Shown piece by piece: positions 1 to 64,000 of a stretch of 64,000 nucleotides of DNA. Position 1 is the stretch's first letter. The number at the start of each line of letters is the position of its first letter. Under the pieces are notes generated by a model, which did not search any database, was not told the DNA's origin, and saw nothing but the letters and a program-made list of their open reading frames with translations. A program made the translations under genes and the position numbers. The stretch spans positions 62,001 through 126,000 of the forward strand of contig QPGO01000127.1 in NCBI GenBank assembly GCA_008632985.1. The letters are read 5' to 3'. This stretch comes from Psammoneis japonica (taxonomy: Eukaryota).

Positions 1-905
1 TTTTGCTTGCGGACAACGCGATCTTTGGGTTCAACAACGCGCGAGCGAGCGTCACCGAGATTCGCTGGACACAGCCGAACACCGAACACCGACCGACTGC
101 AGAACGCCATCTCCGACGACCGACCGACCGACGTCATCGCTCATTGTGTTGTGAGTGACAGCGAAACAACAAAACAATGGAAGGGCCATTGCACTCCGCA
201 CGTCCCAGGCATCGTCTCTGGCACTTCCCTTTCCTGCTGTGGTGTCTCTTGTGTTTTGTGCCACAGAACTCCTCCTTTCACACATGCACGACTGCTGCAC
301 CCTTCTTGCGGTTTTCTCCCCGGCCGTGCCGCCGCCAACTCAACTTTTGTTGATCATTTTGGGATCCACCACACCTGCTAGAAAGGTTGCACCACAGTGT
401 CCCCTACGTCAATGTCTGCTGCCTCTGCATGGTGACAGCTGGCTCGCGAGCAACTCTCTCCAAAACCTCCCCAATCAACTGGGCAAGCCCTTTGGCTCTT
501 TCTCTGTCTGCAGCATCACACCTTTCACAGCACTGCCCCCAGCAAAGCTACCCATCTTGCCAGGGAATTGTCCCACATCAAGAGCCAAGCCCCTCCTTTG
601 CAAGTCTGCTGACTGCACCATCACCGCCTGCACGTGTGCTGCAGCTGAGGGCCCAGTGTGTCTCCTGAGCTGCTGCGCTCTCACCTCCCTCTCCTCCATG
701 TGGCAGCTCCCCCACAAAAACCCCCTCACTGCCCAGTTCCTGCCCTTGTTGGGCAGAGGGGATGGGCTCTCTCTCTCTCTCTCTGCAATCTGTGATTGTT
801 GGCAATTGATGCGATTGTTTGCAGTTGATGTTCTGTTTCTGCATCCATCTTCAGTGCTGAGTGCAATGATGGCAGATCTCTCACCAGTGGCACCTGCCAC
901 TCTCT
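1..905. mobile_element. Unclassified degenerate repeat tract (TpA-depleted), truncated by the window edge
   Basis: Almost no TA dinucleotides and many overlapping Cys/His-rich, Tyr-poor spurious ORFs; normal composition resumes at ~905. Contains a (CT)n microsatellite at ~767-784. No recognisable protein domain. Confidence 0.45.
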
Positions 906-1412
906 AGAGAACATCTCTTGGGTGAGTGTCTTTGGTCTCAAGAATTTGCGCACCAGTTCGGAAAGGGCCAACGAAGAAATTCAGATTGTGGTTGCAAAAT
1001 AAGGTGGCAGCAAACACAATGCACGGTCTCACGGGAGCAACGCAGAACGCAGAATTTTCGCCCTCTTGACGCTTTTATCATAGTTTCGACTTGTACATCA
1101 CTTGGGTTATTCAGAAATGATGTGATTGTACGATACAGAGAGAATGGCACTCTACAGTAGTTACATTCCATAACAACGACACCCACTGGCTACAGCTTCG
1201 AACCAAAATGCCAAAACGTCTACCGTATAGGGTATGGTATTTGAACAAAAAGGTAAAAGCACCGCAAACTACACTAGCTAGCCCCTTGTAAACTTATACA
1301 TTATCTTATGCAATCATACATTTGAATCAAGGGTCTATGGCAATGGGTTGTGGTCAAAATGGTGCGTTTTCTAAAAAGCCAACTCAAACTACACTGTTGT
1401 CTACGTCTTGCA

Positions 1413-2247
1413 TTAAAACAGAAACAGCGGTGTATTCTTGTTCATCTGCGGCACCAGTTCCGTCCGACCTTTTGACATTTCAGTTTCAAGCTGAGACTTG
1501 GTGAGTCCTTCGTCTTGAACGCGAAAGCTCAAGTACATGACCGTCACGATGCCTCCCGAAAGGGGAGAAATGAAACGCTCAAGATTGTCTGAAGCACAAT
1601 CCAGAGGCCGTAAAGGTTTGCTTAGCATTCAAGCCACCGAATACCACCACATTGATCGCAAAGATCGCGATGATCATGACTGCAAGGATACCAAGAGAAA
1701 AGCAACGTTTGCCTTTGTTAGGGCAAACGACCGGCCAAGACTGGACATGGCTGAAGCGTTTTCAATCATGACTGCTTCTTTGAACATAAAGCCCGAAACC
1801 AACACGATAACACCAGGAAATAAAGTAGGAGACATCCAATCATGATACCAATCATGTACACGACAAACGCCAAGAGCATGGTACAGAGGCGTTTGAGTCC
1901 TAGCTTGAGACTGCCGCTCCAATCTGGCTCTTGACGAACATAAATGGATCCAACGACACGGGGGTATGCCCACCCATAATCATGGCTCCGGTATTTTCCA
2001 CCACCATGATAATTGCAAAAGGAATCCAGATATTCTTGTTTGTGATCCACATGGGGTCATAAAGTCGACATCGGCCAGGACGGACCCATCATGTGAGAGA
2101 AACAAGCCGGACGACCGCCATTGGGACCAGAATGGTCAGACTGATTTTCATAAAGGTAGCAAAACCATGGCGATATACAGCAAAGGCCCTTTGGAACGTT
2201 TCGAAAAAGCCCAGAGGCTTGAACCAGTCATTCTCTTCCATGTTCAT
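1413..2247 (-). CDS. Multi-pass membrane protein of unknown function, split by several frameshifts
   Basis: Consecutive hydrophobic ORF pieces 2089-2358, 1766-2050, 1674-1973 and 1413-1628 read as one protein (MNMEENDWFKPLGFFETFQRAFAVY...VMIENASAMSSLGRSFALTK...VMYLSFRVQDEGLT). Confidence 0.55.
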
Positions 2248-3292
2248 GTTGTTTGGTGTTTTGTGTGAACGGCGGCGTGATGCTTCTATTCCCATGCATG
2301 TTTTGCGCCGCGTTTTCAGTCGCGTTTGGGAGAATCTACTGTATACCACAACATCCATTCATGGATATAAATAAAAAGGTTTCCCGCCACTTCGAGTCCC
2401 TGGCTGCCACCTGGCCTGGTGTCGTAAGTTGGAACAGCTGCCGGCAGGGTTAGAGGCAGTTTTCGTCGTGCGGACAGACAGAGTTTCAGTGTACAAGAAG
2501 CACTGACGATTGTGGACAACGTGGCAAGTTTACGTTCGTAACTAGGATTGAGTTGCGGGTCTTGTGCTCACTTTTTAGCTTCTGCACCCAGTTGACATGT
2601 GGCAACGAGACAGCTGCTGGTGACATCAGTTGATGACATGTTTGCAAGCCAAGCGGCTAGAGCGAGCAGCAGCAAGCCGCGAATTTCCAACACAGAAGCC
2701 AAAAAAGTTGTGGCACAACACTCAAAGCAGTGGTGTCATTCAAGGGCTGGGGAAGTTGAGAGGAATCCACAGAACAAGAGCTGGGAAGTTGAGAGGAATC
2801 TGCAAATGAGGGCCGGGGAGTCAACAGGGGTCCCCAAAGGTGTGCCGCGTGTCGGCAGATCGCAGCAAACAAGCCGGGTGGATGAGGGCAAAGAAACAAT
2901 TTCTGGCGTGCTTTGCTGCCAAAGAAGCTGTTGAGGTTTGCTGAAAGAGGGTGCAGCAAGGTTGTGTTGGGGTTGGTGAGACAGATGGCTTTGTGCTCTG
3001 GTGTGGCGCTCTTGTCTCTTTCACTGCCTGTTCCACGCACATGAATTTTCGACAATGCACGCACGCATTGCACCATTGCTGTGGTGCCCCAACAACAGGG
3101 TAGACTTTGGTGGCATGGCAGCAAGAGTGCTCATGCACACGCCTGTGTGGGGCCTGCACTTTTTGCCAATGCATTCCTTGCTTTTCCAGCACATGTTGAG
3201 CAGATTGCTCCACAACAATTTGTGCTCAGTGCTGATTCCCTGTGTCTCTGCTTGCAACATGACCCTCACTTGTTTCTCCTTTTTTCTTTAAG

Positions 3293-3461
3293 TTGCGGAC
3301 TGGCAGTGTTGGGACAATCTAACGGATGTCTAGGACAGATGACAATCGTGCACTGGATGAGAAAGAAAGTGAGCAAAGGAGAGATCATCGGATCTCTCCA
3401 TGCTGTCCATGCCAGTCTGTCCGACACAAGGGAGTGTGCTCCCCATCTCGGATGTCTGTCA
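3293..3461 (-). repeat. 3' LTR of the Copia element
   Basis: Direct repeat of 10116-10286 (14 substitutions plus one 2-bp indel by manual alignment); begins TGACAG on the minus strand. Confidence 0.93.
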
Positions 3462-3470
3462 CCCTCCCCT
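3462..3470 (-). promoter_or_regulatory. Polypurine tract (PPT)
   Basis: AGGGGAGGG on the minus strand, immediately 5' of the 3' LTR. Confidence 0.85.
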
Positions 3471-3629
3471 GATGAGCAATGCAATGCTCAACAAGAAAGA
3501 AAGAGACGATCCAAATAAAAAGAGAGGACCAGAATGGCAAAGAACAAAACAAATGAAACAGAGACACACCCAAGACTCAATCCACAACAAACCCGACAAC
3601 AATCAACGGCAGTGTCCCATCAAGCGGCG

Positions 3630-4152
3630 GGCATGGCGGGAATGGAGCATTCAACCCACGGCCTTGGTCAGCACATCAGCAGGGTCAATGACACCCGGGA
3701 CATGTCGAGTGACAATCTTGCCCATGTCACGCCAGTCTTGGATGGCAAAATGTTGAACATCAATGTGACGAGATCGCTCCGCAGGCACCTTGTTGTTGAT
3801 CATCTGGATGGCAGAGGAGTCATCAATGTGCAAGGGAGCAGGATCACGTTGGGGAAAACCCAATTCTTCCAGAAGTTACAGCCGCGAGGAACTCAGCTTC
3901 CATGGAGCTGGTGGCGGTGATCGTTTGCGCGTGGCATCGACAGTCAATCGCAGCACCAGCAAGGACATGCGCATGGCCAGCAGCAGAACGGCGACGCCAC
4001 AGTTCATTGCCATGTGCCGCATCAATGAATCCAAGAAGTTGGAAAAGGTCAACAGCACAAGGAAAATCCAGGAGAGATGGGTCATCCTTGAACCATTCAA
4101 AATCGCGAGGAGGCAGGCCGGGATCGCGTTTGGACTTCTTGCAGGTCAGTCC
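3630..4152 (-). pseudogene. Copia RNase H region (disrupted)
   Basis: ORF 3651-3863 carries IDDSSAI...ERSRHIDVQHFAIQDW...PADVLTKAVG, the Ty1/Copia RNase H C-terminal motifs. Confidence 0.85.
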
Positions 4153-6924
4153 TCAATGTTTGGCACGGCACAAATGCTTGGCCATGCGCTTGAGTGAATC
4201 ACAATGGAGCTCAGCCGGTGCCTTGGAAAACTTGGACAAGGTGACAATGGGACATCCAATGTCCAAACGACAACAGGAATGGGCAAAGACCAATTCACCC
4301 AAGACAGAACGATGCGAGAATCCTTGGGACTCAGCAAGAGTGTTGTGCTCGGGTGCACCCTCTTCAGGACCTTCAGTGGCACACAGATCAGGAATGCAAT
4401 CAACCGGAACAGGTGCAGCCTTGAAATCAGAATCAGATTCATGTGCAGCGGGAGTGTCCCAACCATGGGTCTTGAAAACACGGTCAAGGCAGCTGGCAAC
4501 GTTGACAGTGATTGAGTCGTCATTTTGAATGACATCAATGCCATTGAATTTGGCAACCAAGCCCAAACACTTGAAGGGAGGAGTGTCCTCATTCTCCATC
4601 TGGAGAGCCCTGCCAACATGGTCGTAGATCTCTTTCGCAATCTTTTCAGATGGACAAGCAAGAGCAAAATCATCAACCTGATGAAGGAGGAGGACCTTGA
4701 CACCATCACATTCACCGGAACAGACACACTTGTCATGAGCAGTGTTGCGGAAAAGAAGTTTTGCACCCGTGAGAATCGAGTTGATGTGCTTCTCCCAGAG
4801 GACACCAGCTTCAGGATGGCCTTGAAGAGCATGCTTGAGCGGGAGAACACAATGGCGGGGTGCTTTCTTGCCAAATCGTTTTTCACACCAGGCAGCACAT
4901 GCATCATCAACAGCAACAAAAACCGGTTGGGATGGGCCAGGAGAATGAGCACAGGCATCCCGTGCATCACCGCCAAAGACACGATGCGACACAGCCGCAC
5001 TGAGAGCGAAAAACATCTTTTCGACAGAACGTTCCACACACGATGAATGGGTGGAAGTCAACTCATGCAAGGCCGGCATTGCCGACTTGGAACCATCATC
5101 ACATTGTCGGGAGCGACGTTGGCCATCCGGCTTTGCCATGTGATCCCAATGCGGACGCATGACATTCGCGCCAGGGGGACGTGGTTGCAGAGGACCACAC
5201 ATGCCCAGGGCACAAAATTGGTCCAGTTGACGCTGCTCGCCTTCTTCCCATTCAGGCCATGTGTCAAGTTTGTGAAGCTTGGCACGGGTGAGATGGTCAA
5301 GAGCAGCTTCCTCTGGAGTGAGTGAGCGAGAGCCAATCGCACCGAGATGTGCATAAAACACATCCGCAGGGACAGCCTCATTGGAAAAATCATCATCAGG
5401 ACAGAGAAGAGCCGCAACAGATCGCACATCCTCCAAAGCAAGTTCAGGAACATGAGAGTCGTCCTCCGTGGAGTCCGGCTCAAATGACTCCGCTTCCTCA
5501 AATGCCTTGTTAAGAGTGCAAGAATCCAATCGTCGTTCCGGCACAAAAGCAATCTCGAAAGTCGGAATTTTGTCATGAAAGACCTGAGATGAGGCCTCTT
5601 CAGCATACGAAGGAGTAAAGACTTCACGCTTGTTGACAGAGACAACACATGCACCCACAATCTTGTTGCGAGTGGCACGGAGGGAAGAAAACAATGAAGC
5701 GGCAGGACTGCGCTGCTTGATGTCCGACACATGGACACAGTCCATTGGCGCACACTGAGAAAATCCAAAACCACAAGTGGGGTCCTTTGGAGGACGTTTC
5801 ATGGTGCATGCAACAGTCGCAGCAAATGGATTTGACGAAGACGCAAACATGGGAACGGTGGTGTCCTGTGTTTCAGCTGGAAAAGGCTGACCATTTTCCA
5901 CACGCTGTAAATGGATGGCATTGGGAGGGAGTTGATCCAAAAACAGGTCATTCGTGCCTTCATCGCAGCGCACATGCTTGGCCGTCTTGACTTTGTCAGT
6001 CTCAGGATCCCACCACACAACATTCTTGAGGGTGTTGGGAAGGCAACCAAGGAAGACACCCTTCTTGGAATTGGTCCGGAAGGCAGCAGAATGAACAGTG
6101 GACCGTTTGGACCACACTCGACATCCAAAAGTCTTCAGAGCAGCAAAATCTTTGACCTTTCCGGCAGCAAGAGTGACAGGTGCCGCATCTTGTTCTTTTG
6201 CAGGAGTGGCATTCTTGGTGCGGAGGCAGTGGTAAAATGCATGGGGCCAGAATCGGATCGGAAGGTTGGCACCAATTAAAATCGCATGAGTCGCATTCTC
6301 AACAGTTGAATGTGAGCGTTCAACAGGCCCACATTGGTTGGATGCGCCAGCGCCAGAAGGACAGATGTCATGCTGGAATTCTTGTGCAAAGAGGTCACGA
6401 ACTTTGGGGTTTTTGTACAATTCCCCACCTTGGTCCACAAATGCATGTTCATCACGACAATTCGGTGAATGTCGATCCAAGAATCGGCGAAGCCACTTGT
6501 AAGGACTGGCCTTTGAAGCCCTCGCTGCACCATGGAGCATCCACGTGTGATGATCACAGACAGCAATCCAACATGTTTCACCATCACATCCAAGACAGTC
6601 AACCTTTGGAAGTCTGGCCAGCAAAAGCAAAATCGACAGTGAGACCTTGGTGTGGTTGGGTCGCCTTCCGAGTCGTGTTCGGTCCAGCAGGAGTCTTGAC
6701 TTGCTTGGCTTGGATGCACGCAGGGCATGCATCAAGGACGGGATTAGCATGACAGAACTTGGGGATGCCCTTGATGTGCTTGTGAGCATTGTGCAAGCAG
6801 TGATCACTGGGGTGTCCAAGGCGTTGATGCCACAGAAGACGTTCAGTCTCAACCTTGAGAGAGCGGATGGGAGCAGGGGCAGACAATGGAGCCGAGTCAC
6901 ACTGCATCGAAAACAGCTCAGCAT
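4153..6924 (-). CDS. Copia pol: GAG-pre-integrase, integrase core and reverse transcriptase (hypermutated, probably non-functional)
   Basis: LWHQRLGHP (in overlapping frame 6599-7240), VDQGGELY, QCGPVERSH, FWPHA, KTFGCRVW, KKGVFLG, LKHALQGHPEAG and HQVDDFALA (RT catalytic motif). Confidence 0.92.
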   Translation of the reverse strand: MLSCFRCSVTRLHCLPLLPSALSRLRLNVFCGINALDTPVITACTMLTSTSRASPSSVMLIPSLMHALRASKPSKSRLLLDRTRLGRRPNHTKVSLSILLLLARLPKVDCLGCDGETCWIAVCDHHTWMLHGAARASKASPYKWLRRFLDRHSPNCRDEHAFVDQGGELYKNPKVRDLFAQEFQHDICPSGAGASNQCGPVERSHSTVENATHAILIGANLPIRFWPHAFYHCLRTKNATPAKEQDAAPVTLAAGKVKDFAALKTFGCRVWSKRSTVHSAAFRTNSKKGVFLGCLPNTLKNVVWWDPETDKVKTAKHVRCDEGTNDLFLDQLPPNAIHLQRVENGQPFPAETQDTTVPMFASSSNPFAATVACTMKRPPKDPTCGFGFSQCAPMDCVHVSDIKQRSPAASLFSSLRATRNKIVGACVVSVNKREVFTPSYAEEASSQVFHDKIPTFEIAFVPERRLDSCTLNKAFEEAESFEPDSTEDDSHVPELALEDVRSVAALLCPDDDFSNEAVPADVFYAHLGAIGSRSLTPEEAALDHLTRAKLHKLDTWPEWEEGEQRQLDQFCALGMCGPLQPRPPGANVMRPHWDHMAKPDGQRRSRQCDDGSKSAMPALHELTSTHSSCVERSVEKMFFALSAAVSHRVFGGDARDACAHSPGPSQPVFVAVDDACAAWCEKRFGKKAPRHCVLPLKHALQGHPEAGVLWEKHINSILTGAKLLFRNTAHDKCVCSGECDGVKVLLLHQVDDFALACPSEKIAKEIYDHVGRALQMENEDTPPFKCLGLVAKFNGIDVIQNDDSITVNVASCLDRVFKTHGWDTPAAHESDSDFKAAPVPVDCIPDLCATEGPEEGAPEHNTLAESQGFSHRSVLGELVFAHSCCRLDIGCPIVTLSKFSKAPAELHCDSLKRMAKHLCRAKH

Positions 6925-7246
6925 CCATCAGCAAGGGATCAGATGGACCTTGTTGGACGTTGATGAAAAACACTGCACGTTGACATGCATCGTCAACATC
7001 ATCAACCAAGGATGAGTCAGGGGTCGTCGATGTCGAGGGGACACCAGACGGAGATGGAGGAATCAGGGGTTGTGTGAACACCTTGCCATGTCGAAGTGCA
7101 CCATGGACAACCACCGCTTGTGCATCAGTGGAAGCAGTGCAAGTGCAAGTGCCATCGGCACATGTCTTCTCAAGGAGCTTGGAGCGAATGGACTGAGATT
7201 TGAAACCAGAAGCCCGCGCAAAATCACGTTCATCAATCAAAGTGGA

Positions 7247-8229
7247 TCATGGACTGGGATGGTAAAAAGTGCGCATGAGAAGAAAGCCTTCAGGGTTGTC
7301 TGCAGGTGCCTGCAGGCATCCAAAGCCATGAGGAACCGCATCAGAGCCTTCAGCAGCCGGAAGCATCTTCAAAGGGCATGGGTCATCTGGTCCAAAAGGA
7401 GCACATGTGTGGAGGAGGTTCTTGTCCCCTGTGCAGGATGCCCAAGCACCAGCATCAATCTGTGCACGATGTGTCGTTGAATCACGAAGCACATGATTGA
7501 TGGGAACGACTGGGGCAGTCAAGGATGCAAAGGTCGCAGGTGACTCCGGGGGAGAAAAAATCGGGGAGATGCGCACGGCACTGAGAGGCGACAAGTGCTG
7601 GGTGTTAGTCACATCAAGACACTCAAATGGTTGGTCCTGATCAGTGGACAATGGAGTGTCAGCATCCAATGCAGGAGGATCGAATTCCCTCCCCTGATTG
7701 TGATTGCCAGGGTCATCATCAGGAATCGTCTTGGGATCAGGAGCACCAGCCTTTGTCGAGCTCGAAAGAAGGGCAGCAAATGAGACAGGTGAAAGAGGAG
7801 GATCAGCGGAAGGTGACAAGTCATTTTGACCCTCTTTCACAGTTGCCCCGCTAGCAGGAGTTTTCGGATTGGAGGACAATGGGCAGCATTGTTTGTCCGA
7901 ACATGACAATGGCCCCAGGAAAAATCCTTCTTGGCCGTGCCAGACTGAAGTGCATCACGAGCACGCTGGTCACGTTGAAGAAACTGGGAGAACCGAGTGA
8001 GATGGGTGCGCAGGTGCTCAGCATCATTCAACACAGGACACTCATGGAACAAGTGGTTGTCACCACAAACAACACATGGACGGTTCTGTGCAATGGCAGG
8101 CGAGGACTTGATCCTGCAGATGCAGGCCTTGTGGACACCGTGGAGGGCTTGTGCATCATCATCTGGAGGAACATCCACAGTGGCAAGTTCATTTACAAAG
8201 CACTCCACAGTTTCCGCAGGTTTGTCCAC
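7247..8229 (-). pseudogene. Copia gag zinc knuckle and aspartic protease region (frameshifted)
   Basis: CVVCGDNHLFHEC (CCHC knuckle) in ORF 7837-8229; AQIDAGAWASCTG (protease D-x-G-A motif) in ORF 7247-7909. Confidence 0.75.
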
Positions 8230-8670
8230 AGGAGGAGAGTCAGATTCCTTGGGAGAGTCTTCAATTGCTGGAGGCGGAGCAGAAACTTCATCCTGGGGGA
8301 CCGCAGACAGGAGCTGCGAGAGGAGGAGGAGGCGACAACGTGGAGGACATTTGGGAGGGTCCTTGACACGCAGAGCTGGACTGTCCGGTTCCTTGAGAAT
8401 GGCACTGATGGTTTTGACAATCTTCTTCTGGGTGAACTTGTGTTGTTGGGTCTTGTCTTCCCGGGCATCCGCTGTTTTACGGTGAAGGCACTCACCACAG
8501 CGGGCATTGCTGAGAAAAATGTCAAGCTCACCAGGGTCATCAAGAGATGCACCAACATTGGAGATGACAGCTCACAGCTGAAGGCAGTCTCTGAAAAGAG
8601 CACAATGGCCAAGGACCGTGAGGTTGTTTTGGTGCGGGTGGCTCTTGATCAACTCATGCGGGCGCTTCGT

Positions 8671-9912
8671 CTAAATCGGCAGAATGTCAAAGAGAATCAT
8701 CTTGATGGCTGCGTGTCCATCACCGTGACATTGGCGAACAATGTCAGGGCACTTGGAGTCTGTCGGAAAAATTCCTTTTTTCTGAATGTGCTGGAAGACA
8801 GTCAGTTTCATTTGGTCAAGTGGTGCCATCATCCGGAGAGGCAGATCATCGGTGGGATCATTGCCACAAGTGAAACCCCAATTTCCACCATCCTTGACAA
8901 AACACCACAGAGGGCGCATGTGTGCACCACAAGCCGAGGCTTGTTGGGTTGCAGCAATGCACCATGCATGGATTCCTTGAGGGGAGATGTCATCACAAGT
9001 GAGATGATCGCGAAGGAATGATTTTGCATCCCAGTCAGTGCGATGAACAAAGAGTGAGCCATCAGTGAGAATGAGACGCTCAGTGCCATCCTCGCAACAA
9101 AGGTTTCCAGACTTGTGTGGTGCCAGGGATTTGCCAAGTGCTGCTTTCCCAGCTTCCTTGCGCTGACAGCGGGCCAGCACATCCTTTGGAAGTCCTTTCG
9201 GATTAAAGGTGCACACAGCACTGGCAGCAGTCAATGAAGAAGCCACACCAGCAGCAGTCATGGCAGACGGTGCAGGAGACAACACCTTGGGAGCAGAGTT
9301 CTTCAATGCGTTTGTCACGGCTTGCTCAAACTGTTTTGGACCAGGTGAGTGAGCAGCCAGGGCCTTGGCAAAGTCCTCAGGAGTGGGACCTGTGGCAGCA
9401 ACTGGTGCAGGTGCAGAACTCAAAGCAGTCGGTGGATCCGGGTGCGGATCATCAGAGATGTCATCCCAGCAATCACAATGTCGAAAACGAGGGATGAAAT
9501 GGAAACGCAGAGTCCCAACATGCAGATGCATGGTGTCGTCGTTCTCTGAAATTGCCTTGATCACAGTCTTCTGAAGAGCACTGAGGTTCAGACGAACCGG
9601 GGGGCCTTGAGGAGCAGCCACAAAGAGAGGAGCCTTCTCAATGATCGGTCCAATTCGTGCAAGACCCTCAGTCTGGAGAGCTTCAGGGATGATGAGATTC
9701 TGAACAATCTTGTGTCGAAGGACAGCAACAGCGTCGCTCTTGAGGCCTTGAGGGGTGAATCCATCCAAAAGATCTTCAGGAGCAGGGATCTTGTCCGAAC
9801 AAAGAGCATTCAGGAAAATGTGGGCATCGGGCATGCGATCATGTGGGCTGAATTCAACCCGCATTGTCTTGATCTTGGTCAAATCGACGGCGTTTGGATT
9901 TTTGTTCACCAT
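8671..9912 (-). CDS. Copia gag N-terminal region
   Basis: Long ORF just downstream of the 5' LTR/PBS (ATG at 9912, MVNKNPN...). Assignment is by position within the element. Confidence 0.7.
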   Translation of the reverse strand: MVNKNPNAVDLTKIKTMRVEFSPHDRMPDAHIFLNALCSDKIPAPEDLLDGFTPQGLKSDAVAVLRHKIVQNLIIPEALQTEGLARIGPIIEKAPLFVAAPQGPPVRLNLSALQKTVIKAISENDDTMHLHVGTLRFHFIPRFRHCDCWDDISDDPHPDPPTALSSAPAPVAATGPTPEDFAKALAAHSPGPKQFEQAVTNALKNSAPKVLSPAPSAMTAAGVASSLTAASAVCTFNPKGLPKDVLARCQRKEAGKAALGKSLAPHKSGNLCCEDGTERLILTDGSLFVHRTDWDAKSFLRDHLTCDDISPQGIHAWCIAATQQASACGAHMRPLWCFVKDGGNWGFTCGNDPTDDLPLRMMAPLDQMKLTVFQHIQKKGIFPTDSKCPDIVRQCHGDGHAAIKMILFDILPI

Positions 9913-10105
9913 GGTTGCGCGGGAAAAAAAATTAAATTCCTGTGCAGAGCTCTGGCATGTGTTCTGCGGTGGTCGTTTGATCACAAATCGAGAGGTGAAA
10001 AAACAGCTGTGACAATGATGACGATTTCAACGAAGAAAAAATCGCCAAATCACACAACAGGCGTTGCAACAGAGGAGCACAGAGGAAGAGGAACAGTGCA
10101 CTGCT

Positions 10106-10115
10106 GCTCATGACC
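10106..10115 (-). promoter_or_regulatory. Putative primer-binding site (half-tRNA-iMet type)
   Basis: GGTCATGAGC directly after the 5' LTR resembles the GGTTATGGGC PBS of Drosophila copia-type elements, with one TA->CA change. Confidence 0.55.
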
Positions 10116-10286
10116 TTATGGACTAGCGGCATCGGGACAATCTAACGGACATCTGGGACAGATGAGACAATCGTGCACCAGATGAGAAAGAAAGTGAGCA
10201 AAGGAGAGATCATCGGATCTCTCCATGCTGTCCATGCCAGTCTGTCCGACACAAGGGAGTGCACTCCCCATCTCGGATGTCTGTCA
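10116..10286 (-). repeat. 5' LTR of the Copia element
   Basis: Direct repeat of 3293-3461, flanked by the TSD copy TCAAG. Confidence 0.93.
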
Positions 10287-13200
10287 TCAAGTGCCTGGGT
10301 GTTCCAGGCTCTTTTGCCTTCAGTGCTCTGTCATCCTTGAGAAATCATGAGGCATGTTCTCCAGCTCCAGGTGATGATGAGCTTTTCATCATGCAAGATT
10401 TTCCATGCAGTTTTCAGCACCAGACAATCTTGTCTCCACCCGGCAGAGCTCACACTTTTTGGCTTTTGGTGAGCAACAATTGTTTTCATGTTGTTGTGCA
10501 TTTGTGACAAAAGTGCATGTCTGCAACAACTAAGGTGCACATTTTGTCACAGAAAAAATGGCATCACTTGGCATTCAATGTTTTTCTGGTGATGCACAGA
10601 ACAAACAATGCTGACTTCCATGAGCTCATGTGCCGCCCCCACGTCAAAAACACCCAACACACAATGTCAGCCACAACATCAGCCACAATGCAGCACACTG
10701 CTGTCAGGTCTGGTGGGCCTTGACATGGAGCCTCACGAGGAAGAAGACAGCTGCTGCTGGGACCAACAAAACAGATTCAAGCAAGCCAGTCAATTTGTCT
10801 TCATCTCAGCCAGCAGCAAGCAGAGTGCAGCACATGTTTTGTCCCTGTTCAAGACATCAGCTGAAAAGTGAGAACTCTGGAAATTCTGGAGCAGGAGAGC
10901 TCTTCAAAAAAAGCTCTCATGGTTTCTAAAAGCTTTGGGGTCACACGCCACTCTCATGTTTGGTCAAATGATTGTTTTTGTGAGGGAGCTTGTGCCGATG
11001 GAAAATGTGACAACATGCAGCAATCGGATGACCTCAAAATCTTCAACCAATGCCACAGGCTTCCCGTTGAAGCCAACAAAAGCACACACATGGAGAGCAG
11101 CATGCAAGACACTCCATTTGCCCTTGCCTCAATGAGAAAGTTGCCACTGCAATCATCATCTTGAATGAGAAGCATCACATGGTCAACAAATGGAAGCAAA
11201 TGACAGACAGATGGACTTTGTGGCATGGACACTGCAGCACTGCACAGGTGGGGGCCAGCGGGCGGGGTGATGGAGCAAGTGGAGCAGAGTTTGAGATGAC
11301 ATTGGACTTGCACTTGTGTTTTGGGTTTTGGACCATGTCCAAGTCCCTCACTCCTTCCAATGGCATGTCCAAACTCACCAAGAAAGCTCTTCCAAGCTTT
11401 CAGCTTGAGCTCCTGGTTTTGAAGCATGGGGATCTCAGTCACCTGGCATGGAAGAGTGGATCTGTGCCTTGCAACCCTGAATGTCTTCATGTGATCAACG
11501 CCTCAGAATTTAAGAGTCCTCAGTTCAACAAAGACGAAGGTTCTGATGCTGTTGTTTCTGATGCCTTGCTGCCCATTGACTGGAGGAACCCCGTTTATGA
11601 TGAGGATGACAACAGGTTCAATCTCAAGAACAAAGTTCACTTGCCACTTTCACGGGCGCTCAAACAGAATTGCAACATGACTTTCTTGCATGATTGCAAC
11701 AGCTGCATTGTGGCCGGTGCTCAGGACACCATGGTGGTTTCTGCAAGTGAGCTGGAAACTCAAGTTGTTTTTAAAGAGAAGAGCAAAAGCCTCACTCAGC
11801 ATTTGTTGGGTTCAGTTGGCACAACCTTTCCCCAAATTTGCAAGTCTGGCCAAGAAGCATTCATTGAAGGAAGACCCATGAAAACCAACACAGCTGGATT
11901 CTCTTGTCCTCTCATTCTTGCCCAGCTTCTGGAATGCATGGCAGCTGAAGCTGCTGCATGCAGTGTCATTGTCACTTCTGGATGAGCTTGCTTTGTTTGG
12001 GTTGAAGTGGGGCAGGAGCAAAATGGTTGCAAAGAGACACCAGCAAAGAAGCAAAAAGGCACAAAGAAAAAGGTTCCTGCATTGGCAGTTTCAAGTGAAG
12101 CAACAATGACAAGTGGCGCGCACTTGACCAAATCCATCAAAATTGATGACGCTCACTTTCTACATGTCATGCACAACTTCACATTTCAGACCAAGGAGGG
12201 TTGCATGATGGACAAAGGATTGACAGCCACCAAACTGCTGAATGCCCCCTCTTCAAATGGAGGGTTTACCCGAGGTGAATCACAAGACAACAAACCTCAA
12301 ACAAGAAACCAGCTGACATCAGTCAGGTGCCTGATTTGTTCAAGCAGTGGTGTTGCAACTTCTTTGCCAGGTGCGAGGTGATCTGTGATCTCCAGGTTTC
12401 CGCTTGTTCCTTGTTTGTGCAAGACAAGAGTTGTTGCCAAAACCTTGGGTCAAAACAGGGAAGGTCAAGTGCCGGCTGCAAATTGGAGCAGTGTTTCAGC
12501 TGCGGCAAAGGTTGTCAGCCTCTGGAACAATGTGCGTGAACAAATGCATGCACGATGTGTTTTTGAAGGTGAAGTCAAAGCCTCTGCAAATTGGCTGGAC
12601 TGGCTGGTCTGTGGGGCTTGGCTGTCCCACAACCCACAACCTTTCTTTGCAGCAACGGATGACAAGCAGTGCATCCCTTGTGTCCAGCTTTGGGTGACCC
12701 AATGCCACTGGATCCCAAGATGTGGACCACTTCTGAGCTGAGACAGGTGACTGAGAGTGCTCTTCTTCTTTTTGAAGCTGGCGCTGAGTTGAGTGACATC
12801 AAACCTGCCAACTTCATTTGCATCACCAAATGCAATGTTGTCAATGCATCACAGTGCACTGAAGAACAAAGGGTTGTTGCAGTTGAACTCAAGCAGCTTT
12901 TCATGGAGGCAGAATCTGACTGTTTGAAGCTCCCAGAATGGATGTTTGAGAAAGCAAAAGCAAATGCTGTGTCTCCTGGACAATGGACTGCTCAACCAGG
13001 ATGTGTGCTCCCTTCCACACACCAATCAGTTGTCAAGAGAAAGGAACAACTGAGCTGCAATGACCTCTGCACACAAGCCTTGTGCAGGTGCAGCTTCAAC
13101 AGCCACATCTTCTTTGTCTTCACTCATTGCAATGAGTCCACTTGCAGACGGGTTTGCAGCTGTTCTTGTGCATGGATCTCGATTGTCATTTGCCATTTCC

Positions 13201-14502
13201 ATTTCTGATTTGAGCATGACTGGCCAACCCTGCATGCAATGTGCTTGCAGTTGCAAAAGCACTGAGTTCAAATTTGAAAGACAAAGGTTTGAAATTGTGC
13301 AACAGTTTTGACCTTGTCATTTGTCCTTCACACTTTTTTCTTCATGTGGCTCTCCATTGACTTTTTGACTGACTGCAAAGCAAAGCCACTGCCCCTTCCA
13401 TGATGGGGCTCTGTTCACAAAGACTGGGGTTTTTGCTGGCTTCATCTGTGAGTTGCACTTGCCCACTTCCTTGCAACCACACTTGGCATCAGAACAGCAC
13501 GAGAGTGAGAGTCCCCCAACGGGAGCCATTTTTGCCAAATGATTCCAAGTGCTCAGAATGACTGTCTGTTGTGGCACAGCAAAATCACCATGAAATTTGT
13601 TGAGCTTGCCAAAAAATGACAACTCTCCTCCTTTCACACTGAAAAGTGACAAGGTGAGCATCTCCTGGAAAACGCCCCGCACCAGCCACGCCACACCAAA
13701 GCCCAAGAAGTGCTGTGTGCTTGGTGCTGTGCTTTGCTGATCATTTGATGGTGGCAGCCATCAAGAAGCCACTGTGGGTGCACCAATCATCACACACAAT
13801 GGTGTGCATTCATTTGCAAATAATGGAAAATTTCTCAGCGGCCCTGCCCGCCGTTGCACATTGCTGAGCAGCAGCGGGCACTGCCAACCATTGTTGCCAC
13901 ACCCCTTTTTTGACACAAACACACAAGCCAGCAGCACCCAAAGCATCACTGTCATTTGTGTGACAGCAACAATGTGTCTTGATCACACATTGCTGCCAAG
14001 TGAATGTGATGCATTTGACACCAAAATAACGCGAGTCATTGTGGCCCAAACACTGCAACGTCGTCACGCTCAGCTCGGAGCTCGAACTTTTTGGAATTTT
14101 AATCCTTTATCCAACTTTGAATATCACTAAAACACCAAATTTGGTTAGCATCTCCGTTGTGTTACAACATACTAGTCTTCACGTAAATAGAATCCAGTAG
14201 GACGTCTACAGCAACGACAAAAATGGCAAACCACACGAAACTCCACACGAGTCGTCACACGAGATCAGTGACTGTGCCCAGGCATTCGGTATGGAGGGCA
14301 TCATTTCTGGCCCCTCTTTGTTGCAGCCCTCATACTTTTGGCTGGAGACACAAACTCAGGAAAAGGAAGGGGGAAGGAAGAATTCGTGCACGATTGAACT
14401 GAGCTGTGTCATCCAATCGCTGTTCCCGCTTTTCTATTCCAGAAGCCGCGGAGCAAGACAGAGAAATCGAAAAAAGAGGACGGCACTGAACGATACTGTA
14501 GA

Positions 14503-15902
14503 GATGATGAATGCAACAGAATCTTCCTCCAGGACGTCCAAACGTGCCGTTCCCAGCCGTGTTGATGATCTACTAGAAGACGTTGGTGACATTCCTCTTG
14601 AAAGTAGCGCTTCGAGGAGAAATAAACGCTCGGTCTCAAAAAATTACGACACCGAAGCTCCTCCCGACATTACTCCTTGTAGCAGTGCTGAAGGTTCTGC
14701 TGCAGCCGCTTCGGATAGCAGCACAATCAATGATGAGCTAGAAGGGGATGTCAGGGGACTGACACCAAGAGGGCGAAACACAAAGTCTGGGCTAAACGGT
14801 GACGCGACACGCTCTCTGAAATGAGTAACCGCAACTCGTTCGGAAAAGATGTTTGCTTCCCGCTGGACGAGGATGGATTTCCTATAGTACCGTTTTGCTG
14901 TGCCGCAGAAGACATTGCTCATGCTACTAACGATGAAGCAGGACCATCGAATCGGGTCGCACCTCGAGTGTACGCCAATCGCATTCAGAGGTCCGGTCCG
15001 TCGGAAAGAGACTTATCACGAGAACCGCGTCTATCGGACCAAGCACGAGGTGAAGCTACTGCCGAAAATCGCAAACCAACATGTGCTATGGTTTCCACAT
15101 CGAGCGGGTTACAGATGGATGCTGCTACAATGTCCGCCGTGATGAATGATGAAGGAGTTTCTCAGGAACTGGCGTCTGCCATGAATTCACAAGAACTATT
15201 GGAAGCTTGGGAACAGCAGCACCGTTACGATGAGGCAAAGCGGGTGAATGGTAATGTGTCTCCAGACTTTTCGTTTCTAGAGCACAGCCAACCCGGTGTG
15301 GTATCGGTACGCCCGCCTCAGAGAGTCGTCACTCCCCCACCAGCAAATCGACTATCTCGAACGAGGCCAATCAATGATGCAGAAACTGCAGCAGAAACGG
15401 CAGCAGCGGTTGCTGAAAGCCACGCACCCCCCAAAAAGAGACGACGATGTCTTTTTATTTGGGTTATCGTTGTGGCGTTGATTGCTGCTGGTTCTGTTGC
15501 GGGTTTAATCATTGCACTACAGGGAAAGAGTAGTGGCGGCGGCGGCAATAACGCATCAACAACAACACAACACCCAAAGAACTACACGCCATTGTTGTCA
15601 TTCAACCAGACAAGTTTCCCCAACACATTTCGTGGATACTACGAGAGGGTGCAAAGGATGAGTTTGGAACCGTACTGAATCGCGTATCGGCCGGTCGCCA
15701 TGCACCAACCAAAACGACCATTGCTGTTCCCGTGACAGAAGGCAGCACGTATACGTTTCGTATTGCAGATTTGGGTCAAGACGGAATATGTTGTCGTGCA
15801 GGTCGCGGATACTTTTATGTGTTGCGATCCGACAATGGTAGGCGTTTGGTGGCTGGTAATGGTGACTTTGGTAAAGCTGTGCAGTACTCATTTGTGGTGT
15901 AA
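14503..15902 (+). CDS. Single-pass membrane protein with a disordered N-terminus and a C-terminal DGICC-motif domain (frameshifted)
   Basis: ORFs 14291-14824 and 14821-15678 (KKRRRCLFIWVIVVALIAAGSVAGLIIAL transmembrane segment), then an out-of-frame continuation ADLGQDGICCRAGRGYFYV...YSFVV* ending at 15902. Confidence 0.6.
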
Positions 15903-16412
15903 TAGAGAGCCGTTCATCCGGTCGAATTGTATGGCTCTTGCAAGCCGTGGTAGAACTTAGATTCCTGCAGTTGTGACATTCACGCTCGCATAGGCAGTTT
16001 GACATAAACATAGAATTTTGTGACTTAGTATATTTCATCGGGCTAGAGAACGTACGAGCTGAGATGTCAAAACCGAAGTGAGATACCTACTCGTTAGCAC
16101 CGCTTCAAGCATTTTCATTTATTGATACCGGTTCCAACGCCGCACGCTTCTCTTCTTTATTAGTGTACTCTATGATGTGGAGCTGATTGAATGAGAGACG
16201 ATGTTCCTCAAGGATAAGATGACGGAGCCATTCTTGGCGGGAACGAGAAACCGCGGATATCCGCGATCAAGACAACAAGACAGAAGACAGCACAAGAGCG
16301 CACGAGCAATACGATGCACGAGAAAAAGTCCCACACAACCTACTCACTCATCCGATAAACTCACTTTCTCCGCCACAATTTGTCTGGAGCAAAACATAAA
16401 AAGAGCGAAACC

Positions 16413-17743
16413 ATGTCCGACAATGAAGTGGAAGCCATTTCTGATTTAAGTATCGAGGATGAAGGTTCCAATCATGATGGTAGCCCGGGCAGTCCAACTA
16501 CTGCTTCATCCGAAAAGGACCAAATTCATCGTGTCGAAGCGCAGCTGTTGCGTGTGTTTGACAGTCAACGTGAACTCTACGATGATAAAGCTTCCGGGCG
16601 CCGTTATGCTGTTCCAAAAGCAAAAGAGCCTGGAGTGGTATTACCCATTCACAAGCCTCATGCTTATCCTTGTATGGATACACACAAACTCTTACCAACG
16701 GACACAAGCCTCTGGCCTCAAGCCCCCGTCATGCTGCGACCCACTCCAAACACCGACACCAAGATTCGTGGATTGAGGTATGCAAATTCGACGGACTATC
16801 AGCATTTCAAAGGATTTTGTGCGGGCTGTATTTTGCCACTTAATAACGGGTGCGAAGCGGAGGGTAAGTCTCTAGTGATTGATTTTGAATCCAAGCACTT
16901 TGTGGGAACACTCTTGTTGCGGATTCGCGATTGCCCGGCGGCATCTACTACTACCGAGAATAACAAGGCATCCAAGTCTTATTTTGATGGCAAGAAGCGC
17001 CGATTTCAAGCCGTAGTCAAGGGTCGATTCAAGACACCACTTGCCATGTCGGATTGCGTGACGGGTCAGGTATTTGATCGTCCGGCTGGAAAACTACCGG
17101 CCCGGTGGATTATTTCGTCCTTTATCAAGTTTGTGTCTACGCTTGCGCCTCAAATGGAGGCAACCATTGATGGCCATCAACCGCGTTTTCTTACGCCATT
17201 GGTGTCTACCGCTCAAACCGTCCATTCTAAACCAGTAAGAAAGGAAAAAGGACAACATGAGCAAGACCCCGACATGTCGCTGGAGGATCAAGAGAAGCTG
17301 GAGAACTATAATTTGTATGCGGGTTCCAAGGACATTGAAGCTCCAGTGGAGGAACCGCCAGCTACGGATCCAGCCTCGGTTCTCCAAGAGGCAAAGGTGG
17401 ACAATGTTCCCAACAACTCCAACAAGTCTGTATCCAATCGCCAAGCATATCGCAAGAAACGCTTCAACACCTTGTATGCCAACAATGACAAACAGTCAAG
17501 TTTGATTTGGATCGAGAATATACCTTTGAGTTTTATCAACACTTGTTGGTGTTTGGCGATACCTTTGCCCTCGACATGGGTCGGGCGATTGGAAAGGTGC
17601 CCTTGGCGCCTGCCACGGATGGCCAGCCTCTCAAATTCATGGCTGCGTATAAAGATGACGAGAGTTTGTTGGATTATCTGTGGTGCTTTGATATATGGCA
17701 TTCGAGTTTGTACCCGTATGCGCAAGCGTGTCTCGAGGAATAG
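16413..17743 (+). CDS. DUF1769-family protein (one frameshift near 17500)
   Basis: FESKHFVGTLLLRIR, YFDGKKRRFQAVVKGRFK and GQVFDRP; the C-terminus continues in ORF 17507-17743 (YTFEFYQH...GQPLKFMA...YLWCFDIWH). Confidence 0.8.
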
Positions 17744-17871
17744 TTGTGTTGCATTGCAATTCTGAGATGAGTTGTTAATTTACATAGTGAGAGTTCAATG
17801 TTCTGCTTTTCCTTCTACTTTAAACTGACTATCCTACTACTGAGGTCACTCCACACGATACGGAACCACCA

Positions 17872-18523
17872 TCAGTCCATCAAATGCAGTTTCTCTTTGC
17901 TACGGCGTCGATCCTGCTTCTTCATGGAGACACGCTTCCGCTCTCTTCATCATCGTCCTTGGCCTGGGGCAAGCTCTTACTAATTTGCAAAAGATCCTTC
18001 ATGACATCGGAAGACGAAGAATTCCAACAACCTTGTCATTGTTTACTACGGGCAAATGATGAAGCTTTTGCTGCGACATGATCACGGCAGCCTCCCTCAT
18101 GGAGGTGGTCGGCGAAACAGTTGCGGGTTTGTGAGTCATGACTTCTTCGACGCCTTGCGCTGCAATCTTCTTTGCAGCCTCGACATAGAGCTGAACCTGT
18201 TCCTCAGATCCTTCCATATTCAAGAGGGCACCACTGAATGCTTCCTTCTGTACAAAGTCATACGAACTCAGCATACCAACAAGAGATTTCGTTTCATCCA
18301 CAACGGGGGCACCAGAAAGCCCCTTCTGGAGAAGAAACGTAATGGCTTCATCGGTCGGGGTCGATACGTCGAGAGTGTATGGATCGGAAGTCATGCAATC
18401 TTCAACGCAGCGATGTCGTTGCACGGGTGTCCCGACAAAGACTCGCCGCCCTGTCGTTTCTCCGCTGGCACTTAGCCCAGACGCCGTGCCCAACAAGCAA
18501 AAAATCCAAACTCCCTTAAACAT
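17872..18523 (-). CDS. CBS-domain pair protein with an N-terminal signal peptide (possibly plastid-targeted); frameshift near 18010
   Basis: VEDCMT...LSGAPVVDE...LVGMLSSYD and VEEVMT...LHHLPVVNNDKVVGIL CBS repeats; hydrophobic N-terminus. Confidence 0.85.
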
Positions 18524-18960
18524 GCTTCTGAGCCTCAGTTTTTCAGACTATATCAAACAACAGGTGAGGAGCGTACCACAACACCCACTTCCTTCGTCGT
18601 TCCAACGCAACGCAGCAACAACAAAAATGGCCAACGCAAAATATCTTCTTGGGGTGTCATGTGTCACTCGGATGATTTGACTGTTTCTACAGAAAGATAA
18701 TACTGAAAGTCACATACGTAGATCCTGGTACTGAATCTATTAAAATTTCGAAAAATGTAGCAAGCCCATAACCAGATTACGTTTTAAGGCATATATATCT
18801 GTATAACATATAAAAATTTGGCAGAACTTGCAACGCGCTTCAAGTTGACAAACGTTTGCTCCTTCATCGTTCTTCTCACAACACGACATAACATTCGTTG
18901 TCATACATCGACCATACCTTTCCTCTTTTCTTTCATGCAGTGAGAAAACGACATCCTACC

Positions 18961-20405
18961 ATGAGCTCAGACCCGGAGCATTCCAAGCAATCCAGCAACT
19001 CTGTCTTCTCGTCAGTTCAAAAGGTGAAAAGAAGTGTGTCAAACATCATTTCGGGCGATGAAGATCACACGTGGGAAGAACTCAAGGACGTTGAGAGAAG
19101 GAGGAGAGGGGTGTTGAAACGGACCGAGTTGCCTTTCTACAGGATCTTGACGTTCTGGGATGCCACTGTCCTCCAGGTATTGGTGAAGGATTTCCTCATG
19201 TGGTTTACTCTCGCGATCTATGTCGCTGTTCGTATTCAGTCGAGAGTTGGTCTTCCTGACTATGTGTCAGATATCGCATCAGGCGACATAGGAGTTATAG
19301 GTACGCTACTCTTGTTCTTCTCTCTAGGAATCGACTTGAAGGTTCTGCGGATTGCTCTTGTGTTGCTCAATGTTGCCATAATTCCCGGTTAGGTGGCTTT
19401 CTCTCGTTCTTCTTAATCTTCTTTGTCAATCAGAGTTACAGTCGCTATATGACGCTCTATGGATACTCGATGAGCTGCGAGGGACGAACTTTTGATGTTG
19501 CATCCATTTGTAGGTCTGTTCTCCCTCGGGCAAATGCTCTGCGTCTGATTCGTTACATGAATGCAGCGGTATGTGTTGACAAAAATATGGAAAGAAATGC
19601 ATGCTTGTTGTGTTCTTCCTAGAGCCGTCTCTAACCACCTCCTTTTTGATCAAAATAGCATTTGGCTGGATACGTTGGGCTATCGTCTACGTACACCTTC
19701 AACAACTTTTTCGTGGAGGTCAATGAGACAAACAAGATGCTCACGGACAAAGAAGTTGAGCGCATGAAAGACATCGACATGAATGCCGGGGGCTCGTGCT
19801 ATCGAGAACTTATTGCCTGGTGCGTCATGGAAGTGGAAACAGCTGTTGAACAAAATTTGATTGTTCTGCGTACTGCCGTGGAACTTCGCGCCTTGATTCT
19901 CAAGCTGAGAGGATCCCTTGGGGCTCTCTACGATTACGACGATCAACCAATATTGTTTTTCTACATTCACTTTATCTGCCTGCTGTCGGCACTGTACCTT
20001 CCTCTATTTGCAGTGTCGGCAGCTTTCGAAGCTGGGACTGGGGACAATGTGTATTGGACTGCGGATCTCATGGGTGGCCTTATTGTCTTTCTACAAGCTG
20101 TCTTTGTGATTGGTCTCCGTCTTTTGGGGGTAAAGATGAGTGACCCGTACGGTGACGACGTGGAGGATCTCAGCGTCATGCATTACGTTAATTTTACCTG
20201 GCGTATGAGCAACCGCATTTTGCTCGCCAAGAAGCCCTCGAAATTGGATCCTGCGGAGGAAAGTAACATTTGCCGTACTCGGCTTTCTGTGGGAGAGGCT
20301 TGGGAAGAGAACGAAAAAAGGTACTCAACCAGAAATATCGATGATGTTGAAAGTTACACAAACGAGCCAATAGATGAATCTGGAACTCGGTGCGCCATTC
20401 AGTAA
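18961..20405 (+). CDS. Bestrophin-family channel, 3 exons (introns ~19301-19392 and ~19569-19658)
   Basis: FFLIFFVNQSYSRY, YDYDDQPILFFYIH and MSDPYGDDVEDL motifs; GT-AG introns join the segments. Confidence 0.85.
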
Positions 20406-20529
20406 AAAAGCGAGATTCGTCGCTTGGGGCTAACTACTAACTACTAATCGATGCATTGACAAGGCTTCGAACGCTCCACGTGTTCTCAAACTAGCATCCA
20501 TGTTATTTCTTTCAATCGAATCATGTTAT

Positions 20530-21760
20530 CTTTTCGGTGAAGCTGCCGCTGAGTTGGGGTCTGCAATGTGAGCAAGATGCTCGAGGTGGAATCCGCTGGC
20601 CATTTCATCATCTGTGTGTCTTCAGTGTTGATCTTCCAAACTTTGCTGTCAACACACACATGCCATGAACAATGCAGGTGACAGAATCTAAGATGTGTGC
20701 AGTGACAGTGCATTGGACACCCAAAAAATTGAGTTGGAGATCTGGTCAAAGATCTGTCTGTAAGTTCATGTGTGCCTCTCATGCAGGTGGAGGGGATGCC
20801 AACACCCTCCCCTGACATGCCATCTTCCCAGCAACATGACAAAACACAAAGCACAGCATCCCAAAAGAGAAAAAGTCAGACAGCAAATCCAAATGTTGCC
20901 AGGAGTGTTGAAGAAGAGGTGCACAGGTTTGGGGGGTTTGTGCCAGCACACATGGCTTGTGCCAGGATCATGCCCAGCGATGCGTTTTTTGCAATCCCGA
21001 GCCGGCCACACCACTGGCGCCAGATGGGTTCCAGCCCCAGGTGGGGCTTTTTGTGACATTGGGCCCGCAGAATTCTGCGTGCGAGCTCCTCAGTAAAATT
21101 GTTGAGCAATGGACATGTGAATGATCGCCAACAGAAAAAGAGGCAATTTTGCGAACGCATCTCCTCCTCCACACTTGAAGTGCATTCTTTGCAGTGTGCC
21201 CAGGTGTGTTCTTCAGACATCAAAGAACACACCCAGCGCATTTTTGTTGACACAAATGCAGACAACAGAAAGCCTTTGGCTTCACAAAACAGGCAGTGTG
21301 GAACAATTTTTTACAACAAAACACGTAGAAATGTGCGTGCAAAACATGCGATGGATGACAAAAAAATGATTGTGTCACAGTTCAGTGGTGTGAGATCCCA
21401 CCTGCAGCTGGAGCACGTCGCCACACCAGAGAAGAGTCGCAAGAGCAGAGGAAGGGGAACAAATGCTGTTCACACCCCCTGGGAACCCACACACATTGGC
21501 TTGATGACAAAATGCACTGTGATGTTGGCTCCAAAGTCTCTTGAGGACATTCTCGCCACACAAGAACAAGAGGTGTGTGTGGGGTGGTGGGGGCGTCTCA
21601 TGAGGCATCGTTGGTTGAAAGGTTGCTTTTTGCGGCGGCTTTGCAAGACAGTCTCCTCTGCTCATTGCCTTTTGTTCGAACATTTTTTGAGCAAAGCAGT
21701 GCCGATTTTCAACCGAAAATGTCATTGTCATCTCTCATTAATTTTCTGTTGCAATGAGGT
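20530..21760. mobile_element. TpA-depleted degenerate repeat island containing a nested MITE
   Basis: Local loss of TA and CG between the bestrophin and HSF genes; contains the MITE at 21023-21419. Confidence 0.55.
21023..21419. mobile_element. ~400-bp MITE, copy 1 (4-bp TSD GCCA)
   Basis: Imperfect ~24-bp TIRs (GATGGGTTCCAGCCCCAGGTGGG...CCCACCTGCAGCTGGAGCACGTC); GCCA at 21019-21022 and 21420-21423; colinear homology with 24383-24782. Confidence 0.85.
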
Positions 21761-22387
21761 TTATGGTTTTTAGGATTTTGTGCTTTTATAACTTCGCCGA
21801 GCATGCATGCATGGCATGCGCCATCGGTGAAGTGCTCTCGGCGGCGGGGTTGATTGGCCTGAGTGACTGAGTCAGACATCCAAGTGTCATTTCTACGTGG
21901 GAACCGGTAACTCCATCCGCAGAGCAGGAACAGAATCAGAATCCGCCACCAGGCCAAACTTATGTCTTCTACCAAAGCTTTGAAAGTTTATATCGGCTGT
22001 TGCCACGTCGGCGGCAGCTTGCAGAAAAGATCTTGTACGGAGCATTACGTATCGCTTACGTCGCACATTTCTAAAGGCGGCGCAAGGACATGAATGAGAG
22101 AAGCCCAACAGGTGTATCTGACCAATCAGATCGTTTGAAATGAAGAGTGACGTGAGCACGGCGTCAAACGGTGTGACATCATCCAATCTGTTTCTTTCGT
22201 CTGTGTCTTTCCCCCCACGTAGATTTGCGTAGAATTCCAGTATGGCGTAAACTCACGAGGCAATTTTGAAATTCGGGCGGGAAACGTCCTTGCGTGGCAA
22301 GTGGCAACATCAATCATTTCACTCTTTGAAACAAGAGCAATTTTACATGCAGGGAGAGTGGACTCTGTCTTCTAAGCTAAAGTGACA

Positions 22388-23340
22388 ATGCAAAGCCTTT
22401 CCCATGGAGCAAACCAACAGGGTGGTCTATGTCACCTTGTCGAAGCTGCAACGGCACTTTCAAGCTTAGTAAAGACGTCTCCATATTCTTCTTTCCCTCC
22501 GAACTCTGCCATCACAAAAAGTGCCCCGACGCCTTCAGTTGTGAGTGTCAGCGACGACGAGTCCGCCGAAGTATCCAAGAAATCCCCAACGAGCAAGCGA
22601 CGAGAGATCTTCCTCAGCGTCTTTTGACAATCCTGAATGATTCGTCCCTTTCCGACGTTGTTTCGTGGTTGCCACACGGACGCTCATTTGTTATTATTCG
22701 TCCCGATACGTTCGCCTCTCAAGTTCTCCCCAAGTATTTGCCATCCGACAAGAGCTCCACCAAGTACCCATCCTTCACGCGAAAGTTAAATCGCTGGGGA
22801 TTTCGACAAGCCACACGAGGGCCAGATACTGGAGCCTTTTATCATCCTCTCTTCAATCGGGACAAGCCAGAGTTGTGTCTCGGTATGGTATGCCAGAAAT
22901 CAAGGAAAGGTAGCATCAAGCGTTCGACCAAGTCGAGCAACAAGAAGGAGCAGGATCACAAGACTTCACAAGACACCCCATCCACACCCAAAAAGCGCGC
23001 TCCATCACCACCACAAGGCTCTTCTCTTCCCCCCAAGAAAAGAAAAATGATGACTGCGTCTTCAGAACCCATGGCGGAAGAGAAGCCTGCTATTGTTACT
23101 CCGCCGCCTGAACAAAAGGTAGCAGCGCCGTCACTGGTTACAACGGCGACTGCTCCTTCATTTCCCATTATCCTACCAAGTGCATCCATGGCGAGAGGTG
23201 TGGCCCCTCTCTCTGCATTGGTCCCGACGGATCCAGAGTTTGTTGCAGCGACGCTCAAGGTGCGAGATAACGTGGAGAAGATGGCAGTTGCCAAATGCAT
23301 GCTATACGATGCCTACCTCAAGGCATTGGATGGACGCTGA
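22388..23340 (+). CDS. Heat-shock-factor-type transcription factor (frameshift near 22610)
   Basis: HSF DNA-binding domain: PQRLLTIL...VVSWLPHGRSFVI...KYPSFTRKLNRWGFRQ...FYHPLFNRDKPELC. Confidence 0.92.
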
Positions 23341-23468
23341 TGTGAAATATCTGCTCGGGGACTAGTTTGTTAATAAAGTTTTAAGCTGTTTTTACATGAA
23401 ACACTGTTGCTCTTATTCCTTTGAATCACACAACGCGAGATCGAGATTACTACAGCTTAAATCTCTAG

Positions 23469-24973
23469 TGTGAAAGCCTCACAAACTGAATCGCCTCTTG
23501 GTGAAGAGACATGTCATATCTCGTTTACGGGATAATGATTTGGTACATCTGCCAGGCATTCGTACAACAAAGAAGTTGATGTCACTTCAGTTATCTCGCA
23601 TGGAATTCACCAACTGTTCGAGCTCATTCAAACTCTGCCAAGTCTTTTAGATCCATCACTCTCTGCGCAGCGACATCAAAATCCAGCTTCGCGATTCGCG
23701 CGACGATAAGTGAAATGCAGATGACGACATTGGGGGGGTTCGCATGGGCCTATACTTTGGAGCGAAGTGAAAGATGATGTGGACCCAATCGCCGCGCGCG
23801 CACACATTGGGGGGACACGTCAGACACCAATGTGAAAGCCGTAGCCTCACAAACGGAATCGCCTCTTGGTGAAGAGACATGTCATATCTCGTTTACGGTG
23901 ACAGGACAATGATTTGGTACATCTGCCAGGCATTCGTGCAACAGAGAAGCTTGATGTCACTTCAGTTGTCTCGCATGGAATTCACCAACTGTTCGAGCTC
24001 ATTCAAACTCTGCCAATCTGTCAGATCCATCAATCTCTCTGCGCAGCGACATCAAAGTCCAGCTTCGTGATTCGCGCGATGACAAGTGAAATCAGATGAC
24101 AACATCAGGGGGGTTCGCACAGGCCCATGCTTTGGAGCGAAGTGAAGGATGATGTGGACCCAATCGCCGTGCGCGCACACATTGGGGGGGCATGTCAGCA
24201 GTGTGAGAGCCTCACAAACTGAGTCGCCTCTTGGTGAAGAGACATGTCATGTCTCGTTCATGGTGACAGGACAATGATTTGGCACATCTGCCAGGCATTT
24301 GCACAACAGAGAAGCTTGATGTCACTTCAGTTGTCTCACATGGAATTCACCAACTGTCCGAGCTCATTCAAACTCTGCCAATGACGGGCTCCAGCATTCC
24401 CAGGTGGGACTCCGTGTGACATTGGGCCCACAGAATTCCACGTGCAAGCTCCGCAGTGAATTTGTGCTGCAATGAAAACACAAATGATTGCCAACAGAAA
24501 AAGAGACAATTTTGCGAATGCATCTCCTCCTCCACGCTTGCAGCACATCATTGATGGTTTGCCCGGGTGTGTTCTTCAGACATCAAAGAATGCACCCAGC
24601 GCATTTTCATTCTCACAAATGTTGAAAATAGAAAGCCTTTGGCTTCACAAAACAGGGAGCATGAAACAATTTTGTAGAGTGCGACACACAGAAATGCACG
24701 TGCGCGACATGCGACACGATCCAAAAAACTGTTGATGTCACAGTGCAGCAATGCGAGGTCCCACCTGGAGCTGGAGCACGTCCAATCTTTTAGATCCATG
24801 ACTCTCTGCACAGTGACATCAAAACCCAGCTTCGCGATTCATGAGACGACAAGTGAAATCAGATGACAACATTGGAGGGGGGTCGCATCGGCCTGCACTT
24901 TGGAGCGAAGTGAAAGATGATGTGGACCCAATCGCCGCATGCTCACACATTGGGAGGGGACACGTCAGACACC
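23469..24973 (+). repeat. Three tandem copies of a ~365-bp unit; the third is interrupted by a MITE
   Basis: Copies start TGTGA(A/G)AGCC at 23469, 23831 and 24202; copy 3 resumes at 24783 after a 400-bp insertion. Confidence 0.92.
24383..24782. mobile_element. 400-bp MITE, copy 2 (4-bp TSD CAAT)
   Basis: TIRs GACGGGCTCCAGCATTCCCAGGTGGGAC / GTCCCACCTGGAGCTGGAGCACGTC; CAAT at 24379-24382 and 24783-24786. The empty site (CTCTGCCAATCT) is visible in tandem copy 2. Confidence 0.92.
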
Positions 24974-27900
24974 CAGCAACTTGTCAAGCCCCCGCCCACT
25001 GCCACATGCGCACCACCTTGCCCATGCTGCATGTGTTCCCAGCATGTGCAAATGCATCTTCAATCAGATTCAAAAACACAGCTCATGATGAGTGGGATGG
25101 GATGTGTCCCACGCATGAGTTTTGGGCATGTCCCTCCAGCCACCTGCTGCAGCTGGTGCTGGTGGGTGTCCAGGCTGTCACATCTTGTGGGGGGATGAAC
25201 TTTTGTTTTTAGGCTGGCAGCACCACGTCTGGAACCCCGCTCCCAACAAGAGCACAGCAAGTTGCAAGAGAGATTTCTCAAATTGCGCAGCTGATTTTTG
25301 CGTGCATTCATGAAATTGCACTCCTGCAACATTTAAACTGAACATGTTTCAACTTGCGTGTGGCCAATCTTTTTTGCATTTTAACATCACAAGCTGACCA
25401 GCCAAGACCCACCTGCCCTGTTTGAAGAATTCTTCCCATTGCGCGCTGCTTCATCAAACAAACAACTTGATGTCAACAACACAAGCTGGCAGCTTGGAAG
25501 AGTTTGAAACCATTCCAGAAGAGCGAGAGCCACACAGCTTCTTGTGTGAAGCCCAAAACATGACACAGGCAGCAACTGGAGAGAGGCTCCCACCTCACAC
25601 TTTTTTGTTCCACCCCAAGTGCTCTCCAGGTGGGGCACATTGACGCGCCATCAGAGCTGGGCATTTTTGAACAAAGACAGGCATGGCACAAAATTTGCTT
25701 GACATTTTTGCACAACAAAAATCATGTTAGAGAAACACTGTTGTGTGGCACAGTTGACACAAGGAGAAAATTGCTCACACACTGGAATTTGCCGCAGTGA
25801 GTTTTTTGGCCATGCTGAAGAGCATGTGAGTGGACCTTGGCCTTTGAGCATGGTGGCATCCAGCCAACAATTGCACTGCAAAGCTTCCGTTTTTTTGTTG
25901 TTTCAAATGTGCAGCTGCTGCTTGTTCTGGGAAACAATTGCCCCAACTTGTCAAAAAAGAGTGCAGCCCAGCTGCAAAGCAAGCGACGCTTGTCATCCAG
26001 CAGCTTGGCTTTTGTGCCAACAGCCTCAGCAGAAGTTGGCCAAAAAAAATGCAGACAAGTTTGGCAGAAATTGGTGGGAAAACAAAAAAATGCAGACAGC
26101 TGTGACACAAGATGAAGCACTGGGCATTTGCAAGGCAATGACTTGTTTGCAAGAGCAGCAGATCTTGCTTTCCTGGTGCTCTGGGTGAGACCTTGTGGTG
26201 CTGGGCCGTGGCAGAACTTTTTTCACATGCTGCACAAAAGCCACGCACATTCCTGCATGCATGAGCACTCTTTTGAAATGTTGTTCTACACACACAGCAT
26301 TTTGCAAAACCAACAAAATTTTGTTTTTCAATGATTTCCAACAGCAGAATCAGGCTGATCACTGACTTCAATGTTCAGTGTCTGAAGAAAGCAACTGAAA
26401 CACCAGAAATGACACAATCCAGGCATGAGCACTTGAAGTCAGCTGCAAAATTGCACCCTTTTTTGTTGGGAGTTGCTGGCCCACTCCTTGCCCAGTGGGC
26501 TCTGAGCAATGTGGAAAACTGCAGATTTCTGCATGTGAGCTCTGCACTCTGCAGTTCATGCACCAGGTGATGAGTGCATTTGTTTTTGACATCTGAGCAA
26601 ATGACCAAGCTTGCGGTGCATTGTTTGTGCCTCTCAACACTCAAAGAAGTTTTTGGAAGTCTGCCTGCATTGTGCAGCTCTGCTGTCAAAGGTTGTCGAG
26701 TTGATTGCCCAATGACTGTGCTCATTTTTATGAGCTCCAATTTGCAGAGAAGTTCACTGTGAGATCTGCTGCATTTTCACATGGTTTGTGCCAATTGCTT
26801 CACAGGGTGACATCATTTGACATCCCCGCCAAACTGTTTTTCTTTGGACACAACACATTTTTGCTGGACAGAGAGAACTGTGGGCACATTTTGCACAGCA
26901 CACAACTTGCAGATTGTTGTGTGCAGGGGTGCAGAGACAACCTTTTGGCAAGTTCCACTGCAGCTGCGCATGATGCAGCCAAGCTGACAGGCAGTGCACC
27001 TCGCTGGTTGATCAGGGGCAGTTGTGCTGCAAAACAATGCAAAATGTCATCAAAGTCATGTGGTGTGCAGAAGTGCATGTGCGCGACACATGGTGCATGA
27101 CAAAAAAGTCAAAGTCAGAGTCAGAGTCAGCGGTGTGAGGTTCCACCCAGAGCTGGAGTGCACTGCCCAGCAACTCTTCTGCAGAGCTTGCACACAGAAC
27201 TTTGTGGTCCTGACATCACAGGGGATGCCTCGGCCCACTTGCATGTTGACAACACAGACTGCACTTGCCAGTGTGGGTCCAATGTGGCACAGCTGTCGTG
27301 AGGTCGCATTGTGGGACCAAAAGAGATGCTGCACAAATTGACCAACAATGAAAAAACATTGACGATGCCTGCAACATGTTCCTGTGCTCAACAACAAGAA
27401 AATCAATGAACAGCAGCCACAATTTTTGCGTTTGTGGTTGCAATTTCCACAGACACCCCATTTGCTCAAACTTTGACCATGCTTCTTTCTGTTGTGCTTG
27501 CTCATTTAAAAGTCACACATCTGGCATTTTTCTGAAAGTTGTTGGTGTTCACAGATTGCAGCTGTGGCTGCATTGAATGTGCAACGTCTCATTGTGTGAA
27601 GTTTCATCTTGTCAAGAGTGCACTCATTTGGTTGGAAGACCTTCCATTTGATTGCCCATTGTCTGCATTTCAGGGTGTTTCTTCTGCACTTGTCTTTCTT
27701 TGCTTTGTTGGACACCACACAACTTCTTGTCTGCCAGCCCATTGTTCCAGCAACAATGGTGTGCCTTTGCTGCAACCTGGTTGCATGTCTCACAACAACA
27801 ACAAGTGTGCTCTCCAGATGTGTGCTCATCTTCCTTCTGGCTTGGCCTCAAGATCTCCCAGCCATTCCCTTGACTTGGTGGGCTCTGATGGGCTCACATC

Positions 27901-30900
27901 TGTCTCCACTCCAGACCTTTGTTTGACGTCAGCATCTCTGGCAATGACTTTTCTTCTGTTTGCTCATCTTCATTTTTGACTGTGCATGACAATCAGCCAC
28001 AGTTTCTTGTTCAGCAAAAGCTGGTTTTTCTTTCCCTGATGCCTCTGCCAGCATTGCACTTGGGTGGCCAACACCTCCAAGAATCCACCAAGTCAGTCAT
28101 TGGCAGCTCTGCCAGTTGGCAAACAAAAACAAACCATTTGCAGCCATTCCCCTGAGACCAGCCCCACCTGCGTGCACCCAAAACCTGTGAAGTGCAGCAA
28201 GGAAATTGCACTTTCATTGAATGACAAAATGGCTGAACTCATTCAAAGCAACAAGCTCAATGGGATCTGTTCTGTCCTCTGTTGCTGGCTGCCTCCTTTG
28301 TCTCAACACCTGTCTGCCATCAGCTCTGTTGGCATGGACAAATCCACATTGAATGTGGCAGCAGAGGAGCTTCTGGAATTGACACACAGACTGAGAGTGC
28401 CGTGGCCAGAGATGGCAAAAGCCCAAGTCTTCACAAGGAATGAAGAGGCCAAAAACTTTCAGGAAACATCAAGGTCATTTCAGCAAGTGAGCCCATTGTC
28501 CACATGCCAAGGAACACAGAGATGAAAAGATTTGGATCTACAAAGCTCATCCAAAGCATGTGGACAAAGTTGGTGATGGCTGCATGACTCTCACCCTGCT
28601 TGCCAGCTGGCATGTGAGTGTGTGGCACAAACAAGTGGCAGCAGTGACAGGAAGGAATGGCGCAAGACCCACACAGTGGTGTGCTGCAAAAAGAAAACCT
28701 TCTTCATGATTTTGTGTGCTGCAGAGTTTTGCTCCTCTTGTGACAAAACAATGTTGGCCGGCAGGTCCTTGCGCAAATCTGCAGTGGTGTGCTGACCTGT
28801 CAAAGAGAGGATGACAGCAAAAGGTTGGAAAGCAGTGTGCACCCAGAATGGAAAAGACAAATTGCTTTCAACAGCAGATTTTGAGCCACCAAGTGGAAGC
28901 TTGGGCTCAGCAGATTTTTGACTGTGTGTGCCAAAAGATTGGCTTTGGAGCCTGGGCTCCATGGCTGATTGCTCCATCAAAGCTGATCCCCAGCACCTCA
29001 GCAGCCACATCTGGCTCTGGCCAGTGTTCTTCAATTCCACACATTCCATGTCATGGCACACACTGAAATCTGTCAATGTGACTGTGTTTTGTGTGGAAGA
29101 CGCAACTGACATGATGCATTTCTCCACAAGTTGCCACGGTGGTGTGTGGTTGTTTTTGGCCACTTCTTTTGACTTTGCAGTTGCAGAAGCAGCAGCACCA
29201 AACAACAATGTGAAGCAGATGCCGTGTGTGTTGTAAAAGAGATGGTGAGCTGTGGTTTCTTTCTTGCCAAAACAGACTTGTTCTGTTCGCAGGATTTTGC
29301 AGCTCTGTCGTGGATCACAAACAGTTTGTGCATGGGGTCACTGAAACAGCTCTGTCTGGCACAGAAACAACCACATGGACCAATTTGGATGTGGTGGATT
29401 CAATGAGAACATTTTTGTGCTGAATGAATTTAGAGTGGTTGAAATGGCTGAGAAGAGGGCACACAGTGACTTTCTTTCAAGTTGATGGTTGCTGAAGTCA
29501 CAACAAGGCTGTGGTTGTTGCACTCAACAAAAAAGAGAAATGACACCTGCAGACTGATCAAAATGTGGCAGTCATGATGGTGTCATTTTTGTTGTCTTGA
29601 GCAGGTGGAACTGCTGTGCATGGTCACCGCCATTGTTTTGTTGGGGCGCGTGCTTCTCTGTGCTGCACTGTCATGTCTGGGCAAAGGAACCCCAAGGGGT
29701 GCTTCAAGCTGGTGGCGAAATCCATTGTGGCACAGAAGCAGAAAGATTCTGAAGTGTTTGGGTTTTGGATTTCCCATGTTTCCATCAATTTGTCAGCCCC
29801 AAAAAACAATCTTTTAGACCCATTTTCCCCTCCAAGAGTGCAGCAGCATTTGGAGAATGCGCCATCAAGGGTGGCAACAAACAAGTCATTGCCAGCCATT
29901 GGCAGAAGCACATGATCCATTTGGGCTTGAAGGTGAGCCACAAAAGTGCTCCATTCTTGGCCTGTGACAGAGACAAGGCACCGAGGCCACCCTTCTCCCA
30001 AAACCTTTCACCAATGGAAGGTGTGACAAGTGCTCTTGTTGGTGAGTGCAAGACCCACCGCAAGAAGCCATGCTCACAAAGGGAGAGTCAGGTGTTGCGC
30101 CAACATCAAGGAGTGATTGGAAATTCATGGCACACCCCCAGCCTTTTGTTTCAAGAGAAAGCCAGCATCTAAAAGAGCATCTTGCTCAACCTTTGATTTC
30201 TCCACTTTGTCAAAAAAACCTTTGATGTTTTCCAGAGCAATCAGCTCACCAGCATGGAGGGTTTGCCTCTGGGCTTTCTGGTGCAAGCTGTCATGACAGC
30301 AATGTCAGCAAGCCTTTCCTTGAGGGTGCTGTGCTTGAACTTGCAAAACAGACAAACCCTCCTCACCTTGCTTTTGAAAGGCAGCATGCACACCCTCCAA
30401 GAAAAGGCACGCCAGTGGAGCAGCACAGGTTTGTCCAATTTGTTGCACAGTGTGTGATGCTGGGTGGCCCCAGTGAGATCCCTGTTCTTGAGCAGCGGAG
30501 CTTCACCCAGCTTGTCAAAAAAGACAAAAATTTCCCACACAGAGGGCAAGACATCATTTGCACTGGCTTGAGCATTGGCTTGGTTTGCAGGAGGTGCTGC
30601 AGCTGCAGCAGTGCAAGGACCATGACTTCAAGGGCTTGCCCTCATGCCTTGCAAAGGAAGTTGGCCTCTTCCTCTGCCACCTCAATGGCCACCCCCACAA
30701 CCTCCACATGGCCACTGTCAAGACCACCACAACCTCTTCTTCCAGCAGCCTGGTGCTGGCAAGTGTTTGGCATGATGACAGCCCAGCAGCAACACAGAGG
30801 TTGTTGTGTGTGTGTGCAAGTGTCATGGCAAAGATTGCTTGCTGCACTCAGAAGTCCCACAAAACTGCAAAAAACACTGTGCACATGAGCACAAATGCAA

Positions 30901-33900
30901 AAATTTTAATCTTGGCAAGAGCAGATTGTTGTTGCAAAGAATGAGGTGTCAACATTCTGCAGACGCAAATGCGCTGCATCTGATTAAACAGTGCTCCACC
31001 CACAGCCACAAACCACATGACAGTTCACAAAAAAATGCCCAACAACATGGGCAGCAGAATGACTCTCATTTGTGTCATTTGAAATTTTTGAAATCATTGC
31101 AAACATGTGTGATTGTAGAAATAAAAAAGAACAGCCACTTGCACAATGAAACATGCAATGATTGCCAGGCTTGCTGGCTCAGCATTGGGCCAAAGCACAC
31201 ATCATTGCCACCACCACACAATGGCATTGCAGGAAGGCACAAACAAAGCCAAGGATTGTGCACACCCTGACAAAAAAAGCCATGAGAAAAGCAAGAGGCC
31301 AGAAGTGTGACATGCAAGCAGGCAGCACTCAGATCATGCAAATGACTGACAATTTTGCCCATGCTTCAAACTCGCATGTGAATTGATGCAAGTGTCAACT
31401 TGCGTTGAACATTGTGCTGCAACATTGCACACAGATGAGCAGAAGCGCATTGTTGTGAAACCATTGGAACATTCAAAACTCACAACATCTCTGCTTTTTC
31501 TGGCAGAGGTGTTTTGCTGTGGCCTTCCTTGCACAATGAATGGTGTGCACACAGCCAATGTAAAGAGAACCAGCAAGATCAATGTGGGGGGTGGACATTC
31601 TCAGAAATGAGCCACATTGGCAATTTGTTGCACATGTGCAGTTGTCAAGATAAAAATCTGACAAGTCACATGCACTGCTCATCATTGTTGTTTCCCACTT
31701 TGCCAATTTGCTTGGTTGTCAGTGCAACAACATTCATGACAATCACACCACAAATGTGCACAAAAATTGCACGCTGCAAGACCAGATTTCAGGTTTTTTG
31801 TCAAGCACAGGTCAACAACTCTGAGCAAGAGCAACAACATTTTCCAGACAGACTGTGAGACAAAGACAAGGCACAGCACTTGCAGCAATGGCCTGTGGTT
31901 CATGCCCCCTGGTTTGCAAAGCTGAAGGCTTTCTGCACTCTTCATTTGTGGCTGCAAAATGGGCCCAGGCAAACCAGAAAGGACCTGCTTTAAGTGCAAT
32001 GAGGACACACATTTGCAAAATTGACTCTTTTTCTGTTGTTGAGCATTCATGTGTCAATTGCTTGGTTTGCTGTGGAGCTTGCACATGTGGAATTCCATGG
32101 GCCCATGTGTCACATGGATTTCTGCCAAGAGAGCCAGAATGTTTCTGGCGCTTCTCAAGGGCCTTCTGCTGCATGGTGATGACAGTCAATGCAGCCAAAG
32201 ATCTGCTCTGATTGTCAAAATGTGCAACTTGCTGATGATGGCTCCATTGGTCAATGGATGACATGAGTTCTCAAAAGAGGCATGTTTGTTGGGTGTGACA
32301 GCAGCTTGCAGGGCTGCAATGCTCCATTGGATCTGGTGGTGCTTGGCTTTTGTTGACATTGTGCCAACATGCTTTGTTTGTCCTTCTTGTTGCAGAGCCT
32401 GTTGCGCTGGCTGTGCAAACAAAATGGCATGGGATGTGCTGCCACTGGCTTGGAGAAGATGTCATCATGTGCTCTCACATTCACAAAGTTGAGTTCCCTG
32501 AGAGGACATTGCTGTTGCTGCTTTGGAAAGAAAAGGGGGTGCTCCTGCTGAACTCCCACACATGGCTGATGCGTGCACTTCAGCTCCTCAGCAAGGGGCT
32601 GTTTGCTGTCGCTGGCCTGCCACACAGCTCAGCCATGACAAGGGTGCCTCGAGCCAATTTGATGCGTTGCCACAACAAGATTGGACTTTTCTGTGTGCTT
32701 TCACACCATCACTGCTTTCAGAGCTCAGAGGGAGAGTGTGCTTTCTTTCAAACAGAGGATCCCCTCCTTGTGCACCCAAGAGCATCGCAGCCACTGTGAG
32801 ACATGTTTTTCTCTTCGCCAGCGGTGCTGATTTCTTTGCATTCTCCTCTTGCTCCATTTGGCACAAGCAACATGTTGACTCTCATTTTGCTCTGGGTTTT
32901 TGTTGCTCTTCTTCTTCAGAATCTCCAAAACACAAGTGCTGTCATTGGAAAGCGAGTTTTGTCAGTGCAGGCAAAACATTCCCACAAAGGATGTTCCCAA
33001 GATGTGGGTCGCTCATCCAGGCTCACATTGTCACACAAGCATGGGCCCTTGTCAATGTCATCTGCTGACCTGCCATCAGGGTGTTGCTGTGCTGATGATC
33101 ATGCAAAACTGCAGCTGGCAGGAGTGTCTGTTGTTGGGAGTGTTGCGTGCATGGACCAAAGACAACATGACACCCTGGTCATCATGAAAGCACAGACTTC
33201 AGCTTTTCACATGAACAAAGGGGGAAGACATGTTTTGCTGCAAAAAGTCAGCTCAGTTGTGAGTGCACTTGCTTTGTCCTGTTGCAAGAAGCTGTGCCAA
33301 CTGCAGGAAGCATGTGGGCTGGGCTCTTGTTTCGCGCTGCAGAGCTCCAGGTGACACATGTGGAGCCCTCCCAGGCCTGGGACTGGAATGCATTTGAAGA
33401 AGAGAGGCATTGTCATCTGCCCATGATGCTCCTTCAACTTGTTTGGCACACCAGCATGACTGTGTTGCACACAGCTTGGAGCCTCAGCATGAATTGTGAG
33501 AAGTTCTGGCTCTGGCTCAAATGTCGTTGCAAACAAGGGGTTTTTGGGGGGGGCGAGCCCCGCCACACACCAAGTCTCAAGTGCCTGGCACCTTTGCTCA
33601 CACCAGCTGCAGCAACAGAGAGGGGCAACAGACACAGCTGAGAAGAAGCTGGGTGGGAATGAAGACGTGCAAGGCAGGCATTTGCCTCTCTGTCCAAGTC
33701 AGCAGCACATCGTCTGCCGCAAACAAAATGCGTGCAGCGCCGCACCTCTCTTCTTTGCTGCTGCTGCTTGATCAGCTTGTTGGCACATCTCACACACTTG
33801 TCAGTTTGTTGCATTGGTGTGGTCATTTTGATGTGTGCTCTGAAGTTAAAGTCACTGTCTCTGGCTCGCTTCCGTCCGTTGGCTTTTTTGGCTGCCAGAG

Positions 33901-34200
33901 TGTTTGTTGAAAAAGAGAGCCGGGGGGAGTGCAAAAGCACTCCTCTCTCACCACTGCAAGACACAACAAGGGGGGTGTCAAACATCTTCCCAAAAACATC
34001 TTCACTTCCTCAAGCAAAAGTCTTTCAACCTGTGTCTGTTTTCTTACCTTCACAATCCAGACTGCTGGCTTTGGCTTGTGGTGTGGCGCCTGCGCGATTG
34101 GTGAATGCGCGAGACAGCTGGAAGGTGTCGAGATGCAACGGGCGCGCGCGCGCGGGGCCGAGCGATGAATTTTCGAAGAATTTCTGCGGCGGATCAAAGC
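24974..34200. mobile_element. Long, heavily degenerate unclassified repeat tract depleted of both TpA and CpG
   Basis: About two dozen TA dinucleotides in ~9 kb by eye, few CG, and an excess of TG/CA. Only short Cys/His-rich spurious ORFs. Confidence 0.6.
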
Positions 34201-34284
34201 GATCTGGCTGGCACAAACATTCTAAACAGCACAAGGCAAAACATCAAGAGGACATCCTTCTCACAAAATCTTGAGAGAAAGTGA

Positions 34285-37200
34285 ATGCAATCTACCATGA
34301 CAACCGTGGTGATTACACCCGCTCTTAAAACTGCTGTCACTTCATCGACTGCTGATGAGTTGCCTCCAGTGGCAGACGAGTTATCTGTTTTGAATGCGAT
34401 TCAGGCATGCACCAATCCCGATGCTTCCATACGACGCCCCGCCGAAGAAATGATGCAGAAATGGGAGCGCTCACCACGGCCGGGGTACCTTTCTCCCTCT
34501 TGACAGTGATGAGCACAACAACGGACCCCAATCTAAAGTTGTTGGCAGCGATTCTAATCAAGAATTCCATTCCTCATGTGTGGAGTTGGTCTCTTGATGA
34601 CGAAGAATCTACGAATGTGAATGATGTTCCTGAAAACATCACGCCTGAAGAACAATCGCTCCACACCGCTCGCTTCTCCGAACGAGCCGCAGTACGAGCG
34701 ACCCTTCCTTCTCTTCTGTTTCAAGAACAGAACGATCTCATTGCCTTACATTTAGGCCTGGCGCTCGCCAATATCGGTTTGTTTGATTTCCCCAAACAGT
34801 GGCCCACGTTGCTGCAGGACCTGGTAGAAGTAGCGTCTACCGCTACTCATGCAGCACCCATGCGCATCAGAGCCATTCGAGCTGTGCGGGATGTGCTACA
34901 GGCTGCCAGGCATCGTAAGTTGCTGGTCAAACAGGGAAAAGGTGGAGTCCGGACTTTGGTGGAACTCCAAGCGTTGTTGAGCAAGGCTGCCGAGTCTCGC
35001 CGTGAAACACTTGACCAAGCAGCAAAGACAGCTACAACCATCATGGCGGGAGCGATTGGACACGCACGCCAAGCATTGATGGGAACCAATTGGGAATTGG
35101 ATGCAACGCTGTGTGTGGGATACATGAAAAGCATGACGGAAATGCTTCCCATGATTGCGGGTGCGTCTGACTCCAACTCTTCTCAACATAAAAAAGAGGA
35201 AATCCGAGCCTTTTTCGAACAGGCGATTCTGATTATCGAGGAAACCAAGGTATACAATCGCCCGTATCCAGCGGCGGCGTGCGGTAATTGGAGAATTGGA
35301 CACGTTTGTGGGACAAGGTCCATCGTGCGACTCTAAATTGCTGCACGACCGCCGTGCAGGCTCTTCCCTTGGCTTTTGCTCCACACGTGACTCGGTGCCT
35401 CGAGAGTGTTGTGGGTATCATGTTGGTATTGGAGAATGTACAAGCGCTTCCCAACAAGAGACTTGTCGCATACGTGCGCTTTGTTCGGGCCGTTCTGACT
35501 TGTCGATTGTACGATCCGCACCCCGAAGCAGGAGCCACTGATACCCGGTCCATTGTTACTACACTCTTGGGACAAGAACCGTCCATCGTTCCATCCAAGG
35601 AAATTGATATGGATCCAGGCGTGCAGAGTTCTCGCAATGCCGTGGCAGGCTTGATGGGCGAAGGCCCGTGTGAACGACTTGTGCAAGCCTTGGTGACCAA
35701 GTTTATTCGTCTCACGGACAAGGAAGTCAACGAGTGGGATGCGGATCCCGAAGGAAGCTTTGAAATGGATCAAGCAGAACGAGCCATGCCGGAGCCAGAA
35801 ACTCCGCGGCTCTGTGGAGGAATCTTACTGACCGTCATGATGAATCGCGACGAATCACGAGTCAGTCAAGCTCTGCTCAATCTCACAAGGCAAGTGTGTC
35901 AACTTCCACCCGACGATTTGGTAGGCTTGCTAAATCGTGAAGCGTGCTATCATGCCCTAGAGATTTGCTTTCCCTTTATGCAAAAGGATAGCTTCAATTT
36001 TGGAGACTGGTGGAATGCCGAGTTGTCGATATTGCTACAGAGCAGTCTTACTCCGCAACACCCCGTTCCCATGCGGGCGTTGCAGGCACGTGCCGTGGAA
36101 GTCGTACAAGTATTTGGTAAATCCAATGCCATCCAAGAGTCGGACTTTCCACTTATCTTTCAGGCCGTTTCGCACTTATTGGTGGCACCTGACCTGGTCA
36201 CATCCCTGTATGCCGCTCGATGTCTCTATCATCTAGCGCTGTCTCAGGTCAAGAGCAAGGAAGAGGCAGACACTCCACAGCTCAAGGCTGTCAAGGAGCA
36301 TTCCATATCCGCCTTGGGAAATGCCTTTGCGCTAGCCAATCGTGTTTCCTCGGAAGAATGTCTTCGTACCACCTTGATGCTCGTCAGCGGTCTTGTAGAG
36401 GCCAATGGGACCTCCCTGGAACCGTGCTTGCATGCTATCGCAGAACAGTTGCCACCGCTATGGGAAAGGGCTGGTGATAGTGCCCCTATTCACTCGTGCC
36501 TTATTGCTGTGTTGAATCATCTGATCATGAAGATTGGGTACGTCGCTGTAGAGAATGCTCACGTTCAGAAAGTGCTATTCCCGCTGTTGGATTATTGTAC
36601 ATCTATTCGCGAGCCAAATCGTGCGGAGATACTGCTGGAGGATGGACTAAAGCTATGGTTTGTGACACTTCTGACGAGCCGCATGGCCACCATGGGATCG
36701 TCCTTGGCCTCCATGCTGCCGAGGCTCGAGGAGATCCTACGCAGTGGTCTTGAGCCACAGTTGAGTCTAAAAGTGATGCAATTCTACGCGGTCCTCATGG
36801 GTGCAAGCGTTGTGGAACCTCTTGCGGGAGTTTTGAGAACTCTTTTATTGAATTGTACGACATGCGTTGACGCCGAACCAAGAGACGGCGACACTGACAA
36901 AATGGAAGAGGACGAGGCAAAGCAGAAGCCCGAGGCTGACAAAAAGTCGTCGACAGTCAAAGATTGCGTTGCTGCCATGAACTTTGCAGACTCCCTACTA
37001 CGGCTTTTTCCTCAACTCGGGTATTCGATTTGTTATCCGTCGCTGTCAAAGGTGCTGACTGCGCTGCCGGGACGCCGAGCTTCATTCGCTTTGTTGGAGG
37101 GTGCATTCGGTGCTCTTTCCCGATTGCTGTGGTTCAGGCCGTGTGCGCTTGACGAAATTTTTGCTGACGATGACGACAAGAACAAACACATTGTCACTAT

Positions 37201-37612
37201 TGTTCGGACATGGATTCAAGTGTCATCGGGCCCATCCATTGTCTTTGTGCTGAACCCACGTTTACGGGCAATCAAGTTTGTTGACCAAAAGGCTGCAGCA
37301 TTGTCGCTCTGTGCTGCTGTTTGCCAGAGTCCCAACATGGCACGTTTGGTTGGTGAGTCCGTGCTTCAGTTCACGAAGGCGCTACAAAGAGTTGAATCGA
37401 AATCGAATATTGACGTTGATGCCCTTGTTGAAGCATCATGTGTCACAGCAAGAAACGTTGTTGGGGATGGCCCACTAGGGGACACGGCTTTGCGTACAAA
37501 AGAGATGCTAAAGGCGGATCCGTTGTTGACGGTAAGTTTGAAAGATGCGCTAGAACAGGCGTCACGTGCAGTGCCTGTAAATTCCGCCAGCACAACCCAC
37601 CGGGCGCAGTAG
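34285..37612 (+). CDS. IPO11: Importin-beta family protein, importin-11/Kap120-like (frameshifts near 34495 and 35285)
   Basis: IBN_N-like start (IRRPAEEMMQKWE...LLAAILIKNSI), IGLFDFPKQWPTLL, EVNEWDADPE and LLEDGLKLW. Confidence 0.75.
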
Positions 37613-37898
37613 CCGTTCGCTGGTTTTTTCTCTGTCAATACCTTTTCAGTCAGAGTAGTAAAATAGTAGTTGTTTCGTGCGATGAGTGCGACTAAGTTAG
37701 ACATGCATTTATGATTCGACTTCTTCGCACTAAATAACAACGGAAGAAGAGTCTACGAAAGAGTTTCGTATCTTAAAAATCTAGCTAAACTTGCTTCAAG
37801 CAATCGGGTGAACGGGTCGTGTGCTCCTCACCCAGAAAAGGCAAGGTGACCTCCATCATTTGAGGAAAGATTGGAGATCCCTTTGCCTATCAACAAAA

Positions 37899-39761
37899 CT
37901 AATGAAATATATTGGTGGAACGTTTTGTACGTTCCTCACCCAGAGACAAGGCGCGTTCTCGGTCTCTTGAAGAAACTTTCGATGTCCTTTCGCCTAGAGA
38001 TACGGCTCGCTTTCGTCGTACTTGCCATGCTCGACTGACAGAGGAGGACTTAAATGGCTTGCGCGAAGGTGGTTCTACGTAGCGAGTGCCGTCAGTGTCC
38101 TCGGACATGGATTGGAAAATCTCTACACGTTCAAGAGCACTCCTACCATTCTGATCTGTAGTCATTCCAAGCACACGCCTTGACTCTACAGCATCGAAAC
38201 GACCGTGTGATTCGTTGCTTGCCTCGCGCGAGGATGACTCATAGAGACGTCCGGTTTGCCTCGCTGATTGAGTCCACTCTGACATGTCTGAAGGAGTGAA
38301 CTCGTCTTCGTCTTGAGAGGATTCATAGAGACGTCCGGGTTGTCTCCTCGACCGTCTCGATTCTGAAGAGTCTTGCCGAGTACTGTGTTGTTCTTCTTTC
38401 AAACTGGGTCCCTGAGTCGGAGTTGCTGGGCGAGAGAACATCGACAGAGCTCTTGAAACGCCATTGCGGCTATCAGGTCGCTGCTGGTCTTGCGGTACTG
38501 GTGTAGGCGGATACGCGGTCAATGAAGTTCCGTTGTCGCCCAGCTCGATGTCAACTGGTGCATCAGACGGGAAACTGGAATTCACAATTTCATCCCTCTC
38601 GGAGAACGGAAGGATACAGGATATTAAGGCCCTCGCACGCCTTCTTGATGCAGAGCCTGAAGAGGTAGAGATGGAAAAATCGCTATCCTCTGGTAATTGA
38701 TCTAAGGCTAAGGATGCAATGCCCTTCGTGCAGTTCCCGAAACCTTGAGAATTCTTGTAGTAGCTGGAATGCTGTTCCTTCTTCAAGACTTGACAAACGG
38801 ACGAGAAAGTGGGACGGTGTTGTGCGTCATGATGCCAACAATCTTGAATCAATGCGAACAGCTCTGGGGATATGGATCCACTCTTGGATGATGCGAGATC
38901 CTTCAGAGGAGGACGACCCTTTCCCAATACAAATTCGGTGTGTTCGCTAATGATAAATCCTTGAAGGCTTGTTTCATGGTACAAATCTCCCAGAGTATCA
39001 AACCAAAGCTGTACACATCACTTGACAAGCCATATGGTTGACATAAAGCCATTTCCGGTGCCATATAGCGTGCTGTGCCTACCCGTCTCGAGACGTTTTC
39101 GCCGTCTGCTGTCTCCCGAGTGGTAAGCTCCTCCGCAAATCCGAAATCAAAGAGGCGGACCTCGCCTTTTGCATCAAACGCCACGTTCTGTGGCTTCAAG
39201 TCACGATAACATACTGATAGCGAATGAAGATACTCCATAGCACTAGCAATACCCAGAGCTATCGTTTGCAATCTCTGAGCCAAGTAGGTACCGAGCCCGT
39301 GCTTGTTGTTCTCTTCTTTTTCATCTGTCTCCAAGCTCGCAAGTTCTGATCCAAGGTTCCGTGTAATCGTTCAAGAACGAGGAAAACCCAGTCTCCATGA
39401 AAGACTCTGATATGCTTCCGCCCTTGATTCCGCAGAGCTTAATGATATTGGGATGATTAAGTCTCTGAAGCAACTTTGATTCCATAACCAGATCAATCGC
39501 TCCAGATTCAAAGTCCTTTTCTGATTCCATGACTTTCTTTTTCAGAATCTTGAGAGCATAATTGTACCCGTTCTCCATCTTAATTTGATAGACGGACGAA
39601 AAACTGCCGCTTCCCAAGAGCGGACCCACATGAAAGTCAGTCCAGTGAAACTCTTCAACCTTGTGTGCGACTACAAGTTTGGTACGTTCCTCATATGACC
39701 TTGTGTGTTCTTCTACCGCCTCGCACACGCTGCGTGCTCTAATGGGACAGTAGTCCATCAT
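37899..39761 (-). CDS. Protein kinase (TKL-like) with a long disordered C-terminus; frameshifts near 39380 and 38950
   Basis: LGSGSFSSVY, YALKIL, HPNIIKL, YRDLKPQNV, DFGFA, GTARYMAPE, DVYSFGLILWEI and CWHHDAQHRPTF. Confidence 0.9.
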
Positions 39762-40380
39762 TCTTCAAACTATCTTAGATTATTGTTACTGCGCTAGGCC
39801 GTTTGCCTTGTTGCCATGGTTGAACGCACTTTGGAGTGAAGTGGTACCATGGGGATAATAATTATGCGTGAGATTTTCGCAAACGCGATGCACTCGTGGA
39901 TTCATTACGGAGAATGGACGTTGAAACGAACGTACGTCGGATTTTCTCCGCAATGTTACTTAGGGTTGGATTTTCTCCGTGCAAAGTTAGTTAGGGTTGG
40001 CTTACCGATTTCCATGTGCATCACTTTTTCGGTTAAATCGAAGAGCAGGTATTCAGCATTCGTTTAACGCATGGATAAGAGAATCTAAAAGAACTGTCTA
40101 TTCCACGATCAGTTCAAGGTGGATCTGGTACAAATGACGTGGTGTCGAGAGATTGTCCAGTCAAGACTCCTTTGGAAAGTTCTCAATCAAACGTTTTACA
40201 CGTCGTTCAACTTTTCTTTATAATAGGTCATTGATGACGCCATGCGGCTTTGTTTTTGGATATCTTTTTGTCTGTATACGTTGAAGGGTGTGGTTGTCCA
40301 TTCCACGTTGAGATGACGCGGTGTATGTCAAGAGAATGTCCGTGTCAGGACTCGGAAAATTCTCAATCACGAGTTACATA

Positions 40381-42364
40381 CTACGAAATACCTAACAATT
40401 GTCATAATTAAAAGTTGCAAATTTCTTTTACAATTTTTCAGTCAACCTCAACAAAAGTTCAACAAAATTTGCGAGCTTCGCTCTCGTACACATGTACGTA
40501 CGGCTAGTACTCTGACGTCATGTGATGGCGGCAAGAATCATCAAAACTGATTCCATCAAACCAAAACGAGCAATGATCGTCTCATTGCGACGAGGAAATG
40601 GAAGCAGCAATGCTGTAGACTACACAATATACAATGCAGAATGACCCTGCGGATCAAAGGGCTTCTGCCCGTATTACCATTAGGGCACACAGAGAGCTTG
40701 GAATGACACGTGCGCGGCTTCCCGACCCATCTTACGTGGTGCATGCCTAGGGCATCCAGTTTGGTTCCGCGAAGCTGGACTGCAGCAATTCTTCAATGGT
40801 GACGACATCACTGTATCAATACGATTTATTGAGGCGAGTAGGAGGTACAGACCAATTTGCATTTGCTGATTTTGTCAACCAGGTGCTGTCTTCAATCGAG
40901 GCGAACCCAATTGCCGGTTTGGACGACCCACCGAATTGTGATGTGGGACAATCTCAACTCGCATCTCACTCCACTCGTAACCCAAACAGTGGAGGGTCGC
41001 AATACTCCAGGACATCACTTTCAAATAGCCCAGAGACCACCCTACTAGCCCAAGGATGGTCCTGTGGAGTGTGCTATTTGCCAGATCCTCACGGACCGGC
41101 TTTTTTCCCATCAACAGCCTCCACGATCTGGAGCAACAAATAATCTACACGGTTGCCGCCCAAGAGTTGCACGGTATTGCTAATACCTTCCACAACTGTG
41201 GCTACATTTGGAACTAGTGTGATAGAATAAGAAAAAATAGATAGAGGCCAACTCTACAATACTTTTTACTACTCGATAGAATGTCAATCCAACATCGACT
41301 AGTATTGATAGCTTGTGCTACTACCGGTATCGTGAGAGGTGCCAACAAATAGATACTATTTTTCAGTCAAGTCTACCATACAGCCTATTGCTCTATTGGA
41401 TATAGTAGCAAATCCTGCAATGCCAAGTCTCAAGTCCTTCCGCGGCGACATCATAATAGCTTCTGCTCTCGTCGCTACCTTGACTGGCGTCCATCATGCC
41501 ATTCCTAATGTTGTCTCCAATGATACCTTGAAGTATTTCAAGCTGCCTCTGTGGTGCAGCCCTGGTAGCCTGAGTCTCAAAATCATTTAGATGCTTTTCA
41601 AGGTAGGCATCCTTCATGATTTTGGTTCTCTGGATACAGAGAAATAGAAATCACAGTATCAGTAGAGCCACAATCAAAAGAACATGCAAACAATACTACC
41701 TTCAATAGACTTGCCTCGTGCATTGCGTAGCTTGCATCGTATGGGCAGCAACAAATAGCACAAGAACACATCCGTCCAGTCTGCGTTCCAGCTGCGTTTG
41801 CGCGCCGCCGCCGTCGCACCCGATATTTTGAGATTGTGGATCTCGGCGACAGCATGCTCCTCTGTCGGTCCTTGGAAGTTAGCCTTTACAGGCCTCTCCA
41901 TAAATGCTACCAATAGCTTGCGTTTGTTTTCTATCTTCATCACACTGCTTCCTTTCAGTGCGGTGAAGCCGATGTCGTCTTCAACACGACGACTCAACAC
42001 GACCCTGCAGCTCAACCGACGTCTGCTCCGGTGGCGGTTGAGTAGACGCTGCAGATTCATCCCCGGTATGATTGGGGATGCCTCTCGTGCCTGTATTGAC
42101 AATAGAAATGTTTGTTGGGAGCTGTGACATTGTTTATCAAGAGTATAGACAAGACGAGCAACGCCATCGTCAACCTTGACTGCGGATAAATTCTGGTGTT
42201 TTTCTTGGTCTGCCAGTCGTCAGAATCGAGTGTACTGAGAAGTCCGTAGGTTCTACGTGATGCCGAAACCGCGCCACTTTAGTTGAACTTTTGTTGAGGT
42301 TGACTGAAAAATTGTAAAAGAAATTTGCTACTTTTAATTATGACAATTGTTAGGTATTTCGTAG
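40381..42364. mobile_element. Non-autonomous Tc1/mariner-like DNA transposon: 83-bp TIRs, TA target duplication
   Basis: 40381-40463 is the reverse complement of 42282-42364 with one mismatch; TA at 40379-40380 and 42365-42366. No transposase motif recognised inside. Confidence 0.88.
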
Positions 42365-42457
42365 TAAGAGTTCAGCGCTGATTGCTGATTGCACCCGCAC
42401 TCGCGCGCTGGGGATGCGAGTGATGTGAAAACTAATGGCAACATACAGTATTTGTTT

Positions 42458-43755
42458 TTAGTTCTGTTCGTAAGTTGTTGGACACGAGGCTGCACCCAAC
42501 GCTACAAGTTCAGATCGTGACGATTCCGGTATCTTCAATTGATTCTCCTGAATGCCAAGCATGGTCATCGCCTGACGGATACTGGACTCAATCACTTTTT
42601 GCTTGGTGCCGCCTCCGATGACCAAGGCGTTTTGCAACGTCATGGGTGTGATGTTGGAATCCGTCAACGCCTTGGTCACGGTGCTGACAATCATTGTGGT
42701 TAAATCTGTCGGTTTGACTTGGTCCGAAAACACTGCGGTATTATCATCTTTTGCAAGTTGTTCTTGGATAGCTTGCAGTACTTCTTGTTCAACAATTGTT
42801 CGCGACAAGCGTGTATCCAAGTGCTGAGCTTCTCTTGTTTTTAGATCCATTCCAATATACGGTACGTGAATTTGTGCCTGAGCATGAGCATTGTATTCTT
42901 GGGTCGCCTCGGCGGCGGCTTGATACAGCCGTTGAACGGCCATTTCGTCTTTGTCCAAACCAACAATATCCAAATTTGTTTTCAGTAATAGTTTAACAAT
43001 GGCATCCAACCACATTTCGCCACAAAGAATGGGTAGCTCTGTGCAAATCACGACTTTGTTCTTTTGACAAATGCAAATCGTTGTGACTTGAGCACCGACA
43101 TCTAACACAAGAATGGGATTGCCATCATCCTGTGGCAAAATGCCTTCTTCTTGTGCACCCCAAATGGCAGCAACAGGCTCTGGAACTGCGACTTGTCCTT
43201 GCGGCAAATTGTAGTCCTTGTTGGGTGCACTGCAACAATAACTCGAAGATCGTCCTTTTCCAATGTCGTCTTGGCATACTCGAGTGGCAAGACGCTTGGC
43301 AAGACGGACTGATCCACAAAAGGCAATTTAACGTTGTTCTTTTCAAAGAACCGATCTTTAAAGTATTCCAGCATGGCATCTTCGCCCAACTTTTCTCCGT
43401 CAATGCCATTAAAGGTATACCGCGCTCCTTGTCGATTCACCAATACTTCTGGCTTGTTGTTTTTCGTAGAGGCCATTTTCAAATAACGCGAGCCCACGTC
43501 GATTCCCAGAGTCACCTTGGTATTGGCAACCGCATTTCTCTTTTCATATTGCTGCAATTCCCATTGATAGTCTTCCCATTCCGTGTCCATGCGCTGCAGG
43601 GCCTTGTACGTGTACCGTGCCGTGAGCAACACCAAACCTCCAACCACGAGCGGGAGAATTTCTTGTTTCTTGGTGGCATGATAATGACGAAGTGATGTTG
43701 CAGAGAACGCTTGTTTGACTCGTAAGCCTACAAGAAATCGAGACGCATTATTCAT
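42458..43755 (-). CDS. Atypical Hsp70/DnaK-like ATPase-domain protein with a putative mitochondrial presequence and TM segment; frameshift near 43200
   Basis: TLGIDVGSRY, PEVLVNRQGAR, VPEPVAAIWG, ILVLDVGAQVT, QIHVPYI, LVIGGGTK and ELVALGAA. Confidence 0.8.
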
Positions 43756-44263
43756 TGTGAGATTATTAGCTGCGTTTGAAATATATGTAGGAAGCTTCTG
43801 TGCCGTTCATTGCGATGTTGAGAGGCAGAAAAATGAGGTTGTCTGCGTGGCTGACGTTTCGTGCGGTGGCTGTGCGAGAAAAATGGCGGGAAACTGTCTG
43901 TGTTTGTGTGGCAACTTTGTGTGTGTGCATGTCTGTCCGTTGCCGTCAAGGCTCCATCCAACGCGTTTTCCAGTTTTTATGTCCTCGAACGCATTCACGC
44001 ATTGTTGGGGCAACAACACGACAGCGTTCCCATACTTTTGTTGTACAAGGAACGATTGTCCTCTTCAGCATTGTCTTTCTTCATAGCCTCTCTCAATAGC
44101 GTTGCTTCTCTTTGTTTAAGAAGGGAGAAAGTTACGTTGAAAACAAGAGTGGACAGGAAAGTGTGCTACTCCTAAAAAGTTGCATACTTTTTGCGTGCAA
44201 CACGTGCTTTAGGTGTTACTTTTTAAGTTATTTTTCAAGTTATAGGCCTTAATTTCGCACATT

Positions 44264-47200
44264 ATGAGCGAGACAAAGAAGAGAAATGCTGAACTATGGA
44301 TTGATGATTCGAGTTCCTCTTCCAGCAGTGAGACCAGCAAAAATACTGCAGAAGCAAACGGAGCGACCAACAGCGAAGATTCCAACAAGAAGGCCCGAGT
44401 GGCGAGAGGCGGCAGTTCTTCGGCAGTTTTGGAAGTTGAAACAGTCCCAAAAATTGATTTTACACCCCATGTAGCCAAGAAGCAGAATGCAAGCAGTAAA
44501 CAAGCATCGGAGATTGCCAAGAACTCACCTTCCTCCGAGGCTGAAGAGGTTGACGATGCATCTGTCGAGGAGGTGGTCACCAAGTACACTACCCTCCCTT
44601 CTGCCGAAACACTGAGTAGCAGTAAAAGTCGCCGAGTTACGAAATTGACGAATGCTCAGTTGGAAGAATTGGAACTTGTCTTACAGTTAGACCAAGAAGG
44701 TGGCTGGAGAGAAGATTGGATGGGCAACTTAGCTCTCCTGACAAAGGATGTCCCGAATCCAATCAATTCCTCCAGAACTGCAGGTGCCGCAACCTTACCC
44801 TTTTGGGAATGGTCCACGGCCTCCACTGTGGGTATATCGTGTCTGGCACTCGTTCGGTGTCTTTTTATTCATGTTTACTACATGGAGAAGACTCCAGACA
44901 TGGCGAAGCAGATTTTGGCTCAGGCCATTACCACGAGTAGCAATCTCATGGCTGCCACCAAGAGTACCAATCTCAAGAAGGGTGTGCTGGATATGATCAC
45001 TCTGGTTCAGTCCTTGTTTTATCATCCACTCGTTCTACAGCAAGACGGATGGACCACGAAACCGGCTTTAGAGAGCACGGAATACGCGTCGGGCGGACCG
45101 ACGCACATTGGCAAGCACATAGTATGGCAAAAGTACGAAGCCGTCGTGATTGCTTTTGTCAATGATGCGGATATTGGGGACTTGTGGAAATGCCTTTGGC
45201 TAGAAGACTTGGAAACCTTTGATTTGGAAGCCGGAGAATTGTTTCAAGCCGAGAAGCGGTACCAACGCACAAACAGGACGTCGACAACCACTACAAAATC
45301 ATCGAGATTTGCGAATGCAAGCAATTACACCGTCGATGGTATTGAACACGGTATTGTTCTGGCAGCGACTTATCATCCTTCTGCTCGTCCCGGAGTCATG
45401 TGGCCCGCACGGATTATGCATGTCTCAGAACACCAGTCATCCTCGCAGGCAAGACAGCGGTCGTCGTCCAAGAATAAAGTACAAGTGATATTTTTAGCTC
45501 CCTATTGGAATGGACGCGATGCAGTCCCCGGACGTAGAGGTGGTATTTTGGAATCGTATGGTGATAATCCGTCCGCTGTGAAAAGTATCTATTCATCAGG
45601 TCCACTGCTTGAACTGGACACTGTGGAGGTGTCCAAGGAATGTATTCAGAAATATCCGCATGGTGGCGATGAGTTGAATTTAGACCAGCTCCGTGTAGCC
45701 TTCAAGTTCACAGGGTTGCCCAAGGCAGCCTATGGTAGGTTTCTGGACAGCCATCGATTAGCCATGGCTTTAAAGACGTACGCTCGTCAAGAGCTCGCAG
45801 AGGCGAAAACGAGAAGGACCAACCAAGACACGCAAGCCATGGCCACGCTTACCGACACTCATGCCCTGGCAATTATGGTCCCCGTATTTCCATCCGCTTT
45901 GTTGCATTTGCCTTTCGATTACGTCTTGTCCAGTCTACCGAGTCATCAAGAACAAGAACAGAATGCAAGCGATGATTTTGCTGAAACCCTTGAGCCCGTG
46001 CTACAGTTAAATAGTATGCTTGAAGCCATGAAACCACCGCATTGCTGGGGACAAGAAAGCAACGGAGACGCTGAAGCTACGTTGTCTTTACAGAATGTCG
46101 CGCACTCTCCTGGAGTTAATAATCTTGCATCTCCTGCAAGACCAATGCTCTCAAATGGGCATGCTCATGGTCGCAATGAGGTGGATGACTCCGTTTGGGC
46201 ACTGGACAATTTTGTAAGCAAATACTTGATGACCTTGATTGCTTCTACCGAAGATGAGTATTCATCACCCTTGTCGAGGTTGGGAAGGGACCTGAATTTC
46301 GTCTTGACTAGCCTTCAAAAAGATCTATCGAGTCAACTTGAATCGGGTCGCCGTCAAGGCAGGTTGCGTGACTTGATCTATTTGTGCTTCATGACCAAGG
46401 TGAGTGGCCCTTTATCATTATCAAGGAAAGAGTCTGTAAGCTTGGTAGCTTATAATCTGTATGCGCCTTTGCATGGAATGCCTCAAATCAGAGTCATGGC
46501 GAAGACTTGATTTGCACCCATTGCCAGAGCACCGCCTCCACAGATGGTAATTCCCACAAGATGCTTACAGAATGGAGAAAGGCGTGCGAACGAATTTACA
46601 GGCGAGCCGTCTCTGAATTTTCAAACGCGGGCTTTGGTAACGGCGTCACCTTGATCGTGACGGATTCAAGGTGCAGTCAGCACATTACGCCCAGTGGATG
46701 TGTCGAACGACCGGTGCGTCTTCCAGCAGCCCTCAAGGGTGCCAAGATGGCTGGGGCCGGTGCAAGTCCCAGCGTGCAGTTTGTAATGAACGTGAACGAT
46801 CGGTACATTGACCTGGCGGAACAAAGCGTGTTGGAAAAGGCACACAAATTACATTATCTGAAAAGAATGAAATCCAGGTGCGTTGGTCTAGCCCCCGATG
46901 CTAAAGGAGTTCCCCTGACAGATGACAGTGATGGAAGAGGTGGCGAAGACACCAGTAAGTTCTATTGACGTAATGACAGAACTCTTCACAATGTTCAGAA
47001 TCGTTGCCAACACCTTGACTTTGTTGAAAAAAGTGGGATCTCGCGGTACCTACACTGCAGCAGTCAGTGGCGTGGCTGCCGCCCTTCAGTCTGTCGACGA
47101 TATTGTCGGTGGGAAATGTGTCAATGCGTTCTGTGCAACTCGGCCTCCAGGGCATCACGCGGGTCGTGACTTGCATGCCATGAAGGCCGTTTCAAATGGG

Positions 47201-48064
47201 TTTTGTGTGCTGAATCCAGCCGCATGTGCGGCTCTCTATGCAACGACGCCACAATCGCAAGGCGGACCTGGACTTCAACGAGTCTGTGTTATCGACTTCG
47301 ACGTACATCATGGTAATGGAACGCAAGATATACTCTGTTCTACGTATGATCCACGCTTCTTTTATGTGTCTCTCCATGCTGGTGGAGCTCACATCAATGG
47401 GTATGAACCAGAAGACGAATCGTTGGGCGGTGGAGGGCCATTTACTCCGGGCAGCAGCACTCCACAAAAGAACGGTATTTTTCCCGGTCGTTGCGGTGAT
47501 ACAAACCCGCATAAGGGTGTCTTGAATATTCCTCTGGGCGCCAGAGTGACTCCTCACGATGTTGGTAGTGCCATTGTGACAGTCGTGACGCCCGCTGTCG
47601 ATGCCTTTGCTCCCGACTTGATTATCTTGTCGGCAGGCTTTGACGCCCACAAAAACGACCCATTGGGGATGGGAGGGTTGTCTGCTCGAGACTTTGGAAG
47701 CATAACGGAGGTTGCGTGCTCCATGGCCAAACGTTCTTGTAGTGGTCGTGTCCTTAGCATTCTGGAAGGTGGGTATGGCGTCCCATGTTGCCGTCCACAA
47801 ACAGACTTGTTTCTTCCCAAGACTTCTGCTACTACGGAGAATGGCGACTCTGCAGACGCACAAGCCATCCCACAGGCAGCAGCCACTCAAGCGCAACCGC
47901 GCTTGTTTGACCTTGACGACGAGCTTCCAGAGCACATGGACGATCAACTCCCTCCGGGTCTGAGAAGAAAGTTGGATAAGTGCCACGCTGAGGGCTTTGT
48001 CGATTGCGTTTGTGAACACGTTCGGTCTTTGGCCAAGGGCAACGATAATATTGGCAAACCATAG
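44264..48064 (+). CDS. Large protein with a C-terminal class II-like histone deacetylase domain; introns ~46400-46491 and ~46955-47033
   Basis: ERPVRL, RPPGHHAG, NGFCVLN, IDFDVHHGNGTQDI, SAGFDAHKND and LEGGY; GT-AG introns join ORFs 44264-46510, 46507-46968 and 46922-48064 in frame. Confidence 0.88.
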
Positions 48065-48107
48065 ATTAATATTCTAGGTCTTAACAGGAGTTTTAAAAAG
48101 GCCGTTC

Positions 48108-48944
48108 TTACCACTCTTGTGGTGGTGCCAGTTCCGTAATCTTGAGGCTAATCACGCTTGGTCCATTACGTCGCTTTGTCATGCGGTAATAGAAATACGC
48201 CTTTGTCCCGCCCATTGTACCCAGTGCTCCTCCAACACCATGCTCTCGAATCCATGACTGGATCTTGTCGTATCCACCGTCACAATCTTCCTCGTCTGGA
48301 TGAATAAAAGTTCTTACAGATCGATCCTGATTGTACAACAGCATGGGATATTTTTCTTCGTCTCCTTGTTCGGATGCTGCCATTTGAATTTTGCAAACGT
48401 TGGGTATGTCTTGTTTGGTAGAAGAATCAGTTGTTGTTTTTTGTTTGTGAAAGGATATCAGGGCTTGGTGTGGACGCGAGCCAGATCGATCGGCAGGCAC
48501 GTCTGCAAACACGTGAATATACTTGTTCAGCTCGTCTTGTTGTAATTGTGCAAGCTCTTGTTCCTTACTCGCCGCTTCTGCTGCCGCTGCAGCCGTATAA
48601 TCTTGAGCCAGTGTTTGAATGCTACCGTTACCCACCGTGTATACCTGAACCACGCCGTCTGGCAACTTCTTCATGAGCTCCCGATTTTCTGCAGATGTAT
48701 TCGTGTTGCTGTTCGTTTGTTGCATGGCTTTTTTCCAGACTTTTTTAACGTCATTGAGCGTCACGGTTGCTAGACAGGCATACGACTCGTTTCCGTTGCT
48801 ATCCTTGGTTTTTGACAAGACTTGTGTAATTTCCTTGTGCACGTTGCGAATGCTTGCGTTTGGTTTTGCAAATTTTATGGCCTTTACCAATTCCAACAAG
48901 TCCGCTCTGGAAATAGTTTCTTCTTTGTCCGTTTCTTCAGACAT
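48108..48944 (-). CDS. Hypothetical protein (278 aa)
   Basis: Uninterrupted ORF with ordinary amino-acid composition, convergent with the HDAC gene. Confidence 0.7.
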   Translation of the reverse strand: MSEETDKEETISRADLLELVKAIKFAKPNASIRNVHKEITQVLSKTKDSNGNESYACLATVTLNDVKKVWKKAMQQTNSNTNTSAENRELMKKLPDGVVQVYTVGNGSIQTLAQDYTAAAAAEAASKEQELAQLQQDELNKYIHVFADVPADRSGSRPHQALISFHKQKTTTDSSTKQDIPNVCKIQMAASEQGDEEKYPMLLYNQDRSVRTFIHPDEEDCDGGYDKIQSWIREHGVGGALGTMGGTKAYFYYRMTKRRNGPSVISLKITELAPPQEW

Positions 48945-49582
48945 GATTTCAGAATTCTTACGGCTTGATGTGAGAGACGGCAGAAGTTTCTCTTACTTAT
49001 CCTCTTATCCTATGCTTCTCACTCTTCAGTTGTAGGTAAGGGCTTGTTATTTGTTATCCTTTGCACTCTAGTAGGGCTACCGGTAAGGTTTGGGTTACAC
49101 TCTTTTTCGTTTTCGCGTTTTGCTGCAACTCGTGATCAAAACCATTCGTGATTGAAAATGGCGGGAAAGAAAGAATAATTTATTCGGAAATAAATGTATA
49201 TCATTATATTAATCTTGAGTCTTTAAGATTGATTTAAAACCGTCCGTCTTCGGGTCTTTATTTTTTTTCATGCGTTGCGTGCAGGCCGCCGCCAGCACGA
49301 GGAGTCGATCGTGTCAAGACACACGCGACACGAGGCGAGTGATTGAGTGCCGCGGCGCTGATGTTGTTGGGGTTTGCGGGGCGGGGTGTTCGCTACTCGC
49401 GCATTTTACGATTCTACGACTAGCTTCAACTTGATGTGTTGCTTCAGGTGCAAAGGTGTATGTTGTGCTCAACCAATTTCCTTTAACTGTTTATCTCTGT
49501 AGAGGCATTCAGATTGCGTTTGATTGGTTTCAGATTGAGAAAAGAAAACAAAAAGTATCGATAAATTGACTCTTCTGTAAGC

Positions 49583-51580
49583 ATGGAGACTATGAACGAG
49601 TCTCTGACAGATTTCGAGTTCTCTGGAGAAGACGGCGCCTGGAATAATTCTGCTTGTTTTGAGCAGCAGGCCATGGACTATTTGCCAGCTACAGAAAGTG
49701 ACATGACACAGAGCGAAGCCTCTGCCGGACGACTGGACGGCGGTGGCAGTTTGGGAAACTTGGGAGGAAGCGCTACCTTATCTCCCCCAGAACGGGCGGA
49801 GTTTAGAAACAGCCACCAAGGCTTGCAAATGAGTGGAGATTTAGAGAGTAGTCTTCAGGATGTTGCAGTTGGATTCCCTGAAAGCTCTAGTCCAGATACG
49901 GGTGATGTAGTCCTAACAGTGCAATCACAAGAAGAATCAGAGCCGCCGTCCTCCAGCGCTGGTGTTTACTCGCAGAGGATATCTCGTTCTGCCCAAGACG
50001 AGGAGTTGAAACGCCAATATCGAGAAGAAGCGGCAGCTTCTCAACAGCCTGCACAGAGTCAAGCTACTGACAGTCATGAAGATGCTCAGAACGCGGTGGT
50101 GCGTGGTTTGCTGGAGCGGTTGAATGCAGTAGATCGAGCGGATGCGCAGACAGCGCTCGAACAAATCGATACGATACTTGAAGAAGAGCGCGAACGAGAA
50201 AAGCGTGATTCCTTATCACACATCTCTGAACAGCAGGATGGCACGGATGGAAGCGAAGCGTCGCTGGAACTCGGTGCGCTTGCTCCCTCGAGACGATCAC
50301 TCCTCGAGCCCGAGTTGAGTCTCAATCTCACCGACTTGCAGCAGCAGCAGCAGCCAGACGCTCCTGCAAGCATGCCGGAACAGCGGCGAATGTCAAGGCC
50401 TCCTGTCTCGGATGCGGTTGATAATCAAGGCAACACTCGTCCAGGAGCATACTCGTCACCCGGCCGCGCGTATGGACAACGGCCACTCTGGGGACGAGGA
50501 TCCGAAAACAACAACAGGCGATTCTCTCTTGGAGGACGATTTCGAGGCCTTGGAAATTCCTTTCGAAATCTTACGAATAGCGCGCACCAGGCACAGCCCT
50601 CTGTTCAAGCCGTTCTTGTCGAGGAGGACGCCAAACAGTCCGAAGAGCAAATTCGGGATCGCGTCACCCAAGAGGTTCGCCAGGAGTTGGTTTCGGAAAT
50701 GATTTCGGATAGCGTCAGTGCTGTCCCGGTGGATCCAAACGAAGCCAAAAGGAGAAACCGGAGGATCGCGATTGGTCTAGGTTTGATTGCACTTCTCGTG
50801 GCTGCAGTGATTGGGCTTTCCGTTGGTCTCACAACAGCCAACAGCAACAACAACTCTTCACAACAGTCCATATCGCCCTTGGATGTCATTGCTACAGTTC
50901 CGGAAACCATTTGCTACGATCGTTTCCCCGGACAGGGTCACTCTCTTGGTGTACTTTGTGAAAGAAACGACACCATACCTCAAGGCGGTGGCGTTGCCAA
51001 TGTTGTTTGCAAGGCGTGGCTCGATCAAATGGAGACTGCTGACCTTTGCATTACAAATTCTGGCGCATGCCGTGCGGACTTTGCGGCGGGAGAGTATAGA
51101 CGAAAGGATCCAGTCATTATGCTCCCGTTCAACAACACTATGGAAATTCTGGAAATGACGGGAGAGCAAGTCGTCCAGGCTCTCAATGACGGGATACGAT
51201 TTGCGTTAGATCCTCTCTTTGGAACTACCGGTGCGTATCCCTATGGACACGCCATTCGGTACGATGTCGATGCTACCATGCGTATGATTAGCAATATCTG
51301 GGTGAATCCTCGAATGAAGAATGATGAATGGAGTCAAATTGAACCAGACCGAGTTTACAGAGTTGTGACGCACAGCTTTTTGGCAGGGGGTGGAGATAAC
51401 TATTGTACAATGAAGAGTATTCCTGATGAAAAGCGAAACCGCACTGGCATGCCTTGGGATCAAGTACTCTTGGAATACGCTATTGCATCAGGAGTCATTG
51501 AAGACCTACCAACCTCTGAGTATTCCACGCAGAACTACACAAGGCCTCCAGACGGTGACCGCGAAATTTGCTTTGAATAA
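49583..51580 (+). CDS. Single-pass membrane protein with a 5'-nucleotidase C-terminal domain
   Basis: TM segment RRIAIGLGLIALLVAAVIGLSVGL; NSGACRADF, MLPFNNT, MTGEQVVQAL, GAYPY and YRVVTHSFLAGGGDNY. Confidence 0.85.
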   Translation: METMNESLTDFEFSGEDGAWNNSACFEQQAMDYLPATESDMTQSEASAGRLDGGGSLGNLGGSATLSPPERAEFRNSHQGLQMSGDLESSLQDVAVGFPESSSPDTGDVVLTVQSQEESEPPSSSAGVYSQRISRSAQDEELKRQYREEAAASQQPAQSQATDSHEDAQNAVVRGLLERLNAVDRADAQTALEQIDTILEEEREREKRDSLSHISEQQDGTDGSEASLELGALAPSRRSLLEPELSLNLTDLQQQQQPDAPASMPEQRRMSRPPVSDAVDNQGNTRPGAYSSPGRAYGQRPLWGRGSENNNRRFSLGGRFRGLGNSFRNLTNSAHQAQPSVQAVLVEEDAKQSEEQIRDRVTQEVRQELVSEMISDSVSAVPVDPNEAKRRNRRIAIGLGLIALLVAAVIGLSVGLTTANSNNNSSQQSISPLDVIATVPETICYDRFPGQGHSLGVLCERNDTIPQGGGVANVVCKAWLDQMETADLCITNSGACRADFAAGEYRRKDPVIMLPFNNTMEILEMTGEQVVQALNDGIRFALDPLFGTTGAYPYGHAIRYDVDATMRMISNIWVNPRMKNDEWSQIEPDRVYRVVTHSFLAGGGDNYCTMKSIPDEKRNRTGMPWDQVLLEYAIASGVIEDLPTSEYSTQNYTRPPDGDREICFE

Positions 51581-52188
51581 AATGTATATTTTCAATGAGC
51601 TGCATTCGAATTGATCTACTTCTTCTAACTACTTGTCTCTTTCGAAGACCAAGAAAGGCGTACCCATACACCACGGTCAAAGCGCATCAGCTCCTATCAA
51701 CTGCTTGTTTCGTTTGTGGAATGAAGATAGATCCTTGTTCGACGTTATTTCGACTACAGCTCGCATTCAAAACATGACATGAAAGATGTGAGGTGAAGCT
51801 GGCACGACTTGAATTTTGATTGAAGGTCTAGAATGCAAGAGACTAATTCAGCATTGAACATTTCAAGCATAAGTTATTCTATGTAGCTACAACCTGCTCT
51901 CTATCCCGCCTGTCACCCTCTTTTTTGATCCAACGCCTTGATTCGAAAATTTGAAACTTGGAAAACGGATCAAACCAGACGTTGGATGGAGAAATTTGAA
52001 TTTTCGAACGGAACACGCGCGACATTATTTATGAACTTTATCAACAGATCATAGATCATGTCACAGTGGCGGCCATCACACATCACAGTCTGCCACAGAC
52101 AAATTGTGAAGAGGAGCCTCGTTATCGGCTGTCTATCAGAAGCTTTTAACACCATCTTTCTTGCGCCGAAACCCTTTAACCTGCAACC

Positions 52189-53250
52189 ATGGGTAGTAAT
52201 GCAGGCTCAACCAAATGGAGTTTGCCTCACTTTGCTATCTTGCTACTCTTGCAAATGACAGCTTTCGCTGTGTACCTCGATTTTCACGCGCTACGCTCAA
52301 ACGGTCATGATATCTTGTCTGCTAGCACGCATGCAATCGAGCAAGAGCGCCCCAGTATTTCTGGGAGAGCAAGCCCCCACCTCTACACTATGCTTCCATC
52401 CGGATGGGATAGTAGTGGACAAGCTATGTACCACAAGACGAAAGAACAACTGGCCATCGCAAACACCGGCAATCCTCAGTCGATTCATACTCACAGTGTT
52501 CTACCACTTGCCCCAGTACGCACTACGGGCTCCTACAACTACTGGTTTAAAGATAATTTTCCTGGTGACAGTGCTACAAAATGGGAACCCGCTACGTTCC
52601 AGCGTTTCTATCGCTTTCTGTCTTCGTGCCGCTACTATGTGGGGTTCGGGACGTGGATTGGCCCGACACTCTTTTTTGCGGGTCAGCTCGTCGACGAGGC
52701 GTTCGGAATCGAGGCTGATCCTGTCGCCTATGCCACGGTCGAGACAAACCTTGCCTTGAATCGAGAGGCAGAGTGGGCTCGCCACGTACATTTACACGCC
52801 CATGCTGTTGGGTTAGGATCAAATACAAGCCTTGTGCCATCCAACGTCACAATGAGCTCTGCCGGTGCCGGGAACAGCTGCTCTGGGCTTGGAAAAGTCG
52901 CCTGTGGAGAAGTGTCAGTGCGCTGGAATGTCAACGCATATCCGCTTCCTGCTTTGTTGCAATATTGGAGAGTTCCATCGACTCGCGATCTATTCATCAA
53001 GGTCGATGTCGAGTCCTTTGAATGCCAACTTGTACCATCCTGGCTACCATGGTTGAAATCACTATCATCCAAAAAGCCTGTGTTTCATATTGCGTTTCAT
53101 TCTCAAATTACGAATTGTTCGCAAGAGGAATATCAAGGTATCTTCGAGTTTGCAAAGCTTTTTGATTTTGCGGAATCTAATTGTACGGATGACGTCGCAA
53201 AACGGTGGACGTGTGGCGAGGGCGAGTACTTGTTCTTCGACAATTTCTGA
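52189..53250 (+). CDS. FkbM-like SAM-dependent methyltransferase with an N-terminal membrane anchor
   Basis: YVGFGTWIGPT (motif I), FGIEADPVAY and FIKVDVESFE. Confidence 0.8.
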   Translation: MGSNAGSTKWSLPHFAILLLLQMTAFAVYLDFHALRSNGHDILSASTHAIEQERPSISGRASPHLYTMLPSGWDSSGQAMYHKTKEQLAIANTGNPQSIHTHSVLPLAPVRTTGSYNYWFKDNFPGDSATKWEPATFQRFYRFLSSCRYYVGFGTWIGPTLFFAGQLVDEAFGIEADPVAYATVETNLALNREAEWARHVHLHAHAVGLGSNTSLVPSNVTMSSAGAGNSCSGLGKVACGEVSVRWNVNAYPLPALLQYWRVPSTRDLFIKVDVESFECQLVPSWLPWLKSLSSKKPVFHIAFHSQITNCSQEEYQGIFEFAKLFDFAESNCTDDVAKRWTCGEGEYLFFDNF

Positions 53251-54020
53251 TAATATGGTGAAAAAGTGTTGCTGGTGCTGCGAGAATGAGTGGCGTAACG
53301 TCAGCTTTTCATGTAATGCTGAGGACATTCGTACTCCAGGACATTGGCTCTTGTTTCAAAGGGTACTGGTAGTATGCCACTCCGCAATATTGTTTGAAAG
53401 TTTGACATCATACATCACGTGCATTTCATTGACAAGGAACCGGGGGTGGGTGCCACGTTTTGTAGCTGGAGTGCCATCTAAGCATTTCACACACAATGTG
53501 CTTCTAGCTAGAAACTGCTATCCACCCTTCTAGCTTAGCAGACTAACCTGGTACTTCTAAGGTGCGGCATCTTGATCCTACCGGTAGCTAGCACCGGTAG
53601 CTCGCTATTACAACCAAGTGCATCGTTGTGGAAGCGTACCAAGCAAGACGTGCAACGGAAGTATTATCTACAAATTTAATTTATGCATTTCCATATAATC
53701 GTAAATGAGGATTAGGCAACTTTTCATAAAAATACGTCTGAATAAAATATTATTTTATCAAAGCATACCGGTACGTAGTTATATAGGCAATAAAAAATTT
53801 CAAACAGAATTGCTCTTGCGGGTTCGTTCAGTGGTCACACAATGAGCTTCGCAACATTCGCGATCGCTGTGCCAAGGCGTTTGTCTGGACCTGCCTTTTA
53901 GTCTAGTTAATATCTGACTCTCTGACTACCTTTGTTCGCCTCCAAACACCCAGACTAATCCATACAACAGTAATTCAGACGCTTCCCGCCCGGCAGAAAG
54001 ATCTTCAGAAAAGACACGAT

Positions 54021-54326
54021 ATGCGGAATAACGTTCTGTCGTTGTTGTTCTTGTTGACTGTGGCTGCATGCCACGCGCAAATGCCGTCAGAACCATGGGC
54101 GGTATGTCATCGATCAGATAGCAATGCGGCTGCTCAGGAGTTTTGTCAGTTGCCTCTTCCCGTTTGTGAAGAAGGAGATGGCTTGCGGCCTTCTCTGGAA
54201 GAATGTATCAAACGATGCGATGTGGTGGATGATTGTGGACATTTCGGAATGATTTGTCACAAAGGGTTGGAGTGCCTACTTCCTCCGGATTGGAGTGAAG
54301 AAGAGGAAGAGGGCTATTATGAGTAA
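54021..54326 (+). CDS. Small secreted cysteine-rich protein
   Basis: Signal peptide (MRNNVLSLLFLLTVAACHA), eight Cys in the mature part, acidic tail. Lies in normal-composition DNA. Confidence 0.55.
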   Translation: MRNNVLSLLFLLTVAACHAQMPSEPWAVCHRSDSNAAAQEFCQLPLPVCEEGDGLRPSLEECIKRCDVVDDCGHFGMICHKGLECLLPPDWSEEEEEGYYE

Positions 54327-54730
54327 AAGATTGAAAGGTTACTCGACAACCGTTGTTCGTAGAGGCCGACAACGCTGTTGCAAGAGAGGTCCTGTGAAAA
54401 CAGTATGCTGCACGGGGGTATTGCCGATTTTTCATGTTGAATCGGGAGACCTCTCGGTTAGGCGAAAAATTAAAGAAAGACACTGCCAGTGTTAACGACA
54501 CCGGTAGCCTTAAACGTTTAGTATTGTTCATAGCAAAAGGTTCATCATTTCATAATGCGTCCTCTTGTGTCTTGTGAGTAAGCACCCTTCGTGTACTCGT
54601 AGCTATCATCCCAGGACTATGGACTTAAATATGTTGAAAAACATCCTTGACGGCGGTTGAAGCGCTCATACGACGGCTCCACACTGCGTTTGCTACCACG
54701 TGGGAAAAGTGCTAAGGGATTCAATATGTT

Positions 54731-55013
54731 TAAGAATGCCGCAATGCCAAAATTGCACCTAGAGGATCACTTTACACCCTGAAAGAACGAGGTTTTTTGG
54801 CGCAAACTCAGGGTAGATGCCAAACGTGTAGTCACCATGTCAGCCCGCATGTATGGTCTAAGCCACCAGTCAATCCCGTAGGATTCTTGCTTTTTCTAAC
54901 CGGTTGATGTGTTAGAAAGGTCTACCCATTGTTCAAGAACGCCGCAATGCCAAAATTGATCCAAGAGGATCACGTTACACCCTGAAAGAAAGAGGATTTT
55001 GGCGCAATCTCAG
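54731..55013 (+). repeat. Two ~80-bp direct repeats ~200 bp apart
   Basis: AAGAA(T/C)GCCGCAATGCCAAAATTG...TTACACCCTGAAAGAA...TTTTGGCGCAA at ~54732-54810 and ~54935-55013. Confidence 0.8.
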
Positions 55014-55320
55014 CATACTTCAGAATATTGGTACGGGAATATCTATCCGTCCACTTATCTCAGGAGAGGATCGGTCGCAGTCTAAACTACCAGGCAATCC
55101 CATGTAGTCTAATTCTTTTGAAAACCGATTTATGCGTCCTATCTGACATACGGAAAACTTCGAAAATCTCAATATATAGCACGTACAGTGAGTCCAATCA
55201 AGTGCATGTAGTTCAAGGTGTAGAATCATAATATGGTAGGATACATAGTGTATGTCTCTATTAGGATTTATAGGCGCAGCGTAAATGAAGCATGTGAAAA
55301 GAGCGCTTGAGGAACGATTT

Positions 55321-55935
55321 CTATGATTGAACCGGAACACTAAGCATGCTCATCCGGCTCATGCTTTCCAGCAATGTTTCTGATGAAAAGGTGCGCTTTA
55401 TCTTTCTCTTTGCCGACTGCAGAAAGCCTTGTCGCTTCTGGCTGCCTTTGGATTGAGCATTTGTTTGTTTTCTTTGTTTCAAAATACGTTGGACTTCTTT
55501 TTCAGAAGCGGCAATTTCCTTGGCGGGAATGCCAAACTCCTTGTTTAAAATGTTCTTTCTTGCAAGTGCCGATAGTCTGTAGGGACCGGCGACCGCAACT
55601 CGGTTATTTTCGTAATCATCAACATCTTGCAGGCTCTTTTCGGAGTATTCCCAACCCAAGGCAAGAGGCGGACCAAATCGAGTGTCGGGATGATCACCAA
55701 CAACTCGATTGTATTCTCGGACCGACACACTGGAAAACATCACGGACCGTTGGCGAGTGCTGCTGCTAGTCGTGGAGCTGTCAGATGATGATGATGTATC
55801 ATCAGAATTCAACGTCGAGGCAGTTTCTACTCGCTCAAGTGGCTTTGCTTTGGAATTTCTTGAAGATAAGGGAATATGAATAGTCTCATCGAGGCCCAAA
55901 AGCTCGATCTTTGGCGTTGTATCCTTGGTCATCAT
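55321..55935 (-). CDS. Conserved hypothetical protein (VxFSSVxVREY...GPPLxLGW family, recalled as common in diatoms)
   Basis: SVMFSSVSVREYNRVVGDHPDTRFGPPLALGWEY motif in an intact ORF. Confidence 0.75.
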   Translation of the reverse strand: MMTKDTTPKIELLGLDETIHIPLSSRNSKAKPLERVETASTLNSDDTSSSSDSSTTSSSTRQRSVMFSSVSVREYNRVVGDHPDTRFGPPLALGWEYSEKSLQDVDDYENNRVAVAGPYRLSALARKNILNKEFGIPAKEIAASEKEVQRILKQRKQTNAQSKGSQKRQGFLQSAKRKIKRTFSSETLLESMSRMSMLSVPVQS

Positions 55936-57080
55936 GGTTAGCTTGAGTTGTTCGTGGAAATTGTGAGGAGAGATGTGATGATGGTTTTACGGCAGATTCG
56001 GTACTGGCGCTACGGGCTGACTCAGGAACACGATGGAATCGATTCCAGCGAATTCAATTTGCCACGACAGAAGTGCCAGAAGCTCGGGCAATTTGCAAGA
56101 ATGGCTGGCAACGGCGAAGCGGCGAAGTTCTATATAATGTATTCATTGTTTATAAGCTTATATTAAAACGTGGCAATAAGCCAGTGACGTGGCAAAAGCT
56201 GTCTTGATCGTGCATTTTTTTGTCCGATGTCTTTCAAAAAGGTACAAACAACTATCTTCGAAACGGCAAATCGAGACGAAAAAGACTATGGTAATTCGTA
56301 TGACGATGGCGTCCCATGATGGATGCAGTAGCTCTTTGCTACACCTCCCGAAGTGGCCTCCCGACCCTCCGCCATGGCCATCCTTCTTTTTGCGGATCCT
56401 TTTCCCTACCGTTCTTACCTTTGCCATCGTCTCCTTTCTTCATTCCCTTTCGGTCACTCCCTTCGCTCCTCTCGCCTGTACATTTCTACGCCCCTTCTAC
56501 CGGCCCCAGTTTCCACGATTGCCAATCGCCCTTCCAACTGCTCATTCCATTGCCCTTTCACTTTTCCTCACTCCCTTTCTTCATCCCAACAACTGCCCCT
56601 GCCATTTCCCTTTCTGCTCTTCCTTATGCCCTCTCTCCCTCTCTGCCTTGTTCGTTTCTTTTCCCTATGGCCCCTCTCTGCTCCCTGACCTCTTCCCCAT
56701 TTCCTCCTCCAGCAATCCCTTCAATTGCCCCCCTTCCTCCCATGACTCCCTTCGCGACTTTAGTTATGACTCCTCTCCTATCGTTCCACATGCCTTTCTA
56801 CGCCCCTTCGAACACGATTGCTTCCGTACTCCTCTACAGCTTCCCCTACCCTTCGGCCCTCTCTACTGCCCCTTTCTCTTCCATGACTCCCTTCGCGCTT
56901 CTGCTTGTGCCTTCCTCCCTATGTTTCTATGCATCCTCTACGATCATTCGTGTACGATTGCCCACGTCATGCCCTCACCTTCCCTCCTCCTATCTTTCTA
57001 CACGTTCTGTGACCTTGTCGCTGTTTTTGGCGATCCGCACACAACAACGACTCTCTGCAACTTTCTCTTCCCGCTTGATC

Positions 57081-59168
57081 ATGTCTACTCTCGCCTCCGC
57101 TCCTCCTGCTGATGTTAAGCTTTTAGCTCAGGTCCTTCATCCTACTGACCTGCCTGACGTGCCTGCCATTGCTCTCGCGTCTGATGTCATTCGTGACATC
57201 ATTCTTAAGACGCTGGAGCATCACAGCCGGCGCGTCTCTCCGCTCCTCCTCACTCTTGGCTCTGTGACGCTTGCCGAAACCAAGAAGCGCTCCCATCCTC
57301 ACCAGAATCAGTGGGCGTCCTACTTTCACGTTGCTCTTCACCCGGTGACCCCCGACGGCACCACCTTTTCCTTCGAATCCTTCCGCAGCCAAGCACTCTC
57401 TTTTCTCCTTCAGAAATGGCATCTGCACCCTACGTCGCACTTCACCCCCTTCCGCTCCGCCAGCTCCCCTTCCAATTTTCTCCACCCTGACTTCTCTCCG
57501 GTTTTGGCTGTGGACAATCCTTGGGCTCGGCACTGTGCCTTTATGATCCCAGCCTGCAACTCTTTCGAAGAAAAGGCTCATGGTGTCCTTGCTGGCCCCT
57601 CTCCAACCCTCTGCGGTTCTTCTCGACGTGCTTCTGAGTTTCTTCTATCCCGCCTTTGTTCCTTCCTTGTTGGCAAGATCTCCAGCACTGCGACCAATCC
57701 CATCCTTCAATCCTTCCGAGACTGTCCTGCCTTTCTCAATCTCGTTGGCATTCGTCCTTCGCAATGCCCCGCTAACTCGGCCCAGGCGCGACGCCGCTCT
57801 CTTCCGGTTTTTCACATTTCCACTGCCTCCGATGCCATCTGGAACACCCCACTTCATGTCACCAATCCATCCAATGCGCCACCTGCCTCCTTCTCCATCC
57901 TGGGGACCTCCACTGCCATCATTCCCTTCCCAGCCCCGGCCAACTTTGCTTCCACCTACAACGCCCTCTCCGAGCTCATTTCACGTCAGAGCAACATGAA
58001 AGTGGTCATCTCTGACCGTCTTCTTCTTCCTCTCACCCAACCTGGCATCAGTCATCTCCTTGCTACAACCAATCTTCACTCCCTCACCCCCATCTTCTCT
58101 GCTCATGACTCCCTCCCAATCAAGCACAAGCTGCTCTTTTTCCCGTCTCCGTGCACAATTGCTCTTGTGGATGCCAACCTGCATAACCATCCCGGCTTTC
58201 CCTTGGATCTCCTCACCTCTGCGGCGGAATCTACCCATGACGACAGCATGACTTCCCCATCCTACGCCTCTGCTGCTCTTCAGCCGCCCGCTCCCTCTCG
58301 AGATTCTTTCTCGTGTCGTGCCCTTGAGCTGCTTGCTCAAGACTGGCAGCTCCCCAAGCCCCAAGATCCGCTCCCCACTGCTGCATCTCCTTCCTCCCAT
58401 CCTCCCCAAGCCCGCTCCCTCACCACCGAGCCTCCTCCCTCCAAACGTCCCCACTCTTCTCCCGACACTCTCTCTCCGCCCCCCGCCATTCCCACTGTAG
58501 TTTTGCAGACCTCTCCGCCCCCCACCGCTCCCGATGCAATCATGCAGACCGAATCTGATGACTCGGTTTCTCCCCAGCAGTCCCAGCGCGAGATGGAACT
58601 CTTGGATGTCCTTGATGCCTTCGCAGGTGCTTGCTGCCCGGCCCGCCTTTCTACCTGGCAACCTTTCTATGAAGAAGCCATCCGGGCTGCAGCCCCTGAT
58701 GTCGACTCCCTCCGCGATCTCATCGCCTCGTGGAACCCACCGAAGCCCGTGCCCCGCCAACTTGCCCATTCTGCTCCTGGTCCCCTCCTTCCATTGATGC
58801 ACCATCCCTTCCCACTTCCATGCACAGCCATCTTCGCCAGGAGCATCCTCGCCTCTCGCTTTCTCATGTGCCTGCGTCCTTCTTCGATGCCGCTGGTTTG
58901 CATGTCTGCAGGCATTGTGATCATAGCCAATGCACCTGCCTGTCTGCCACCCACCTTCGCAATCACTTGCAGAACAAGCACTTCGCTCCTCGCTCTTCCC
59001 TTGACACTGACATTGTTCTCTCGTCCTTCCATGATCTGGGTGACTGGGGCCCCTCGCTACAATGGCTCCATGCTCTTGCACTCGAGCCTCCGCCTTTCCG
59101 GGCTTCCTGCCGCCGCAAGCTCTCGTCCTCCGCCCGCAAGGAACTCTACTCTGCTCTTCATCATGTGA
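57081..59168 (+). CDS. ORF1 / N-terminal region of the CRE element
   Basis: ATG at 57081 (MSTLASAPPADVKLLAQ) within open frame 56316-59168; overlaps ORF2; no recognised domain. Confidence 0.5.
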   Translation: MSTLASAPPADVKLLAQVLHPTDLPDVPAIALASDVIRDIILKTLEHHSRRVSPLLLTLGSVTLAETKKRSHPHQNQWASYFHVALHPVTPDGTTFSFESFRSQALSFLLQKWHLHPTSHFTPFRSASSPSNFLHPDFSPVLAVDNPWARHCAFMIPACNSFEEKAHGVLAGPSPTLCGSSRRASEFLLSRLCSFLVGKISSTATNPILQSFRDCPAFLNLVGIRPSQCPANSAQARRRSLPVFHISTASDAIWNTPLHVTNPSNAPPASFSILGTSTAIIPFPAPANFASTYNALSELISRQSNMKVVISDRLLLPLTQPGISHLLATTNLHSLTPIFSAHDSLPIKHKLLFFPSPCTIALVDANLHNHPGFPLDLLTSAAESTHDDSMTSPSYASAALQPPAPSRDSFSCRALELLAQDWQLPKPQDPLPTAASPSSHPPQARSLTTEPPPSKRPHSSPDTLSPPPAIPTVVLQTSPPPTAPDAIMQTESDDSVSPQQSQREMELLDVLDAFAGACCPARLSTWQPFYEEAIRAAAPDVDSLRDLIASWNPPKPVPRQLAHSAPGPLLPLMHHPFPLPCTAIFARSILASRFLMCLRPSSMPLVCMSAGIVIIANAPACLPPTFAITCRTSTSLLALPLTLTLFSRPSMIWVTGAPRYNGSMLLHSSLRLSGLPAAASSRPPPARNSTLLFIM

Positions 59169-62100
59169 CAAGCTGGGCACTGGCCGCCTCCCAGCCTCTC
59201 TCTGACCCCTCCCACCTCATTCCTACGTGGCAACGTGACTCCACTCCCTTCTGGAAGCTGCTCTTGCTCTTTGAAGCTCTCATTCTTGCTCCTGTCCCGC
59301 CACGCTCCAAGTTTGGCCCTGCCATTGCCTCCCGCTTGTCCCTCTTCCGCCGTGGCTGCATTCGCCAACTCCACCACGAAGCCTGCTCCCATGCGCCACG
59401 CCTCTCCTCATCTTCCCCCGACTTTTCTGCTTCCACCCATTGCTGCTCCGCTCAAGTTTGCGCCGACGAAGACAACTTTCACTCGGCCTGCTCCAAGCTC
59501 ACCTCTGCGCTTCCTGTTGCTGCCGTCACTCCTGAACGCCTTCCCACCATCCTCAAGCTCTACCCTCCTCGCCTCCACCCCTCCGACCCACCTAATCCTC
59601 CTTCAACTCGCTCGGCCTCCTCCCTTCATAATGAGCCCATTGAGCTCTCCTCCGATGTTCTTCTTTCCGCTCTCTCCAAATGTAAGCCTGGGACTGCTGC
59701 CGGTGTTTTTGCTGATTCTACCGACCTTTTCAAGTCCTGCGCCCTCTGTTCCACCAAAACCCCAACAGGTGTTGCTCAACACCCCTGCTTGTCATCCTTT
59801 CGTGAGATTGTCCTTCTTCTGCTCCACGGCTCCATTCCTTCCTCCGTCCATTCCTTGTTTGCTTCGAACTGCTTTGTCGCTTTGCACAAAGATCCCAGCG
59901 ACCTCAACAAGCTTCGCCCCATTGGCGTCGGCACTGCTCTTCGTCGCATCGCCGGCTCCGTCGTCATGACTCTCTTTGGTTCTGCATTTGCCGAGTGCCT
60001 CCTCCCAGATGGCCAATTTGGCATTGGTGTCAAAGGTGGCCTCGATCATCTCATGCACTCTGCTCTTGCCAACATTGAACGATGTCTTTCTTCTGCCGAC
60101 TCTACCAAGGCTCTTCTTCTTCTTGACCTCGTCAACATGTTCAACGAAACATCTCGAGATGCCTGTCGACACGTTCTCACTTCCACCCCTGCCTTTCATC
60201 CTCTGCTTCCTTTTTTTGACCTTTTGTGTCAAAGTTCCAACACATGTTGGTGTCGCCGACCCGATTCTTCCTGGGGCTCCTTTCTTCAAGAAGAGGGATT
60301 TGCCCAAGGATGCCCTCTCGGCCCTGTCTTCGCCAGCCTGGTCCTCTCTCTGGTTCTTCGTCCGATTAACCAAGAACTTCAAGAACGTATCCCTGGCCGT
60401 TCCTCTGTCTCAGTTGGCTCCTACATTGACGATGCTCACGCTTTCCTTCCCCATTCTGTGCTCCCATGGTTCCTTGAACGCTTCTCCGCCCTCGGTGCCC
60501 CCTGCGGAATCTCCCTCAACCTCCGTAAAACCAAGATCCTCACCTCCATTGCCGGTGTCAGCCCCATCCCTGCTCTTCCCCCTTCCCGCGCCGACTCTCT
60601 CCGTGCTGCACTTTCCTTCTTAAACCCTGCCAATGACCCCTCTTGCAACCCCGAACTCACCTCTGGTGTTCGCTTCCTTGGACAGCCCCTCGGCTCCCAC
60701 GACTTCGCCACCTCCTTCCTCTCCGACACCTCCTCTACTCTCTCCGACAAAGTTGATGTGCTTCTCACCCATCTCCATGACAAACAAACCCAGGCTCAAC
60801 TCTTCAAGCACTGTTTTGTTCCATCCTCTGCTCACCTCCTTGGAGCTGACTTCTGCCACAACTTCGACCCCGACAATCCTTCCGACCCCTTTCTCTGGAC
60901 CTCTCCGTTTCAAGATTTCCTCCTCACCGTTGCTCACCGCTTTCTACACTGCGTCACTTCCTTTGCCGCTCCTTTTCCCGACCACTCCATTGCCATCGCC
61001 TTCCTTCCTGCCTCCTTGGGCGGGTTTGGTCTCCGAGACCCCACAGCCACTGCCATTCCTTCCTTCTTGGTGTCGCTTCTCCGCTCGTTCCGCTTTGCTT
61101 CGCACGGTGTCAGCCTGCCATCTGGCGCTTCTGTTTCCCTTCCGCGCTGCTTTCGGCTCTCCCTGTCTTCCTGGTCCAACCCTTGCTCTTCCCTGCGACT
61201 CCATGCGCTCTTCCGCCGTTGTGCTCCCGTTCTGGCTTCCACCTCTGCCCTTTCCTCTTCTTCCTTGGCTGCCCTGGTTAAATCGGCCACTCTCCCCGGC
61301 CTGGCCCATCGTCTCTACCACGAACATCAGCAACAAGCAGTGACCTCCATCCTTGCTAACTCATCTTACGACGTGCAATCTTCACTCCCTTCATTGCCAT
61401 CTCCGCTTGCAAGCCTTCCTCTTCATTCCTTCTCTCGTCGCTTTCCAAGCTCCCGCCTTTCTTCGGACGCTTACGCTGTCGCCGCCCTTCGTAAGCTTCG
61501 TCTCCCCATCCTTCCTCCGTCCCTTGTCAACACTCCCTGTCCCTGTGGCCATGCCATTCTGGACGCCTGTGGTGATCATGCCTTTTCTTGCCGCCGTGCT
61601 CACAAGTCCAAGCTTTCCAATGGTCTCCGTGACACTGTTTTCATCCTAGCCCAAACTTTGGGTCCTCTTGCAGAGTTCTGTCGATCCCCCAATGACGTTC
61701 ATCTTGAACCCACCAACCTGCTCCCCACCCGCCCGCTTCTCCGTCCCACCGATGTCGGCATTTCTGTCCCCCCTCCCGCCTCCCTTTCCGCTCCCTCCCG
61801 CCATCACTACATTGCAGTGGACGTCACTGTCCCTCAAGCTTCCTCTCGCCCTCCTCCAGGTCTGCCTGCCCCCTCTTCTCCTGTCTCAACTGAGGCACAC
61901 CACTCGAGCGCGAGATTGAAGTTTCTTGGCCCCTCTGCTTCCTCCACCGATGGATCCCTTGTTGTTTCTTCGCTTGACAACAATGGCATCTTCCTGCTCC
62001 CCTTCACTGTCGATCACCTTGGTGGTCTCGGCCACTTTGCCCACCGCTTGCTCTTTGGTTCTACATCCCCCCCCGTCTGCTCTCAGCCCAAGCCACCCTG

Positions 62101-62461
62101 GTCCTCTTCCTCTGACCTTCATCACTCCGATGCCTCCTACTCCGCCTTCCTCTACGCTTTGTCGTCTCCGTCTGCAATCCTTCCCTCTGCTGACTCCGCA
62201 TGGCGTCGCCTGTCCGCCGATCGCTTTGGAAGCACCTACCGTACAGCCACCCCATCCCAGTGGGCCACCCAAACTCTTGGCTACAACGTTGTTCTTCACC
62301 TTTCTACGCACATCCTCCGATTCACCTCCTCTCTCCCTGCCCCCTCCTCACCCATACCTTCCACAAAACGCCCTTCGTCTTGCATCCATCGACCCTTTTA
62401 CTCTACCGTCTCTACAGCTACCTCCGTGCCTCCCTCTGCTGTTACCTTCCGCTCTACATAG
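58730..62461 (+). CDS. CRE-type polyprotein: two C2H2 zinc fingers, reverse transcriptase, CCHC finger and RLE endonuclease
   Basis: CPFC...HSHLRQEH, CRHC...HLQNKH, LRPIGVGTALRRIAG, QFGIGVKGG, LDLVNMFN, GFAQGCPLGP, YIDD, GVRFLGQPLG, LGGFGL, CPCG...GDHAFSC, RPTDVG and AVDVTV. Confidence 0.92.
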   Translation: MEPTEARAPPTCPFCSWSPPSIDAPSLPTSMHSHLRQEHPRLSLSHVPASFFDAAGLHVCRHCDHSQCTCLSATHLRNHLQNKHFAPRSSLDTDIVLSSFHDLGDWGPSLQWLHALALEPPPFRASCRRKLSSSARKELYSALHHVTSWALAASQPLSDPSHLIPTWQRDSTPFWKLLLLFEALILAPVPPRSKFGPAIASRLSLFRRGCIRQLHHEACSHAPRLSSSSPDFSASTHCCSAQVCADEDNFHSACSKLTSALPVAAVTPERLPTILKLYPPRLHPSDPPNPPSTRSASSLHNEPIELSSDVLLSALSKCKPGTAAGVFADSTDLFKSCALCSTKTPTGVAQHPCLSSFREIVLLLLHGSIPSSVHSLFASNCFVALHKDPSDLNKLRPIGVGTALRRIAGSVVMTLFGSAFAECLLPDGQFGIGVKGGLDHLMHSALANIERCLSSADSTKALLLLDLVNMFNETSRDACRHVLTSTPAFHPLLPFFDLLCQSSNTCWCRRPDSSWGSFLQEEGFAQGCPLGPVFASLVLSLVLRPINQELQERIPGRSSVSVGSYIDDAHAFLPHSVLPWFLERFSALGAPCGISLNLRKTKILTSIAGVSPIPALPPSRADSLRAALSFLNPANDPSCNPELTSGVRFLGQPLGSHDFATSFLSDTSSTLSDKVDVLLTHLHDKQTQAQLFKHCFVPSSAHLLGADFCHNFDPDNPSDPFLWTSPFQDFLLTVAHRFLHCVTSFAAPFPDHSIAIAFLPASLGGFGLRDPTATAIPSFLVSLLRSFRFASHGVSLPSGASVSLPRCFRLSLSSWSNPCSSLRLHALFRRCAPVLASTSALSSSSLAALVKSATLPGLAHRLYHEHQQQAVTSILANSSYDVQSSLPSLPSPLASLPLHSFSRRFPSSRLSSDAYAVAALRKLRLPILPPSLVNTPCPCGHAILDACGDHAFSCRRAHKSKLSNGLRDTVFILAQTLGPLAEFCRSPNDVHLEPTNLLPTRPLLRPTDVGISVPPPASLSAPSRHHYIAVDVTVPQASSRPPPGLPAPSSPVSTEAHHSSARLKFLGPSASSTDGSLVVSSLDNNGIFLLPFTVDHLGGLGHFAHRLLFGSTSPPVCSQPKPPWSSSSDLHHSDASYSAFLYALSSPSAILPSADSAWRRLSADRFGSTYRTATPSQWATQTLGYNVVLHLSTHILRFTSSLPAPSSPIPSTKRPSSCIHRPFYSTVSTATSVPPSAVTFRST

Positions 62462-62617
62462 GCTTCCTTAATCTTCTATTTTAAAAAACACCCGTAGTTC
62501 AAGTGTATTTTACTCGGTGGTAGTCTTTTACTGCAAACCGGTCATCCCTTTTGAACTTAATCTATGAAAACTATGGAGTCGCAACAACTCCCCAACTGTC
62601 GCTTCTGTTCTCACGCA

Positions 62618-64000
62618 TTAGGCCACCTTGCCCAAGGCCTGATCCAAATCAGAGATAATGTCCTCCACAGTTTCCAATCCAATGCTGAGACGAATCAATT
62701 CAGGCGCAACTCCCGCCGCACGTAATTGGTCCTCCTTGAGCTGAGAATGAGTCGTGGTGGCAGGATGAATGGCAAGAGACCTGGCATCACCCACATTGGC
62801 CACGTGCGAGAACAATCCAAGCGCGTCAATAAACTGTTGTCCCGCCGTGTTGGCATCGTCAGCATCCACTCCAAACACCACCATGGCACCACCCTTGCCC
62901 TTTAGATACTTTTGAGCCTTTTCATACTCAGAGTCGGTAGGAAGTCCAGGATATTTGACCCACGCAACCTTGGGGTGGTCCTTGAGGAACTCTGCAACCT
63001 TGAGTGCGTTCTCGCAATGGCGCTCCATTCGGAGGCTGAGGGTCTCAATTCCCTGAATAATCATCCAAGCATTGTCGGGCGACAAGCATCCTCCAAGGTT
63101 CCTCAAGGGCACGGTAAGAGCACGTAGTTTGAAGGCGAGCGGAGCCAGTGATTCAGGTAGATCGTGTCCCCAACGCAGTCCAGCATAGGAGGTATCGGGA
63201 ATGTCGTAAAGCGGATGATGTCCGCCGCCCCAGTTGAATCCACCCTTATCGACAATAATACCGCCCAAACAGGCACCGTGTCCACCGATCCACTTGGTAC
63301 AAGAGTTGGCGAGAATATCGGCACCAAACTCAAAGGGTCGACAGAGGTAGGGAGTCGAAAAGGTCGAATCGACAATGAGTGGTAGACCCAAGGCGTGAGC
63401 GCGGTTGGCAATCTCTTCAATGTCAAAAATCTCTAGAGAAGGATTGGATACGGACTCACAGAAAAAGGCACGCGTCTTGTCGTCGGCCATTGCGGTAAAA
63501 TTATCCGGATCTCCGCCATCCACAAAGCGAACCTCGATTCCGAGATTCGGAAGAAGATCGTTAAACATGCTAAAGATTTTTGTTGCAGAAAGTATCAGGA
63601 ACGAGTGTGAGGAATTACCACGAGTCTCCATGATTCATGCAAGTCACATATAACATACTTACGTGTAAGTACCGCCATAAAGAGCAGAGGCCGAGACAAC
63701 GTTGTCACCCTTTGACGCAAGATTTGCAATACTGTAAAAGATTGCGTTGGTTCCTGACGCCACTGCTAAACCAGCAAGAGGATGACCACCCTCCAACTGA
63801 GCATAACGCGATTCCAAAACATGGTTGGTGGGGTTCATGAGGCGAGAGTAAATGTTTCCGAGCTCCTTGAGCGCAAACAAGTTGGCCGCGTGTTCTGTAT
63901 CACGAAATACAAACGGAGTGGTGCGGTAGACGGGCACTCCTCTCGGAGCGCCTTGTCCCAGACCAAACGTCGCTCCGGTATCAGGCTGATATCCTCCATG
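62618..64000 (-). CDS. MET17: O-acetylhomoserine/O-acetylserine sulfhydrylase (5'-truncated by the window; intron 63570-63662)
   Basis: [40 protein letters not shown] (PLP lysine), [21 protein letters not shown] and IRLSIGLE. Confidence 0.95.

Follow-up and report, generated by a model that had tools for sequence, protein, structure and literature searches.

Why is the dinucleotide TA nearly missing from most of the transposon-derived DNA at this locus, while it keeps ordinary frequencies in the host DNA in between? The window, that is, the whole stretch of DNA analysed here, comprises 64,000 nucleotides of the diatom Psammoneis japonica (GCA_008632985.1 QPGO01000127.1:62001-126000). A sequence-only reading of it had proposed that a process acting on chromosomal DNA turns TpA into TpG or CpA on either strand. 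We put at about 80% the probability that transposon-derived blocks in the diatom nuclear genome undergo post-integration, DNA-level hypermutation from A:T to G:C at 5'-TA-3'.

Depletion of TA in the tracts and its limits

From dinucleotide counts, the TA observed/expected (o/e) ratio is 0.04-0.07 for four of the five transposon-derived tracts and 0.21 for the remaining one (1-905, 0.07; 2580-14060, 0.05; 20530-21760, 0.07; 24200-34200, 0.04; 57100-62100, 0.21), against 0.47-0.65 in the five host stretches between them (0.60, 0.60, 0.47, 0.60 and 0.65), in agreement with the sequence-only reading, which had called TA almost absent from the former and normal in the latter. When the host TA ratio was applied to the tracts, the counts fell far below expectation: 38 TA versus 418 in 2620-14060 (Poisson P 3e-127), 24 versus 407 in 23919-34200 (P 2e-138), 43 versus 124 in 57100-62100 (P 3e-17) and 3 versus 25.8 in 1-905. 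The depletion is thus confirmed as real, large and well past chance. The features are as follows (a strand is given where one was assigned).

1-905: TA-depleted tract 1, an unclassified repeat remnant running off the window start (TA o/e 0.07, CG o/e 0.58)
2620-3296: older TA-free remnant left of the Copia element (TA o/e 0.08, CG o/e 0.38)
3297-3461, minus strand: 3' LTR of the Copia-type element (aligned with 10120-10286)
3612-7840, minus strand: hypermutated Copia-type gag-pol with gag_pre-integrase, integrase SH3-like domain and RVT_2 (Pfam; tblastn of 5 homologues)
10120-10286, minus strand: 5' LTR of the Copia-type element (LTR alignment)
10287-14060: older TA-free, CpG-poor remnant right of the Copia element (TA o/e 0.03, CG o/e 0.20)
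14100-20527: host control DNA, with a Duc1-domain gene and others, TA normal (TA o/e, Pfam)
20560-21745: TA-depleted tract 3, carrying a MITE copy at 21023-21419 (TA o/e 0.08)
23467-23918, plus strand: 365-bp tandem repeat, copy A and the first ~85 bp of copy B, spared (TRF, alignment)
23919-24382, plus strand: tandem repeat, remainder of copy B and left half of copy C, mutated (0 TA)
24383-24782, plus strand: MITE (DNA-type element) within tandem-repeat copy C (terminal inverted repeats)
24783-34200: TA-depleted tract 4 (TA o/e 0.04, CG o/e 0.21)
57100-62100, plus strand: tract 5, a non-LTR (RVT_1) retroelement (Pfam RVT_1; TA o/e 0.21, CG o/e 0.75)
1000-2576, 21762-23918, 34223-57086 and 62138-64000: further host controls (TA o/e 0.47-0.65, CG o/e 0.87-0.98)

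Host genes in the control stretches gave Pfam matches and are diatom-like, the closest named relatives of the gene at 62618-63634 being diatoms. Pfam searches returned no match for the open reading frame at 155-907 in tract 1, none for the remnant at 10287-14060 and no convincing one for 16 open reading frames in tract 4. The latter opens with the remaining, right half of tandem copy C (24783-24973); beyond it lie ~9 kb of unclassified, degenerate sequence in which CpG is lowest, and k-mer depth is near single-copy over most of the tract.

The edges of the blocks are abrupt, with a resolution of ~70-160 bp as read from neighbouring TA sites. The Copia-bearing block begins between the TA sites at 2576 and 2658 and ends between those at 14027 and 14100; tract 3 is delimited by the pairs 20527/20689 and 21739/21762, and tract 4 ends between sites at ~34045 and 34223, ~150 bp ahead of an importin-like open reading frame (34359). 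The start of the fourth tract, previously placed at 24200, has to be moved to ~23919, within copy B of the tandem repeat.

In the depleted tracts, TG and CA each reach 1.5-1.9 times expectation and their counts are nearly balanced (1092/1279, 131/136 and 1145/1169). CpG is also low there (o/e 0.20-0.58, and 0.75 in tract 5, versus 0.87-0.98 in host DNA), to a weaker and more variable degree than TA; TG and CA are therefore fed by both TA and CG. Moreover, AA shows no depletion (o/e 1.11-1.24 across tracts 1-4 versus 1.10-1.19 in host DNA), and the GC content of the tracts equals or exceeds that of host DNA.

Evidence for mutation after integration

The element at 3297-10286 shows the domain order gag_pre-integrase, integrase, RVT_2 between flanking LTRs that defines Ty1/Copia elements (Pfam PF13976, PF25597 and PF07727). 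Its gag-pol is 50-52% identical to full-length homologues, with frame breaks near 3860 and 6600, and contains 0.6% Tyr, compared with a median of 3.5% among the 120 homologues listed, every one of which has at least 1.0%. At 19 Tyr-conserved columns, scored against 30 of these 120 homologues, the element carries 1 Tyr, 8 His and 8 Cys; a looser set of 32 columns gave 13 Cys, 10 His and 2 Tyr. The LTRs agree at 153 of 165 positions, and each of the 12 mismatches is a transition within a pyrimidine-purine (YpR) dinucleotide (12/75 YR positions versus 0/90 others). Given this confinement, along with a TA loss of ~90% (o/e 0.06 versus ~0.6-0.7 in relatives), the rate must have been at least roughly 70-fold above background (95% bound). 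As judged from these substitutions, the TA poverty of the Copia element is a product of mutation and not its native composition.

The other elements tell of the same change. The MITE in tract 3 is bounded by terminal inverted repeats (21023-21045 and 21397-21419), and the summed k-mer depth of the tract is 22,637-36,009 versus ~50-60 in single-copy DNA. The MITE at 24383-24782 (summed depth 53,445) has terminal inverted repeats at 24383-24395 and 24770-24782 and CAAT flanks on each side; the two MITEs are 79% identical and differ by 12 TG<->CA dinucleotide swaps. The readable MITE target duplications, CAAT and GCCA, contain no TA. Within the tandem repeat, the spared segment (13 TA, TA o/e 0.43, CG o/e 1.07) serves as an internal control: the TA sites of copy A appear as TG or CA in 23919-24382, copies B and C differ in outcome at the same sites, and the mutated block extends ~460 bp past the MITE insertion. 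Alignments of tandem, MITE and LTR copies confirm that paired copies show TA against TG or CA, as had been noted, and reveal TG against CA as well. In tract 5, the retroelement retains an open 1253-aa frame (58700-62461; homologue tblastn matches span 58760-62407), and of 6 columns with Tyr in at least 60% of 20 homologues 2 retain Tyr, 3 carry Cys and 1 carries His; tract 5 is an earlier stage of the same mutation process. Taken over tracts 2-5, these data substantiate the claim that LTR, non-LTR, MITE and tandem DNA are all affected.

A second Copia family, unrelated to that of the window, was followed at 47 loci in separate microbial-mat metagenome assemblies, where a flanking open reading frame gave a single, unnamed match, against a consensus of 33 TA-normal copies; tabulating polarised substitutions against a family consensus was a check proposed with the sequence-only reading. 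The consensus has TA, and at locus L051 none of its 149 TA sites is kept: 78 have become TG, 58 CA and 13 something else, so that 136 of 149 ended as TG or CA. CpG is kept at 113 of 164 sites (69%) of the same copy, and TA loss and CpG decay are therefore separable. Retention is graded in other copies (7/98 in L076, 29/109 in L072, 19/81 in L065, 53/174 in L030 and 55/123 in L060) and reaches ~80-95% in TA-normal ones, with 0-17 reverse changes to TA per copy; in L033 and L072, TA shows a step at the element/flank border, as in the window. The double change from TA to CG is rare (3/149 sites in L051), since a single hit destroys the target. Non-TA/CG sites of L051 are changed at ~10%, versus 3-4.5% in normal copies, which may reflect either some off-target activity or greater age.

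Context rates were obtained from 9 partly mutated copies of this family. The A to G rate depended on the +1 base (C 127/362, T 114/357, A 27/198, G 48/359), with small influence of the -2 base; among the 71 TA surviving in the window the order is the same, with TTAA (4.9x), CTAA/TTAG (2.7x) and CTAG (2.1x) over-represented and ATAT (0), ATAC (0.09x) and GTAC (0.2x) rare. On this showing the process appears to favour TA followed by a pyrimidine, 5'-TAY, which equals RTA when read for T. Sense and antisense rates were 166/468 (0.36) and 75/251 (0.30) at TAY sites (p 0.14), and 18/170 and 57/387 at TAR sites (p 0.23), so that after context control no strand bias was found at either class of site in the metagenome family. 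At the Copia Tyr codons of the window, the ratio of Cys to His is 7:5 when the preceding base is a purine and 6:5 when it is a pyrimidine, and the TAY outcome bias of the metagenome family was not reproduced there (n=23, low power).

Collectively, these results show that mutation occurs after integration and on both strands about equally, that retroelements, the DNA-type MITE and adjoining satellite copies are targets alike, and that TA mutates far quicker than background and quicker than CpG decays. The proposal of a chromosomal DNA process converting TpA to TpG or CpA on either strand is upheld by the YpR-only LTR mismatches, the 8:8 ratio of His to Cys and the strand symmetry.

Proposed process and competing explanations

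A hit on the top-strand A gives TG and one on the bottom-strand A gives CA. Tyr codons accordingly become Cys or His, and Ile becomes Val at T|ATH codon junctions; TAA and TAG vanish without new stops arising, and elements are disabled by missense with their reading frames still open, losing TA-rich signals too. The process had been called repeat-restricted. This holds insofar as mutation lies within transposon-derived blocks, but a restriction to repeats as such is in doubt, since the blocks act as domains: tandem copies are partly spared, a 2-kb inverted-repeat-flanked unit (40379-42366) retains TA (o/e 0.75) and most of tract 4 is at near single-copy depth. We infer that silenced chromatin domains, and not sequence homology, direct the targeting. 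CpG depletion over the same extent agrees with 5mC marking of diatom transposons; the accessible text of one study describes these as methylated via DNMT5a (Hoguin et al., 2023, PMC9998398). As to chemistry, our leading guess, tentative and held at slightly under even odds, is that a deaminase, whether TadA/ADAT-like or of another type, converts adenine to inosine in the DNA.

The main competitor concerns this chemistry. A heterochromatin-directed modifier, such as a dioxygenase of the TET/JBP type that makes 5hmU or 5fU at 5'-RTA, could create a thymine lesion that mispairs with G and yields T to C. Since TA is its own reverse complement, the double-strand signature would be identical, TAY for A to G equals RTA for T to C, and adenine deamination and thymine modification are indistinguishable from sequence. 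5-Formyluracil does mispair with G, and in dinoflagellates TpA sites are enriched in 5hmU. We nevertheless regard thymine modification as unlikely; the sole published proposal for the signature, as far as the accessible preprint text goes, is an ADAT2-like adenine deaminase (Mettrop et al., bioRxiv 10.64898/2026.01.13.699255, April 2026). A Pol eta-like error-prone repair synthesis (WA to WG) drawn to methylated or heterochromatic DNA, a candidate of the sequence-only reading, would agree with the methylation and repair traffic suggested by the CpG-depleted blocks. Pol eta does make A to G errors at WA motifs, TA included. However, AA is kept, the near-complete loss strikes TA only, and the flanking base that decides lies 3' of the A, position -1 having no W/S effect beyond T, so that this candidate fits poorly and is very improbable.

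A-to-I editing of retroelement transcripts by an ADAR/ADAT-like enzyme, fixed via reverse transcription, would account for the 5' U/T neighbour, which is typical of known A-to-I RNA editors according to the same text (Mettrop et al., 2026), but it is contradicted by equal hits on both strands, the post-integration divergence of the LTRs, the mutated MITE and satellite copies, the run of the block past an insertion and the disfavoured 3' G, and we give it almost no weight. The same near-zero weight applies to an artefact of sequencing or consensus calling where the DNA is modified. Neither for the window assembly nor for the public run (X1) is the platform on record, yet exact k-mer contigs at a depth of ~50 carry the TA-free sequence, including one of 1074 bp with 0 differences over 24909-25982 (word depth ~50; the run is possibly the assembly's own sample); the signature recurs in separate metagenome assemblies of another element family, sister copies differ in outcome at identical contexts, and the accessible text on Bigelowiella natans derives the signature from Illumina NovaSeq reads (Mettrop et al., 2026). 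Least probable of all is that codon usage or selection made these families poor in TA from the start: the MITE copies could derive from a TA-poor master copy, but His or Cys stands where Tyr is conserved, the Tyr content of the listed Copia homologues is higher throughout, LTR differences are confined to YR sites, spared and mutated tandem copies differ at TA sites and copies of one family form a graded TA series.

Relation to known systems

The sequence-only reading knew of no description of such a process; the same TpA signature has been measured in B. natans, where a 2026 preprint describes TpA-only A/T to G/C hypermutation in integrated viral DNA (Mettrop et al., 2026). In its accessible text, 230 of 231 mutations accumulated in two viral regions were A to G or T to C, the GC-biased mutations all fell at TpA at ~6e-7 per site per generation, TpA-poor coding sequences were enriched for RT and DDE domains, and an ADAT2-like deaminase was proposed. 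On the same textual basis, both systems share TpA-only transitions to TpG or CpA by strand, confined to foreign-derived regions, with TpA depletion and CpA and TpG enrichment as the long-term footprint. They differ in host, a chlorarachniophyte (rhizarian) there and a diatom (stramenopile) here; in target, giant-virus and virophage insertions there and LTR, non-LTR, MITE and satellite DNA here; in extent, the NCLDV insertion having a Rho of 0.45 and the diatom blocks being near-saturated (o/e 0.03-0.08); and in that the rate was directly measured there, whereas we have a footprint and an LTR-derived bound. The accessible text mentions neither CpG co-depletion, TAY preference nor block edges, and the words CpG and diatom are absent from it. 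Our literature search found no report of TpA hypermutation in diatoms.

Fungal RIP, 5mC deamination and ADAR editing had been declared unable to give the pattern, and we likewise reject all three. RIP resembles the diatom process in that it, too, is a heritable hypermutation at the DNA level, introduces transitions at particular dinucleotides, inactivates mobile DNA and can spread into flanking sequence; it differs in changing C to T, mostly at CpA, whereby TpA is created, GC lowered and stops made, whereas here A:T becomes G:C, TA is erased, stops are removed and tract GC is at least that of host DNA. RIP is triggered by sequence duplication. Decay of 5mC at CpG also yields TG and CA, and in the same blocks (CpG o/e 0.20-0.58), but is unable to remove TA and is uncoupled from its loss in L051 (0/149 TA versus 113/164 CpG kept). 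ADAR and APOBEC3 are deaminases that likewise leave clusters of transitions in viral or mobile sequences, and ADARs prefer U before the edited A, as stated in the accessible text of Mettrop et al. (2026); unlike the diatom process, which affects both strands of integrated DNA and non-retro DNA too, they act on RNA or pre-integration single-stranded cDNA and leave a one-strand signature. ADAR-type RNA hyper-editing is thus at odds with the equal strands at TAY (antisense 0.30, sense 0.36) and with the affected MITE and satellite.

A functional analogy is offered by TadA, ADAT2-3 and TadA-derived base editors, which convert A to I after U or T. The bacterial TadA target loop is U-A-C-G, which resembles the TAY preference seen in this analysis. 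Their natural substrate is tRNA, unlike here, and their DNA activity was engineered; DNA activity has been reported for a few ADAT2 proteins, as cited in the accessible text of the preprint (Mettrop et al., 2026). It is possible, though we lean somewhat against it, that diatoms, chlorarachniophytes and perhaps other SAR lineages (stramenopiles, alveolates, rhizarians) have in common a chromatin-directed 5'-TAY DNA-editing enzyme serving heritable genome defence. Such an enzyme would be a natural DNA adenine deaminase or thymine modifier, the A:T-directed counterpart of fungal RIP, and would permanently disable transposons and integrated viruses by missense saturation with open frames.

On this reading, the diatom is a second, phylogenetically distant lineage with TpA-specific hypermutation, and two lineages turn a single-species curiosity into a likely widespread marine-algal genome-defence process. 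Relative to the accessible B. natans text, our data add that every transposon class is nearly saturated, that block edges are sharp, that TA loss is independent of CpG decay and symmetric between the strands, and that 5'-TAY is preferred, the last being a constraint for any candidate enzyme. A natural DNA adenine deaminase, if true, would be new biology with relevance to base editing. Some diatoms are transformable, and the enzyme question is therefore testable. For annotation, TA-free DNA is nearly devoid of TAA and TAG (4.4 versus 34 per kb, both strands counted), so that gene finders will call long false open reading frames there, and dating of mutated elements by divergence will be strongly biased.

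TA and CpG depletion in the transposon-derived blocks

The sequence-only reading had described TA as nearly absent from transposon tracts and normal in host DNA, and the counts bear this out: the observed/expected ratio (o/e) of TA is 0.07, 0.05, 0.07, 0.04 and 0.21 in tracts 1-5 (measured over 1-905, 2580-14060, 20530-21760, 24200-34200 and 57100-62100), against 0.60, 0.60, 0.47, 0.60 and 0.65 in five host stretches. In 500-bp windows, the ratio is 0.00-0.18 over 2501-14000, 20501-21500 and 24001-34000, 0.08 over positions 1-1000 and 0.10-0.37 over 57001-62000, and host windows range from 0.27 to 1.09. Tract 2 (2620-14060) contains 38 TA where ~418 would be expected at the host ratio (Poisson P 3e-127), and tract 4 (23919-34200) contains 24 instead of ~407 (P 2e-138). 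TG and CA reach 1.5-1.9 times expectation in nearly equal numbers (TG/CA 1092/1279, 131/136 and 1145/1169). The edges are sharp, lying between the consecutive TA sites 2576 and 2658, 14027 and 14100, 20527 and 20689, and 21739 and 21762; on the left side of tract 4, the final dense TA is at 23918. The same reading underplayed the CpG signal: CpG o/e is 0.58, 0.45, 0.41, 0.23 and 0.75 in tracts 1-5 versus 0.87-0.98 in host DNA, and hence TG and CA are fed from two sources. The tracts form a graded series, in which TA loss saturates well ahead of CpG loss.

Stages of TA and CpG loss
Tract 5: TA o/e 0.21; CpG o/e 0.75
Copia element: TA o/e 0.06; CpG o/e 0.58
Old remnants: TA o/e 0.03-0.04; CpG o/e 0.20-0.21

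Elements and neighbouring genes
3297-10286, minus strand: Copia-type LTR element in tract 2, with gag_pre-integrase, integrase SH3-like and RVT_2 domains (Pfam)
21023-21419 (tract 3) and 24383-24782 (start of tract 4): MITE copies of ~400 bp with terminal inverted repeats
Tract 5: non-LTR retroelement with an open 1253-aa RVT_1 frame
Between blocks: host genes (Pfam) for an importin-11-like protein, histone deacetylase, 5'-nucleotidase, HSF-type factor, Duc1-domain protein and O-acetylhomoserine sulfhydrylase

The Copia element, 50-52% identical to full-length homologues and bounded by LTRs of 165 bp each, is nested within older unclassified remnants that are far poorer in CpG (o/e 0.38 and 0.20). 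The ~2.3 kb from the start of its gag match to the 5' LTR (7841-10119) include an open frame of 451 aa on the minus strand (8671-10026) that belongs to no Pfam family; there are two readings, an additional ORF carried by this lineage of elements and an insertion of greater age. The MITEs have terminal inverted repeats of 13-23 nt and apparent 4-bp target duplications (GCCA, CAAT); the second copy is inserted in copy C of a 365-bp tandem repeat (copies A-C, near 23467-24973), and an inverted partial copy lies near 31964-32118. In run X1, a public sequencing run containing k-mers of the window, the summed k-mer depth of the MITE family is 22,637-53,445 versus ~50-60 for single-copy DNA, which implies hundreds of family copies. 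The remaining ~9 kb of tract 4 are mostly near single-copy depth in the same run. No credible Pfam family was found among 16 ORFs of tract 4, nor for several further ORFs of tracts 1 and 2 (including its part 2b), which stay unclassified; a DUF7445 match in the Pfam search of tracts 1, 2b and 4 was single, weak and under the cut-off, and tblastn with Copia and non-LTR homologues revealed no more remnants in these tracts. The best named relatives of the sulfhydrylase (68-78% identity; top hits overall up to 83%) are all diatoms, namely Synedra-like, Odontella, Grammatophora, Cyclotella, Thalassiosira and Nitzschia; hence a diatom, rather than a fungus or Bigelowiella, is the source of the window. 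At 40379-42366, a ~2-kb unit between 100-nt inverted repeats (94% complementary) has normal TA (110 sites, o/e 0.75) and CpG (o/e 0.87) and a 181-aa ORF (41674-42219, minus strand) without Pfam family; the unit is a mobile element that hypermutation has spared, or else host DNA duplicated in inverse orientation.

Polarised mutation of integrated copies

Tyrosine makes up 0.6% of the window Copia ORF, against a median of 3.5% and a minimum of 1.0% among the 120 homologues listed, and Cys and His reach 4.8% and 4.7%. When the ORF was aligned with 30 of these 120 homologues, the 19 columns with at least 80% Tyr read 1 Tyr, 8 His, 8 Cys, 1 Met and 1 Phe in the window, and other conserved columns were kept (Glu 18/18, Trp 11/12, Gly 31/37); a looser 50% threshold (32 columns) gave 13 Cys, 10 His, 2 Tyr and 7 other. 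These replacements fit TA loss because TAY→CAY and TAY→TGY are the two outcomes TA→CA and TA→TG. T|ATH junctions would account for Ile→Val, seen at 8 of 19 columns, as CpG decay would for three Arg→His and two Arg→Cys replacements. At the window Tyr codons, flanks had no effect on the TAY outcome bias (Fisher p = 1.0, n = 23), a comparison that we regard as underpowered. Tract 5 shows TA loss at an earlier stage: in its RVT_1 frame, aligned with 20 of 150 listed homologues, six Tyr columns (at least 60% of the 20) comprise 2 kept, 3 Cys and 1 His, and Arg is retained in 18/20 columns. Four Copia or non-LTR database homologues (P0212, P0295, P0367 and P0388) are likewise poor in Tyr (0-1.0%) and rich in Cys (3.4-4.1%) and His (3.4-5.9%), and are probably hypermutated copies from other assemblies.

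The two LTRs of an element are identical at the time of integration. Here they differ at 12/165 positions, and all 12 mismatches are transitions inside pyrimidine-purine (YpR) dinucleotides (among them 4 TG↔CA, 2 TA↔TG, 1 CA↔CG and 1 CG↔TG), with 0/90 positions mismatched elsewhere; therefore the mutations struck chromosomal DNA, as the sequence-only reading had proposed, and did so after insertion. From ~90% TA loss and the 95% bound of 3.3% on pairwise LTR divergence, hypermutation is at least roughly 70-fold above the background rate. In the 365-bp tandem repeat, 13 TA survive across copy A plus the initial ~85 bp of copy B, against none in the remainder of copy B and the left half of copy C; one ancestral site reads CCTATACT in copy A, CCCATGCT in copy B and CCTGCACT in copy C. 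Comparison of the two MITE copies shows 12 TG↔CA swaps, as left when a single ancestral YpR site is struck independently in each copy. Loose-end consensus strings of other MITE copies retain TA where the window copies read TG or CG.

Scanning metagenome contigs with a Copia alignment yielded 79 loci with whole-locus TA o/e of 0.01-0.83, 12 of them below 0.5. Of these, 47 form one family (at least 76% identity over at least 1500 bp to locus L007), all from microbial-mat assemblies; its relatives named in Nitzschia and Cylindrotheca make a diatom the likely host. The reference was the majority consensus of 33 copies with TA o/e of at least 0.55 (4740 columns called; 1702 without a 60% majority left out). 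As the sequence-only reading had suggested, substitutions were polarised against this consensus, and the graded copies show an excess of TA→TG/CA. TA-normal copies retain ~80-95% of consensus TA, those of the graded series fewer (kept/total: L076 7/98, L072 29/109, L065 19/81, L030 53/174, L060 55/123, L045 96/137), and L051 none of 149 (78 TG, 58 CA, 13 other), with CpG retained at 113/164. Thus TA loss is separable from CpG decay, which by itself is rejected as an explanation. In the reverse direction (TG or CA to TA), copies have few changes (0-17 each), and TA→CG occurred at just 3/149 sites of L051, so a single hit destroys the target. In L033 (a near-duplicate of L030) and L072, a TA-normal flank steps to the TA-poor element; the flank of L033 carries a protein-kinase fragment, and that of L072 a 617-aa ORF with one relative only and no Pfam family. 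Outside consensus TA and CG, L051 is changed at 10.2% of positions versus 3.3-4.5% in normal copies (excess A>G 60, T>C 72), which could reflect weaker off-target activity, lineage-specific TA sites missing from the consensus, or greater age. Loci L013 and L049, of a second mat Copia family (94% mutual identity, ~69% to the main family), are partly depleted (TA o/e 0.40 and 0.32).

Sequence context was scored in nine partly mutated copies, excluding the duplicate L033 and sites with a changed flanking base.

TA fraction kept by context
ATAT: 0.21
GTAC: 0.27
ATAC: 0.28
GTAA: 0.37
ATAG: 0.49
CTAG: 0.50
ATAA: 0.53
CTAC: 0.55
TTAA: 0.56 (n = 9)
CTAA: 0.69

With events assigned to whichever strand reads A→G, the rate depended on the base 3' of A (C 127/362, T 114/357, A 27/198, G 48/359) and hardly on the base two before (0.22-0.31). 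L051 agrees, with 26 TG versus 16 CA at YTAY and 2 TG versus 9 CA at RTAR. Sense and antisense events did not differ once context was controlled (166/468 versus 75/251, p = 0.14; 18/170 versus 57/387, p = 0.23). The 71 TA surviving in the window follow the same context hierarchy: TTAA is over-represented 4.9-fold, CTAA/TTAG 2.7-fold and CTAG 2.1-fold, ATAC and GTAC stand at 0.09 and 0.2, and ATAT is absent. Collectively, the process acts on DNA after integration and on both strands, and is TA-specific, TAY-preferring and single-hit.

Read support, targeting and chemistry

Loss of TA through a sequencing or consensus error is highly improbable. Run X1 contains 81% of sampled 31-mers from 19500-29000, its contigs cover 30/30 bins of 19500-35500 at a word depth of ~50, and those at 24909-25982, 20626-21052 and 21361-21733, all in TA-free DNA, show 0 differences, so that the reads reproduce the TA-free sequence exactly in places. 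Exact k-mers at this depth point to accurate reads, the platform of X1 being unrecorded and its source possibly the assembly's own sample; runs X2 and X3 gave little or no coverage of the examined stretch. An artefact is further opposed by the same signature in other assemblies (the mat Copia family) and in the Illumina-based Bigelowiella natans experiment. Exact X1 contigs have a word depth of 25.7-32 on transposon tracts versus ~52 on host DNA (19500-20383), and at some places in the HSF-type gene (22361-22833) the sole contig differs from the window, which suggests two diverged haplotypes, with insertions possibly on one only.

The loss is limited to blocks and reaches ~460 bp past a MITE into satellite copies. 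The loss appears to follow domains, and the sequence-only term "repeat-restricted" claims more than these observations support. A homology trigger as in RIP appears to fit poorly, because part of one tandem array is spared, the inverted-repeat unit 40379-42366 keeps its TA (o/e 0.75) and tract 4 is mostly low-copy; hence we infer that a silenced chromatin domain may be targeted. Such targeting would agree with the CpG depletion and with the reported marking of diatom transposons by 5mC through DNMT5a (PMC9998398).

Within such domains, adenine would be deaminated to inosine in chromosomal DNA, a chemistry that we favour at a probability of about 0.45: tRNA A34 deaminases as a rule edit an A preceded by T, and the bacterial TadA target reads U-A-C-G. 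It is favoured also because an ADAT2-like candidate was proposed for B. natans (bioRxiv 10.64898/2026.01.13.699255). Thymine-directed modification at RTA would leave the same footprint as adenine deamination, and we consider it unlikely, yet the most serious competitor. The Pol-eta-type WA mutagenesis put forward in the sequence-only reading fits poorly, given that AA is not depleted, and GC-biased gene conversion is rejected as AA, TT and AT are all undepleted. Strand symmetry, LTR divergence and the involvement of non-retro targets all contradict an origin in RNA editing with subsequent reverse transcription, and also rule out ADAR- or APOBEC-type editing as the identity of the process. UV photoproducts at TA would give no reason for the block limits, and 6mA was set aside, as it is not known to lead to TA-specific transitions.

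Relation to known systems and consequences

Although the sequence-only reading knew of no description of such a process, TpA hypermutation has been reported in B. natans. In 15 mutation-accumulation lines, 231/302 nuclear point mutations fell in integrated NCLDV giant virus and virophage DNA; 230/231 were A→G or T→C transitions, with every one of these GC-biased changes on TpA, at a rate of ~6e-7 per site per generation, and RT and DDE domains were over-represented in CDS poor in TpA (April 2026 preprint, bioRxiv 10.64898/2026.01.13.699255). Every sequence-level feature given in the main text of that preprint recurs here, whereas the mutation rate was measured in B. natans alone. Our case differs in host lineage, near-saturated depletion, wider target range and CpG co-depletion, and supplies the TAY rule and the block edges, on which the preprint's main text is silent. 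Fungal RIP is rejected as the identity of the process, being opposite in direction and chemistry. Full-text searches of the literature open without subscription brought up nothing on loss of TpA from diatom transposons. The window is thus a second, distant lineage with a very recently described kind of hypermutation, which, along with the flank rule, turns identification of the enzyme into a concrete task.

Loss of TA erases Tyr and creates no premature stops: TAA and TAG combined drop from 34 to 4.4 per kb with both strands counted, and TGA rises from 37 to 48. Elements may be inactivated by missense saturation together with a presumed loss of TA-rich signals. With hardly any TAA or TAG left, the regions 2620-14060 and 23919-34200 contain long open frames that overlap each other, occupying both strands and several reading frames (e.g., 4146-5057, 4153-6927 and 4516-5046), and gene finders would call false genes there.

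Follow-up and report, generated by a model that had tools for sequence, protein, structure and literature searches.

In the diatom Psammoneis japonica, islands of putatively silent mobile DNA have very probably undergone a TpA-specific A:T-to-G:C hypermutation that acts after insertion, on chromosomal DNA. We analysed a window of 64,000 nt (GCA_008632985.1, contig QPGO01000127.1, 62,001 to 126,000, forward strand; positions below are those of the window). A 1-kb profile placed 27 kb of it at a TpA observed/expected ratio (o/e) of ≤0.1 with a TG+CA o/e of 1.5–2.1, and resolved four islands and one partly mutated stretch (Table 1). The islands hold 65 TA in 23,238 bp, as against 1,399 in 35,110 bp of control DNA. 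Their TpA o/e is 0.03–0.08, compared with 0.59 in genic DNA, and they are also low in CpG and high in TpG+CpA. In island B, TpA o/e is 0.08 in the left flank, 0.06 in a copia element and 0.03 in the right flank, with CpG o/e of 0.38, 0.58 and 0.18, respectively. The contents are mobile DNA (the copia element, a LINE-like element and repeats); a search of island D for protein domains recognised none. A single RTAY-type TA remains in the LINE-like element; the control DNA (35.1 kb) has 426. The genes of the window (Duc1, HSF, importin, HDAC, 5′-nucleotidase and a Cys/Met enzyme) lie in DNA with a TpA o/e of 0.5–0.8 and are spared. Mutation is distributed island by island, with edges sharp to tens of bases: to the right of island B, TA clusters reappear in the genic DNA from 14100, and across the left edge of island D no TA lies between those at 23918 and 24629.

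Table 1 Features of the window
Feature	Position	Strand	Basis	Remarks
Island A	1..905			Begins at window start (incomplete); TpA o/e 0.07, CpG o/e 0.58
Island B	2658..14027		Dinucleotide profile	Contains the copia element
Left target-site duplication (TSD)	3288..3292		Read directly	TTAAG, TA retained
3′ LTR of copia	3293..3461	-	Direct repeat with 10116-10286	169 bp
Polypurine tract	3462..3469	-	Read directly	GGGGAGGG on minus strand, directly upstream of 3′ LTR
Dead pol (protease, integrase, reverse transcriptase, RNase H)	3612..7840	-		Three frame pieces, breaks near 6600 and 3862
Stop-free 451-codon frame	8671..10026	-	Open reading frame	In gag position
5′ LTR of copia	10116..10286	-	Direct repeat with 3293-3461	171 bp
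Right TSD	10287..10291		Read directly	TCAAG, TA to CA
Island C	20761..21739			Solo copy of a repeat found also at 24399-24782 (+) and 31941-32118 (-)
Tandem array	23463..24382	+		Unit of ~368 bp, ~2.5 units; straddles left edge of island D
Island D	23919..33900			TpA o/e 0.04, CpG o/e 0.22, TG and CA ~1.85
LINE-like element (RVT_1)	57000..62062	+		Partly mutated, TpA o/e 0.20

The element at 3293–10286 is a dead Ty1/copia LTR retrotransposon on the minus strand, which makes the right-hand LTR its 5′ LTR. The 3′ LTR starts with TG on the minus strand, straight after the polypurine tract, which by its position probably primed plus-strand synthesis; a primer-binding site could not be recognised in the element. 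In a tblastn search, residues 1–1427 of the diatom copia protein P0003 were collinear with the pol region (residues 1–416 at 7840–6605, 423–1332 at 6600–3865 and 1345–1427 at 3860–3612), which gives the Ty1/copia order protease–integrase–reverse transcriptase–RNase H. Pfam matches there were SH3_retrovirus (1.5e-9), gag_pre-integrs (3.4e-8) and RVT_2 (6.1e-5; 23.2 bits, under the 31.6-bit cut-off). The 451-codon frame had zero matches in a Pfam search and, from its position, is a candidate gag. The two TSD copies agree at four of five positions, a level that a random pair of 5-mers reaches or exceeds with P ~0.016. Its closest relatives, at ≤52% identity, are proteins of the diatoms Nitzschia, Cylindrotheca and Fragilaria. 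The order and domains of pol are those of the CoDi-type Ty1/copia elements of diatoms (PMC2806351), from which the P. japonica copy differs in being dead; the searched passages of that paper mention neither TA loss nor a transition bias.

An earlier note on this DNA had counted 14 substitutions, all transitions, and one 2-bp indel between the LTRs, and had read the TSD as TTAAG versus TCAAG. Realignment over 169 positions returned the same counts, with the indel (GA) in the right copy only; the TSD reading and each LTR example quoted in the note are also present in the sequence. The 14 of 14 transitions have P = 0.003 if a transition share of 2/3 is assumed. All 14 differences lie in pyrimidine–purine (YpR) steps, which cover 80 of the 169 positions (P = 2.8e-5 under random placement), and the 89 non-YpR positions show none. 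The states of the differing steps are TG/CA (four), TG/TA (two), and TA/TG, CG/TG, CA/CG and TG/CG (one each), and on our own reading TA ancestry could explain 11 of the 14 differences. The description of these as 'TA/CG-type sites' merges a fast, copy-specific TpA process with a slower CpG decay.

The same differences bear on whether the RNA or cDNA intermediate was edited before integration by an ADAR- or APOBEC-like enzyme, which the earlier note had disputed and which we consider very unlikely. A-to-G change with a 5′ U/T preference is ADAR-like, and edited retroelement copies are reportedly known from animals. However, editing before integration would leave identical LTRs and untouched flanks, and the opposite is observed: the LTRs, made from one template, differ at 14 sites, the TSD copies differ, and the non-retroelement tandem array and old flanks are also affected, one array site having three outcomes. 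Moreover, both strands are mutated equally and a 3′ G is the least favoured neighbour. Mutation took place after integration and on chromosomal DNA, as the note had held, given the LTR and TSD differences and the loss of TA and CG in the flanks, the array and the LINE-like element. Its view that mutation extended outside the element is borne out by the TSD but is weaker as evidence than the note supposed, because the flank is not unique host DNA but an older block or repeat island, itself stripped of TA and CG.

Judged against homologous sequences, the direction of change is away from TA, to TG or CA. Among 19 columns in which at least 80% of 29 diatom homologues have Tyr, the copia copy has changed in 18 (8 His, 8 Cys, 1 Met and 1 Phe), and its Tyr content is 0.6%, as against 3.5% in the homologues. 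Across 143 changed conserved columns, the consensus is restored by one TG/CA-to-TA step in 30 and by a step to CG in 11. The earlier note had called for an unmutated family member to fix ancestral states; in contigs from a public run of the same organism, other copies of the family have CTAG at the site (10165) that is CTGG and CCAG in the two LTRs.

Decay of methylated CpG alone, with every TG/CA-discordant site once a CG, is so improbable that it hardly competes with TA ancestry. Diatom transposable elements (TEs) are reported to be methylated at CpG (PMC2806351, PMC9998398), the islands are CpG-depleted (o/e 0.18–0.58), and three LTR differences involve a surviving CG. But such decay would cover no more than ~3 of the 14 differences between the LTRs and does not explain a TpA o/e of 0.03–0.08 or the converted Tyr codons: conserved TAY is now CAY or TGY in 16 of the 19 columns, contrary to the possibility left open in the note that all TG/CA sites were ancestrally CG. 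Furthermore, TA ancestors are seen in the tandem array and in family copies, and five CpG are intact in both LTRs, yet four sites would need mutation in both.

What selects the DNA to be mutated is probably chromatin state and not repeat homology. In the tandem array, unit 1 keeps its TA and all TA are gone from ~23919 on. Unit 1 differs from units 2–3 by 33 transitions and 5 transversions, with 10 TA sites turned into CA or TG, and one ancestral site reads GTAC (23562–65), GTGC (23936–39) and GCAC (24301–04) in the successive units. A fungal parallel is RIP of ascomycetes, which likewise acts on integrated mobile DNA in the chromosome, destroys it by transitions alone at a specific dinucleotide and inflates LTR divergence. 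RIP turns CpA into TpA, is triggered by duplication and tends toward one strand per copy, whereas strand choice in the diatom is random. As RIP converts CpA to TpA, it enriches TpA; here TpA is erased (o/e 0.03–0.08) and change runs away from TA, so we rejected fungal RIP itself. Its duplication trigger is contradicted too, by the spared unit 1 and an island edge inside unit 2.

A RIP-like process that recognises duplicated DNA by homology and then mutates it at TpA is also improbable, if less so than editing or CpG decay. Every mutated stretch in the window is, or formerly was, repetitive, and diatoms have DNMT4 enzymes reported to group with fungal RID (PMC9998398). Nevertheless, unit 1 of the array is repetitive yet untouched while units 2–3 are stripped, and the right flank (10.7–14.1 kb) is stripped at a summed contig depth of ~35–145, versus 1,500–2,700 over copia. 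Mutated sites also lack strand-coordinated patches, and in the alga Bigelowiella natans, as reported in a preprint, comparable hypermutation is homology-independent and the hypermutated region is single-copy (10.64898/2026.01.13.699255).

Independent data came from 80 metagenome loci, 52 of which form one related environmental diatom family. TA loss per copy in the 52 loci ranged from 0.02 to 0.99 and was poorly tied to other divergence, although several species may be mixed in these contigs, so that 'copy-specific' TA loss may in part be 'species-specific'. In one copy (L042), 147 of 149 ancestral TA were lost and 2 kept, with 80 now TG and 55 now CA; a count over 116 ancestral TA gave 0 kept, 64 TG and 41 CA. 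When five strongly mutated copies were compared with 18 little-mutated ones, A-to-G after T was 11–13x higher, as against 0.8–1.4x for CpG C-to-T, 2x for transversions and 1–3.7x for other contexts, including CAC at 3.7x. CpG was lost in every TE copy examined (0.15–0.45 of ancestral CpG over the 52 loci), no more strongly in the TA-mutated copies. The TA process is therefore independent of CpG decay. It prefers RTAY: losses by context were 0.60 for ATAT, 0.58 for ATAC/GTAT, 0.53 for GTAC and 0.20 for both CTAG and TTAA, and the surviving TA of the window rank in the same way. Strand choice is random, with both strands mutated equally and no strand runs or clustering of mutated sites found when these were looked for. 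The LTR pair of a partly mutated element (L010) has 13 differences, 12 of them transitions and 11 involving TA/TG/CA state.

Two observations fit this model less well. Where the two copies are discordant for TG/CA, the left one has TG at all 4 such sites of the LTR pair and at 9 of 10 in a pair of older repeats, a bias that random strand choice does not predict. TG-to-CA double changes exceed the expectation from two independent mutations; they would require TA as a short-lived intermediate, which is plausible.

With some long-read base callers, modified bases can cause exactly such transitions, and a base-calling or assembly artefact (such as G or T called at 6mA or 5mC) would yield changes of the type seen. 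We give it next to no weight. No record gives the sequencing platform of the assembly, of the public run or of the metagenomes, and we therefore judge by identity of k-mers and by the reappearance of the signature in assemblies unrelated to this one. Contigs of the public run, which may be the assembly's own source, match the TA-free stretches 2956–3335, 10674–12297 and 12927–14100 with 0 differences at a word depth of 27–53; the same signature appears in unrelated metagenome assemblies; and the states at these sites are stable and vary from copy to copy.

We propose that each TA would be mutated once, on either strand at random, to TG or CA and would then cease to be a target. RTAY would be lost earliest and YTAR latest, and the process would continue until TpA nears extinction, turning Tyr into His or Cys and removing TAA and TAG stops. 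Ordinary decay of CpG to TpG/CpA, probably via 5-methylcytosine, would proceed in parallel, more slowly and independently of the TA process. The copia element would have been caught at near-saturated TA loss and partial CpG loss, a state that would explain all 14 LTR differences and the TSD difference.

The chemistry may be deamination of adenine after T by a TadA/ADAT2-like deaminase acting on DNA, a candidate that we favour over others while holding it at somewhat less than even confidence. TadA-like enzymes prefer 'TAC', and the 3′ neighbour preference seen here (T, C > A, G) does not match ADAR-type enzymes. No gene for an ADAT2-like deaminase lies within the 64-kb window, and we know of no natural enzyme characterised as acting on A in double-stranded DNA of the chromosome. 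Alternatively, thymine in TpA might be modified in silent chromatin by a JBP/TET-like enzyme (to 5-hydroxymethyl- or 5-formyluracil, for instance) and mispair with G to give T-to-C, which we regard as unlikely. Because TpA is self-complementary, A-to-G on one strand and T-to-C on the other fit the sequence equally. Thymine modification at TpA occurs in relatives, as 5hmU in dinoflagellates and base J in kinetoplastids, and 5-formyluracil mispairs with G. However, our analysis gave no indication of such a base or enzyme in diatoms, and the weaker CAC signal in mutated copies is better read as a YAC-type adenine preference.

The diatom islands most resemble the system described in B. natans. Of 302 new mutations in its mutation-accumulation lines, two silent viral inserts received 231, almost all A>G or T>C at TpA; the de novo rate is ~1e-7 to 1e-6 per site per generation in culture, and the candidate deaminase is ADAT2-like (Mettrop et al., 10.64898/2026.01.13.699255). 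By sequence, the copia element and the islands match this TpA-only hypermutation, so the phenomenon is not wholly new. As far as the preprint describes it, both organisms show A>G/T>C almost exclusively at TpA, which creates TpG and CpA. The changes keep to foreign or mobile DNA (putatively silent in the diatom), where they leave clusters of windows with little TpA and much CpA+TpG. In B. natans, TpA-poor coding sequences are enriched in reverse transcriptase and DDE domains. Mutation there is uneven between lines, and it may likewise be uneven between copies in the metagenome loci, which possibly represent several species. The differences are that the diatom is a stramenopile and B. natans a chlorarachniophyte, hence a rhizarian; that the former has its targets in a tandem array and in islands of LTR and LINE retrotransposons, the latter in giant-virus or virophage inserts; that TpA is nearly extinct in the diatom islands (o/e 0.03–0.08) compared with 0.45 in the NCLDV region of B. 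natans; and that the diatom evidence is comparative, whereas new mutations were observed in cultures of B. natans. The Results and Discussion of the preprint mention neither a ranking of RTAY over YTAR nor a TA process independent of CpG decay nor island edges sharp to tens of bases. A TpA-specific A:T-to-G:C mutator of silent DNA was previously known from this one 2026 preprint on a distantly related alga, and we found no report of TpA hypermutation in diatoms in the literature searched.

Hypermutation at TpA has practical consequences for genome analysis. Dating by LTR divergence overestimates age, as the earlier note had expected: the raw value is 8.3% (14/169), against 0/89 at non-target (non-YpR) sites. 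Random choices between TG and CA make family copies diverge, so repeat annotation will split families, and the loss of TAA and TAG leaves long stop-free frames in all six frames that gene finders may call genes. Testable handles are the RTAY motif, island edges that are sharp to within tens of bases, and a TA loss that does not depend on CpG decay. If adenine deamination is the chemistry, a natural enzyme editing A in double-stranded chromosomal DNA would be of an uncharacterised kind. That a diatom genome and diatom contigs from the environment both bear the saturated footprint suggests that a genome-defence or mutational process is widespread in a major group of marine primary producers. More tentatively still than the chemistry, we suggest that diatoms and chlorarachniophytes could share an old, chromatin-guided DNA-editing defence, in which an RTAY-preferring adenine deaminase (or thymine modifier) would remove TpA from silent mobile DNA, with silence and not repetition as the trigger. 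Such a defence, if real, would extend across two or more branches of the SAR supergroup and might be common among marine protists.

Global alignment of the direct repeats at 3293-3461 and 10116-10286 gave 169 aligned positions with 14 substitutions and one 2-bp indel, the same counts as in the earlier note, whose individual examples and coordinates were right throughout when checked in the sequence. All 14 substitutions are transitions and all fall in pyrimidine-purine (YpR) steps. These steps account for 80 of the 169 positions, the 89 non-YpR positions are identical in the two copies, and random placement would put all 14 in YpR steps with P = 2.8e-5. The five bases that flank the repeats are TTAAG (3288-3292) and TCAAG (10287-10291), as reported for the target-site duplication (TSD). 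If the TG/CA and TA/TG sites were ancestrally TA, then on our reading 11 of the 14 differences would derive from TA and 3 from CpG. Where one copy carries TG and the other CA, the TG lies in the left copy at four of four sites in this pair and at nine of ten in an older repeat pair (the two plus-strand copies in the table); run tests on other data showed no such left-copy bias.

Between these long terminal repeats (LTRs) lies a minus-strand Ty1/copia retrotransposon. P0003, a full-length copia protein of a diatom (1429 aa), is collinear with 7840-3612 in three frame pieces, and Pfam identified a retroviral integrase SH3-like domain, a gag-pre-integrase domain and RVT_2 (sub-threshold). No primer-binding site was recognised. 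Protein matches to pol reach at best 52% identity, and the nearest relatives named to organism are from Nitzschia, Cylindrotheca and Fragilaria. These relatives and the matches of the host enzyme in the table mark the host as a diatom; a fungal host, which the Duc1 and HSF domains had suggested, was rejected on the same grounds. P0005 and P0029 are copia polyproteins of diatom type that a public database assigns to a metagenome-assembled genome labelled 'Flammeovirgaceae bacterium'; eukaryotic contigs were probably mis-binned there. Neither a k-mer search in a purine/pyrimidine alphabet nor self-BLAST found a second copy of the family within the window.

A 1-kb profile of the window revealed several islands with abrupt borders in which TpA is nearly gone: they contain 65 TA in 23,238 bp, and control DNA has 1,399 in 35,110 bp. 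The observed/expected ratios (o/e) of TpG and CpA rise within the islands to 1.5-1.9. At the right border of island B, isolated TA last occur at 13821 and 14027, before a dense run that begins at 14100; at the left border of island D, a TA at 23918 is followed by none until 24629. The copia element thus sits within an older island, and the DNA that carries the TSD is old repeat DNA, not unique host DNA. The evidence that mutation also struck outside the element is weaker than the earlier note supposed, since this flank, though stripped of TA, is itself an old repeat island.

Features of the window and their dinucleotide ratios
Feature	Positions	Strand	TpA o/e	CpG o/e	Remarks
Island A	1-905		0.07	0.58	
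Island B, left of copia	2658-3292		0.08	0.38	
Ty1/copia element	3293-10286	minus	0.06	0.58	
Polypurine tract GGGGAGGG	3462-3469	minus			adjoins 3′ LTR
Island B, right of copia	10292-14027		0.03	0.18	
Island C	20761-21739		0.06	0.44	
Diverged repeat, first copy	21036-21419	plus			within TA-free island
Tandem array	23463-24382				~368-bp units; spans left edge of island D
Island D	23918-33900		0.04	0.22	
Diverged repeat, second copy	24399-24782	plus			within TA-free island
Diverged repeat, third copy	31941-32118	minus			within TA-free island
LINE-like element	57000-62062	plus	0.20		RVT_1 in 1253-codon stop-free frame
O-acetylhomoserine sulfhydrylase-type host enzyme	62618-63634				74-83% identity to diatom proteins
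Genic remainder of window			0.59	0.94	

Of 22 long frames from the old islands, none had a Pfam match above a curated cut-off; the sole match was DUF7445 in a minus-strand frame at 33434-34009 (E 0.0062, 17.2 bits against a cut-off of 27 bits). The two plus-strand copies of the diverged repeat differ by 54 transitions and 29 transversions. The LINE-like element has strongly skewed base composition (C 39%, A 15%) and a single RTAY-type TA, compared with 426 in control DNA; it resembles an earlier phase of the TA loss seen in the islands. In unaffected DNA, an inverted repeat pair (40379-40478 and 42267-42366; 100 bp, 94% alike, about 1.8 kb apart) lies in a TA-rich stretch with 110 TA in 1988 bp, and its arms differ mostly by transversions.

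Four lines of evidence from sequence comparison demonstrate that the change ran from TA to TG or CA. In an alignment of the copia element with 29 diatom homologues, 18 of the 19 columns with Tyr in at least 80% of the homologues are altered, to His (CAY) in eight, Cys (TGY) in eight, Met in one and Phe in one, and Tyr content is 0.6% versus 3.5% in the homologues. The order of His and Cys replacements shows no clear runs, although 16 sites are too few for a test. Among 143 changed conserved columns, a single step from TG or CA to TA regains the consensus in 30, a step to CG in 11 and another single transition in 23; no single transition does so in the remaining 79, as expected at about 50% identity.

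The tandem array records the change in place. Its first unit, outside island D, retains TA, whereas the inner units have CA or TG at 10 such sites, together with CpG losses; at one site, units 1, 2 and 3 read GTAC, GTGC and GCAC. In total the units differ by 33 transitions and 5 transversions. Each unit thus changed in place, separately and after the array formed, which bears out the earlier suggestion of mutation on chromosomal DNA after integration. In the inner units, A has also become G at several places where another A precedes it (three in A[A]T, others in AAA and AAG contexts) and in one G[A]C, with scarcely any complementary T-to-C; the numbers are small.

Contigs from a public run of the same organism contain many diverged pieces of the copia family (3,666), and these have CTAG where the two LTRs have CTGG and CCAG. 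In this comparison, the 40 'other letters' rows with the best support are by selection sites where every other copy agrees, and they have little bearing on TA sites; runs X2 and X3 had nearly no cover. An origin of the LTR differences from CpG alone is a poor fit, as both LTRs still share five intact CpG and four sites would need to have been hit in both copies. The Tyr codons, the tandem array and the CTAG of other copies likewise speak against CG as the ancestor of every TG/CA site.

We then used metagenome contigs scanned with the pol alignment, which yielded 80 loci, mostly with TpA o/e of 0.55-0.8 and eleven at 0.01-0.41. For 52 loci of one family, anchored on L020, the majority state was taken as the ancestor, giving 186 TA and 226 CG sites. 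Per-copy TA loss ranges from 0.02 to 0.99, and CpG loss is 0.15-0.45 across all copies. Relative to 18 little-hit copies, 5 strongly hit ones have 11-13 times as much A-to-G after T, with ratios of 0.8-1.4 for CpG C-to-T, 2 for transversions and 0.6-5.2 for other contexts. High ratios at TA and nearly flat ones at CpG indicate that TA loss is a process apart from CpG decay and in essence affects only TpA; the 'TA/CG-type sites' of the earlier note do involve both contexts, but through two processes rather than one. A second family (L006, L058 and L069) has the same mixture of TA- and CG-type variation. In a partly hit element (L010), the LTR pair has 13 differences, 12 of them transitions and 11 at TA/TG/CA sites, and in a TA-normal element (L001) 8 transitions and 3 transversions are not limited to such sites. 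The TA-poor stretch of L010 (2176-10485) matches the element between its LTRs, with 5-12 TA per 500 bp versus 13-21 in the flanks, and the affected domain there seems to stop at the element borders.

Loss depends on the flanking bases. In 12 partly hit copies, the fraction of TA lost is 0.60 for ATAT, 0.58 for ATAC/GTAT, 0.53 for GTAC, 0.30-0.39 for mixed contexts, 0.23 for CTAA/TTAG, and 0.20 each for CTAG and TTAA. The window's surviving TA show this ranking too, with 0-1 per RTAY class and best survival of TTAA and CTAA/TTAG. The most depleted copy (L042) keeps 2 of 149 TA, with 80 now TG, 55 CA and 3 CG; double changes from TA to CG are thus rare, and a TA site is hit once. Its TG and CA outcomes form 53 runs versus 50.9 expected from shuffles, and hit versus kept sites were not clustered in any of 11 loci; strand-processive action was therefore rejected. 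TG-to-CA double changes are commoner than independent hits predict, an excess that would fit TA as a brief intermediate.

Taken together, these comparisons demonstrate, at the level of sequence, a post-integration chromosomal process that is specific to TpA, converts A:T to G:C, prefers RTAY and chooses strands at random. It appears island by island, alongside independent CpG decay. An adenine preceded by T would be deaminated by a TadA/ADAT2-like enzyme; TadA presumably prefers a 'TAC'-like context. Alternatively, the thymine of TpA would be modified and mispair afterwards. Because TpA is self-complementary, sequence does not separate the two, and we consider thymine modification unlikely; adenine deamination is our tentative preference, given the precedent argued for Bigelowiella natans and a weak extra CAC signal.

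The 2026 B. natans preprint is the closest match to the window's signature. Of 302 new mutations in its mutation-accumulation lines, 231 lay in two silent regions of integrated viral DNA; these were A>G or T>C at TpA almost without exception and arose in some lines only. The authors proposed an ADAT2-like deaminase, and the hypermutated region is single-copy (10.64898/2026.01.13.699255). The preprint text seen makes no mention of diatoms, LTR elements or a flanking-base preference. Full-text literature searches turned up no account of TA loss in diatom transposons, and this preprint alone fitted the signature; nor is such loss mentioned in the passages searched in the papers on diatom CoDi elements (PMC2806351) and diatom DNMTs (PMC9998398). 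Fungal RIP follows a like logic but acts in the opposite direction to the TA loss here, and its homology trigger does not fit the window; methyl-CpG decay is present but secondary. We infer that targeting may depend on chromatin state rather than homology, since the repeat unit outside island D is spared and the edge lies inside a unit, the public run contains little that is related to the stripped right flank, and the B. natans region is single-copy.

The near erasure of TAA (1.43 versus 8.36 per kb per strand) and TAG (0.66 versus 8.60) across 2658-14027 and 23918-33900 leaves long stop-free stretches in all six frames, such as 924 codons at 4153-6927 on the minus strand; the 7-kb copia element has 39 frames of 80 codons or more. 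Gene finders may take these spurious open frames for genes. The process also muddles the clustering of repeat families and inflates LTR dating, so that the predicted overestimate of age stands. The diatom case adds a new lineage and new targets to a type of system described very recently.

Follow-up and report, generated by a model that had tools for sequence, protein, structure and literature searches.

The 64,000-bp stretch of the Psammoneis japonica genome that was analysed (GCA_008632985.1 QPGO01000127.1:62001-126000; hereafter, the window) contains a degenerate, multi-copy Ty1/copia element, and a 923-amino-acid ORF on its minus strand (positions 4153-6924) forms the integrase–RT part of this element (Table 1). 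Pfam domains on the minus strand occurred in the order gag_pre-integrs, SH3_retrovirus, RVT_2, with the integrase upstream of the RT, which is the Copia order. The gag_pre-integrs domain was identified in the ORF at 6599-7240 (3.4e-8) and SH3_retrovirus in the main pol segment at 3865-6600 (1.5e-9); RVT_2 scored 23.2 bits, under the cutoff of 31.6, compared with 39-41 bits in the homologues. The pol homologues carry PF13976, PF25597, and PF07727; among named relatives, the best match comes from Cylindrotheca fusiformis. The open frames of the gag region and leader had no Pfam match, and a zinc-knuckle-like string of Cys and His residues (CxxC...H....C) could be read in translation near 8000-8100. 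Next to the 5' LTR, we could not identify a convincing primer-binding site for a tRNA. The element is like the diatom Ty1/copia (CoDi-type) elements in its LTRs, its 5-bp target-site duplication (TSD), the order gag-PR-IN-RT-RH, and the three Pfam domains, but differs from them in that this copy is dead, with two frameshifts, three TGA stops, and 31 of 34 conserved Tyr lost.

Table 1. Features of the Ty1/copia element and of the TpA-depleted zones (positions counted from the first base of the window)
Feature	Position	Strand	Basis or remark
Whole Ty1/copia LTR retrotransposon	3293-10286	-	LTRs, TSD, and pol matches
Left TSD, TTAAG	3288-3292		4/5 bases shared with TCAAG at 10287-10291; mismatch TA vs CA
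3' LTR, 169 bp	3293-3461	-	Alignment with 10116-10286
PPT-like purine-rich run (element strand)	~3462-3472	-	Adjoins 3' LTR; read from sequence
pol C-terminal segment, RNase H end, third frame	3612-3860	-	tblastn HSP, e.g. P0002 residues 1298-1380
Main pol segment (integrase core, SH3-like domain, RT, RNase H), second frame	3865-6600	-	tblastn HSP, 48-50% identity
pol N-terminal segment (protease, integrase zinc-binding region), first frame	6602-7624	-	tblastn HSPs
gag region and leader	7625-10115	-	Open frames; function assigned from position only
5' LTR, 171 bp	10116-10286	-	Alignment with 3' LTR
Right TSD, TCAAG	10287-10291		TTAAG at left end
In-frame TGA, C-terminal segment	3651-3653 (codon start 3653)	-	Aligns to Trp
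In-frame TGA, main segment	4153-4155 (codon start 4155)	-	Aligns to Trp
In-frame TGA, N-terminal segment	7247-7249 (codon start 7249)	-	Aligns to Arg; fits CGA -> TGA
Zone A	1-1000		5 TA in 1 kb; dense TA from 1076; runs off window
Zone B	2659-14026		Contains the Copia element and flanks; TA o/e per kb 0.01-0.10
Zone C	20528-21738		1.2-kb island between two host genes; 5 TA in 1211 bp
Zone D	23919-34222		TpA- and CpG-depleted; left edge inside tandem repeat 23467-24973

The pol gene, of approximately 1270 amino acids, is spread over three frames and must therefore contain two frameshifts, the 923-amino-acid ORF being one of the pieces. None of the three in-frame TGA stops in pol is a product of a change at TpA, and further family members represented in the sequencing run have C at 3651, so that they read TGG instead of TGA. 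The earlier note had described the loss of Tyr from this ORF as free of new stop codons. This is correct in that the TpA change created none, but it does not extend to pol as a whole, given the TGA stops and frameshifts.

The ORF contains only 6 Tyr (0.65%), in line with the half dozen originally estimated, together with 44 Cys and 43 His, whereas its homologues (n = 17) contain 2.5-4.5% Tyr and 1.3-2.8% Cys. We counted the loss at conserved columns in an alignment with 15 homologues, using the other conserved residues as the control. At the 34 Tyr-majority columns, the element has 3 Tyr, 16 Cys, 11 His, 3 Phe, and 1 Trp, and none of the 16 columns in which Tyr is at least 80% conserved is still Tyr. 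Where the conserved residue is not Tyr, in contrast, it was intact at 477 of the 636 columns (Fisher P = 4e-15). On the sense strand, T>C underlies 11 of the 27 changes from Tyr to Cys or His. Nine motifs had been proposed as carrying Cys or His at typical Tyr sites, and in eight of these, Tyr was the majority or co-majority residue among the 15 homologues. The position was Tyr in 12/15 homologues for DARDACAH, 10/15 for FWPHAF, 9/13 for PFKCLG, 14/15 for FSHRSVLG, and 13/15 for DIGCP, and was shared between Tyr (7) and Phe (7) for GVFLGCLP. Two motifs were borne out in part: in DKCVC, the second Cys replaces an invariant Tyr (15/15) but the first lies in a column that is not Tyr, and in AKHLC, the His replaces Tyr (14/15) but the Cys derives from Arg (15/15) by a CpG change. 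The ninth, HIDVQHF, did not hold, because its first His is invariant and its second is His in 7 and Tyr in 5 of the relatives, which provides no clear case. The possibility raised in the earlier note that would have refuted its reading, Cys or His in relatives at these sites, was not borne out, since the 15 relatives carry Tyr. In two relatives with normal TpA content, the Tyr columns were intact in 33/36 (L079) and 35/36 (L020) cases.

The interval 3630-6924 contains 12 TpA dinucleotides, compared with 188.6 expected from its base composition (observed/expected [o/e] 0.064; Poisson P 7e-34 against a background o/e of 0.6), and the TA o/e of the whole window is 0.37. We identified 122 unambiguous single-base replacements in pol (a further 66 were ambiguous), among which 44 were A>G, 40 of them after T, and 18 were T>C, 14 of them before A. 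Outside the Tyr codons, 24 of 28 A>G changes came after a T, where a share of 0.26 would be expected (P = 8e-11). Judged from these reconstructed replacements, the conversion of TpA to TpG or CpA is a general change, with nothing specific to Tyr. The proposal that TAY to TGY or CAY is a TpA-specific change is backed by four lines of evidence for direction and specificity that we regard as independent: the changes in codons other than Tyr, the repeats that cross a zone edge, the divergence of the LTRs, and the asymmetry of metagenomic pairs, the last three of which are described below.

The depletion of TpA is not restricted to the element. Four zones (Table 1) together contain 69 TA in 23,883 bp (2.9/kb), compared with 1,335 in 32,969 bp of neighbouring DNA (40.5/kb in the neighbouring genes). 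Within the zones, the o/e of windows was 0.00-0.10 for TA and 1.4-2.2 for CA and TG. The zone edges are sharp to approximately 100 bp, and the zones end approximately 100-400 bp from host ORFs. The summed contig depth was ~35-72 over 10673-14007, compared with 1265-4790 in bins over 3336-10672, and 10673-14026 of zone B, as well as zone A (~42-52), have single-copy depth. The TpA process is regional and not Copia-specific, and the zones include single-copy DNA. A Pfam search of 25 zone ORFs outside pol detected nothing above threshold and one sub-threshold match, to DUF7445; approximately 14 kb of zone DNA, partly single-copy, lacks a recognisable domain. Zone C is paralogous to 24399-24782 (80% identity, with 12 TG/CA swaps). 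We infer that the zones may consist of foreign DNA in a silenced state, either methylated or heterochromatic.

The stop codons are altered in a corresponding manner. TAA and TAG number 65 and 35 in the zones, compared with 552 and 580 in normal DNA, whereas TGA persists (1138 vs 1227). The earlier argument that a change from TA to TG or CA creates no stop and removes TAA and TAG was sound, and these two codons are nearly absent from the zones. Its corollary, that elements would be disabled by missense changes while ORFs stay long, was also supported, although the effect on length is modest (mean stop-to-stop distance of 36.4 amino acids in the zones vs 26.7 in normal DNA) and the element carries ordinary damage as well.

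The direction of the change can be read at the left edge of zone D, which falls within a tandem repeat of ~370 bp units (23467-24973). The first repeat copy, which lies outside the zone, has TA where the inner copies have TG or CA at 7 sites in copy 2 and 5 sites in copy 3, and no site with the reverse arrangement was found in either. A single repeat site had different outcomes in the two inner copies (CGTGCA vs TGCACA). The copy just outside the zone is unmutated despite being repeated, which argues against targeting by homology alone.

The timing was assessed from the LTRs, which show 14 mismatches over 171 aligned positions. Each of these is a change among TA, CG, TG, and CA, 4 of them being TG/CA swaps, and no other substitution separates the two LTRs. 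Since every mismatch lies in such changes, the mutations occurred at the DNA level after insertion, and the test proves post-integration change at TA/CG/TG/CA dinucleotides; the ancestor of a TG/CA swap may be TA or CG, and the LTRs provide only approximately 3 unambiguous TA events. Part of the TA loss of the family could predate this insertion: between the window and the family copies found in the run there are 605 differences, 40 of them resolved to individual sites, and the transitions run both ways (A>G 126, G>A 147, C>T 117, T>C 108). At position 4725, in keeping with the direction seen at the repeat, these copies read T, giving an Ile codon after T, where the window has Val. The runs that contain the window represent one sample and are probably the source of the assembly, so their agreement with the window is not independent.

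The same TpA signature is present, in graded amounts, in metagenomic relatives of the element. Across 80 such loci, TA o/e ranged from 0.11 to 0.83, with normal relatives at 0.55-0.83, and it was correlated with the change from Tyr to Cys or His (Spearman -0.54), which affected 22/26 Tyr columns in L071, 24/31 in L053, 23/35 in L012, and 0/36 in L020. When L071 was compared with the reference copy L003, the 135 TA sites of the reference were represented by 8 TA, 64 TG, and 47 CA, and the reverse direction accounted for 3/16. Two control pairs of normal copies were near-symmetric (28 vs 44 and 25 vs 31). Changes at CpG were symmetric in the metagenomic pairs, and the loss of TpA was uncoupled from that of CpG. 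Pooled over 5 pairs, three of which have L003 as their common reference, the conversion per adenine depended on the next base (C 0.49, T 0.42, A 0.21, G 0.21), and sense and antisense adenines were converted at similar rates (0.46 vs 0.44 before Y; 0.19 vs 0.22 before R). Thus, in these copies, the process is strand-symmetric and prefers 5'-TAY-3'. The TA that remains in the zones of the window is enriched in YTAR (33/69 vs 205/1330) and poor in RTAY (2/69 vs 407/1330).

Based on these comparisons, the locus very probably contains a dead Ty1/copia copy that, together with the zone surrounding it, was exposed after integration to a DNA-level process converting TpA to TpG or CpA; all of the mutation evidence consists of standing sequence. 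The comparisons above show the signature itself, its direction, its onset after integration, its restriction to zones, and its recurrence in related elements. On this reading, A is changed to G on either strand, symmetrically and preferentially before a pyrimidine (5'-TAY-3'), almost to saturation. The process would run far faster than background mutation, for which the LTRs give indirect support, as they have no mismatch outside TA, CG, TG, and CA while TA is almost exhausted. Tyr codons are the best targets because they are TAY, and become Cys (TGY) or His (CAY); after a T, codons for Ile, Thr, Asn, and Lys become Val, Ala, Asp, and Glu, and TAA and TAG vanish. Dense missense changes thereby inactivate the element, its frames remaining open. 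If the process is real, the chances that its effector is a DNA adenine deaminase of the TadA/ADAT type are about even; an effector of some other kind is less probable, and thymine-directed chemistry rather less probable again. The T-A-pyrimidine preference resembles the recognition of U33-A34-C35 by tRNA adenosine deaminases. We tentatively suggest, while considering it somewhat doubtful, that diatoms, and by extension much of SAR, may have a dedicated enzyme of genome defence, a natural double-strand DNA adenine editor for silenced zones that reads 5'-T-A-pyrimidine-3', with a specificity inherited from the tRNA wobble-adenosine deaminases (U33-A34). Under this reading, transposons and integrated viruses would be killed by the erasure of Tyr and of TAA/TAG, in a mirror image of repeat-induced point mutation (RIP), and the graded environmental copies would record the exposure of each insertion to the enzyme.

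The alternative that survives best retains the same regional process but places the chemistry on thymine: the T in 5'-RTA-3' would be modified enzymatically in silenced DNA, for example to 5-hydroxymethyluracil (5hmU) or a base-J-like form, and mispairing or error-prone repair would convert it to C. Both 5mC and T are substrates of TET/JBP-type enzymes, and dinoflagellates are said to have an excess of 5hmU at TpA. A strand-symmetric signature such as this one does not separate A>G from T>C on the opposite strand, and the CpG decay in the same zones also suits this alternative. We nevertheless consider it unlikely, because the loss of TpA is uncoupled from that of CpG in the metagenomic copies and because the sole published proposal, in a preprint, is adenine deamination (bioRxiv 10.64898/2026.01.13.699255).

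Far less probable is that, before integration, the RNA of the retrotransposon was hyperedited from A to I by an ADAR-like activity, or its cDNA was edited, in which case the element would have arrived already mutated. Retroelements do have an RNA stage, and ADARs favour a U before the edited A (preprint Discussion, bioRxiv 10.64898/2026.01.13.699255). However, both strands were changed equally, many of the Tyr losses being T>C on the sense strand, and LTRs that were identical at integration now differ only at TA/CG/TG/CA, as does the TSD (TA/CA). Single-copy zone DNA that is not retroelement DNA is equally depleted, and the 3' pyrimidine preference is not that of ADAR.

A sequencing or assembly artefact, in which a modified base at heterochromatic TpA is systematically miscalled as TG or CA, is extremely improbable. 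Some long-read base-callers are known to make systematic errors at methylated motifs, and the platform of the assembly and of the matching runs is not on record. However, several metagenome assemblies that have no connection with one another contain related elements with the signature, paralogues have different outcomes at one and the same site (TG vs CA), ordinary damage such as frameshifts and TGA stops occurs alongside the signature, and run contigs agree with the single-copy zone DNA over 387-1624 bp without a difference, although that run is possibly the source of the assembly. Illumina data also showed the signature in Bigelowiella natans (bioRxiv 10.64898/2026.01.13.699255). There is equally little to recommend an explanation without hypermutation, that is, a TA-poor family composition or selection against UpA in RNA: the window as a whole is TA-poor and even the normal relatives do not exceed 0.83, but selection for function would not be expected to remove Tyr where 15 relatives conserve it, nor to bring RVT_2 under its Pfam threshold. 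The depletion also extends to zone DNA that is non-coding or single-copy, TA o/e varies between 0.11 and 0.8 among sister copies, and the asymmetry in the metagenomic pairs is directional. UV photoproducts at TpA and GC-biased gene conversion were also considered and set aside, since neither would be expected to produce sharp zones, saturation at one dinucleotide, and spared adjacent genes.

TpA-specific hypermutation of foreign DNA has been described once before, in a 2026 preprint on a chlorarachniophyte. When B. natans was followed in mutation-accumulation lines, new A>G and T>C changes arose in integrated viral DNA only at TpA, and TpA-depleted coding sequences were enriched for RT and DDE domains; the authors proposed a genome defence, possibly through a putative DNA adenine deaminase (Mettrop et al., bioRxiv 10.64898/2026.01.13.699255). 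The likenesses are the conversion of TpA to TpG/CpA by A>G and T>C, and long-term TpA depletion with a gain of CpA and TpG. In B. natans, the changes are confined to regions of foreign DNA, with sharp contrasts in rate; in P. japonica, the zones stop close to host ORFs, and one of them contains the Copia element. By analogy, the process in P. japonica may likewise defend the genome in a targeted manner, as was proposed for B. natans. The two cases differ in the host (a diatom, which is a stramenopile, vs a rhizarian), in the target (an LTR retrotransposon and adjacent non-coding zones vs NCLDV or virophage inserts), in the extent of depletion (near saturation, with o/e 0.01-0.10, vs 0.45 in an NCLDV region), and in the evidence, which is de novo mutations there and standing sequence here. 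The 5'-TAY-3' preference, the strand symmetry, and the Tyr to Cys/His signature are described here; the main text of the preprint uses none of the words "context", "trinucleotide", and "flanking". Literature searches outside subscription journals returned no report of TpA hypermutation in diatoms, and the B. natans preprint alone. Because the signature is near-saturated in a diatom element and graded in many environmental relatives, the process may be widespread in marine, ecologically dominant algae.

RIP, like this process, is a DNA-level hypermutation that acts on both strands, inactivates transposons in place, and leaves blocks of distinct composition, but it changes C to T mainly at CpA, creating TpA and many stops, and is triggered by duplication (PMC7296669). 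The earlier note rightly called the present pattern the opposite of RIP: the zones lose TpA, TAA, and TAG, neither C>T at CpA nor TpA enrichment nor new stops of that origin characterise the element (TpA o/e 0.06), single-copy zone DNA is mutated, and the repeat copy outside zone D is spared. ADAR acting on dsRNA and APOBEC3 acting on cDNA likewise direct base deamination against mobile elements, but they act before integration, asymmetrically with respect to strand, and on the element only, whereas the changes here are post-integration, symmetric, and extend into the flanks. The TAY motif on both strands is a constraint for which any candidate enzyme must account, and if the effector were a DNA adenine deaminase acting on duplex chromatin DNA, it would be of interest for base-editing technology. 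The change from Tyr to Cys or His with other residues intact is a protein-level diagnostic for affected elements in any genome. In annotation, caution is required, as depleted regions yield long spurious ORFs in six frames.

Diatom transposable elements are known targets of CpG methylation (PMC9998398). The CpG decay of methylated transposons resembles the TpA process in that a palindromic dinucleotide is converted to TpG/CpA in silenced repeats, here in the same zones, but it concerns another dinucleotide and another base and is slower here. Among the 122 changes inferred in pol, 16 are attributable to CpG decay; CpG o/e ranges from 0.08 to 0.77 in the zones and is approximately 0.55 in the Copia element, where TpA o/e is 0.06.

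The 923-aa ORF of the Copia element contains 6 Tyr, 44 Cys, and 43 His residues; in its relatives, Tyr accounts for 2.5–4.5% and Cys for 1.3–2.8% of residues. A protein search identified 17 relatives, which were mostly full-length Copia polyproteins of 1200–1560 aa with 42–50% identity, one of them from the diatom Cylindrotheca fusiformis. Fifteen relatives were aligned and the element was mapped onto the alignment codon by codon, with majority-Tyr columns defined as those with at least 60% Tyr. At these 34 columns, the element encoded Tyr three times, Cys 16 times, His 11 times, Phe three times, and Trp once, and it retained none of the 16 Tyr columns conserved at 80% or more (8 Cys, 7 His, 1 Phe). 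Conserved residues other than Tyr were retained in 477 of 636 columns (Tyr vs others, Fisher P = 4e-15); at the 80% level, for example, Gly was kept in 46 of 47 columns, His in 21 of 21, and Glu in 18 of 18. The erasure of Tyr in pol, as proposed in the earlier note from nine motifs, is therefore borne out. Eight of the motifs correspond to Tyr positions in the relatives, HIDVQHF is no clear case, and in each of DKCVC and AKHLC one Cys of two derives from a non-Tyr origin.

The underlying process targets TpA, not Tyr as such. Across the region 3630–6924, 12 TpA were observed vs 189 predicted by composition. We counted the conserved columns in which the element differed by one unambiguous base change (n = 122, with 66 more ambiguous). 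A>G changes made up 44 of the 122 and were preceded by T in 40 cases, and T>C changes made up 18, with A following in 14. Outside Tyr codons, 24 of 28 A>G changes lay after a T ending the previous codon (chance share 0.26, P = 8e-11), and the products were Ile to Val, Thr to Ala, Asn to Asp, and Lys to Glu. CpG transitions formed the second class of change, accounting for 7 of the 10 C>T and 9 of the 20 G>A changes.

The ORF has an SH3 domain of retroviral-type integrase (Pfam, 1.5e-9) and a weak RVT_2 match below threshold (23.2 bits vs a cutoff of 31.6). Because pol is split over three frames, two frameshifts have occurred, and it contains three in-frame stops, all TGA, aligned with Arg, Trp, and Trp. 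The summed depth of the run contigs matching the window, which derive from one sample that is probably the source of the assembly itself, was 1265–4790 in bins over 3336–10672 and about 35–70 in flanking DNA, so the Copia family is multi-copy in the genome. A nearby host gene has its closest named relatives in Thalassiosira and Skeletonema (about 50–53% identity), which places the host among the diatoms but outside these two genera. The top-scoring relative of the Copia polyprotein (P0001) carries the label of a hypothetical protein from the MAG of a Flammeovirgaceae bacterium; its contig probably stems from a diatom-type eukaryote and entered that MAG as a contaminant during binning.

Features of the Copia element, the TpA-depleted zones, and neighbouring DNA
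Feature	Position	Strand	Details
Copia element	3293–10286	minus	degenerate Ty1/copia LTR retrotransposon
Pol ORF	4153–6924	minus	923 aa
gag_pre-integrs ORF	6599–7240	minus	Pfam; directly upstream of the 923-aa ORF
Pol, three frames	7417/7624–6602; 6600–3865; 3860–3612	minus	tblastn with relatives
LTRs	3293–3461; 10116–10286		169 bp; 171 bp; bound the element
Target duplication			5 bp; TTAAG on one side, TCAAG on the other; flanks the element
Zone A	1–1000
Zone B	2659–14026
Zone C	20528–21738
Zone D	23919–34222
HSF-like gene	22429–23340
Tandem array	23467–24973		period about 365–376 bp; downstream of the HSF-like gene
Host gene	35420–37612
Second retroelement	57100–62060
Its intact ORF	58820–62461	plus	1213 aa; RVT_1, 6.4e-10 (Pfam)

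Four observations, on the LTRs, the tandem repeat, position 4725, and metagenomic copies, together fix both the direction and the timing of the changes. First, the LTRs must have been identical when the element integrated, so their present mismatches arose afterwards. Every one of the 14 mismatches falls within changes between TA, CG, TG, and CA, with no other substitution; among them are four swaps between TG and CA, three differences of TA vs TG, and three of CG vs TG or CA. The two copies of the target duplication likewise differ at TA vs CA. Second, the left edge of zone D (about 23919) cuts the tandem array inside its second copy. The copy outside the zone retains TA where the inner copies read TG or CA (seven sites in copy 2 and five in copy 3, with no reverse case), and at one site the inner copies changed differently (CGTGCA vs TGCACA). 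An array lying across a zone edge in this way offers a built-in natural control against which the mutation spectrum can be judged. Third, at position 4725, other family copies in the run carry T, giving Ile after T, and the window has Val. Fourth, when the metagenomic locus L003 was taken as the reference for L071, which has a TA observed/expected ratio (o/e) of 0.11, the 135 TA sites of L003 read in L071 as 8 TA, 64 TG, and 47 CA; in the reverse comparison, 3 of 16 TA sites of L071 read TG or CA in L003. Where both metagenomic copies of a pair were normal, the comparison was near-symmetric (28 vs 44 and 25 vs 31), and CpG changes were symmetric in all the pair comparisons.

Among 80 metagenomic loci with related Copia pol, TA o/e spanned 0.11 to 0.83, and the share of conserved Tyr columns reading Cys or His rose as TA fell (Spearman –0.54 over all 80 loci), with non-Tyr residues retained at about 0.8 whatever the TA level. 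Cys or His occupied 22 of 26 such columns in L071, 24 of 31 in L053, 23 of 35 in L012, and 22 of 30 in L076, vs 0 of 36 in L020 and 1 of 36 in L079, and many loci were intermediate. Pooling five mutated/normal pairs, the conversion of the TpA adenine was 0.49 before C, 0.42 before T, 0.21 before A, and 0.21 before G, i.e., about twofold higher with a 3' pyrimidine. After correction for context, conversion was similar for sense and antisense adenines (0.46 vs 0.44 before a pyrimidine and 0.19 vs 0.22 before a purine). As this TAY preference acts on both strands, Tyr codons, being TAY, are ideal targets, which explains the stark protein signature. The residual TA contexts of the window agree independently with the metagenomic preference: YTAR, an unfavourable context whichever strand is considered, made up 33 of 69 surviving zone TAs vs 205 of 1,330 in normal DNA, and RTAY 2 of 69 vs 407 of 1,330. 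In L053 (1–5400), TA o/e drops from about 0.5 (1–2000) to 0.07–0.30 (2001–5400) near the start of the pol match; this step marks either a zone edge within the element or an assembly that joined copies mutated to different degrees.

TpA counts per 250 bp and the TA positions delimit four depleted zones in the window, whose boundaries are sharp to within about 100 bp. The zones contain 69 TA in 23,883 bp (2.9 per kb) vs 1,335 in 32,969 bp (40.5 per kb) in the gene-bearing DNA between them; CA and TG are raised to 1.4–2.2, and CpG is low (0.45–0.77 in Copia and 0.08–0.30 elsewhere). The zones end a few hundred bases short of host ORFs. The process is regional and not Copia-specific. Since zone DNA at 10673–14026 and 1–1000 is at single-copy depth, the trigger is not copy number alone; the repeat copy just outside zone D is also spared. 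TAA and TAG numbered 65 and 35 in the zones vs 552 and 580 in normal DNA, and TGA was slightly enriched (1138 vs 1227, the zones being less DNA). Open frames of at least 100 aa in all six frames occurred at 3.7 vs 2.2 per kb. The expectation that frames would stay open is thus correct, with a modest effect on ORF length. Pfam searches recognised no protein domain in the zone ORFs tested. About 14 kb of zone DNA (10673–14026 and 23919–34222) has a TA o/e of 0.00–0.07, CpG of 0.08–0.30, and open frames in six frames, and this exhausted DNA may derive from an old transposon, from an inserted virus, or from another source. The run contigs have many alternative joints and loose ends and raised depth (652–1192) at 2548–2939, on the left edge of zone B, which points to short repeats that vary in this stretch or to a further repeat family.

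The conversion of TpA to TpG or CpA is a DNA-level, post-integration, strand-symmetric, zone-restricted, and TAY-preferring process, much faster than other substitutions and accompanied by slower CpG decay. The zones would represent foreign or repeat DNA in silenced chromatin, and the conversion would be a targeted defence. We favour a DNA adenine deaminase, which yields A>G directly, as the candidate effector; if the process is real, this has roughly an even chance of being correct. tRNA adenosine deaminases recognise U33-A34, and the bacterial enzyme recognises UAC. Thymine-directed modification is the main alternative and, on the same premise, an unlikely one. Pre-integration RNA editing is contradicted by the LTRs, the target duplication, the flanking DNA, and the equal conversion of both strands. 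The loss of conserved Tyr, together with the directional asymmetry, contradicts an origin by selection or inherent composition. Against a base-calling artefact stand the reappearance of the signature in unrelated assemblies and the different outcomes of paralogues at one site.

The same signature is described in a 2026 preprint on Bigelowiella natans (bioRxiv 10.64898/2026.01.13.699255): of the 231 mutations that two integrated viral regions showed in mutation-accumulation lines, 230 were A>G or T>C, every one at a TpA and at a rate about 1000x background; RT and DDE domains were enriched among TpA-depleted CDS; and the authors proposed an ADAT2-like enzyme. Relative to the main text of that preprint, the diatom case comes from another supergroup branch, involves an invader of another type, is almost complete, and adds the TAY context, strand symmetry, evidence for post-integration timing, sharp zones including single-copy DNA, and an environmental series; the words context, trinucleotide, flanking, and diatom are absent from that text. 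No diatom report of TpA hypermutation was found in the open-access and bioRxiv literature. Fungal RIP is a functional analogue whose chemistry runs the opposite way, editing by ADAR or APOBEC has another timing and another strand pattern, and CpG decay is a co-traveller. The TpA interpretation of the earlier note is thus supported with three corrections: the element also bears ordinary stops and frameshifts, the process acts on whole regions and is not limited to Copia, and the B. natans preprint now provides a published precedent.

The second retroelement in the window has an extremely pyrimidine-rich plus strand (C 1960, G 861, T 1409, A 731) and a TA o/e of 0.20, with CTAC accounting for 19 of the 42 remaining TA. 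Its protein contains 1.0% Tyr, 5.2% His, and 3.1% Cys, and the element may be partly affected by the TpA process or inherently skewed.

Follow-up and report, generated by a model that had tools for sequence, protein, structure and literature searches.

To our knowledge, RIP in fungi and the APOBEC/ADAR systems of animals are the only well-understood cases in which selfish DNA is hypermutated in a targeted way. RIP is homology-dependent, changes C to T, mostly CpA→TpA, and enriches TpA in its targets. Adenosine deamination of the ADAR/ADAT family offers another point of reference: A-to-I editing of fungal mRNA prefers a 5' U, and in the natural tRNA substrate of the ADAT2/TadA family U33 precedes A34. 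The first report of a TpA-specific A:T→G:C process dates from 2026 and concerns one chlorarachniophyte, with neither an enzyme nor a targeting rule (bioRxiv 10.64898/2026.01.13.699255): mutation-accumulation lines of Bigelowiella natans gained A→G/T→C changes only at TpA, in two integrated viral regions (Mettrop et al., 2026), and an ADAT2/TadA-like deaminase is proposed there, though not tested. Diatom transposons are CpG-methylated (PMC9998398; PMC5124317). We found no report in the literature of TpA loss in diatom repeats.

The window analysed here, i.e. the whole 64-kb stretch of DNA from the diatom Psammoneis japonica, contains two large domains and one small island in which TpA is nearly absent (Table 1). 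In all 1-kb segments of 3001-14000 and 24001-34000, TpA rho is 0.00-0.10, compared to 0.34-0.86 in the genic parts. For CpG, rho values of 0.08-0.77 in the domains contrast with about 0.64-1.07 in the genic parts, and CA/TG rho reaches 1.5-2.1 in the domains. Together the domains span 22,664 bp and contain 64 TpA, compared to 1,226 in the 30,637 bp of sequence outside; TpA-free gaps reach 1,856 bp inside the domains and at most 208 bp outside (1,225 gaps). In the domain at 23919-34044, TpA rho is 0.00-0.06, CpG rho drops from 0.65 to 0.08-0.27 and CA/TG rho is 1.7-2.1, with equal use of the two strands (1,198 CA versus 1,152 TG). Domain limits are only tens of bases wide, and TpA loss and CpG loss have the same boundaries. 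The domains contain copia, MITE and degenerate repeat DNA, and the genes between them are normal. Further along, a non-LTR element (58700-62458) has a TpA rho of ~0.18; 253 of its 290 conserved columns are intact overall and, on the few sites available, tyrosine is intact in three of six conserved columns and replaced by Cys in two. Note that long spurious open frames cross the domains because TAA and TAG stops are missing there; Pfam gave no match for seven open frames within the TpA-free domains, and thus no identity for the content of 24976-34044. gBGC was considered and rejected, as it is not context-specific and the G+C content of the domains equals that of the rest.

Table 1. Features of the 64-kb window discussed in the text
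Feature	Position	Strand	Remarks
Second large TpA-free domain, with Ty1/copia element	2700..14026		36 TpA in 11,327 bp
Ty1/copia element	pol frame 4156-6927 (minus strand); LTR remnants close to 3290-3461 and 10113-10286	minus	
Small TpA-poor island round second MITE copy	20528..21738		5 TpA in 1,211 bp
Second MITE copy (copy A)	21023-21419		target duplication GCCA
HSF-type DNA-binding protein gene (open frame)	22381..23340	+	Pfam PF00447, E = 2.5e-16
Copy 1 of 365-bp unit	23467..23832		outside hypermutated domain; 10 TpA, 23 CpG
Copy 2	23833..24199		4 TpA, every one at or left of 23918; 20 CpG
TpA-free, CpG-poor, CA/TG-rich domain	23919..34044		23 TpA in 10,126 bp
Copy 3, first half	24200..24382		0 TpA
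MITE-like TIR element (400 bp) within copy 3	24383-24782		TIR ~13 nt
Copy 3, second half	24787..24975		single remaining TpA at 24791

A tandem array of a 365-bp unit adjoins the HSF gene and straddles the sharp edge of a transposon-rich domain. The HSF gene itself has a normal dinucleotide make-up (TpA rho 0.45-0.52). Tandem Repeats Finder delimits the array at 23469-24382, with a 365-bp period and 2.5 copies, and the remainder of copy 3 resumes at ~24783-24975 (repeat search and blastn), beyond an insertion flanked by a 4-bp target duplication, CAAT, at 24379-24382 and 24783-24786. This insertion is short and non-coding, with TIRs, a target-site duplication and a high copy number, as expected of a MITE: the word depth of its family is 5e4-2e5, versus 30-80 for unique DNA. 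Pfam gave no match in the frames overlapping MITE copy A (21057-21770) or beside the copy in the array (copy B; 24817-25209). Copies 1 and 2 of the array are ~90% identical. Words across the array have a depth of 35-115 (at ≥80% likeness), close to the level of unique DNA, and neither the 64-kb window nor contig depth in the public run yielded an outgroup copy of the unit. That the array is an ordinary low-copy tandem repeat lying across the edge of a transposon-rich domain is part of an explanation that we hold, as a whole, to be highly probable.

We then compared the three copies site by site. The series of differences described in the first-pass annotation are present in the sequence: TATA in copy 1 (23751-23754) reads CATG in copy 2 (24126-24129) and TGCA in copy 3 (24894-24897); CGTAC is matched by CGTGC and TGCAC, GATAAT by GACAAT, TTATCT by TTGTCT and GATAAG by GACAAG; GGTAC and CATATC are intact in copies 1 and 2 and read GGCAC and CATGTC in copy 3. 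From copy 1 to copy 3, the number of TpA falls from 10 to 4 to 1 and that of CpG from 23 to 20 to 12, and CA+TG rises from 61 to 70 to 79. With copy 1 as reference, transitions in copy 3 affect 9 of 20 bases at TpA and 4 of 157 other A/T bases (odds ratio 31, P = 2.5e-7, Fisher's test), and 10 of 46 bases at CpG and none of 121 other G/C bases. The losses thus amount to 9 of 10 TpA and 10 of 23 CpG, CpG decay being the slower here. Among the 44 variable ungapped columns of the array, polarised by majority rule and classed by eye, 13 are TA→TG/CA, 14 are CG→TG/CA, 7 are other A:T→G:C changes, 6 are transversions and 4 lie within TG/CA double sites; none creates a new TpA. At 23563, 23751 and 23753, one copy has TG and the other CA, and it is very probable, within the same overall explanation, that homologous TpA sites were resolved independently in different copies. 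A weaker WA target, suggested earlier from AA→AG changes, did not emerge: the pairs GAAAG/GAGAG and GAATC/GAGTC do occur, but non-TpA A→G changes in the array follow A in five cases and G in three, and those in the copia element follow A in three, G in four and C in one.

The loss of TpA in copy 2 is a step. The counterparts at 23885, 23894 and 23918 are intact and the six further right are gone; the final regular TpA is at 23918 and the next one at 24629. The domain edge is therefore located between 23918 and 23937, with the step at 23919-23936, and a single difference lies to its left, GATAAT in copy 1 versus GACAAT at ~23907 in copy 2. The earlier proposal of a mutational load rising from copy 1 to copy 3 thus holds for CpG decay, which is graded, and fails for TpA; the relevant distance may be the one from the MITE and transposon domain instead of the one from the HSF gene. 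On this reading, copy 1 together with the initial 90 bp of copy 2 lies outside the domain and retains its ancestral TpAs, and the remainder of copy 2, copy 3 and the MITE within it lie inside and have lost theirs.

The position of this edge bears on how the process is aimed. The same mutational process could in principle be guided by repeat homology, as in RIP, instead of by a chromatin domain, and the affected DNA does consist largely of repeats (copia, a MITE with thousands of copies, tandem copies). However, copy 1 is ~90% identical to copy 2 and retains 10 TpAs, the switch falls inside copy 2, flanks of single-copy depth are TpA-poor round MITE copy A, where the island extends ~0.3-0.5 kb into them, and at the sites changed in the window TA is still present in the majority of the MITE family. 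We consider targeting by homology very unlikely. The preference expressed in the first-pass annotation for a domain edge over pure homology sensing is upheld by an array placed on the boundary of a 10-kb TpA-free, CpG-poor domain, in which copy 1, equally repeated, is spared, and by the TpA-poor single-copy DNA round the second MITE.

The MITE family also informs on the direction of change. From word depth, the family majority (65-73%) has T before A at 24439, 24584 (= site 21221) and 24697, where the window has C, so that the family mostly reads TA where the MITE of copy 3 reads CA; two TpAs remain within this MITE. In addition, the window reads CA at 24647, 24688 and 24716, three positions at which the family reads CpG. 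Copy 1 is the least changed copy of the array since it retains TpA and also has the most CpGs, and with copy 1 as ancestor two known processes would converge on TG/CA. The proposed polarity, TA→TG/CA, is thus supported within the array by its internal logic together with the neighbouring elements. Conversely, the ancestor could have carried CpG or CA/TG, copy 1 having gained its TpAs by C→T/G→A changes, either RIP-like or through double hits at CpG; a site that reads TG in one copy and CA in another may have started from CpG just as from TpA, and 14 of the 44 variable columns of the array do reflect CpG decay. Nevertheless, copy 1 has the most CpGs (23) without any polarised G:C→A:T change, and if copy 3 were the ancestor copy 1 would need 13 G/C→A/T plus 10 A/T→G/C changes from CA/TG. 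Moreover, RIP enriches TpA in repeats and the repeats here are without TpA, the majority of the MITE family has TA, and outgroups show the loss of Tyr codons, not their gain. We therefore judge the reverse polarity extremely unlikely.

The outgroup evidence comes from the copia element, whose pol frame was aligned with 14 relatives, a Tyr column being one with Tyr in ≥80% of them. Among 17 such columns, one is intact in the window, 8 read His, 6 Cys, 1 Met and 1 Phe, so that Tyr→His/Cys at 14 of 17 columns supports the direction TA→TG/CA, while 273 of 384 conserved non-Tyr columns are intact (Fisher P = 6e-8 for Tyr versus other). The single-step changes deduced at conserved columns comprise 15 TA>TG and 11 TA>CA among 55 transitions; these do not cluster by strand in the element (12 runs versus 13.7 expected, P = 0.31). 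The copia copy also has many changes outside TpA and CpG. Between its two LTRs there are differences at four TG-versus-CA, two TA-versus-TG and two CG-versus-CA/TG sites, and because the pair differs at such sites the changes post-date integration. TpA loss is not a property of the copia family: 80 environmental copia loci on metagenome contigs have TpA rho 0.16-0.79, most near 0.6, and none of the 80 is TpA-free (lowest rho 0.16, in a 1.3-kb locus; longest TpA-free gap 355 bp), in a scan where one of the two search patterns contains Tyr and is biased against hypermutated copies.

These observations weigh against editing before insertion, i.e. A-to-I hyperediting of retroelement RNA favouring a 5' U, or the acquisition of foreign DNA that was already poor in TA. 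Retroelements do lie within the domains, and ADAR/ADAT-type editing favours U before the edited A, as cited in the B. natans preprint (10.64898/2026.01.13.699255). Yet the LTR pair diverged at exactly such sites after integration, the strands are used equally (8 Tyr→His versus 6 Tyr→Cys; similar numbers of CA and TG), the changes extend to a DNA-transposon MITE, to a local tandem repeat and to single-copy flanks, and the edge cuts through one repeat unit. RNA hyperediting would act before integration and on the transcript strand only, which fits neither the LTR divergence, nor the changes on both strands, nor those in non-retroelement DNA. This origin is highly improbable.

A further concern was that the differences are consensus errors. 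Contigs from a public run, which is probably the very sample the window was assembled from, show no difference over 23129-23517, 23987-24333 and 24909-25982 (among the longest records listed), with a word depth of ~30-50, and the remainder of the array is covered by depth; the comparison takes in 40 of 253 difference rows and 17 of ~4,000 records, and among the matches listed the read-derived contigs agree exactly with the window. An artefact in which a long-read basecaller misreads symmetrically modified CpG and TpA in the domains, giving TG from one strand and CA from the other, would mimic every pattern, including the sharp edges and the random choice between TG and CA, and the platform of the run, which may be the assembly's own sample, is not on record. 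However, the k-mer contigs agree exactly with the window over 347-1,074 bp in the matches listed at a depth of ~30-50, and the same contigs separate two haplotypes at ~31x each, as expected of accurate reads. Accurate reads do not misread 5mC or 6mA. In addition, the many changes of the copia copy outside TpA and CpG, and the same process, visible with Illumina data in Bigelowiella, argue against an artefact, which we regard as scarcely plausible. Finally, we give practically no credence to selection against TpA without mutational bias (through TA-targeting transposons, a TA-cutting nuclease or TAA/TAG stops): TpA is mildly avoided in most genomes and has a rho of ~0.5-0.6 in normal parts of the window, but here conserved tyrosines of the element's own enzymes are destroyed, non-coding repeats show an equally complete loss, and the loss coincides with CpG decay and keeps to blocks whose edges measure only tens of bases.

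Overall, these data demonstrate the direction of the change, its dinucleotide specificity, its equal use of the strands, its timing after integration and its sharp limits, which match those of CpG loss. We conclude with high confidence that two context-specific transition processes acted in place in transposon-rich domains of this diatom's nuclear DNA. The first would convert TpA to TpG or CpA, through an A→G change on one or other strand of this palindromic step, and would have come near completion; the changes found are A→G/T→C at TpA, on both strands and confined to regions of selfish or foreign DNA, as in TpA hypermutation. The second, slower, would be the decay of methylated cytosine, CpG→TpG/CpA, in line with the CpG→TpG/CpA changes and the CpG depletion of the domains. 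CA/TG reaches twice its expected frequency because both processes end in CA/TG. Judging from CpG decay, the domains would be silent, CpG-methylated chromatin that extends outwards from transposon nuclei by a few hundred bases. Chemically, an ADAT2/TadA-like deaminase may act on the adenine of TpA; a modification of thymine (oxidised T mispairing with G) would leave the same pattern, inseparable from it here.

It is tempting, if still rather speculative, to propose that diatoms have a chromatin-guided DNA base-editing defence, by which about every TpA in silenced, CpG-methylated transposon domains is turned into TpG/CpA, and which reaches 0.3-0.5 kb out of transposon nuclei into adjoining DNA and ends at gene borders over tens of bases. 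If so, heterochromatin would recruit an as yet undescribed enzyme, a DNA adenine deaminase (or thymine modifier), and, together with the Bigelowiella case, TpA editing would be an old genome defence common to the SAR supergroup. The diatom footprint suggests aiming by silent chromatin and, being far stronger and tied to CpG decay, a process widespread in marine protists. The triplicate provides a natural internal control, with identical sequence on each side of an edge sharp to ~20 bp, and the enzyme and its targeting are testable since diatoms have genetic tools. In practice, these domains give rise to long but spurious open frames, and their transposon proteins are difficult to recognise.

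Compared to the known systems, fungal RIP shares with the present case a hypermutation that ruins transposons as a defence, context-specific transitions, a dinucleotide footprint and a leak into flanks, but it is opposite in chemistry and direction, as TpA is here removed and not created, and in the window one copy of an equally repeated unit escapes, whereas single-copy flanks do not. Decay of methylated CpG occupies the same domains within the same boundaries and has the same TG/CA end products, but it cannot remove TpA. ADAR/ADAT editing resembles the process in its A→G outcome and in the T/U immediately 5' of the target; these are RNA enzymes, however, whereas the present change arose after integration and is fixed in DNA, on both strands, in repeats that do not look transcribed. 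The Bigelowiella process is likewise confined to A→G/T→C at TpA, yielding TpG or CpA depending on the strand changed, is regional and aimed at selfish or foreign DNA, and leaves a long-term footprint of TpA-poor, CpA+TpG-rich clusters with reverse-transcriptase and DDE domains. That source reports direct de novo events, whereas we describe the footprint alone; it mentions neither base-level edges nor spreading from MITEs, and the sections consulted report no link to CpG decay, which here accompanies TpA loss. The Bigelowiella type has almost no other mutation class, whereas CpG→TpG/CpA accounts here for 14 columns versus 13 for TpA. The host there is a rhizarian and here a diatom, and the footprint there is mild (cluster cut-off rho ≤0.43, viral region 0.45), against 0.00-0.10 over 10 kb here; the two processes need not be the same system.

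The whole-window dinucleotide profile gave TpA odds ratios (rho) of 0.00-0.10 in all 1-kb windows of 3001-14000 and 24001-34000, compared with 0.34-0.86 in the gene-bearing parts; within the TpA-poor blocks, CpG rho is down to 0.08-0.77 and CA/TG rho is up to 1.5-2.1. A list of every TpA delimits three blocks (see table), which together hold 64 TpA over 22,664 bp, while 30,637 bp outside them contain 1,226; the longest TpA-free stretch is 1,856 bp, against a maximum of 208 bp among 1,225 gaps outside the blocks. At 14.0 and 34.0 kb, TpA and CpG loss share the same 200-bp windows as limits. The two strands are equally affected (CA 1,198, TG 1,152) without strand runs, and the affected DNA comprises an LTR element, a DNA-transposon MITE, a tandem repeat and the single-copy-depth flanks of MITE copy A. 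The 64 surviving TpAs lie mostly in TTA/TAA context: counting both strands, 50% of them have T on the 5' side (21% outside) and 8% have A there (28% outside), a bias that could stem from a preference at position -2 or from recently arisen TpAs. Note that TpA-free DNA, lacking TAA and TAG, keeps dead frames open and yields many overlapping spurious ORFs.

Coordinates of the elements, repeat copies and TpA-poor blocks in the window
Feature	Position	Strand	Remarks
Ty1/copia element	~3290-10286	minus	LTR remnants near 3290-3461 and 10113-10286
copia pol frame, 924 codons, open	4156-6927	minus	diatom relatives at 40-50% identity
Array copy 1	23467-23832		
Array copy 2	23833-24199		
Array copy 3	24200-24382 + 24787-24975		interrupted by 400-bp element
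TpA-poor block	~2700-14026		from list of every TpA
TpA-poor block	20528-21738		from list of every TpA
TpA-poor block	23919-34044		from list of every TpA
MITE copy A	21023-21419		80% identical to copy B; target duplication GCCA
MITE copy B, 400 bp	24383-24782		TIRs; 4-bp target duplication CAAT

The third block starts inside the triplicate array adjoining a gene that encodes an HSF DNA-binding domain. Tandem Repeats Finder reports a 365-bp repeat at 23469-24382 (2.5 copies, 89% matches), and repeat search and blastn place the remaining half of copy 3 from near 24783 to ~24975. The first-pass annotation had described site by site how the three copies differ, and all of these statements proved correct against the sequence. 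From copy 1 to copy 3, TpA numbers 10, 4 and 1, CpG 23, 20 and 12, and CA+TG 61, 70 and 79. With copy 1 as reference, copy 3 carries transitions at 9/20 TpA bases, 10/46 CpG bases, 4/157 other A/T and 0/121 other G/C (TpA versus other A/T, odds ratio 31, P = 2.5e-7). TpA is thus converted in place to TpG or CpA near saturation (9/10 lost), CpG decay being slower (10/23). The proposed gradient across the copies holds for CpG only; TpA loss is a step at 23919-23936 rather than a gradient, because copy 2 retains the TpAs at 23885, 23894 and 23918 and has lost all six homologous sites to their right. The chance of this arrangement, given 7 losses at 10 sites, is 4/120 = 0.033. The array is an ordinary local repeat, whose value is that it places the same sequence on either side of a domain edge.

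By majority rule over the three copies, the 44 variable ungapped columns divide into 13 TA->TG/CA, 14 CG->TG/CA, 7 other A:T->G:C, 6 transversions and 4 in TG/CA double sites, and none holds a TpA-creating change. Copies 2 and 3 are united by three indels, so that the singletons of both are properly polarised. The reverse polarity, in which copy 1 gained TpA and CpG from CA/TG, requires 13 G/C->A/T plus 10 A/T->G/C changes in the very copy that retains most CpGs, and we know of no process that gains both dinucleotides out of CA/TG.

The copia element offers an outgroup comparison. In the pol alignment (14 of 38 hits used), only 1 of the 17 columns with Tyr in at least 80% of the 14 relatives is kept, the others having become 8 His (TAY->CAY), 6 Cys (TAY->TGY), 1 Met and 1 Phe, against 273/384 columns kept for other conserved residues (P = 6e-8); Tyr content is 0.6%, versus 1.0-4.2% in the 38 hits. 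A one-step explanation exists for 81 of the 127 changed conserved columns: 15 TA>TG, 11 TA>CA, 9 at CpG, 12 other G:C->A:T, 8 other A->G and 26 transversions. TpA loss is not a trait of the copia family, 80 environmental loci showing TpA odds ratios of 0.16-0.79, mostly near 0.6. The sole clearly low value, 0.16, belongs to a metagenome locus (L051, 1283 bp, 12 TpA) that may be a partly hypermutated copy. A distant relative on an ENA metagenome contig (P0031, 1582 aa, 31% identity, Tyr 1.0%, Cys 4.1%) keeps 3/23 conserved Tyr columns, 8 having become Cys and 3 His, and appears to be another hypermutated copy, carried by an environmental host.

LTRs of one element are identical at integration. 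The two remnants are 94% identical over 153 bp and differ at 4 TG-vs-CA, 2 TA-vs-TG and 2 CG-vs-CA/TG sites, one more C/T and one 2-bp indel. Since the pair differs at TA/TG/CA and CG sites, the changes are chromosomal, post-integration and separate in each LTR, which rules out RNA-level hyperediting.

The MITE-like element (~400 bp, TIRs of roughly 13 nt) has a word depth of 5e4-2e5 in the contigs of a public run, versus 30-80 for unique DNA, and its family probably comprises thousands of copies. Of the 253 window-versus-run differences, 40 were listed, 22 of them on the two MITE copies. Among these 22, a C that precedes A in the window is T in the family majority (65-73% of depth) at 24439, 24584 (=21221) and 24697; the window's CA at 24647, 24688 and 24716 corresponds to CpG in the family. 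The MITE end (24732-24748) and the array unit (24806-24822) match over 17 nt in inverted orientation (94%), which may reflect shared ancestry or chance.

A long-read basecaller that misread symmetric base modifications would produce the entire pattern, and the public run, whose platform is unrecorded, may derive from the same sample as the assembly. The run's contigs nevertheless show 0 differences from the window over 23129-23517, 23987-24333 and 24909-25982, and exact k-mer contigs at word depth 30-50 speak for accurate reads insensitive to modified bases; such an artefact is very improbable, and the TpA pattern is probably genuine. The contigs also separate two haplotypes: at 20354-20647, two contigs of depth 31 and 31.8 occur, one equal to the window and the other with 21 differences and 24 gap letters, which points to a highly heterozygous diploid.

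Overall, the observation is confirmed, and the direction TA->TG/CA read earlier from the array is borne out by four agreeing lines: array, copia outgroups, LTR pair and MITE family. The suggestion of a domain edge instead of homology sensing is likewise supported, with refinements, as the block starts inside copy 2; homology targeting does not fit, with copy 1, equally repeated, spared and single-copy-depth flanks affected. The data fit a process aimed by chromatin domains that would be silent and CpG-methylated, a state read from CpG decay, and would spread a few hundred bases out of transposon nuclei. From the domain edge it is 464 bp to the MITE within copy 3; the island that surrounds MITE copy A extends ~0.3-0.5 kb. 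The change itself could be enzymatic deamination of adenine with T directly 5'; oxidised thymine mispairing with G would leave the same footprint. In tRNA, the natural substrate of the ADAT2/TadA family, the edited A34 follows an invariant U33.

The host is, by its protein relatives, a diatom: those of the copia element include Nitzschia and Cylindrotheca, and an importin-like gene (35288-37609) has its top hits in Thalassiosira and Skeletonema at ~50% identity. A non-LTR retroelement (56300-62460, plus strand; RVT_1, 1253-codon frame) has TpA rho ~0.18 and CpG ~0.6, a strongly pyrimidine-rich plus strand (GC skew -0.4, AT skew -0.3) and Tyr 1.0% versus 2.0-3.7% in relatives, with only 6 conserved Tyr columns (3 kept, 2 Cys); it may represent the process at an early stage. 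Otherwise normal genic DNA carries a 95-bp inverted repeat (96% identical, 40379-40473 / 42272-42366, ~1.8 kb between) and an 85-bp direct repeat (88%, 54727-54811 / 54930-55013).

A full-text literature search, together with passages of the diatom methylation papers PMC9998398 and PMC5124317, brought up no account of diatom repeats losing TpA. Compared with repeat-induced point mutation (RIP) of fungi, the chemistry is opposite, and homology does not mark out the affected DNA. The closest system is Bigelowiella natans. According to the text of a preprint (10.64898/2026.01.13.699255), its two integrated viral regions gained 231 de novo mutations, of which 230 are A->G/T->C, all of these on TpA as the authors state, and its genome has 124 TpA-poor, CpA+TpG-rich clusters enriched in reverse-transcriptase and DDE domains; an ADAT2-like enzyme is their untested proposal. 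To judge from that text, TpA specificity, strand symmetry and selfish DNA as target are common to both, whereas the present blocks differ in degree (rho 0.00-0.10 versus a cluster cut-off of 0.43), in their tight tie to CpG decay and in their base-level edges. Bigelowiella natans is a rhizarian and Psammoneis japonica a stramenopile: the blocks add to a recently described kind of hypermutation a case from another lineage, and a far stronger one.

Follow-up and report, generated by a model that had tools for sequence, protein, structure and literature searches.

Flank-dependent survival of TpA sites in hypermutated, transposon-derived DNA

Known systems that alter adenine-containing dinucleotides

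The closest described system is found in the chlorarachniophyte Bigelowiella natans, in which, according to the accessible portion of a preprint, integrated viral DNA undergoes TpA-specific hypermutation; the lines studied gained 231 de novo mutations at TpA, and the rate in mutation-accumulation lines was about 1000-fold over background (bioRxiv 10.64898/2026.01.13.699255). The main text of that preprint treats the specificity at the level of the dinucleotide and gives no flank rule; the words "context," "flank," and "trinucleotide" each occur zero times in it. Our literature search found regional TpA-to-TpG/CpA hypermutation reported in this one 2026 preprint and in no other paper.

In ascomycete fungi, RIP converts CpA to TpA and thereby raises TpA. 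In somatic hypermutation, Pol eta mutagenesis at WA motifs gives A>G transitions for which TA is a hot spot, and it strikes both ApA and TpA. The natural target adenine of TadA/ADAT follows U33 in tRNA, and eukaryotic ADAT substrates include anticodon loops of the types U-A-G-A and U-A-A-N. Hydroxymethyluracil at TpA in dinoflagellates, for which our literature search found no paper, is a possible precedent for a route through thymine modification. In the accessible parts of two further sources, G is enriched 3' of the adenine edited by ADARs (PMC5663115), and "YAC" is the preferred editing context of a TadA-8e variant (PMC13109818).

TpA-poor domains in transposon-derived DNA

The window analyzed here, a stretch of 64 kb, looks like part of a diatom-like nuclear genome; the best named relatives of a host enzyme are all diatoms (68 to 78% identity), and a homologue search with a 5'-nucleotidase ORF as the query returned no matches at E<=1e-10. 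A reading of the window as fungal was rejected. Several discrete domains of the window are poor in TpA. Domain A (2577..14026) holds a Copia-like LTR retrotransposon on the minus strand (3297..10286; LTRs at 3297-3461 and 10120-10286) and, at 10331-14000, an older tract of unidentified nature (rho TA 0.03, CG 0.19). The Copia ORF (4153-6927) matches a retroviral integrase SH3-like domain above the Pfam cutoff and RVT_2 (reverse transcriptase) below it (23.2 versus 31.6 bits). Domain B (23919..34050), which contains the tract 24790-34050, holds 24 TpA over about 10 kb (rho TA 0.04, CG 0.22, TG 1.84, CA 1.88), and TpA maps place a sharp boundary at each end. Among 91 stop-to-stop ORFs of at least 70 amino acids from this tract (tract B) and 16 ORFs from other tracts, no Pfam domain lies above the gathering cutoff, and the single weak match is to DUF7445 (E = 0.006; 17.2 bits, cutoff 27). 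A small domain (20528..21700) surrounds a second copy of a MITE-like element, and a further TpA-poor stretch, with 5 TpA per 1 kb, lies at the window edge (1..1000). A LINE-like element on the plus strand (57001..62000; RVT_1 in ORF 58700-62461) is partly depleted, with rho TA at 0.20, and represents an intermediate stage of depletion. Copia-like, LINE-like, and MITE-like elements all occur in the affected domains, which normal DNA adjoins across sharp edges. For annotation, it matters that tracts lacking TAA and TAG yield long spurious ORFs on both strands.

TA and CG are the only depleted dinucleotides, and TG and CA (with GC) are the only enriched ones; AA and TT are not depleted (rho 1.23 to 1.31; 1.23 and 1.28, respectively, in tract B). 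CpG is also lost from these domains, turning into TG/CA, as is seen in the tandem array described below; this decay runs parallel to TpA loss but is slower. One DNA sequencing run, mapped to positions 2501-22500, suggests present-day copy numbers of about 30 to 100 for the Copia-like element and about 800 for the MITE-like family (depth over the copy at 21023-21419); depth over 10.5 to 14 kb is 37 to 135, against about 55 for single-copy DNA. Transitions dominate the spectrum of differences between the reads and this region, which differ at 1,958 places.

Comparison of the two LTRs of the Copia-like insertion gives 12 substitutions, all of which are changes among the states TA, TG, CA, and CG, with none elsewhere in 167 columns, an indirect hint of a raised mutation rate at these dinucleotides. 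Four of them are TG-versus-CA double swaps, and the outcomes are independent between the LTRs. A tandem array of 365-bp units (23469..24382, resuming at 24782-24973) contains an edge of the hypermutated domain inside its unit 2, at about 23919-23937, so that unit 1, which is unmutated, serves as the ancestral reference. A 399-bp MITE-like insertion with 13-bp terminal inverted repeats lies within the array (24383..24781); it is 79% identical to its paralogue at 21023-21419, and TG/CA swaps dominate the differences. These comparisons establish which dinucleotide is hit and what it becomes, that DNA is altered after insertion, and that the domains have sharp edges.

Changes in the Copia ORF could be polarized against 22 homologues. 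Over 541 conserved columns there are 109 unambiguous one-step changes, of which A>G accounts for 27 (23 following T) and T>C for 21 (14 before A), compared to 1 to 6 for each type of transversion. At 24 columns where Tyr is conserved, the ORF has His 10 times, Cys 9 times, Tyr and Phe twice each, and Met once. By these protein-based counts, both strands are struck about equally. A "gain" analysis on a foreign baseline had suggested a strand-biased change, almost exclusively TA>TG, in the Copia-like element; we rejected it because the protein-polarized counts (23:14, and conserved Tyr becoming Cys in 9 columns and His in 10) contradict it.

The locus resembles B. natans, as far as the accessible part of the preprint describes it, in its A:T>G:C transitions confined to TpA, giving TpG or CpA by strand, in that only certain delimited stretches of foreign or mobile DNA are affected, and in that the process acts on the chromosome. 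The TpA-poor, CpA- and TpG-rich clusters there include reverse transcriptase genes, and the mean TpA frequency of low-TpA coding sequences there is 0.0018, compared to 22 in 9,261 bases (0.0024) here. The two cases differ in that the targets here are LTR, LINE-like, and MITE-like elements and adjacent repeat DNA rather than giant-virus and virophage inserts, and in that CpG is depleted here too. The host genes here are diatom-like and not chlorarachniophyte; a chlorarachniophyte host is a feature of the described case and not of the mechanism. RIP, too, is a regional process at the DNA level, in which repeated or mobile sequence is hypermutated by transitions that favor one dinucleotide and that leak into neighboring sequence. 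The direction here is the opposite, in that TpA is destroyed (rho 0.03 to 0.07 in depleted tracts) and CpA/TpG is made (1.46 to 1.88). RIP depends on sequence duplication; the Copia and MITE families here are multicopy by present-day depth, which may differ from copy number when the mutations arose. Pol eta shares with this locus the A>G transitions and the hot TA context, but ApA/TpT is not eroded here.

The TYTA/TARA flank rule

An earlier note on this DNA had proposed that nearly all TpA sites left in the tract 24790-34050 lie within TTTA, TCTA, TAAA, or TAGA (TYTA/TARA). A listing of every TpA in the tract bears this out: 21 of 22 lie in TYTA and/or TARA, and the lone exception, at 34045 (tctTAcct), is at the domain edge. 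The 12 positions that it gave as examples are all correct, with 31115 to be read as 31116. The majority that it saw in 3288-14000 amounts to 23 of 35 TpA, including the TCTAAC kept by both LTRs (at 3320 and 10143). Its chance expectation of about one quarter agrees with measured baselines of 20.7 to 26.7%. The rule fits 347 of 1298 to 1299 TpA in normal DNA of the window (26.7%) and 2445 of 11825 TpA in 60 nondepleted metagenomic Copia relatives (20.7%), and its context is found at 272 of 1072 TpG (25.4%) and 283 of 1091 CpA (25.9%) within 24790-34050. Binomial p values are 1.5e-11 for 21/22, 1.6e-6 for 23/35, and, for the Copia-like element alone (17/27 versus 20.7%), 2.3e-6.

An unbiased scan of about 1,330 degenerate flank patterns of 1 to 3 nt placed TYTA, folded with TARA, at rank 1, with 56 of 76 survivors from all depleted tracts compared to 347 of 1298 TpA in normal DNA (odds ratio 7.7, p = 2e-16), the enrichment that the earlier note had predicted from such counts. 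The share of conforming sites grows with depletion, from 26.7% in normal DNA to 17/43 in the LINE-like tract and 17/27 in the Copia-like element (rho TA 0.07), and reaches 6/8 in 10331-14000 (rho TA 0.03) and 23/24 in 23950-34050 (rho TA 0.04). The proposed strand symmetry also holds: among the 76 to 77 survivors, 21 have the upstream flank only, 25 have the downstream flank only, and 10 have both. In a logistic fit, relative to A, T at -1 raises survival 6.0-fold (95% confidence interval of the log-odds, 1.23 to 2.60), C at -1 raises it 3.8-fold, and T at -2 raises it 3.4-fold; positions -3 and -4 have no significant effect. The flank effect is limited to positions -1/-2 and +1/+2 around TA. 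By the base at +1, the survival index is 0.059 for G, 0.024 for C, and 0.021 for T, with A the least sensitive. Assuming ancestral TpA densities, three tracts give rough rate ratios of 3.7, 2.4, and 2.1, and we estimate that rule sites are lost roughly 2- to 4-fold more slowly than others. The flank dependence of the survivors, all 76 of which come from this one 64-kb window, is a real effect and a new specificity fingerprint.

The context is protective only in the sense of slower loss. In the affected units of the tandem array, 12 of 12 site-copies outside the rule are mutated, compared to 2 of 3 inside it. The surviving TpA at 24791..24792 (TTTTAGA) has a protective flank on each side; at this site unit 1, which is unmutated, has TA, whereas the mutated unit 2 has CA, and a rule site of the form GTTTACG is mutated in unit 3. 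A TA at 24676 is common to both MITE copies. Of three MITE-related copies, two have lost a TAAA site to mutation. Protection is thus relative and not absolute, since sister copies carry mutations at identical TYTA sites.

To call these sites survivors is mostly, but not always, correct. Judged against related copies and conserved residues, most of the survivors that can be polarized are ancestral: four of five polarizable conforming TAs in the Copia ORF stand in codons that agree with conserved residues. Among nonconforming TAs there, two of four are derived. Those at 5606/5607 and 6500 fall outside the rule and were made by unrelated substitutions, and the TA at 5607 is private to the present copy across all contigs compared; newly created, they are therefore not escapees. 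The rule, real and strand symmetric, thus does describe the TpA sites that mutation leaves for last.

An independent test was made on 80 metagenomic Copia relatives, of which none shows full TpA depletion. Their TpA-poor stretches have no TYTA/TARA enrichment (9/44 and 87/389 versus 20.7%), with survivors mostly in SCTA or other nonrule contexts. Therefore, the rule is not replicated outside the window.

The direction of change was also compared between contexts. In 23950-34050, the ratio of TYTG to TYCA is 181:104 and that of CARA to TGRA is 189:92, whereas in normal DNA every class gives a ratio of about 1.07 (Fisher p = 1.9e-13). There is no such bias in the Copia-like element (42:69 versus 85:92, p = 0.11). 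CpG decay feeds the same TG/CA pools, and thus the bias in the old tracts is inseparable from it.

Origin of the flank rule and its significance

We consider it probable that flank-dependent TpA to TpG/CpA hypermutation of transposon-derived DNA accounts for these observations, and we infer that the flank effect is the mutator's substrate preference. A mutational process would act on chromosomal DNA in discrete domains of transposon-derived sequence, converting TpA to TpG or CpA (A:T to G:C on either strand) at a per-site rate set by the two bases on each side. Loss would be slowed where TA is immediately preceded by a pyrimidine (T more than C) that has T before it and, in mirror image, where TA is immediately followed by a purine (A more than G) and then A. 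R-TA-Y sites would be lost first, and near zero TpA the residue would be almost purely TYTA/TARA. The leading candidate for the mutator is a DNA adenine deaminase that requires a 5' T and disfavors a 3' purine stack. Each flank would mainly shield the adenine that precedes R-A on its own strand. TadA/ADAT and the base editors derived from it show a likeness to this in specificity only, with A after T and a 3' pyrimidine as the most sensitive context, but the U-A-G-A and U-A-A-N loops match the contexts that resist here. Of the spectra that the earlier note had named for comparison, a WA spectrum of the Pol eta type is disfavored because ApA is not depleted (rho 1.23), and the adenine deaminase reading may hold. 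Its attribution of the rule to enzymatic specificity is reasonable, although context-dependent repair, a bound factor, or base modification would give an identical pattern. Overall, its interpretation is partly supported, in that the rule is real, strand symmetric, and extends two bases to each side.

The mutator could instead have no flank preference, with TYTA/TARA duplexes shielded from outside, possibly by a base modification (e.g., adenine methylation at a TARA-like motif) or a DNA-binding factor. One flank suffices for strong enrichment, and in tract B there are 17 one-flank sites, compared to about 5 expected under a strictly additive per-strand model. By our arithmetic this survival is about 3 times the additive prediction (sub-additivity z of about 1.8), and such an excess is what duplex-level shielding would give. 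In contrast, the graded, roughly multiplicative effect of positions -1 and -2 resembles a substrate preference and not an all-or-none site, and the mirrored TG/CA direction bias of tract B suggests that the two adenines of a site are treated differently. We regard shielding as unlikely. Somewhat less credible still is context-dependent repair, in which lesions (e.g., hypoxanthine:T) would form equally at all TpA sites and be better removed in TYTA/TARA. Damage and repair are indistinguishable here because the sequence records fixed mutations only, but repair would need an enzyme whose two-base flank preference exactly inverts the pattern of damage.

The conforming TAs might also be no survivors at all but new products of C>T changes at TYCA (G>A at TGRA), e.g., if cytosine or 5-methylcytosine in this silenced DNA were deaminated preferentially after TY. 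The decay of CpG to TG/CA within these domains is in keeping with this, as are the TYTG/CARA excess in old tracts and the Copia TA at 6233 (tttTAcca), where 17 of 22 homologues have His, as CAC>TAC within TYCA would produce. However, the conforming TAs are mostly ancestral by the comparisons above (TCTAAC in both LTRs, the MITE TA, TTTTAGA in the unmutated unit, and four of five in the Copia ORF). If re-creation ignored context, only about 26% of new TAs would conform, and a bias of about 60-fold would therefore be needed. We give re-creation little weight.

Very improbable is editing at the RNA level, in which transcripts hyperedited by an ADAR-like enzyme would be returned to DNA by reverse transcription. 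A>G after U matches the preferred neighbor context of ADARs in the accessible part of one source (PMC5663115), and two of the affected elements are retroelements. ADARs act on RNA, whereas the LTR pair, with its independent TG-versus-CA outcomes in one insertion, and the tandem array point to DNA. A DNA-type MITE and nonmobile tandem units are affected, a domain edge falls inside a repeat unit, the strands are hit about equally, and sites with a 3' G, which ADARs favor according to the same source, survive better here than those with a 3' C or T. Chance or by-eye ascertainment is negligible: although the rule was formulated on the tract from which it was read, it heads the scan of flank patterns and holds beyond that tract, in the Copia-like element and the old tract.

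The favored reading, hypermutation with a flank-dependent substrate preference, makes the rule a testable specificity, which predicts the oligonucleotides that a candidate enzyme would edit or spare and can be checked against the de novo mutation list of the B. natans experiment, as described in the accessible part of the preprint. The rule already speaks against spectra of the ADAR and Pol eta types. Tentatively, an old DNA-editing defense that is targeted through chromatin and erases TpA from silenced mobile DNA may be common to diatoms and chlorarachniophytes, with an editor that reads NN-TA-NN on each strand and attacks A after T unless purine-A comes next. If so, the hexamer code would be a direct biochemical signature that could pick out the enzyme among candidates (an adenine deaminase or, alternatively, one that modifies thymine) and guide a search for this system in other SAR genomes. 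The signature on ordinary transposons in a diatom-like genome would extend the phenomenon to a major algal group and would tie TpA hypermutation to transposon control, beyond integrated viruses.

TpA-poor tracts and their contents

TpA is scarce in four tracts of the window (1-1000, about 2577-14026, about 20528-21700, and about 23919-34050) and partly depleted in a fifth (57-62 kb). Measured per 2 kb, its odds ratio is 0.01-0.07 in the two long tracts, compared to 0.49-0.78 in normal parts, and the TpG and CpA odds ratios there reach 1.4-2.0. Across whole tracts, depletion is limited to TA and CG, and enrichment to TG, CA, and (mildly) GC; AA and TT are not depleted. CpG is lost alongside TpA but more slowly, with an odds ratio of 0.58 in the Copia-like element (3288-10330) versus 0.19-0.22 in the older tracts (10331-14000 and 23950-34050).

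The first long tract contains a Copia-like LTR retrotransposon (3297-10286, minus strand) with a retroviral integrase SH3-like domain above the Pfam cutoff; its RVT_2 match (23.2 bits) is under the cutoff of 31.6. Its relatives reach 41-51% identity; a few of them are named, and these belong to the diatom genera Nitzschia and Cylindrotheca. With TAA and TAG gone, open frames in this tract run long on either strand and overlap one another (3800-10026; e.g., 4146-5057 on the minus strand, 7855-9021 on the plus strand, and 8671-10026 on the minus strand), and such spurious frames would mislead gene callers. In the old TpA-free tract (10674-14103), a public run and the window differ at 0 of 3,277 bases, and in the neighboring normal genes (14828-20383) at 9 of 5,217; a second copy, 11-14% diverged, spans 10707-12204.

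The second long tract (domain B) begins within a 365-bp tandem array (23469-24973) that is located immediately downstream from the HSF-type gene at 22381-23340. The array holds a 399-bp MITE-like insertion (24383-24781) with 13-bp terminal inverted repeats. A paralogue of the insertion lies at 21023-21419 and a related inverted fragment at 31964-32118; outside the MITE and array, no protein domain was recognizable in domain B with Pfam. Read depth in one public run is ~55 for single-copy DNA, 1,500-5,500 over the Copia region, and 44,000 (~800x single-copy) in the bin over the MITE paralogue. The LINE-like element at 57-62 kb (plus strand; Pfam RVT_1 in the open reading frame at 58700-62461) is partially depleted (TpA odds ratio, 0.20), and its coding strand is extremely pyrimidine-rich over 56300-62500 (C 39.5%, T 28.4%, G 17.3%, A 14.8%; GC skew, ~-0.4).

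Host genes in the normal parts encode an HSF-type factor, a bestrophin, a histone deacetylase, an importin, and an O-acetylhomoserine sulfhydrylase, whose best named relatives are all from diatoms (68-78% identity); the nearest cluster of a Duc1 protein is also diatom. On these grounds the genome is diatom-like. Otherwise normal gene-rich DNA carries two repeat pairs: a short inverted one (40379-40473 and 42272-42366, 95.8% identity) and a direct one (54727-54811 and 54930-55013, 88% identity).

Direction and extent of the mutational process

The open reading frame of the Copia-like element was compared with 22 homologues over 541 conserved columns, giving 109 unambiguous one-step changes. The most frequent are A>G (27, of which 23 follow T) and T>C (21, 14 of them before A), then G>A (16) and C>T (10, 6 before G); every transversion type occurs 1-6 times. 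Tyrosine is present at 0.18x and cysteine at 3.4x the frequency in homologues, and the 24 columns with conserved tyrosine now encode His (10), Cys (9), Tyr (2), Phe (2), or Met (1). Together, the polarized changes and tyrosine replacements indicate that TA was turned into TG or CA, about equally on the two strands.

All 12 substituted positions between the two LTRs are changes among the TA, TG, CA, and CG states, with none outside these states in 167 columns; four are TG-versus-CA double swaps, a type also found between the MITE copies. We conclude that hypermutation acts on DNA after insertion. The process is bound to a domain, not to an element: at its left end, domain B starts partway through array unit 2 (~23919-23937), ~450 bp from the MITE insertion. 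Unit 1 retains its TAs and CGs. In affected units, the same TA site has become TG in one and CA in another, and CG has changed to TG or CA in those units where TA changes.

Flanking context of surviving TpA sites

The earlier note held that nearly all TAs left in 24790-34050 occur in TYTA or TARA, as do a majority in 3288-14000. Both counts bear this out: 21 of 22 sites conform in the former (binomial P = 1.5e-11), the sole exception (34045) being at the domain edge, and 23 of 35 in the latter (P = 1.6e-6), including 17 of 27 in the Copia-like element alone (P = 2.3e-6). The individual example sites are also correct. The supposed chance level of about a quarter agrees with normal window DNA (347/1,299, 26.7%), with TpG (272/1,072) and CpA (283/1,091) inside the tract, and with 60 non-depleted metagenomic Copia relatives (2,445/11,825, 20.7%); these three concordant baselines place chance at a fifth to a quarter. 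The conforming share rises with the depth of depletion, from 26.7% in normal DNA through 17/43 in the LINE-like tract, 17/27 in the Copia-like element, and 6/8 in 10331-14000 to 23/24 in 23950-34050.

When about 1,330 degenerate patterns of 1-3 bases were scanned with both strands folded, TYTA ranked first (56 of the 76 survivors in all depleted tracts of this single 64-kb window, versus 347/1,298; odds ratio 7.7, P = 2e-16). In a logistic fit that takes A at each position as the reference, survival odds increase 6.0-fold for T and 3.8-fold for C immediately 5' of TA, and 3.4-fold for T one base further; positions -3 and -4 have no significant effect, so that the whole effect resides in the two nearest positions. 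Strand symmetry, also claimed previously, is evident: among 77 survivors, 21 conform upstream only, 25 downstream only, and 10 on both sides.

Do these sites represent survivors or new TAs? TCTAAC is retained in both LTRs, and the TA at 24676 in both MITE copies (TAGA in one, TTTA in the other). TTTTAGA at 24791 is retained, with TA in unmutated unit 1 and CA in unit 2. Among the 11 TAs of the Copia open reading frame, four of five polarizable conforming sites are in codons matching conserved residues (Leu, Leu, Phe|Thr, and Tyr), and two of four nonconforming ones are derived; the derived TA at 5606/5607 is a G>T change absent from all aligned contigs of other copies. Shared or ancestral conforming TAs and derived nonconforming ones therefore argue that the rule describes survival, and that part of the surrounding noise is new mutation. 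The observation is thus confirmed and its interpretation partly supported: survival holds, but protection is relative. In affected array units, 12 of 12 site-copies outside the rule are mutated versus 2 of 3 inside it; mutation has also reached GTTTACG in unit 3 and, among three MITE-related copies, a TAAA site in two. Given assumed ancestral TpA densities, the decay of conforming sites in three tracts would have been slowed about 3.7-, 2.4-, and 2.1-fold.

A single flank may act on one strand only. The products in domain B are skewed (TYTG:TYCA, 181:104; CARA:TGRA, 189:92; ~1.07 for every class in normal DNA; P = 1.9e-13). At face value, an adenine followed by R-A would be spared on its own strand while its opposite-strand partner is hit, and a single-flank site would decay at about half speed. 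However, in 10331-14000 the skew is weak (P = 0.055) and the Copia-like element shows none, CpG decay adds to the same TG and CA pools, and by our arithmetic one-flank sites outlast the prediction of a strictly additive model. A strand bias obtained for the Copia-like element from a baseline-dependent estimate was misleading and was dropped, as protein-polarized changes are about equal on both strands.

Comparison with known systems

The sensitive contexts here, in which the adenine follows T and precedes a pyrimidine, resemble the YAC preference given for a TadA-derived editor in PMC13109818. Eukaryotic ADAT substrates, in contrast, include contexts that resist here. A thymine-modification route would be expected to give the same strand-symmetric outcome, but no paper supporting it was found in the literature. 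The Pol eta spectrum named for comparison is disfavored, since its WA preference should erode ApA too and ApA is not depleted in these tracts. ADARs, according to PMC5663115, edit RNA and favor G 3' of the site, whereas the substrate here is DNA and TAs with 3' G survive better than those with 3' C or T. RIP changes bases in the opposite direction.

TpA also runs low in the interiors of some Copia relatives from metagenomes (L075, 4903-6361; L053, 2057-2790; L041, 784-1515; L052, 2275-2962), at 4-6 per 500 bp versus 16-17 in their flanks. The flank rule is not replicated in them, as their remaining TAs are mostly in CCTA, GCTA, and GTTA; other organisms or another cause may be involved.

The window's process matches that at two integrated viral regions in Bigelowiella natans, as described in a 2026 preprint (bioRxiv 10.64898/2026.01.13.699255), whose mutation-accumulation lines gave 231 de novo TpA mutations and the main text of which mentions no context beyond the dinucleotide. 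Literature searches turned up no further description of hypermutation aimed at TpA, in diatoms or elsewhere. The window adds a new lineage to this form of genome hypermutation, first described only very recently, and the flank rule provides a new and testable fingerprint of its specificity.
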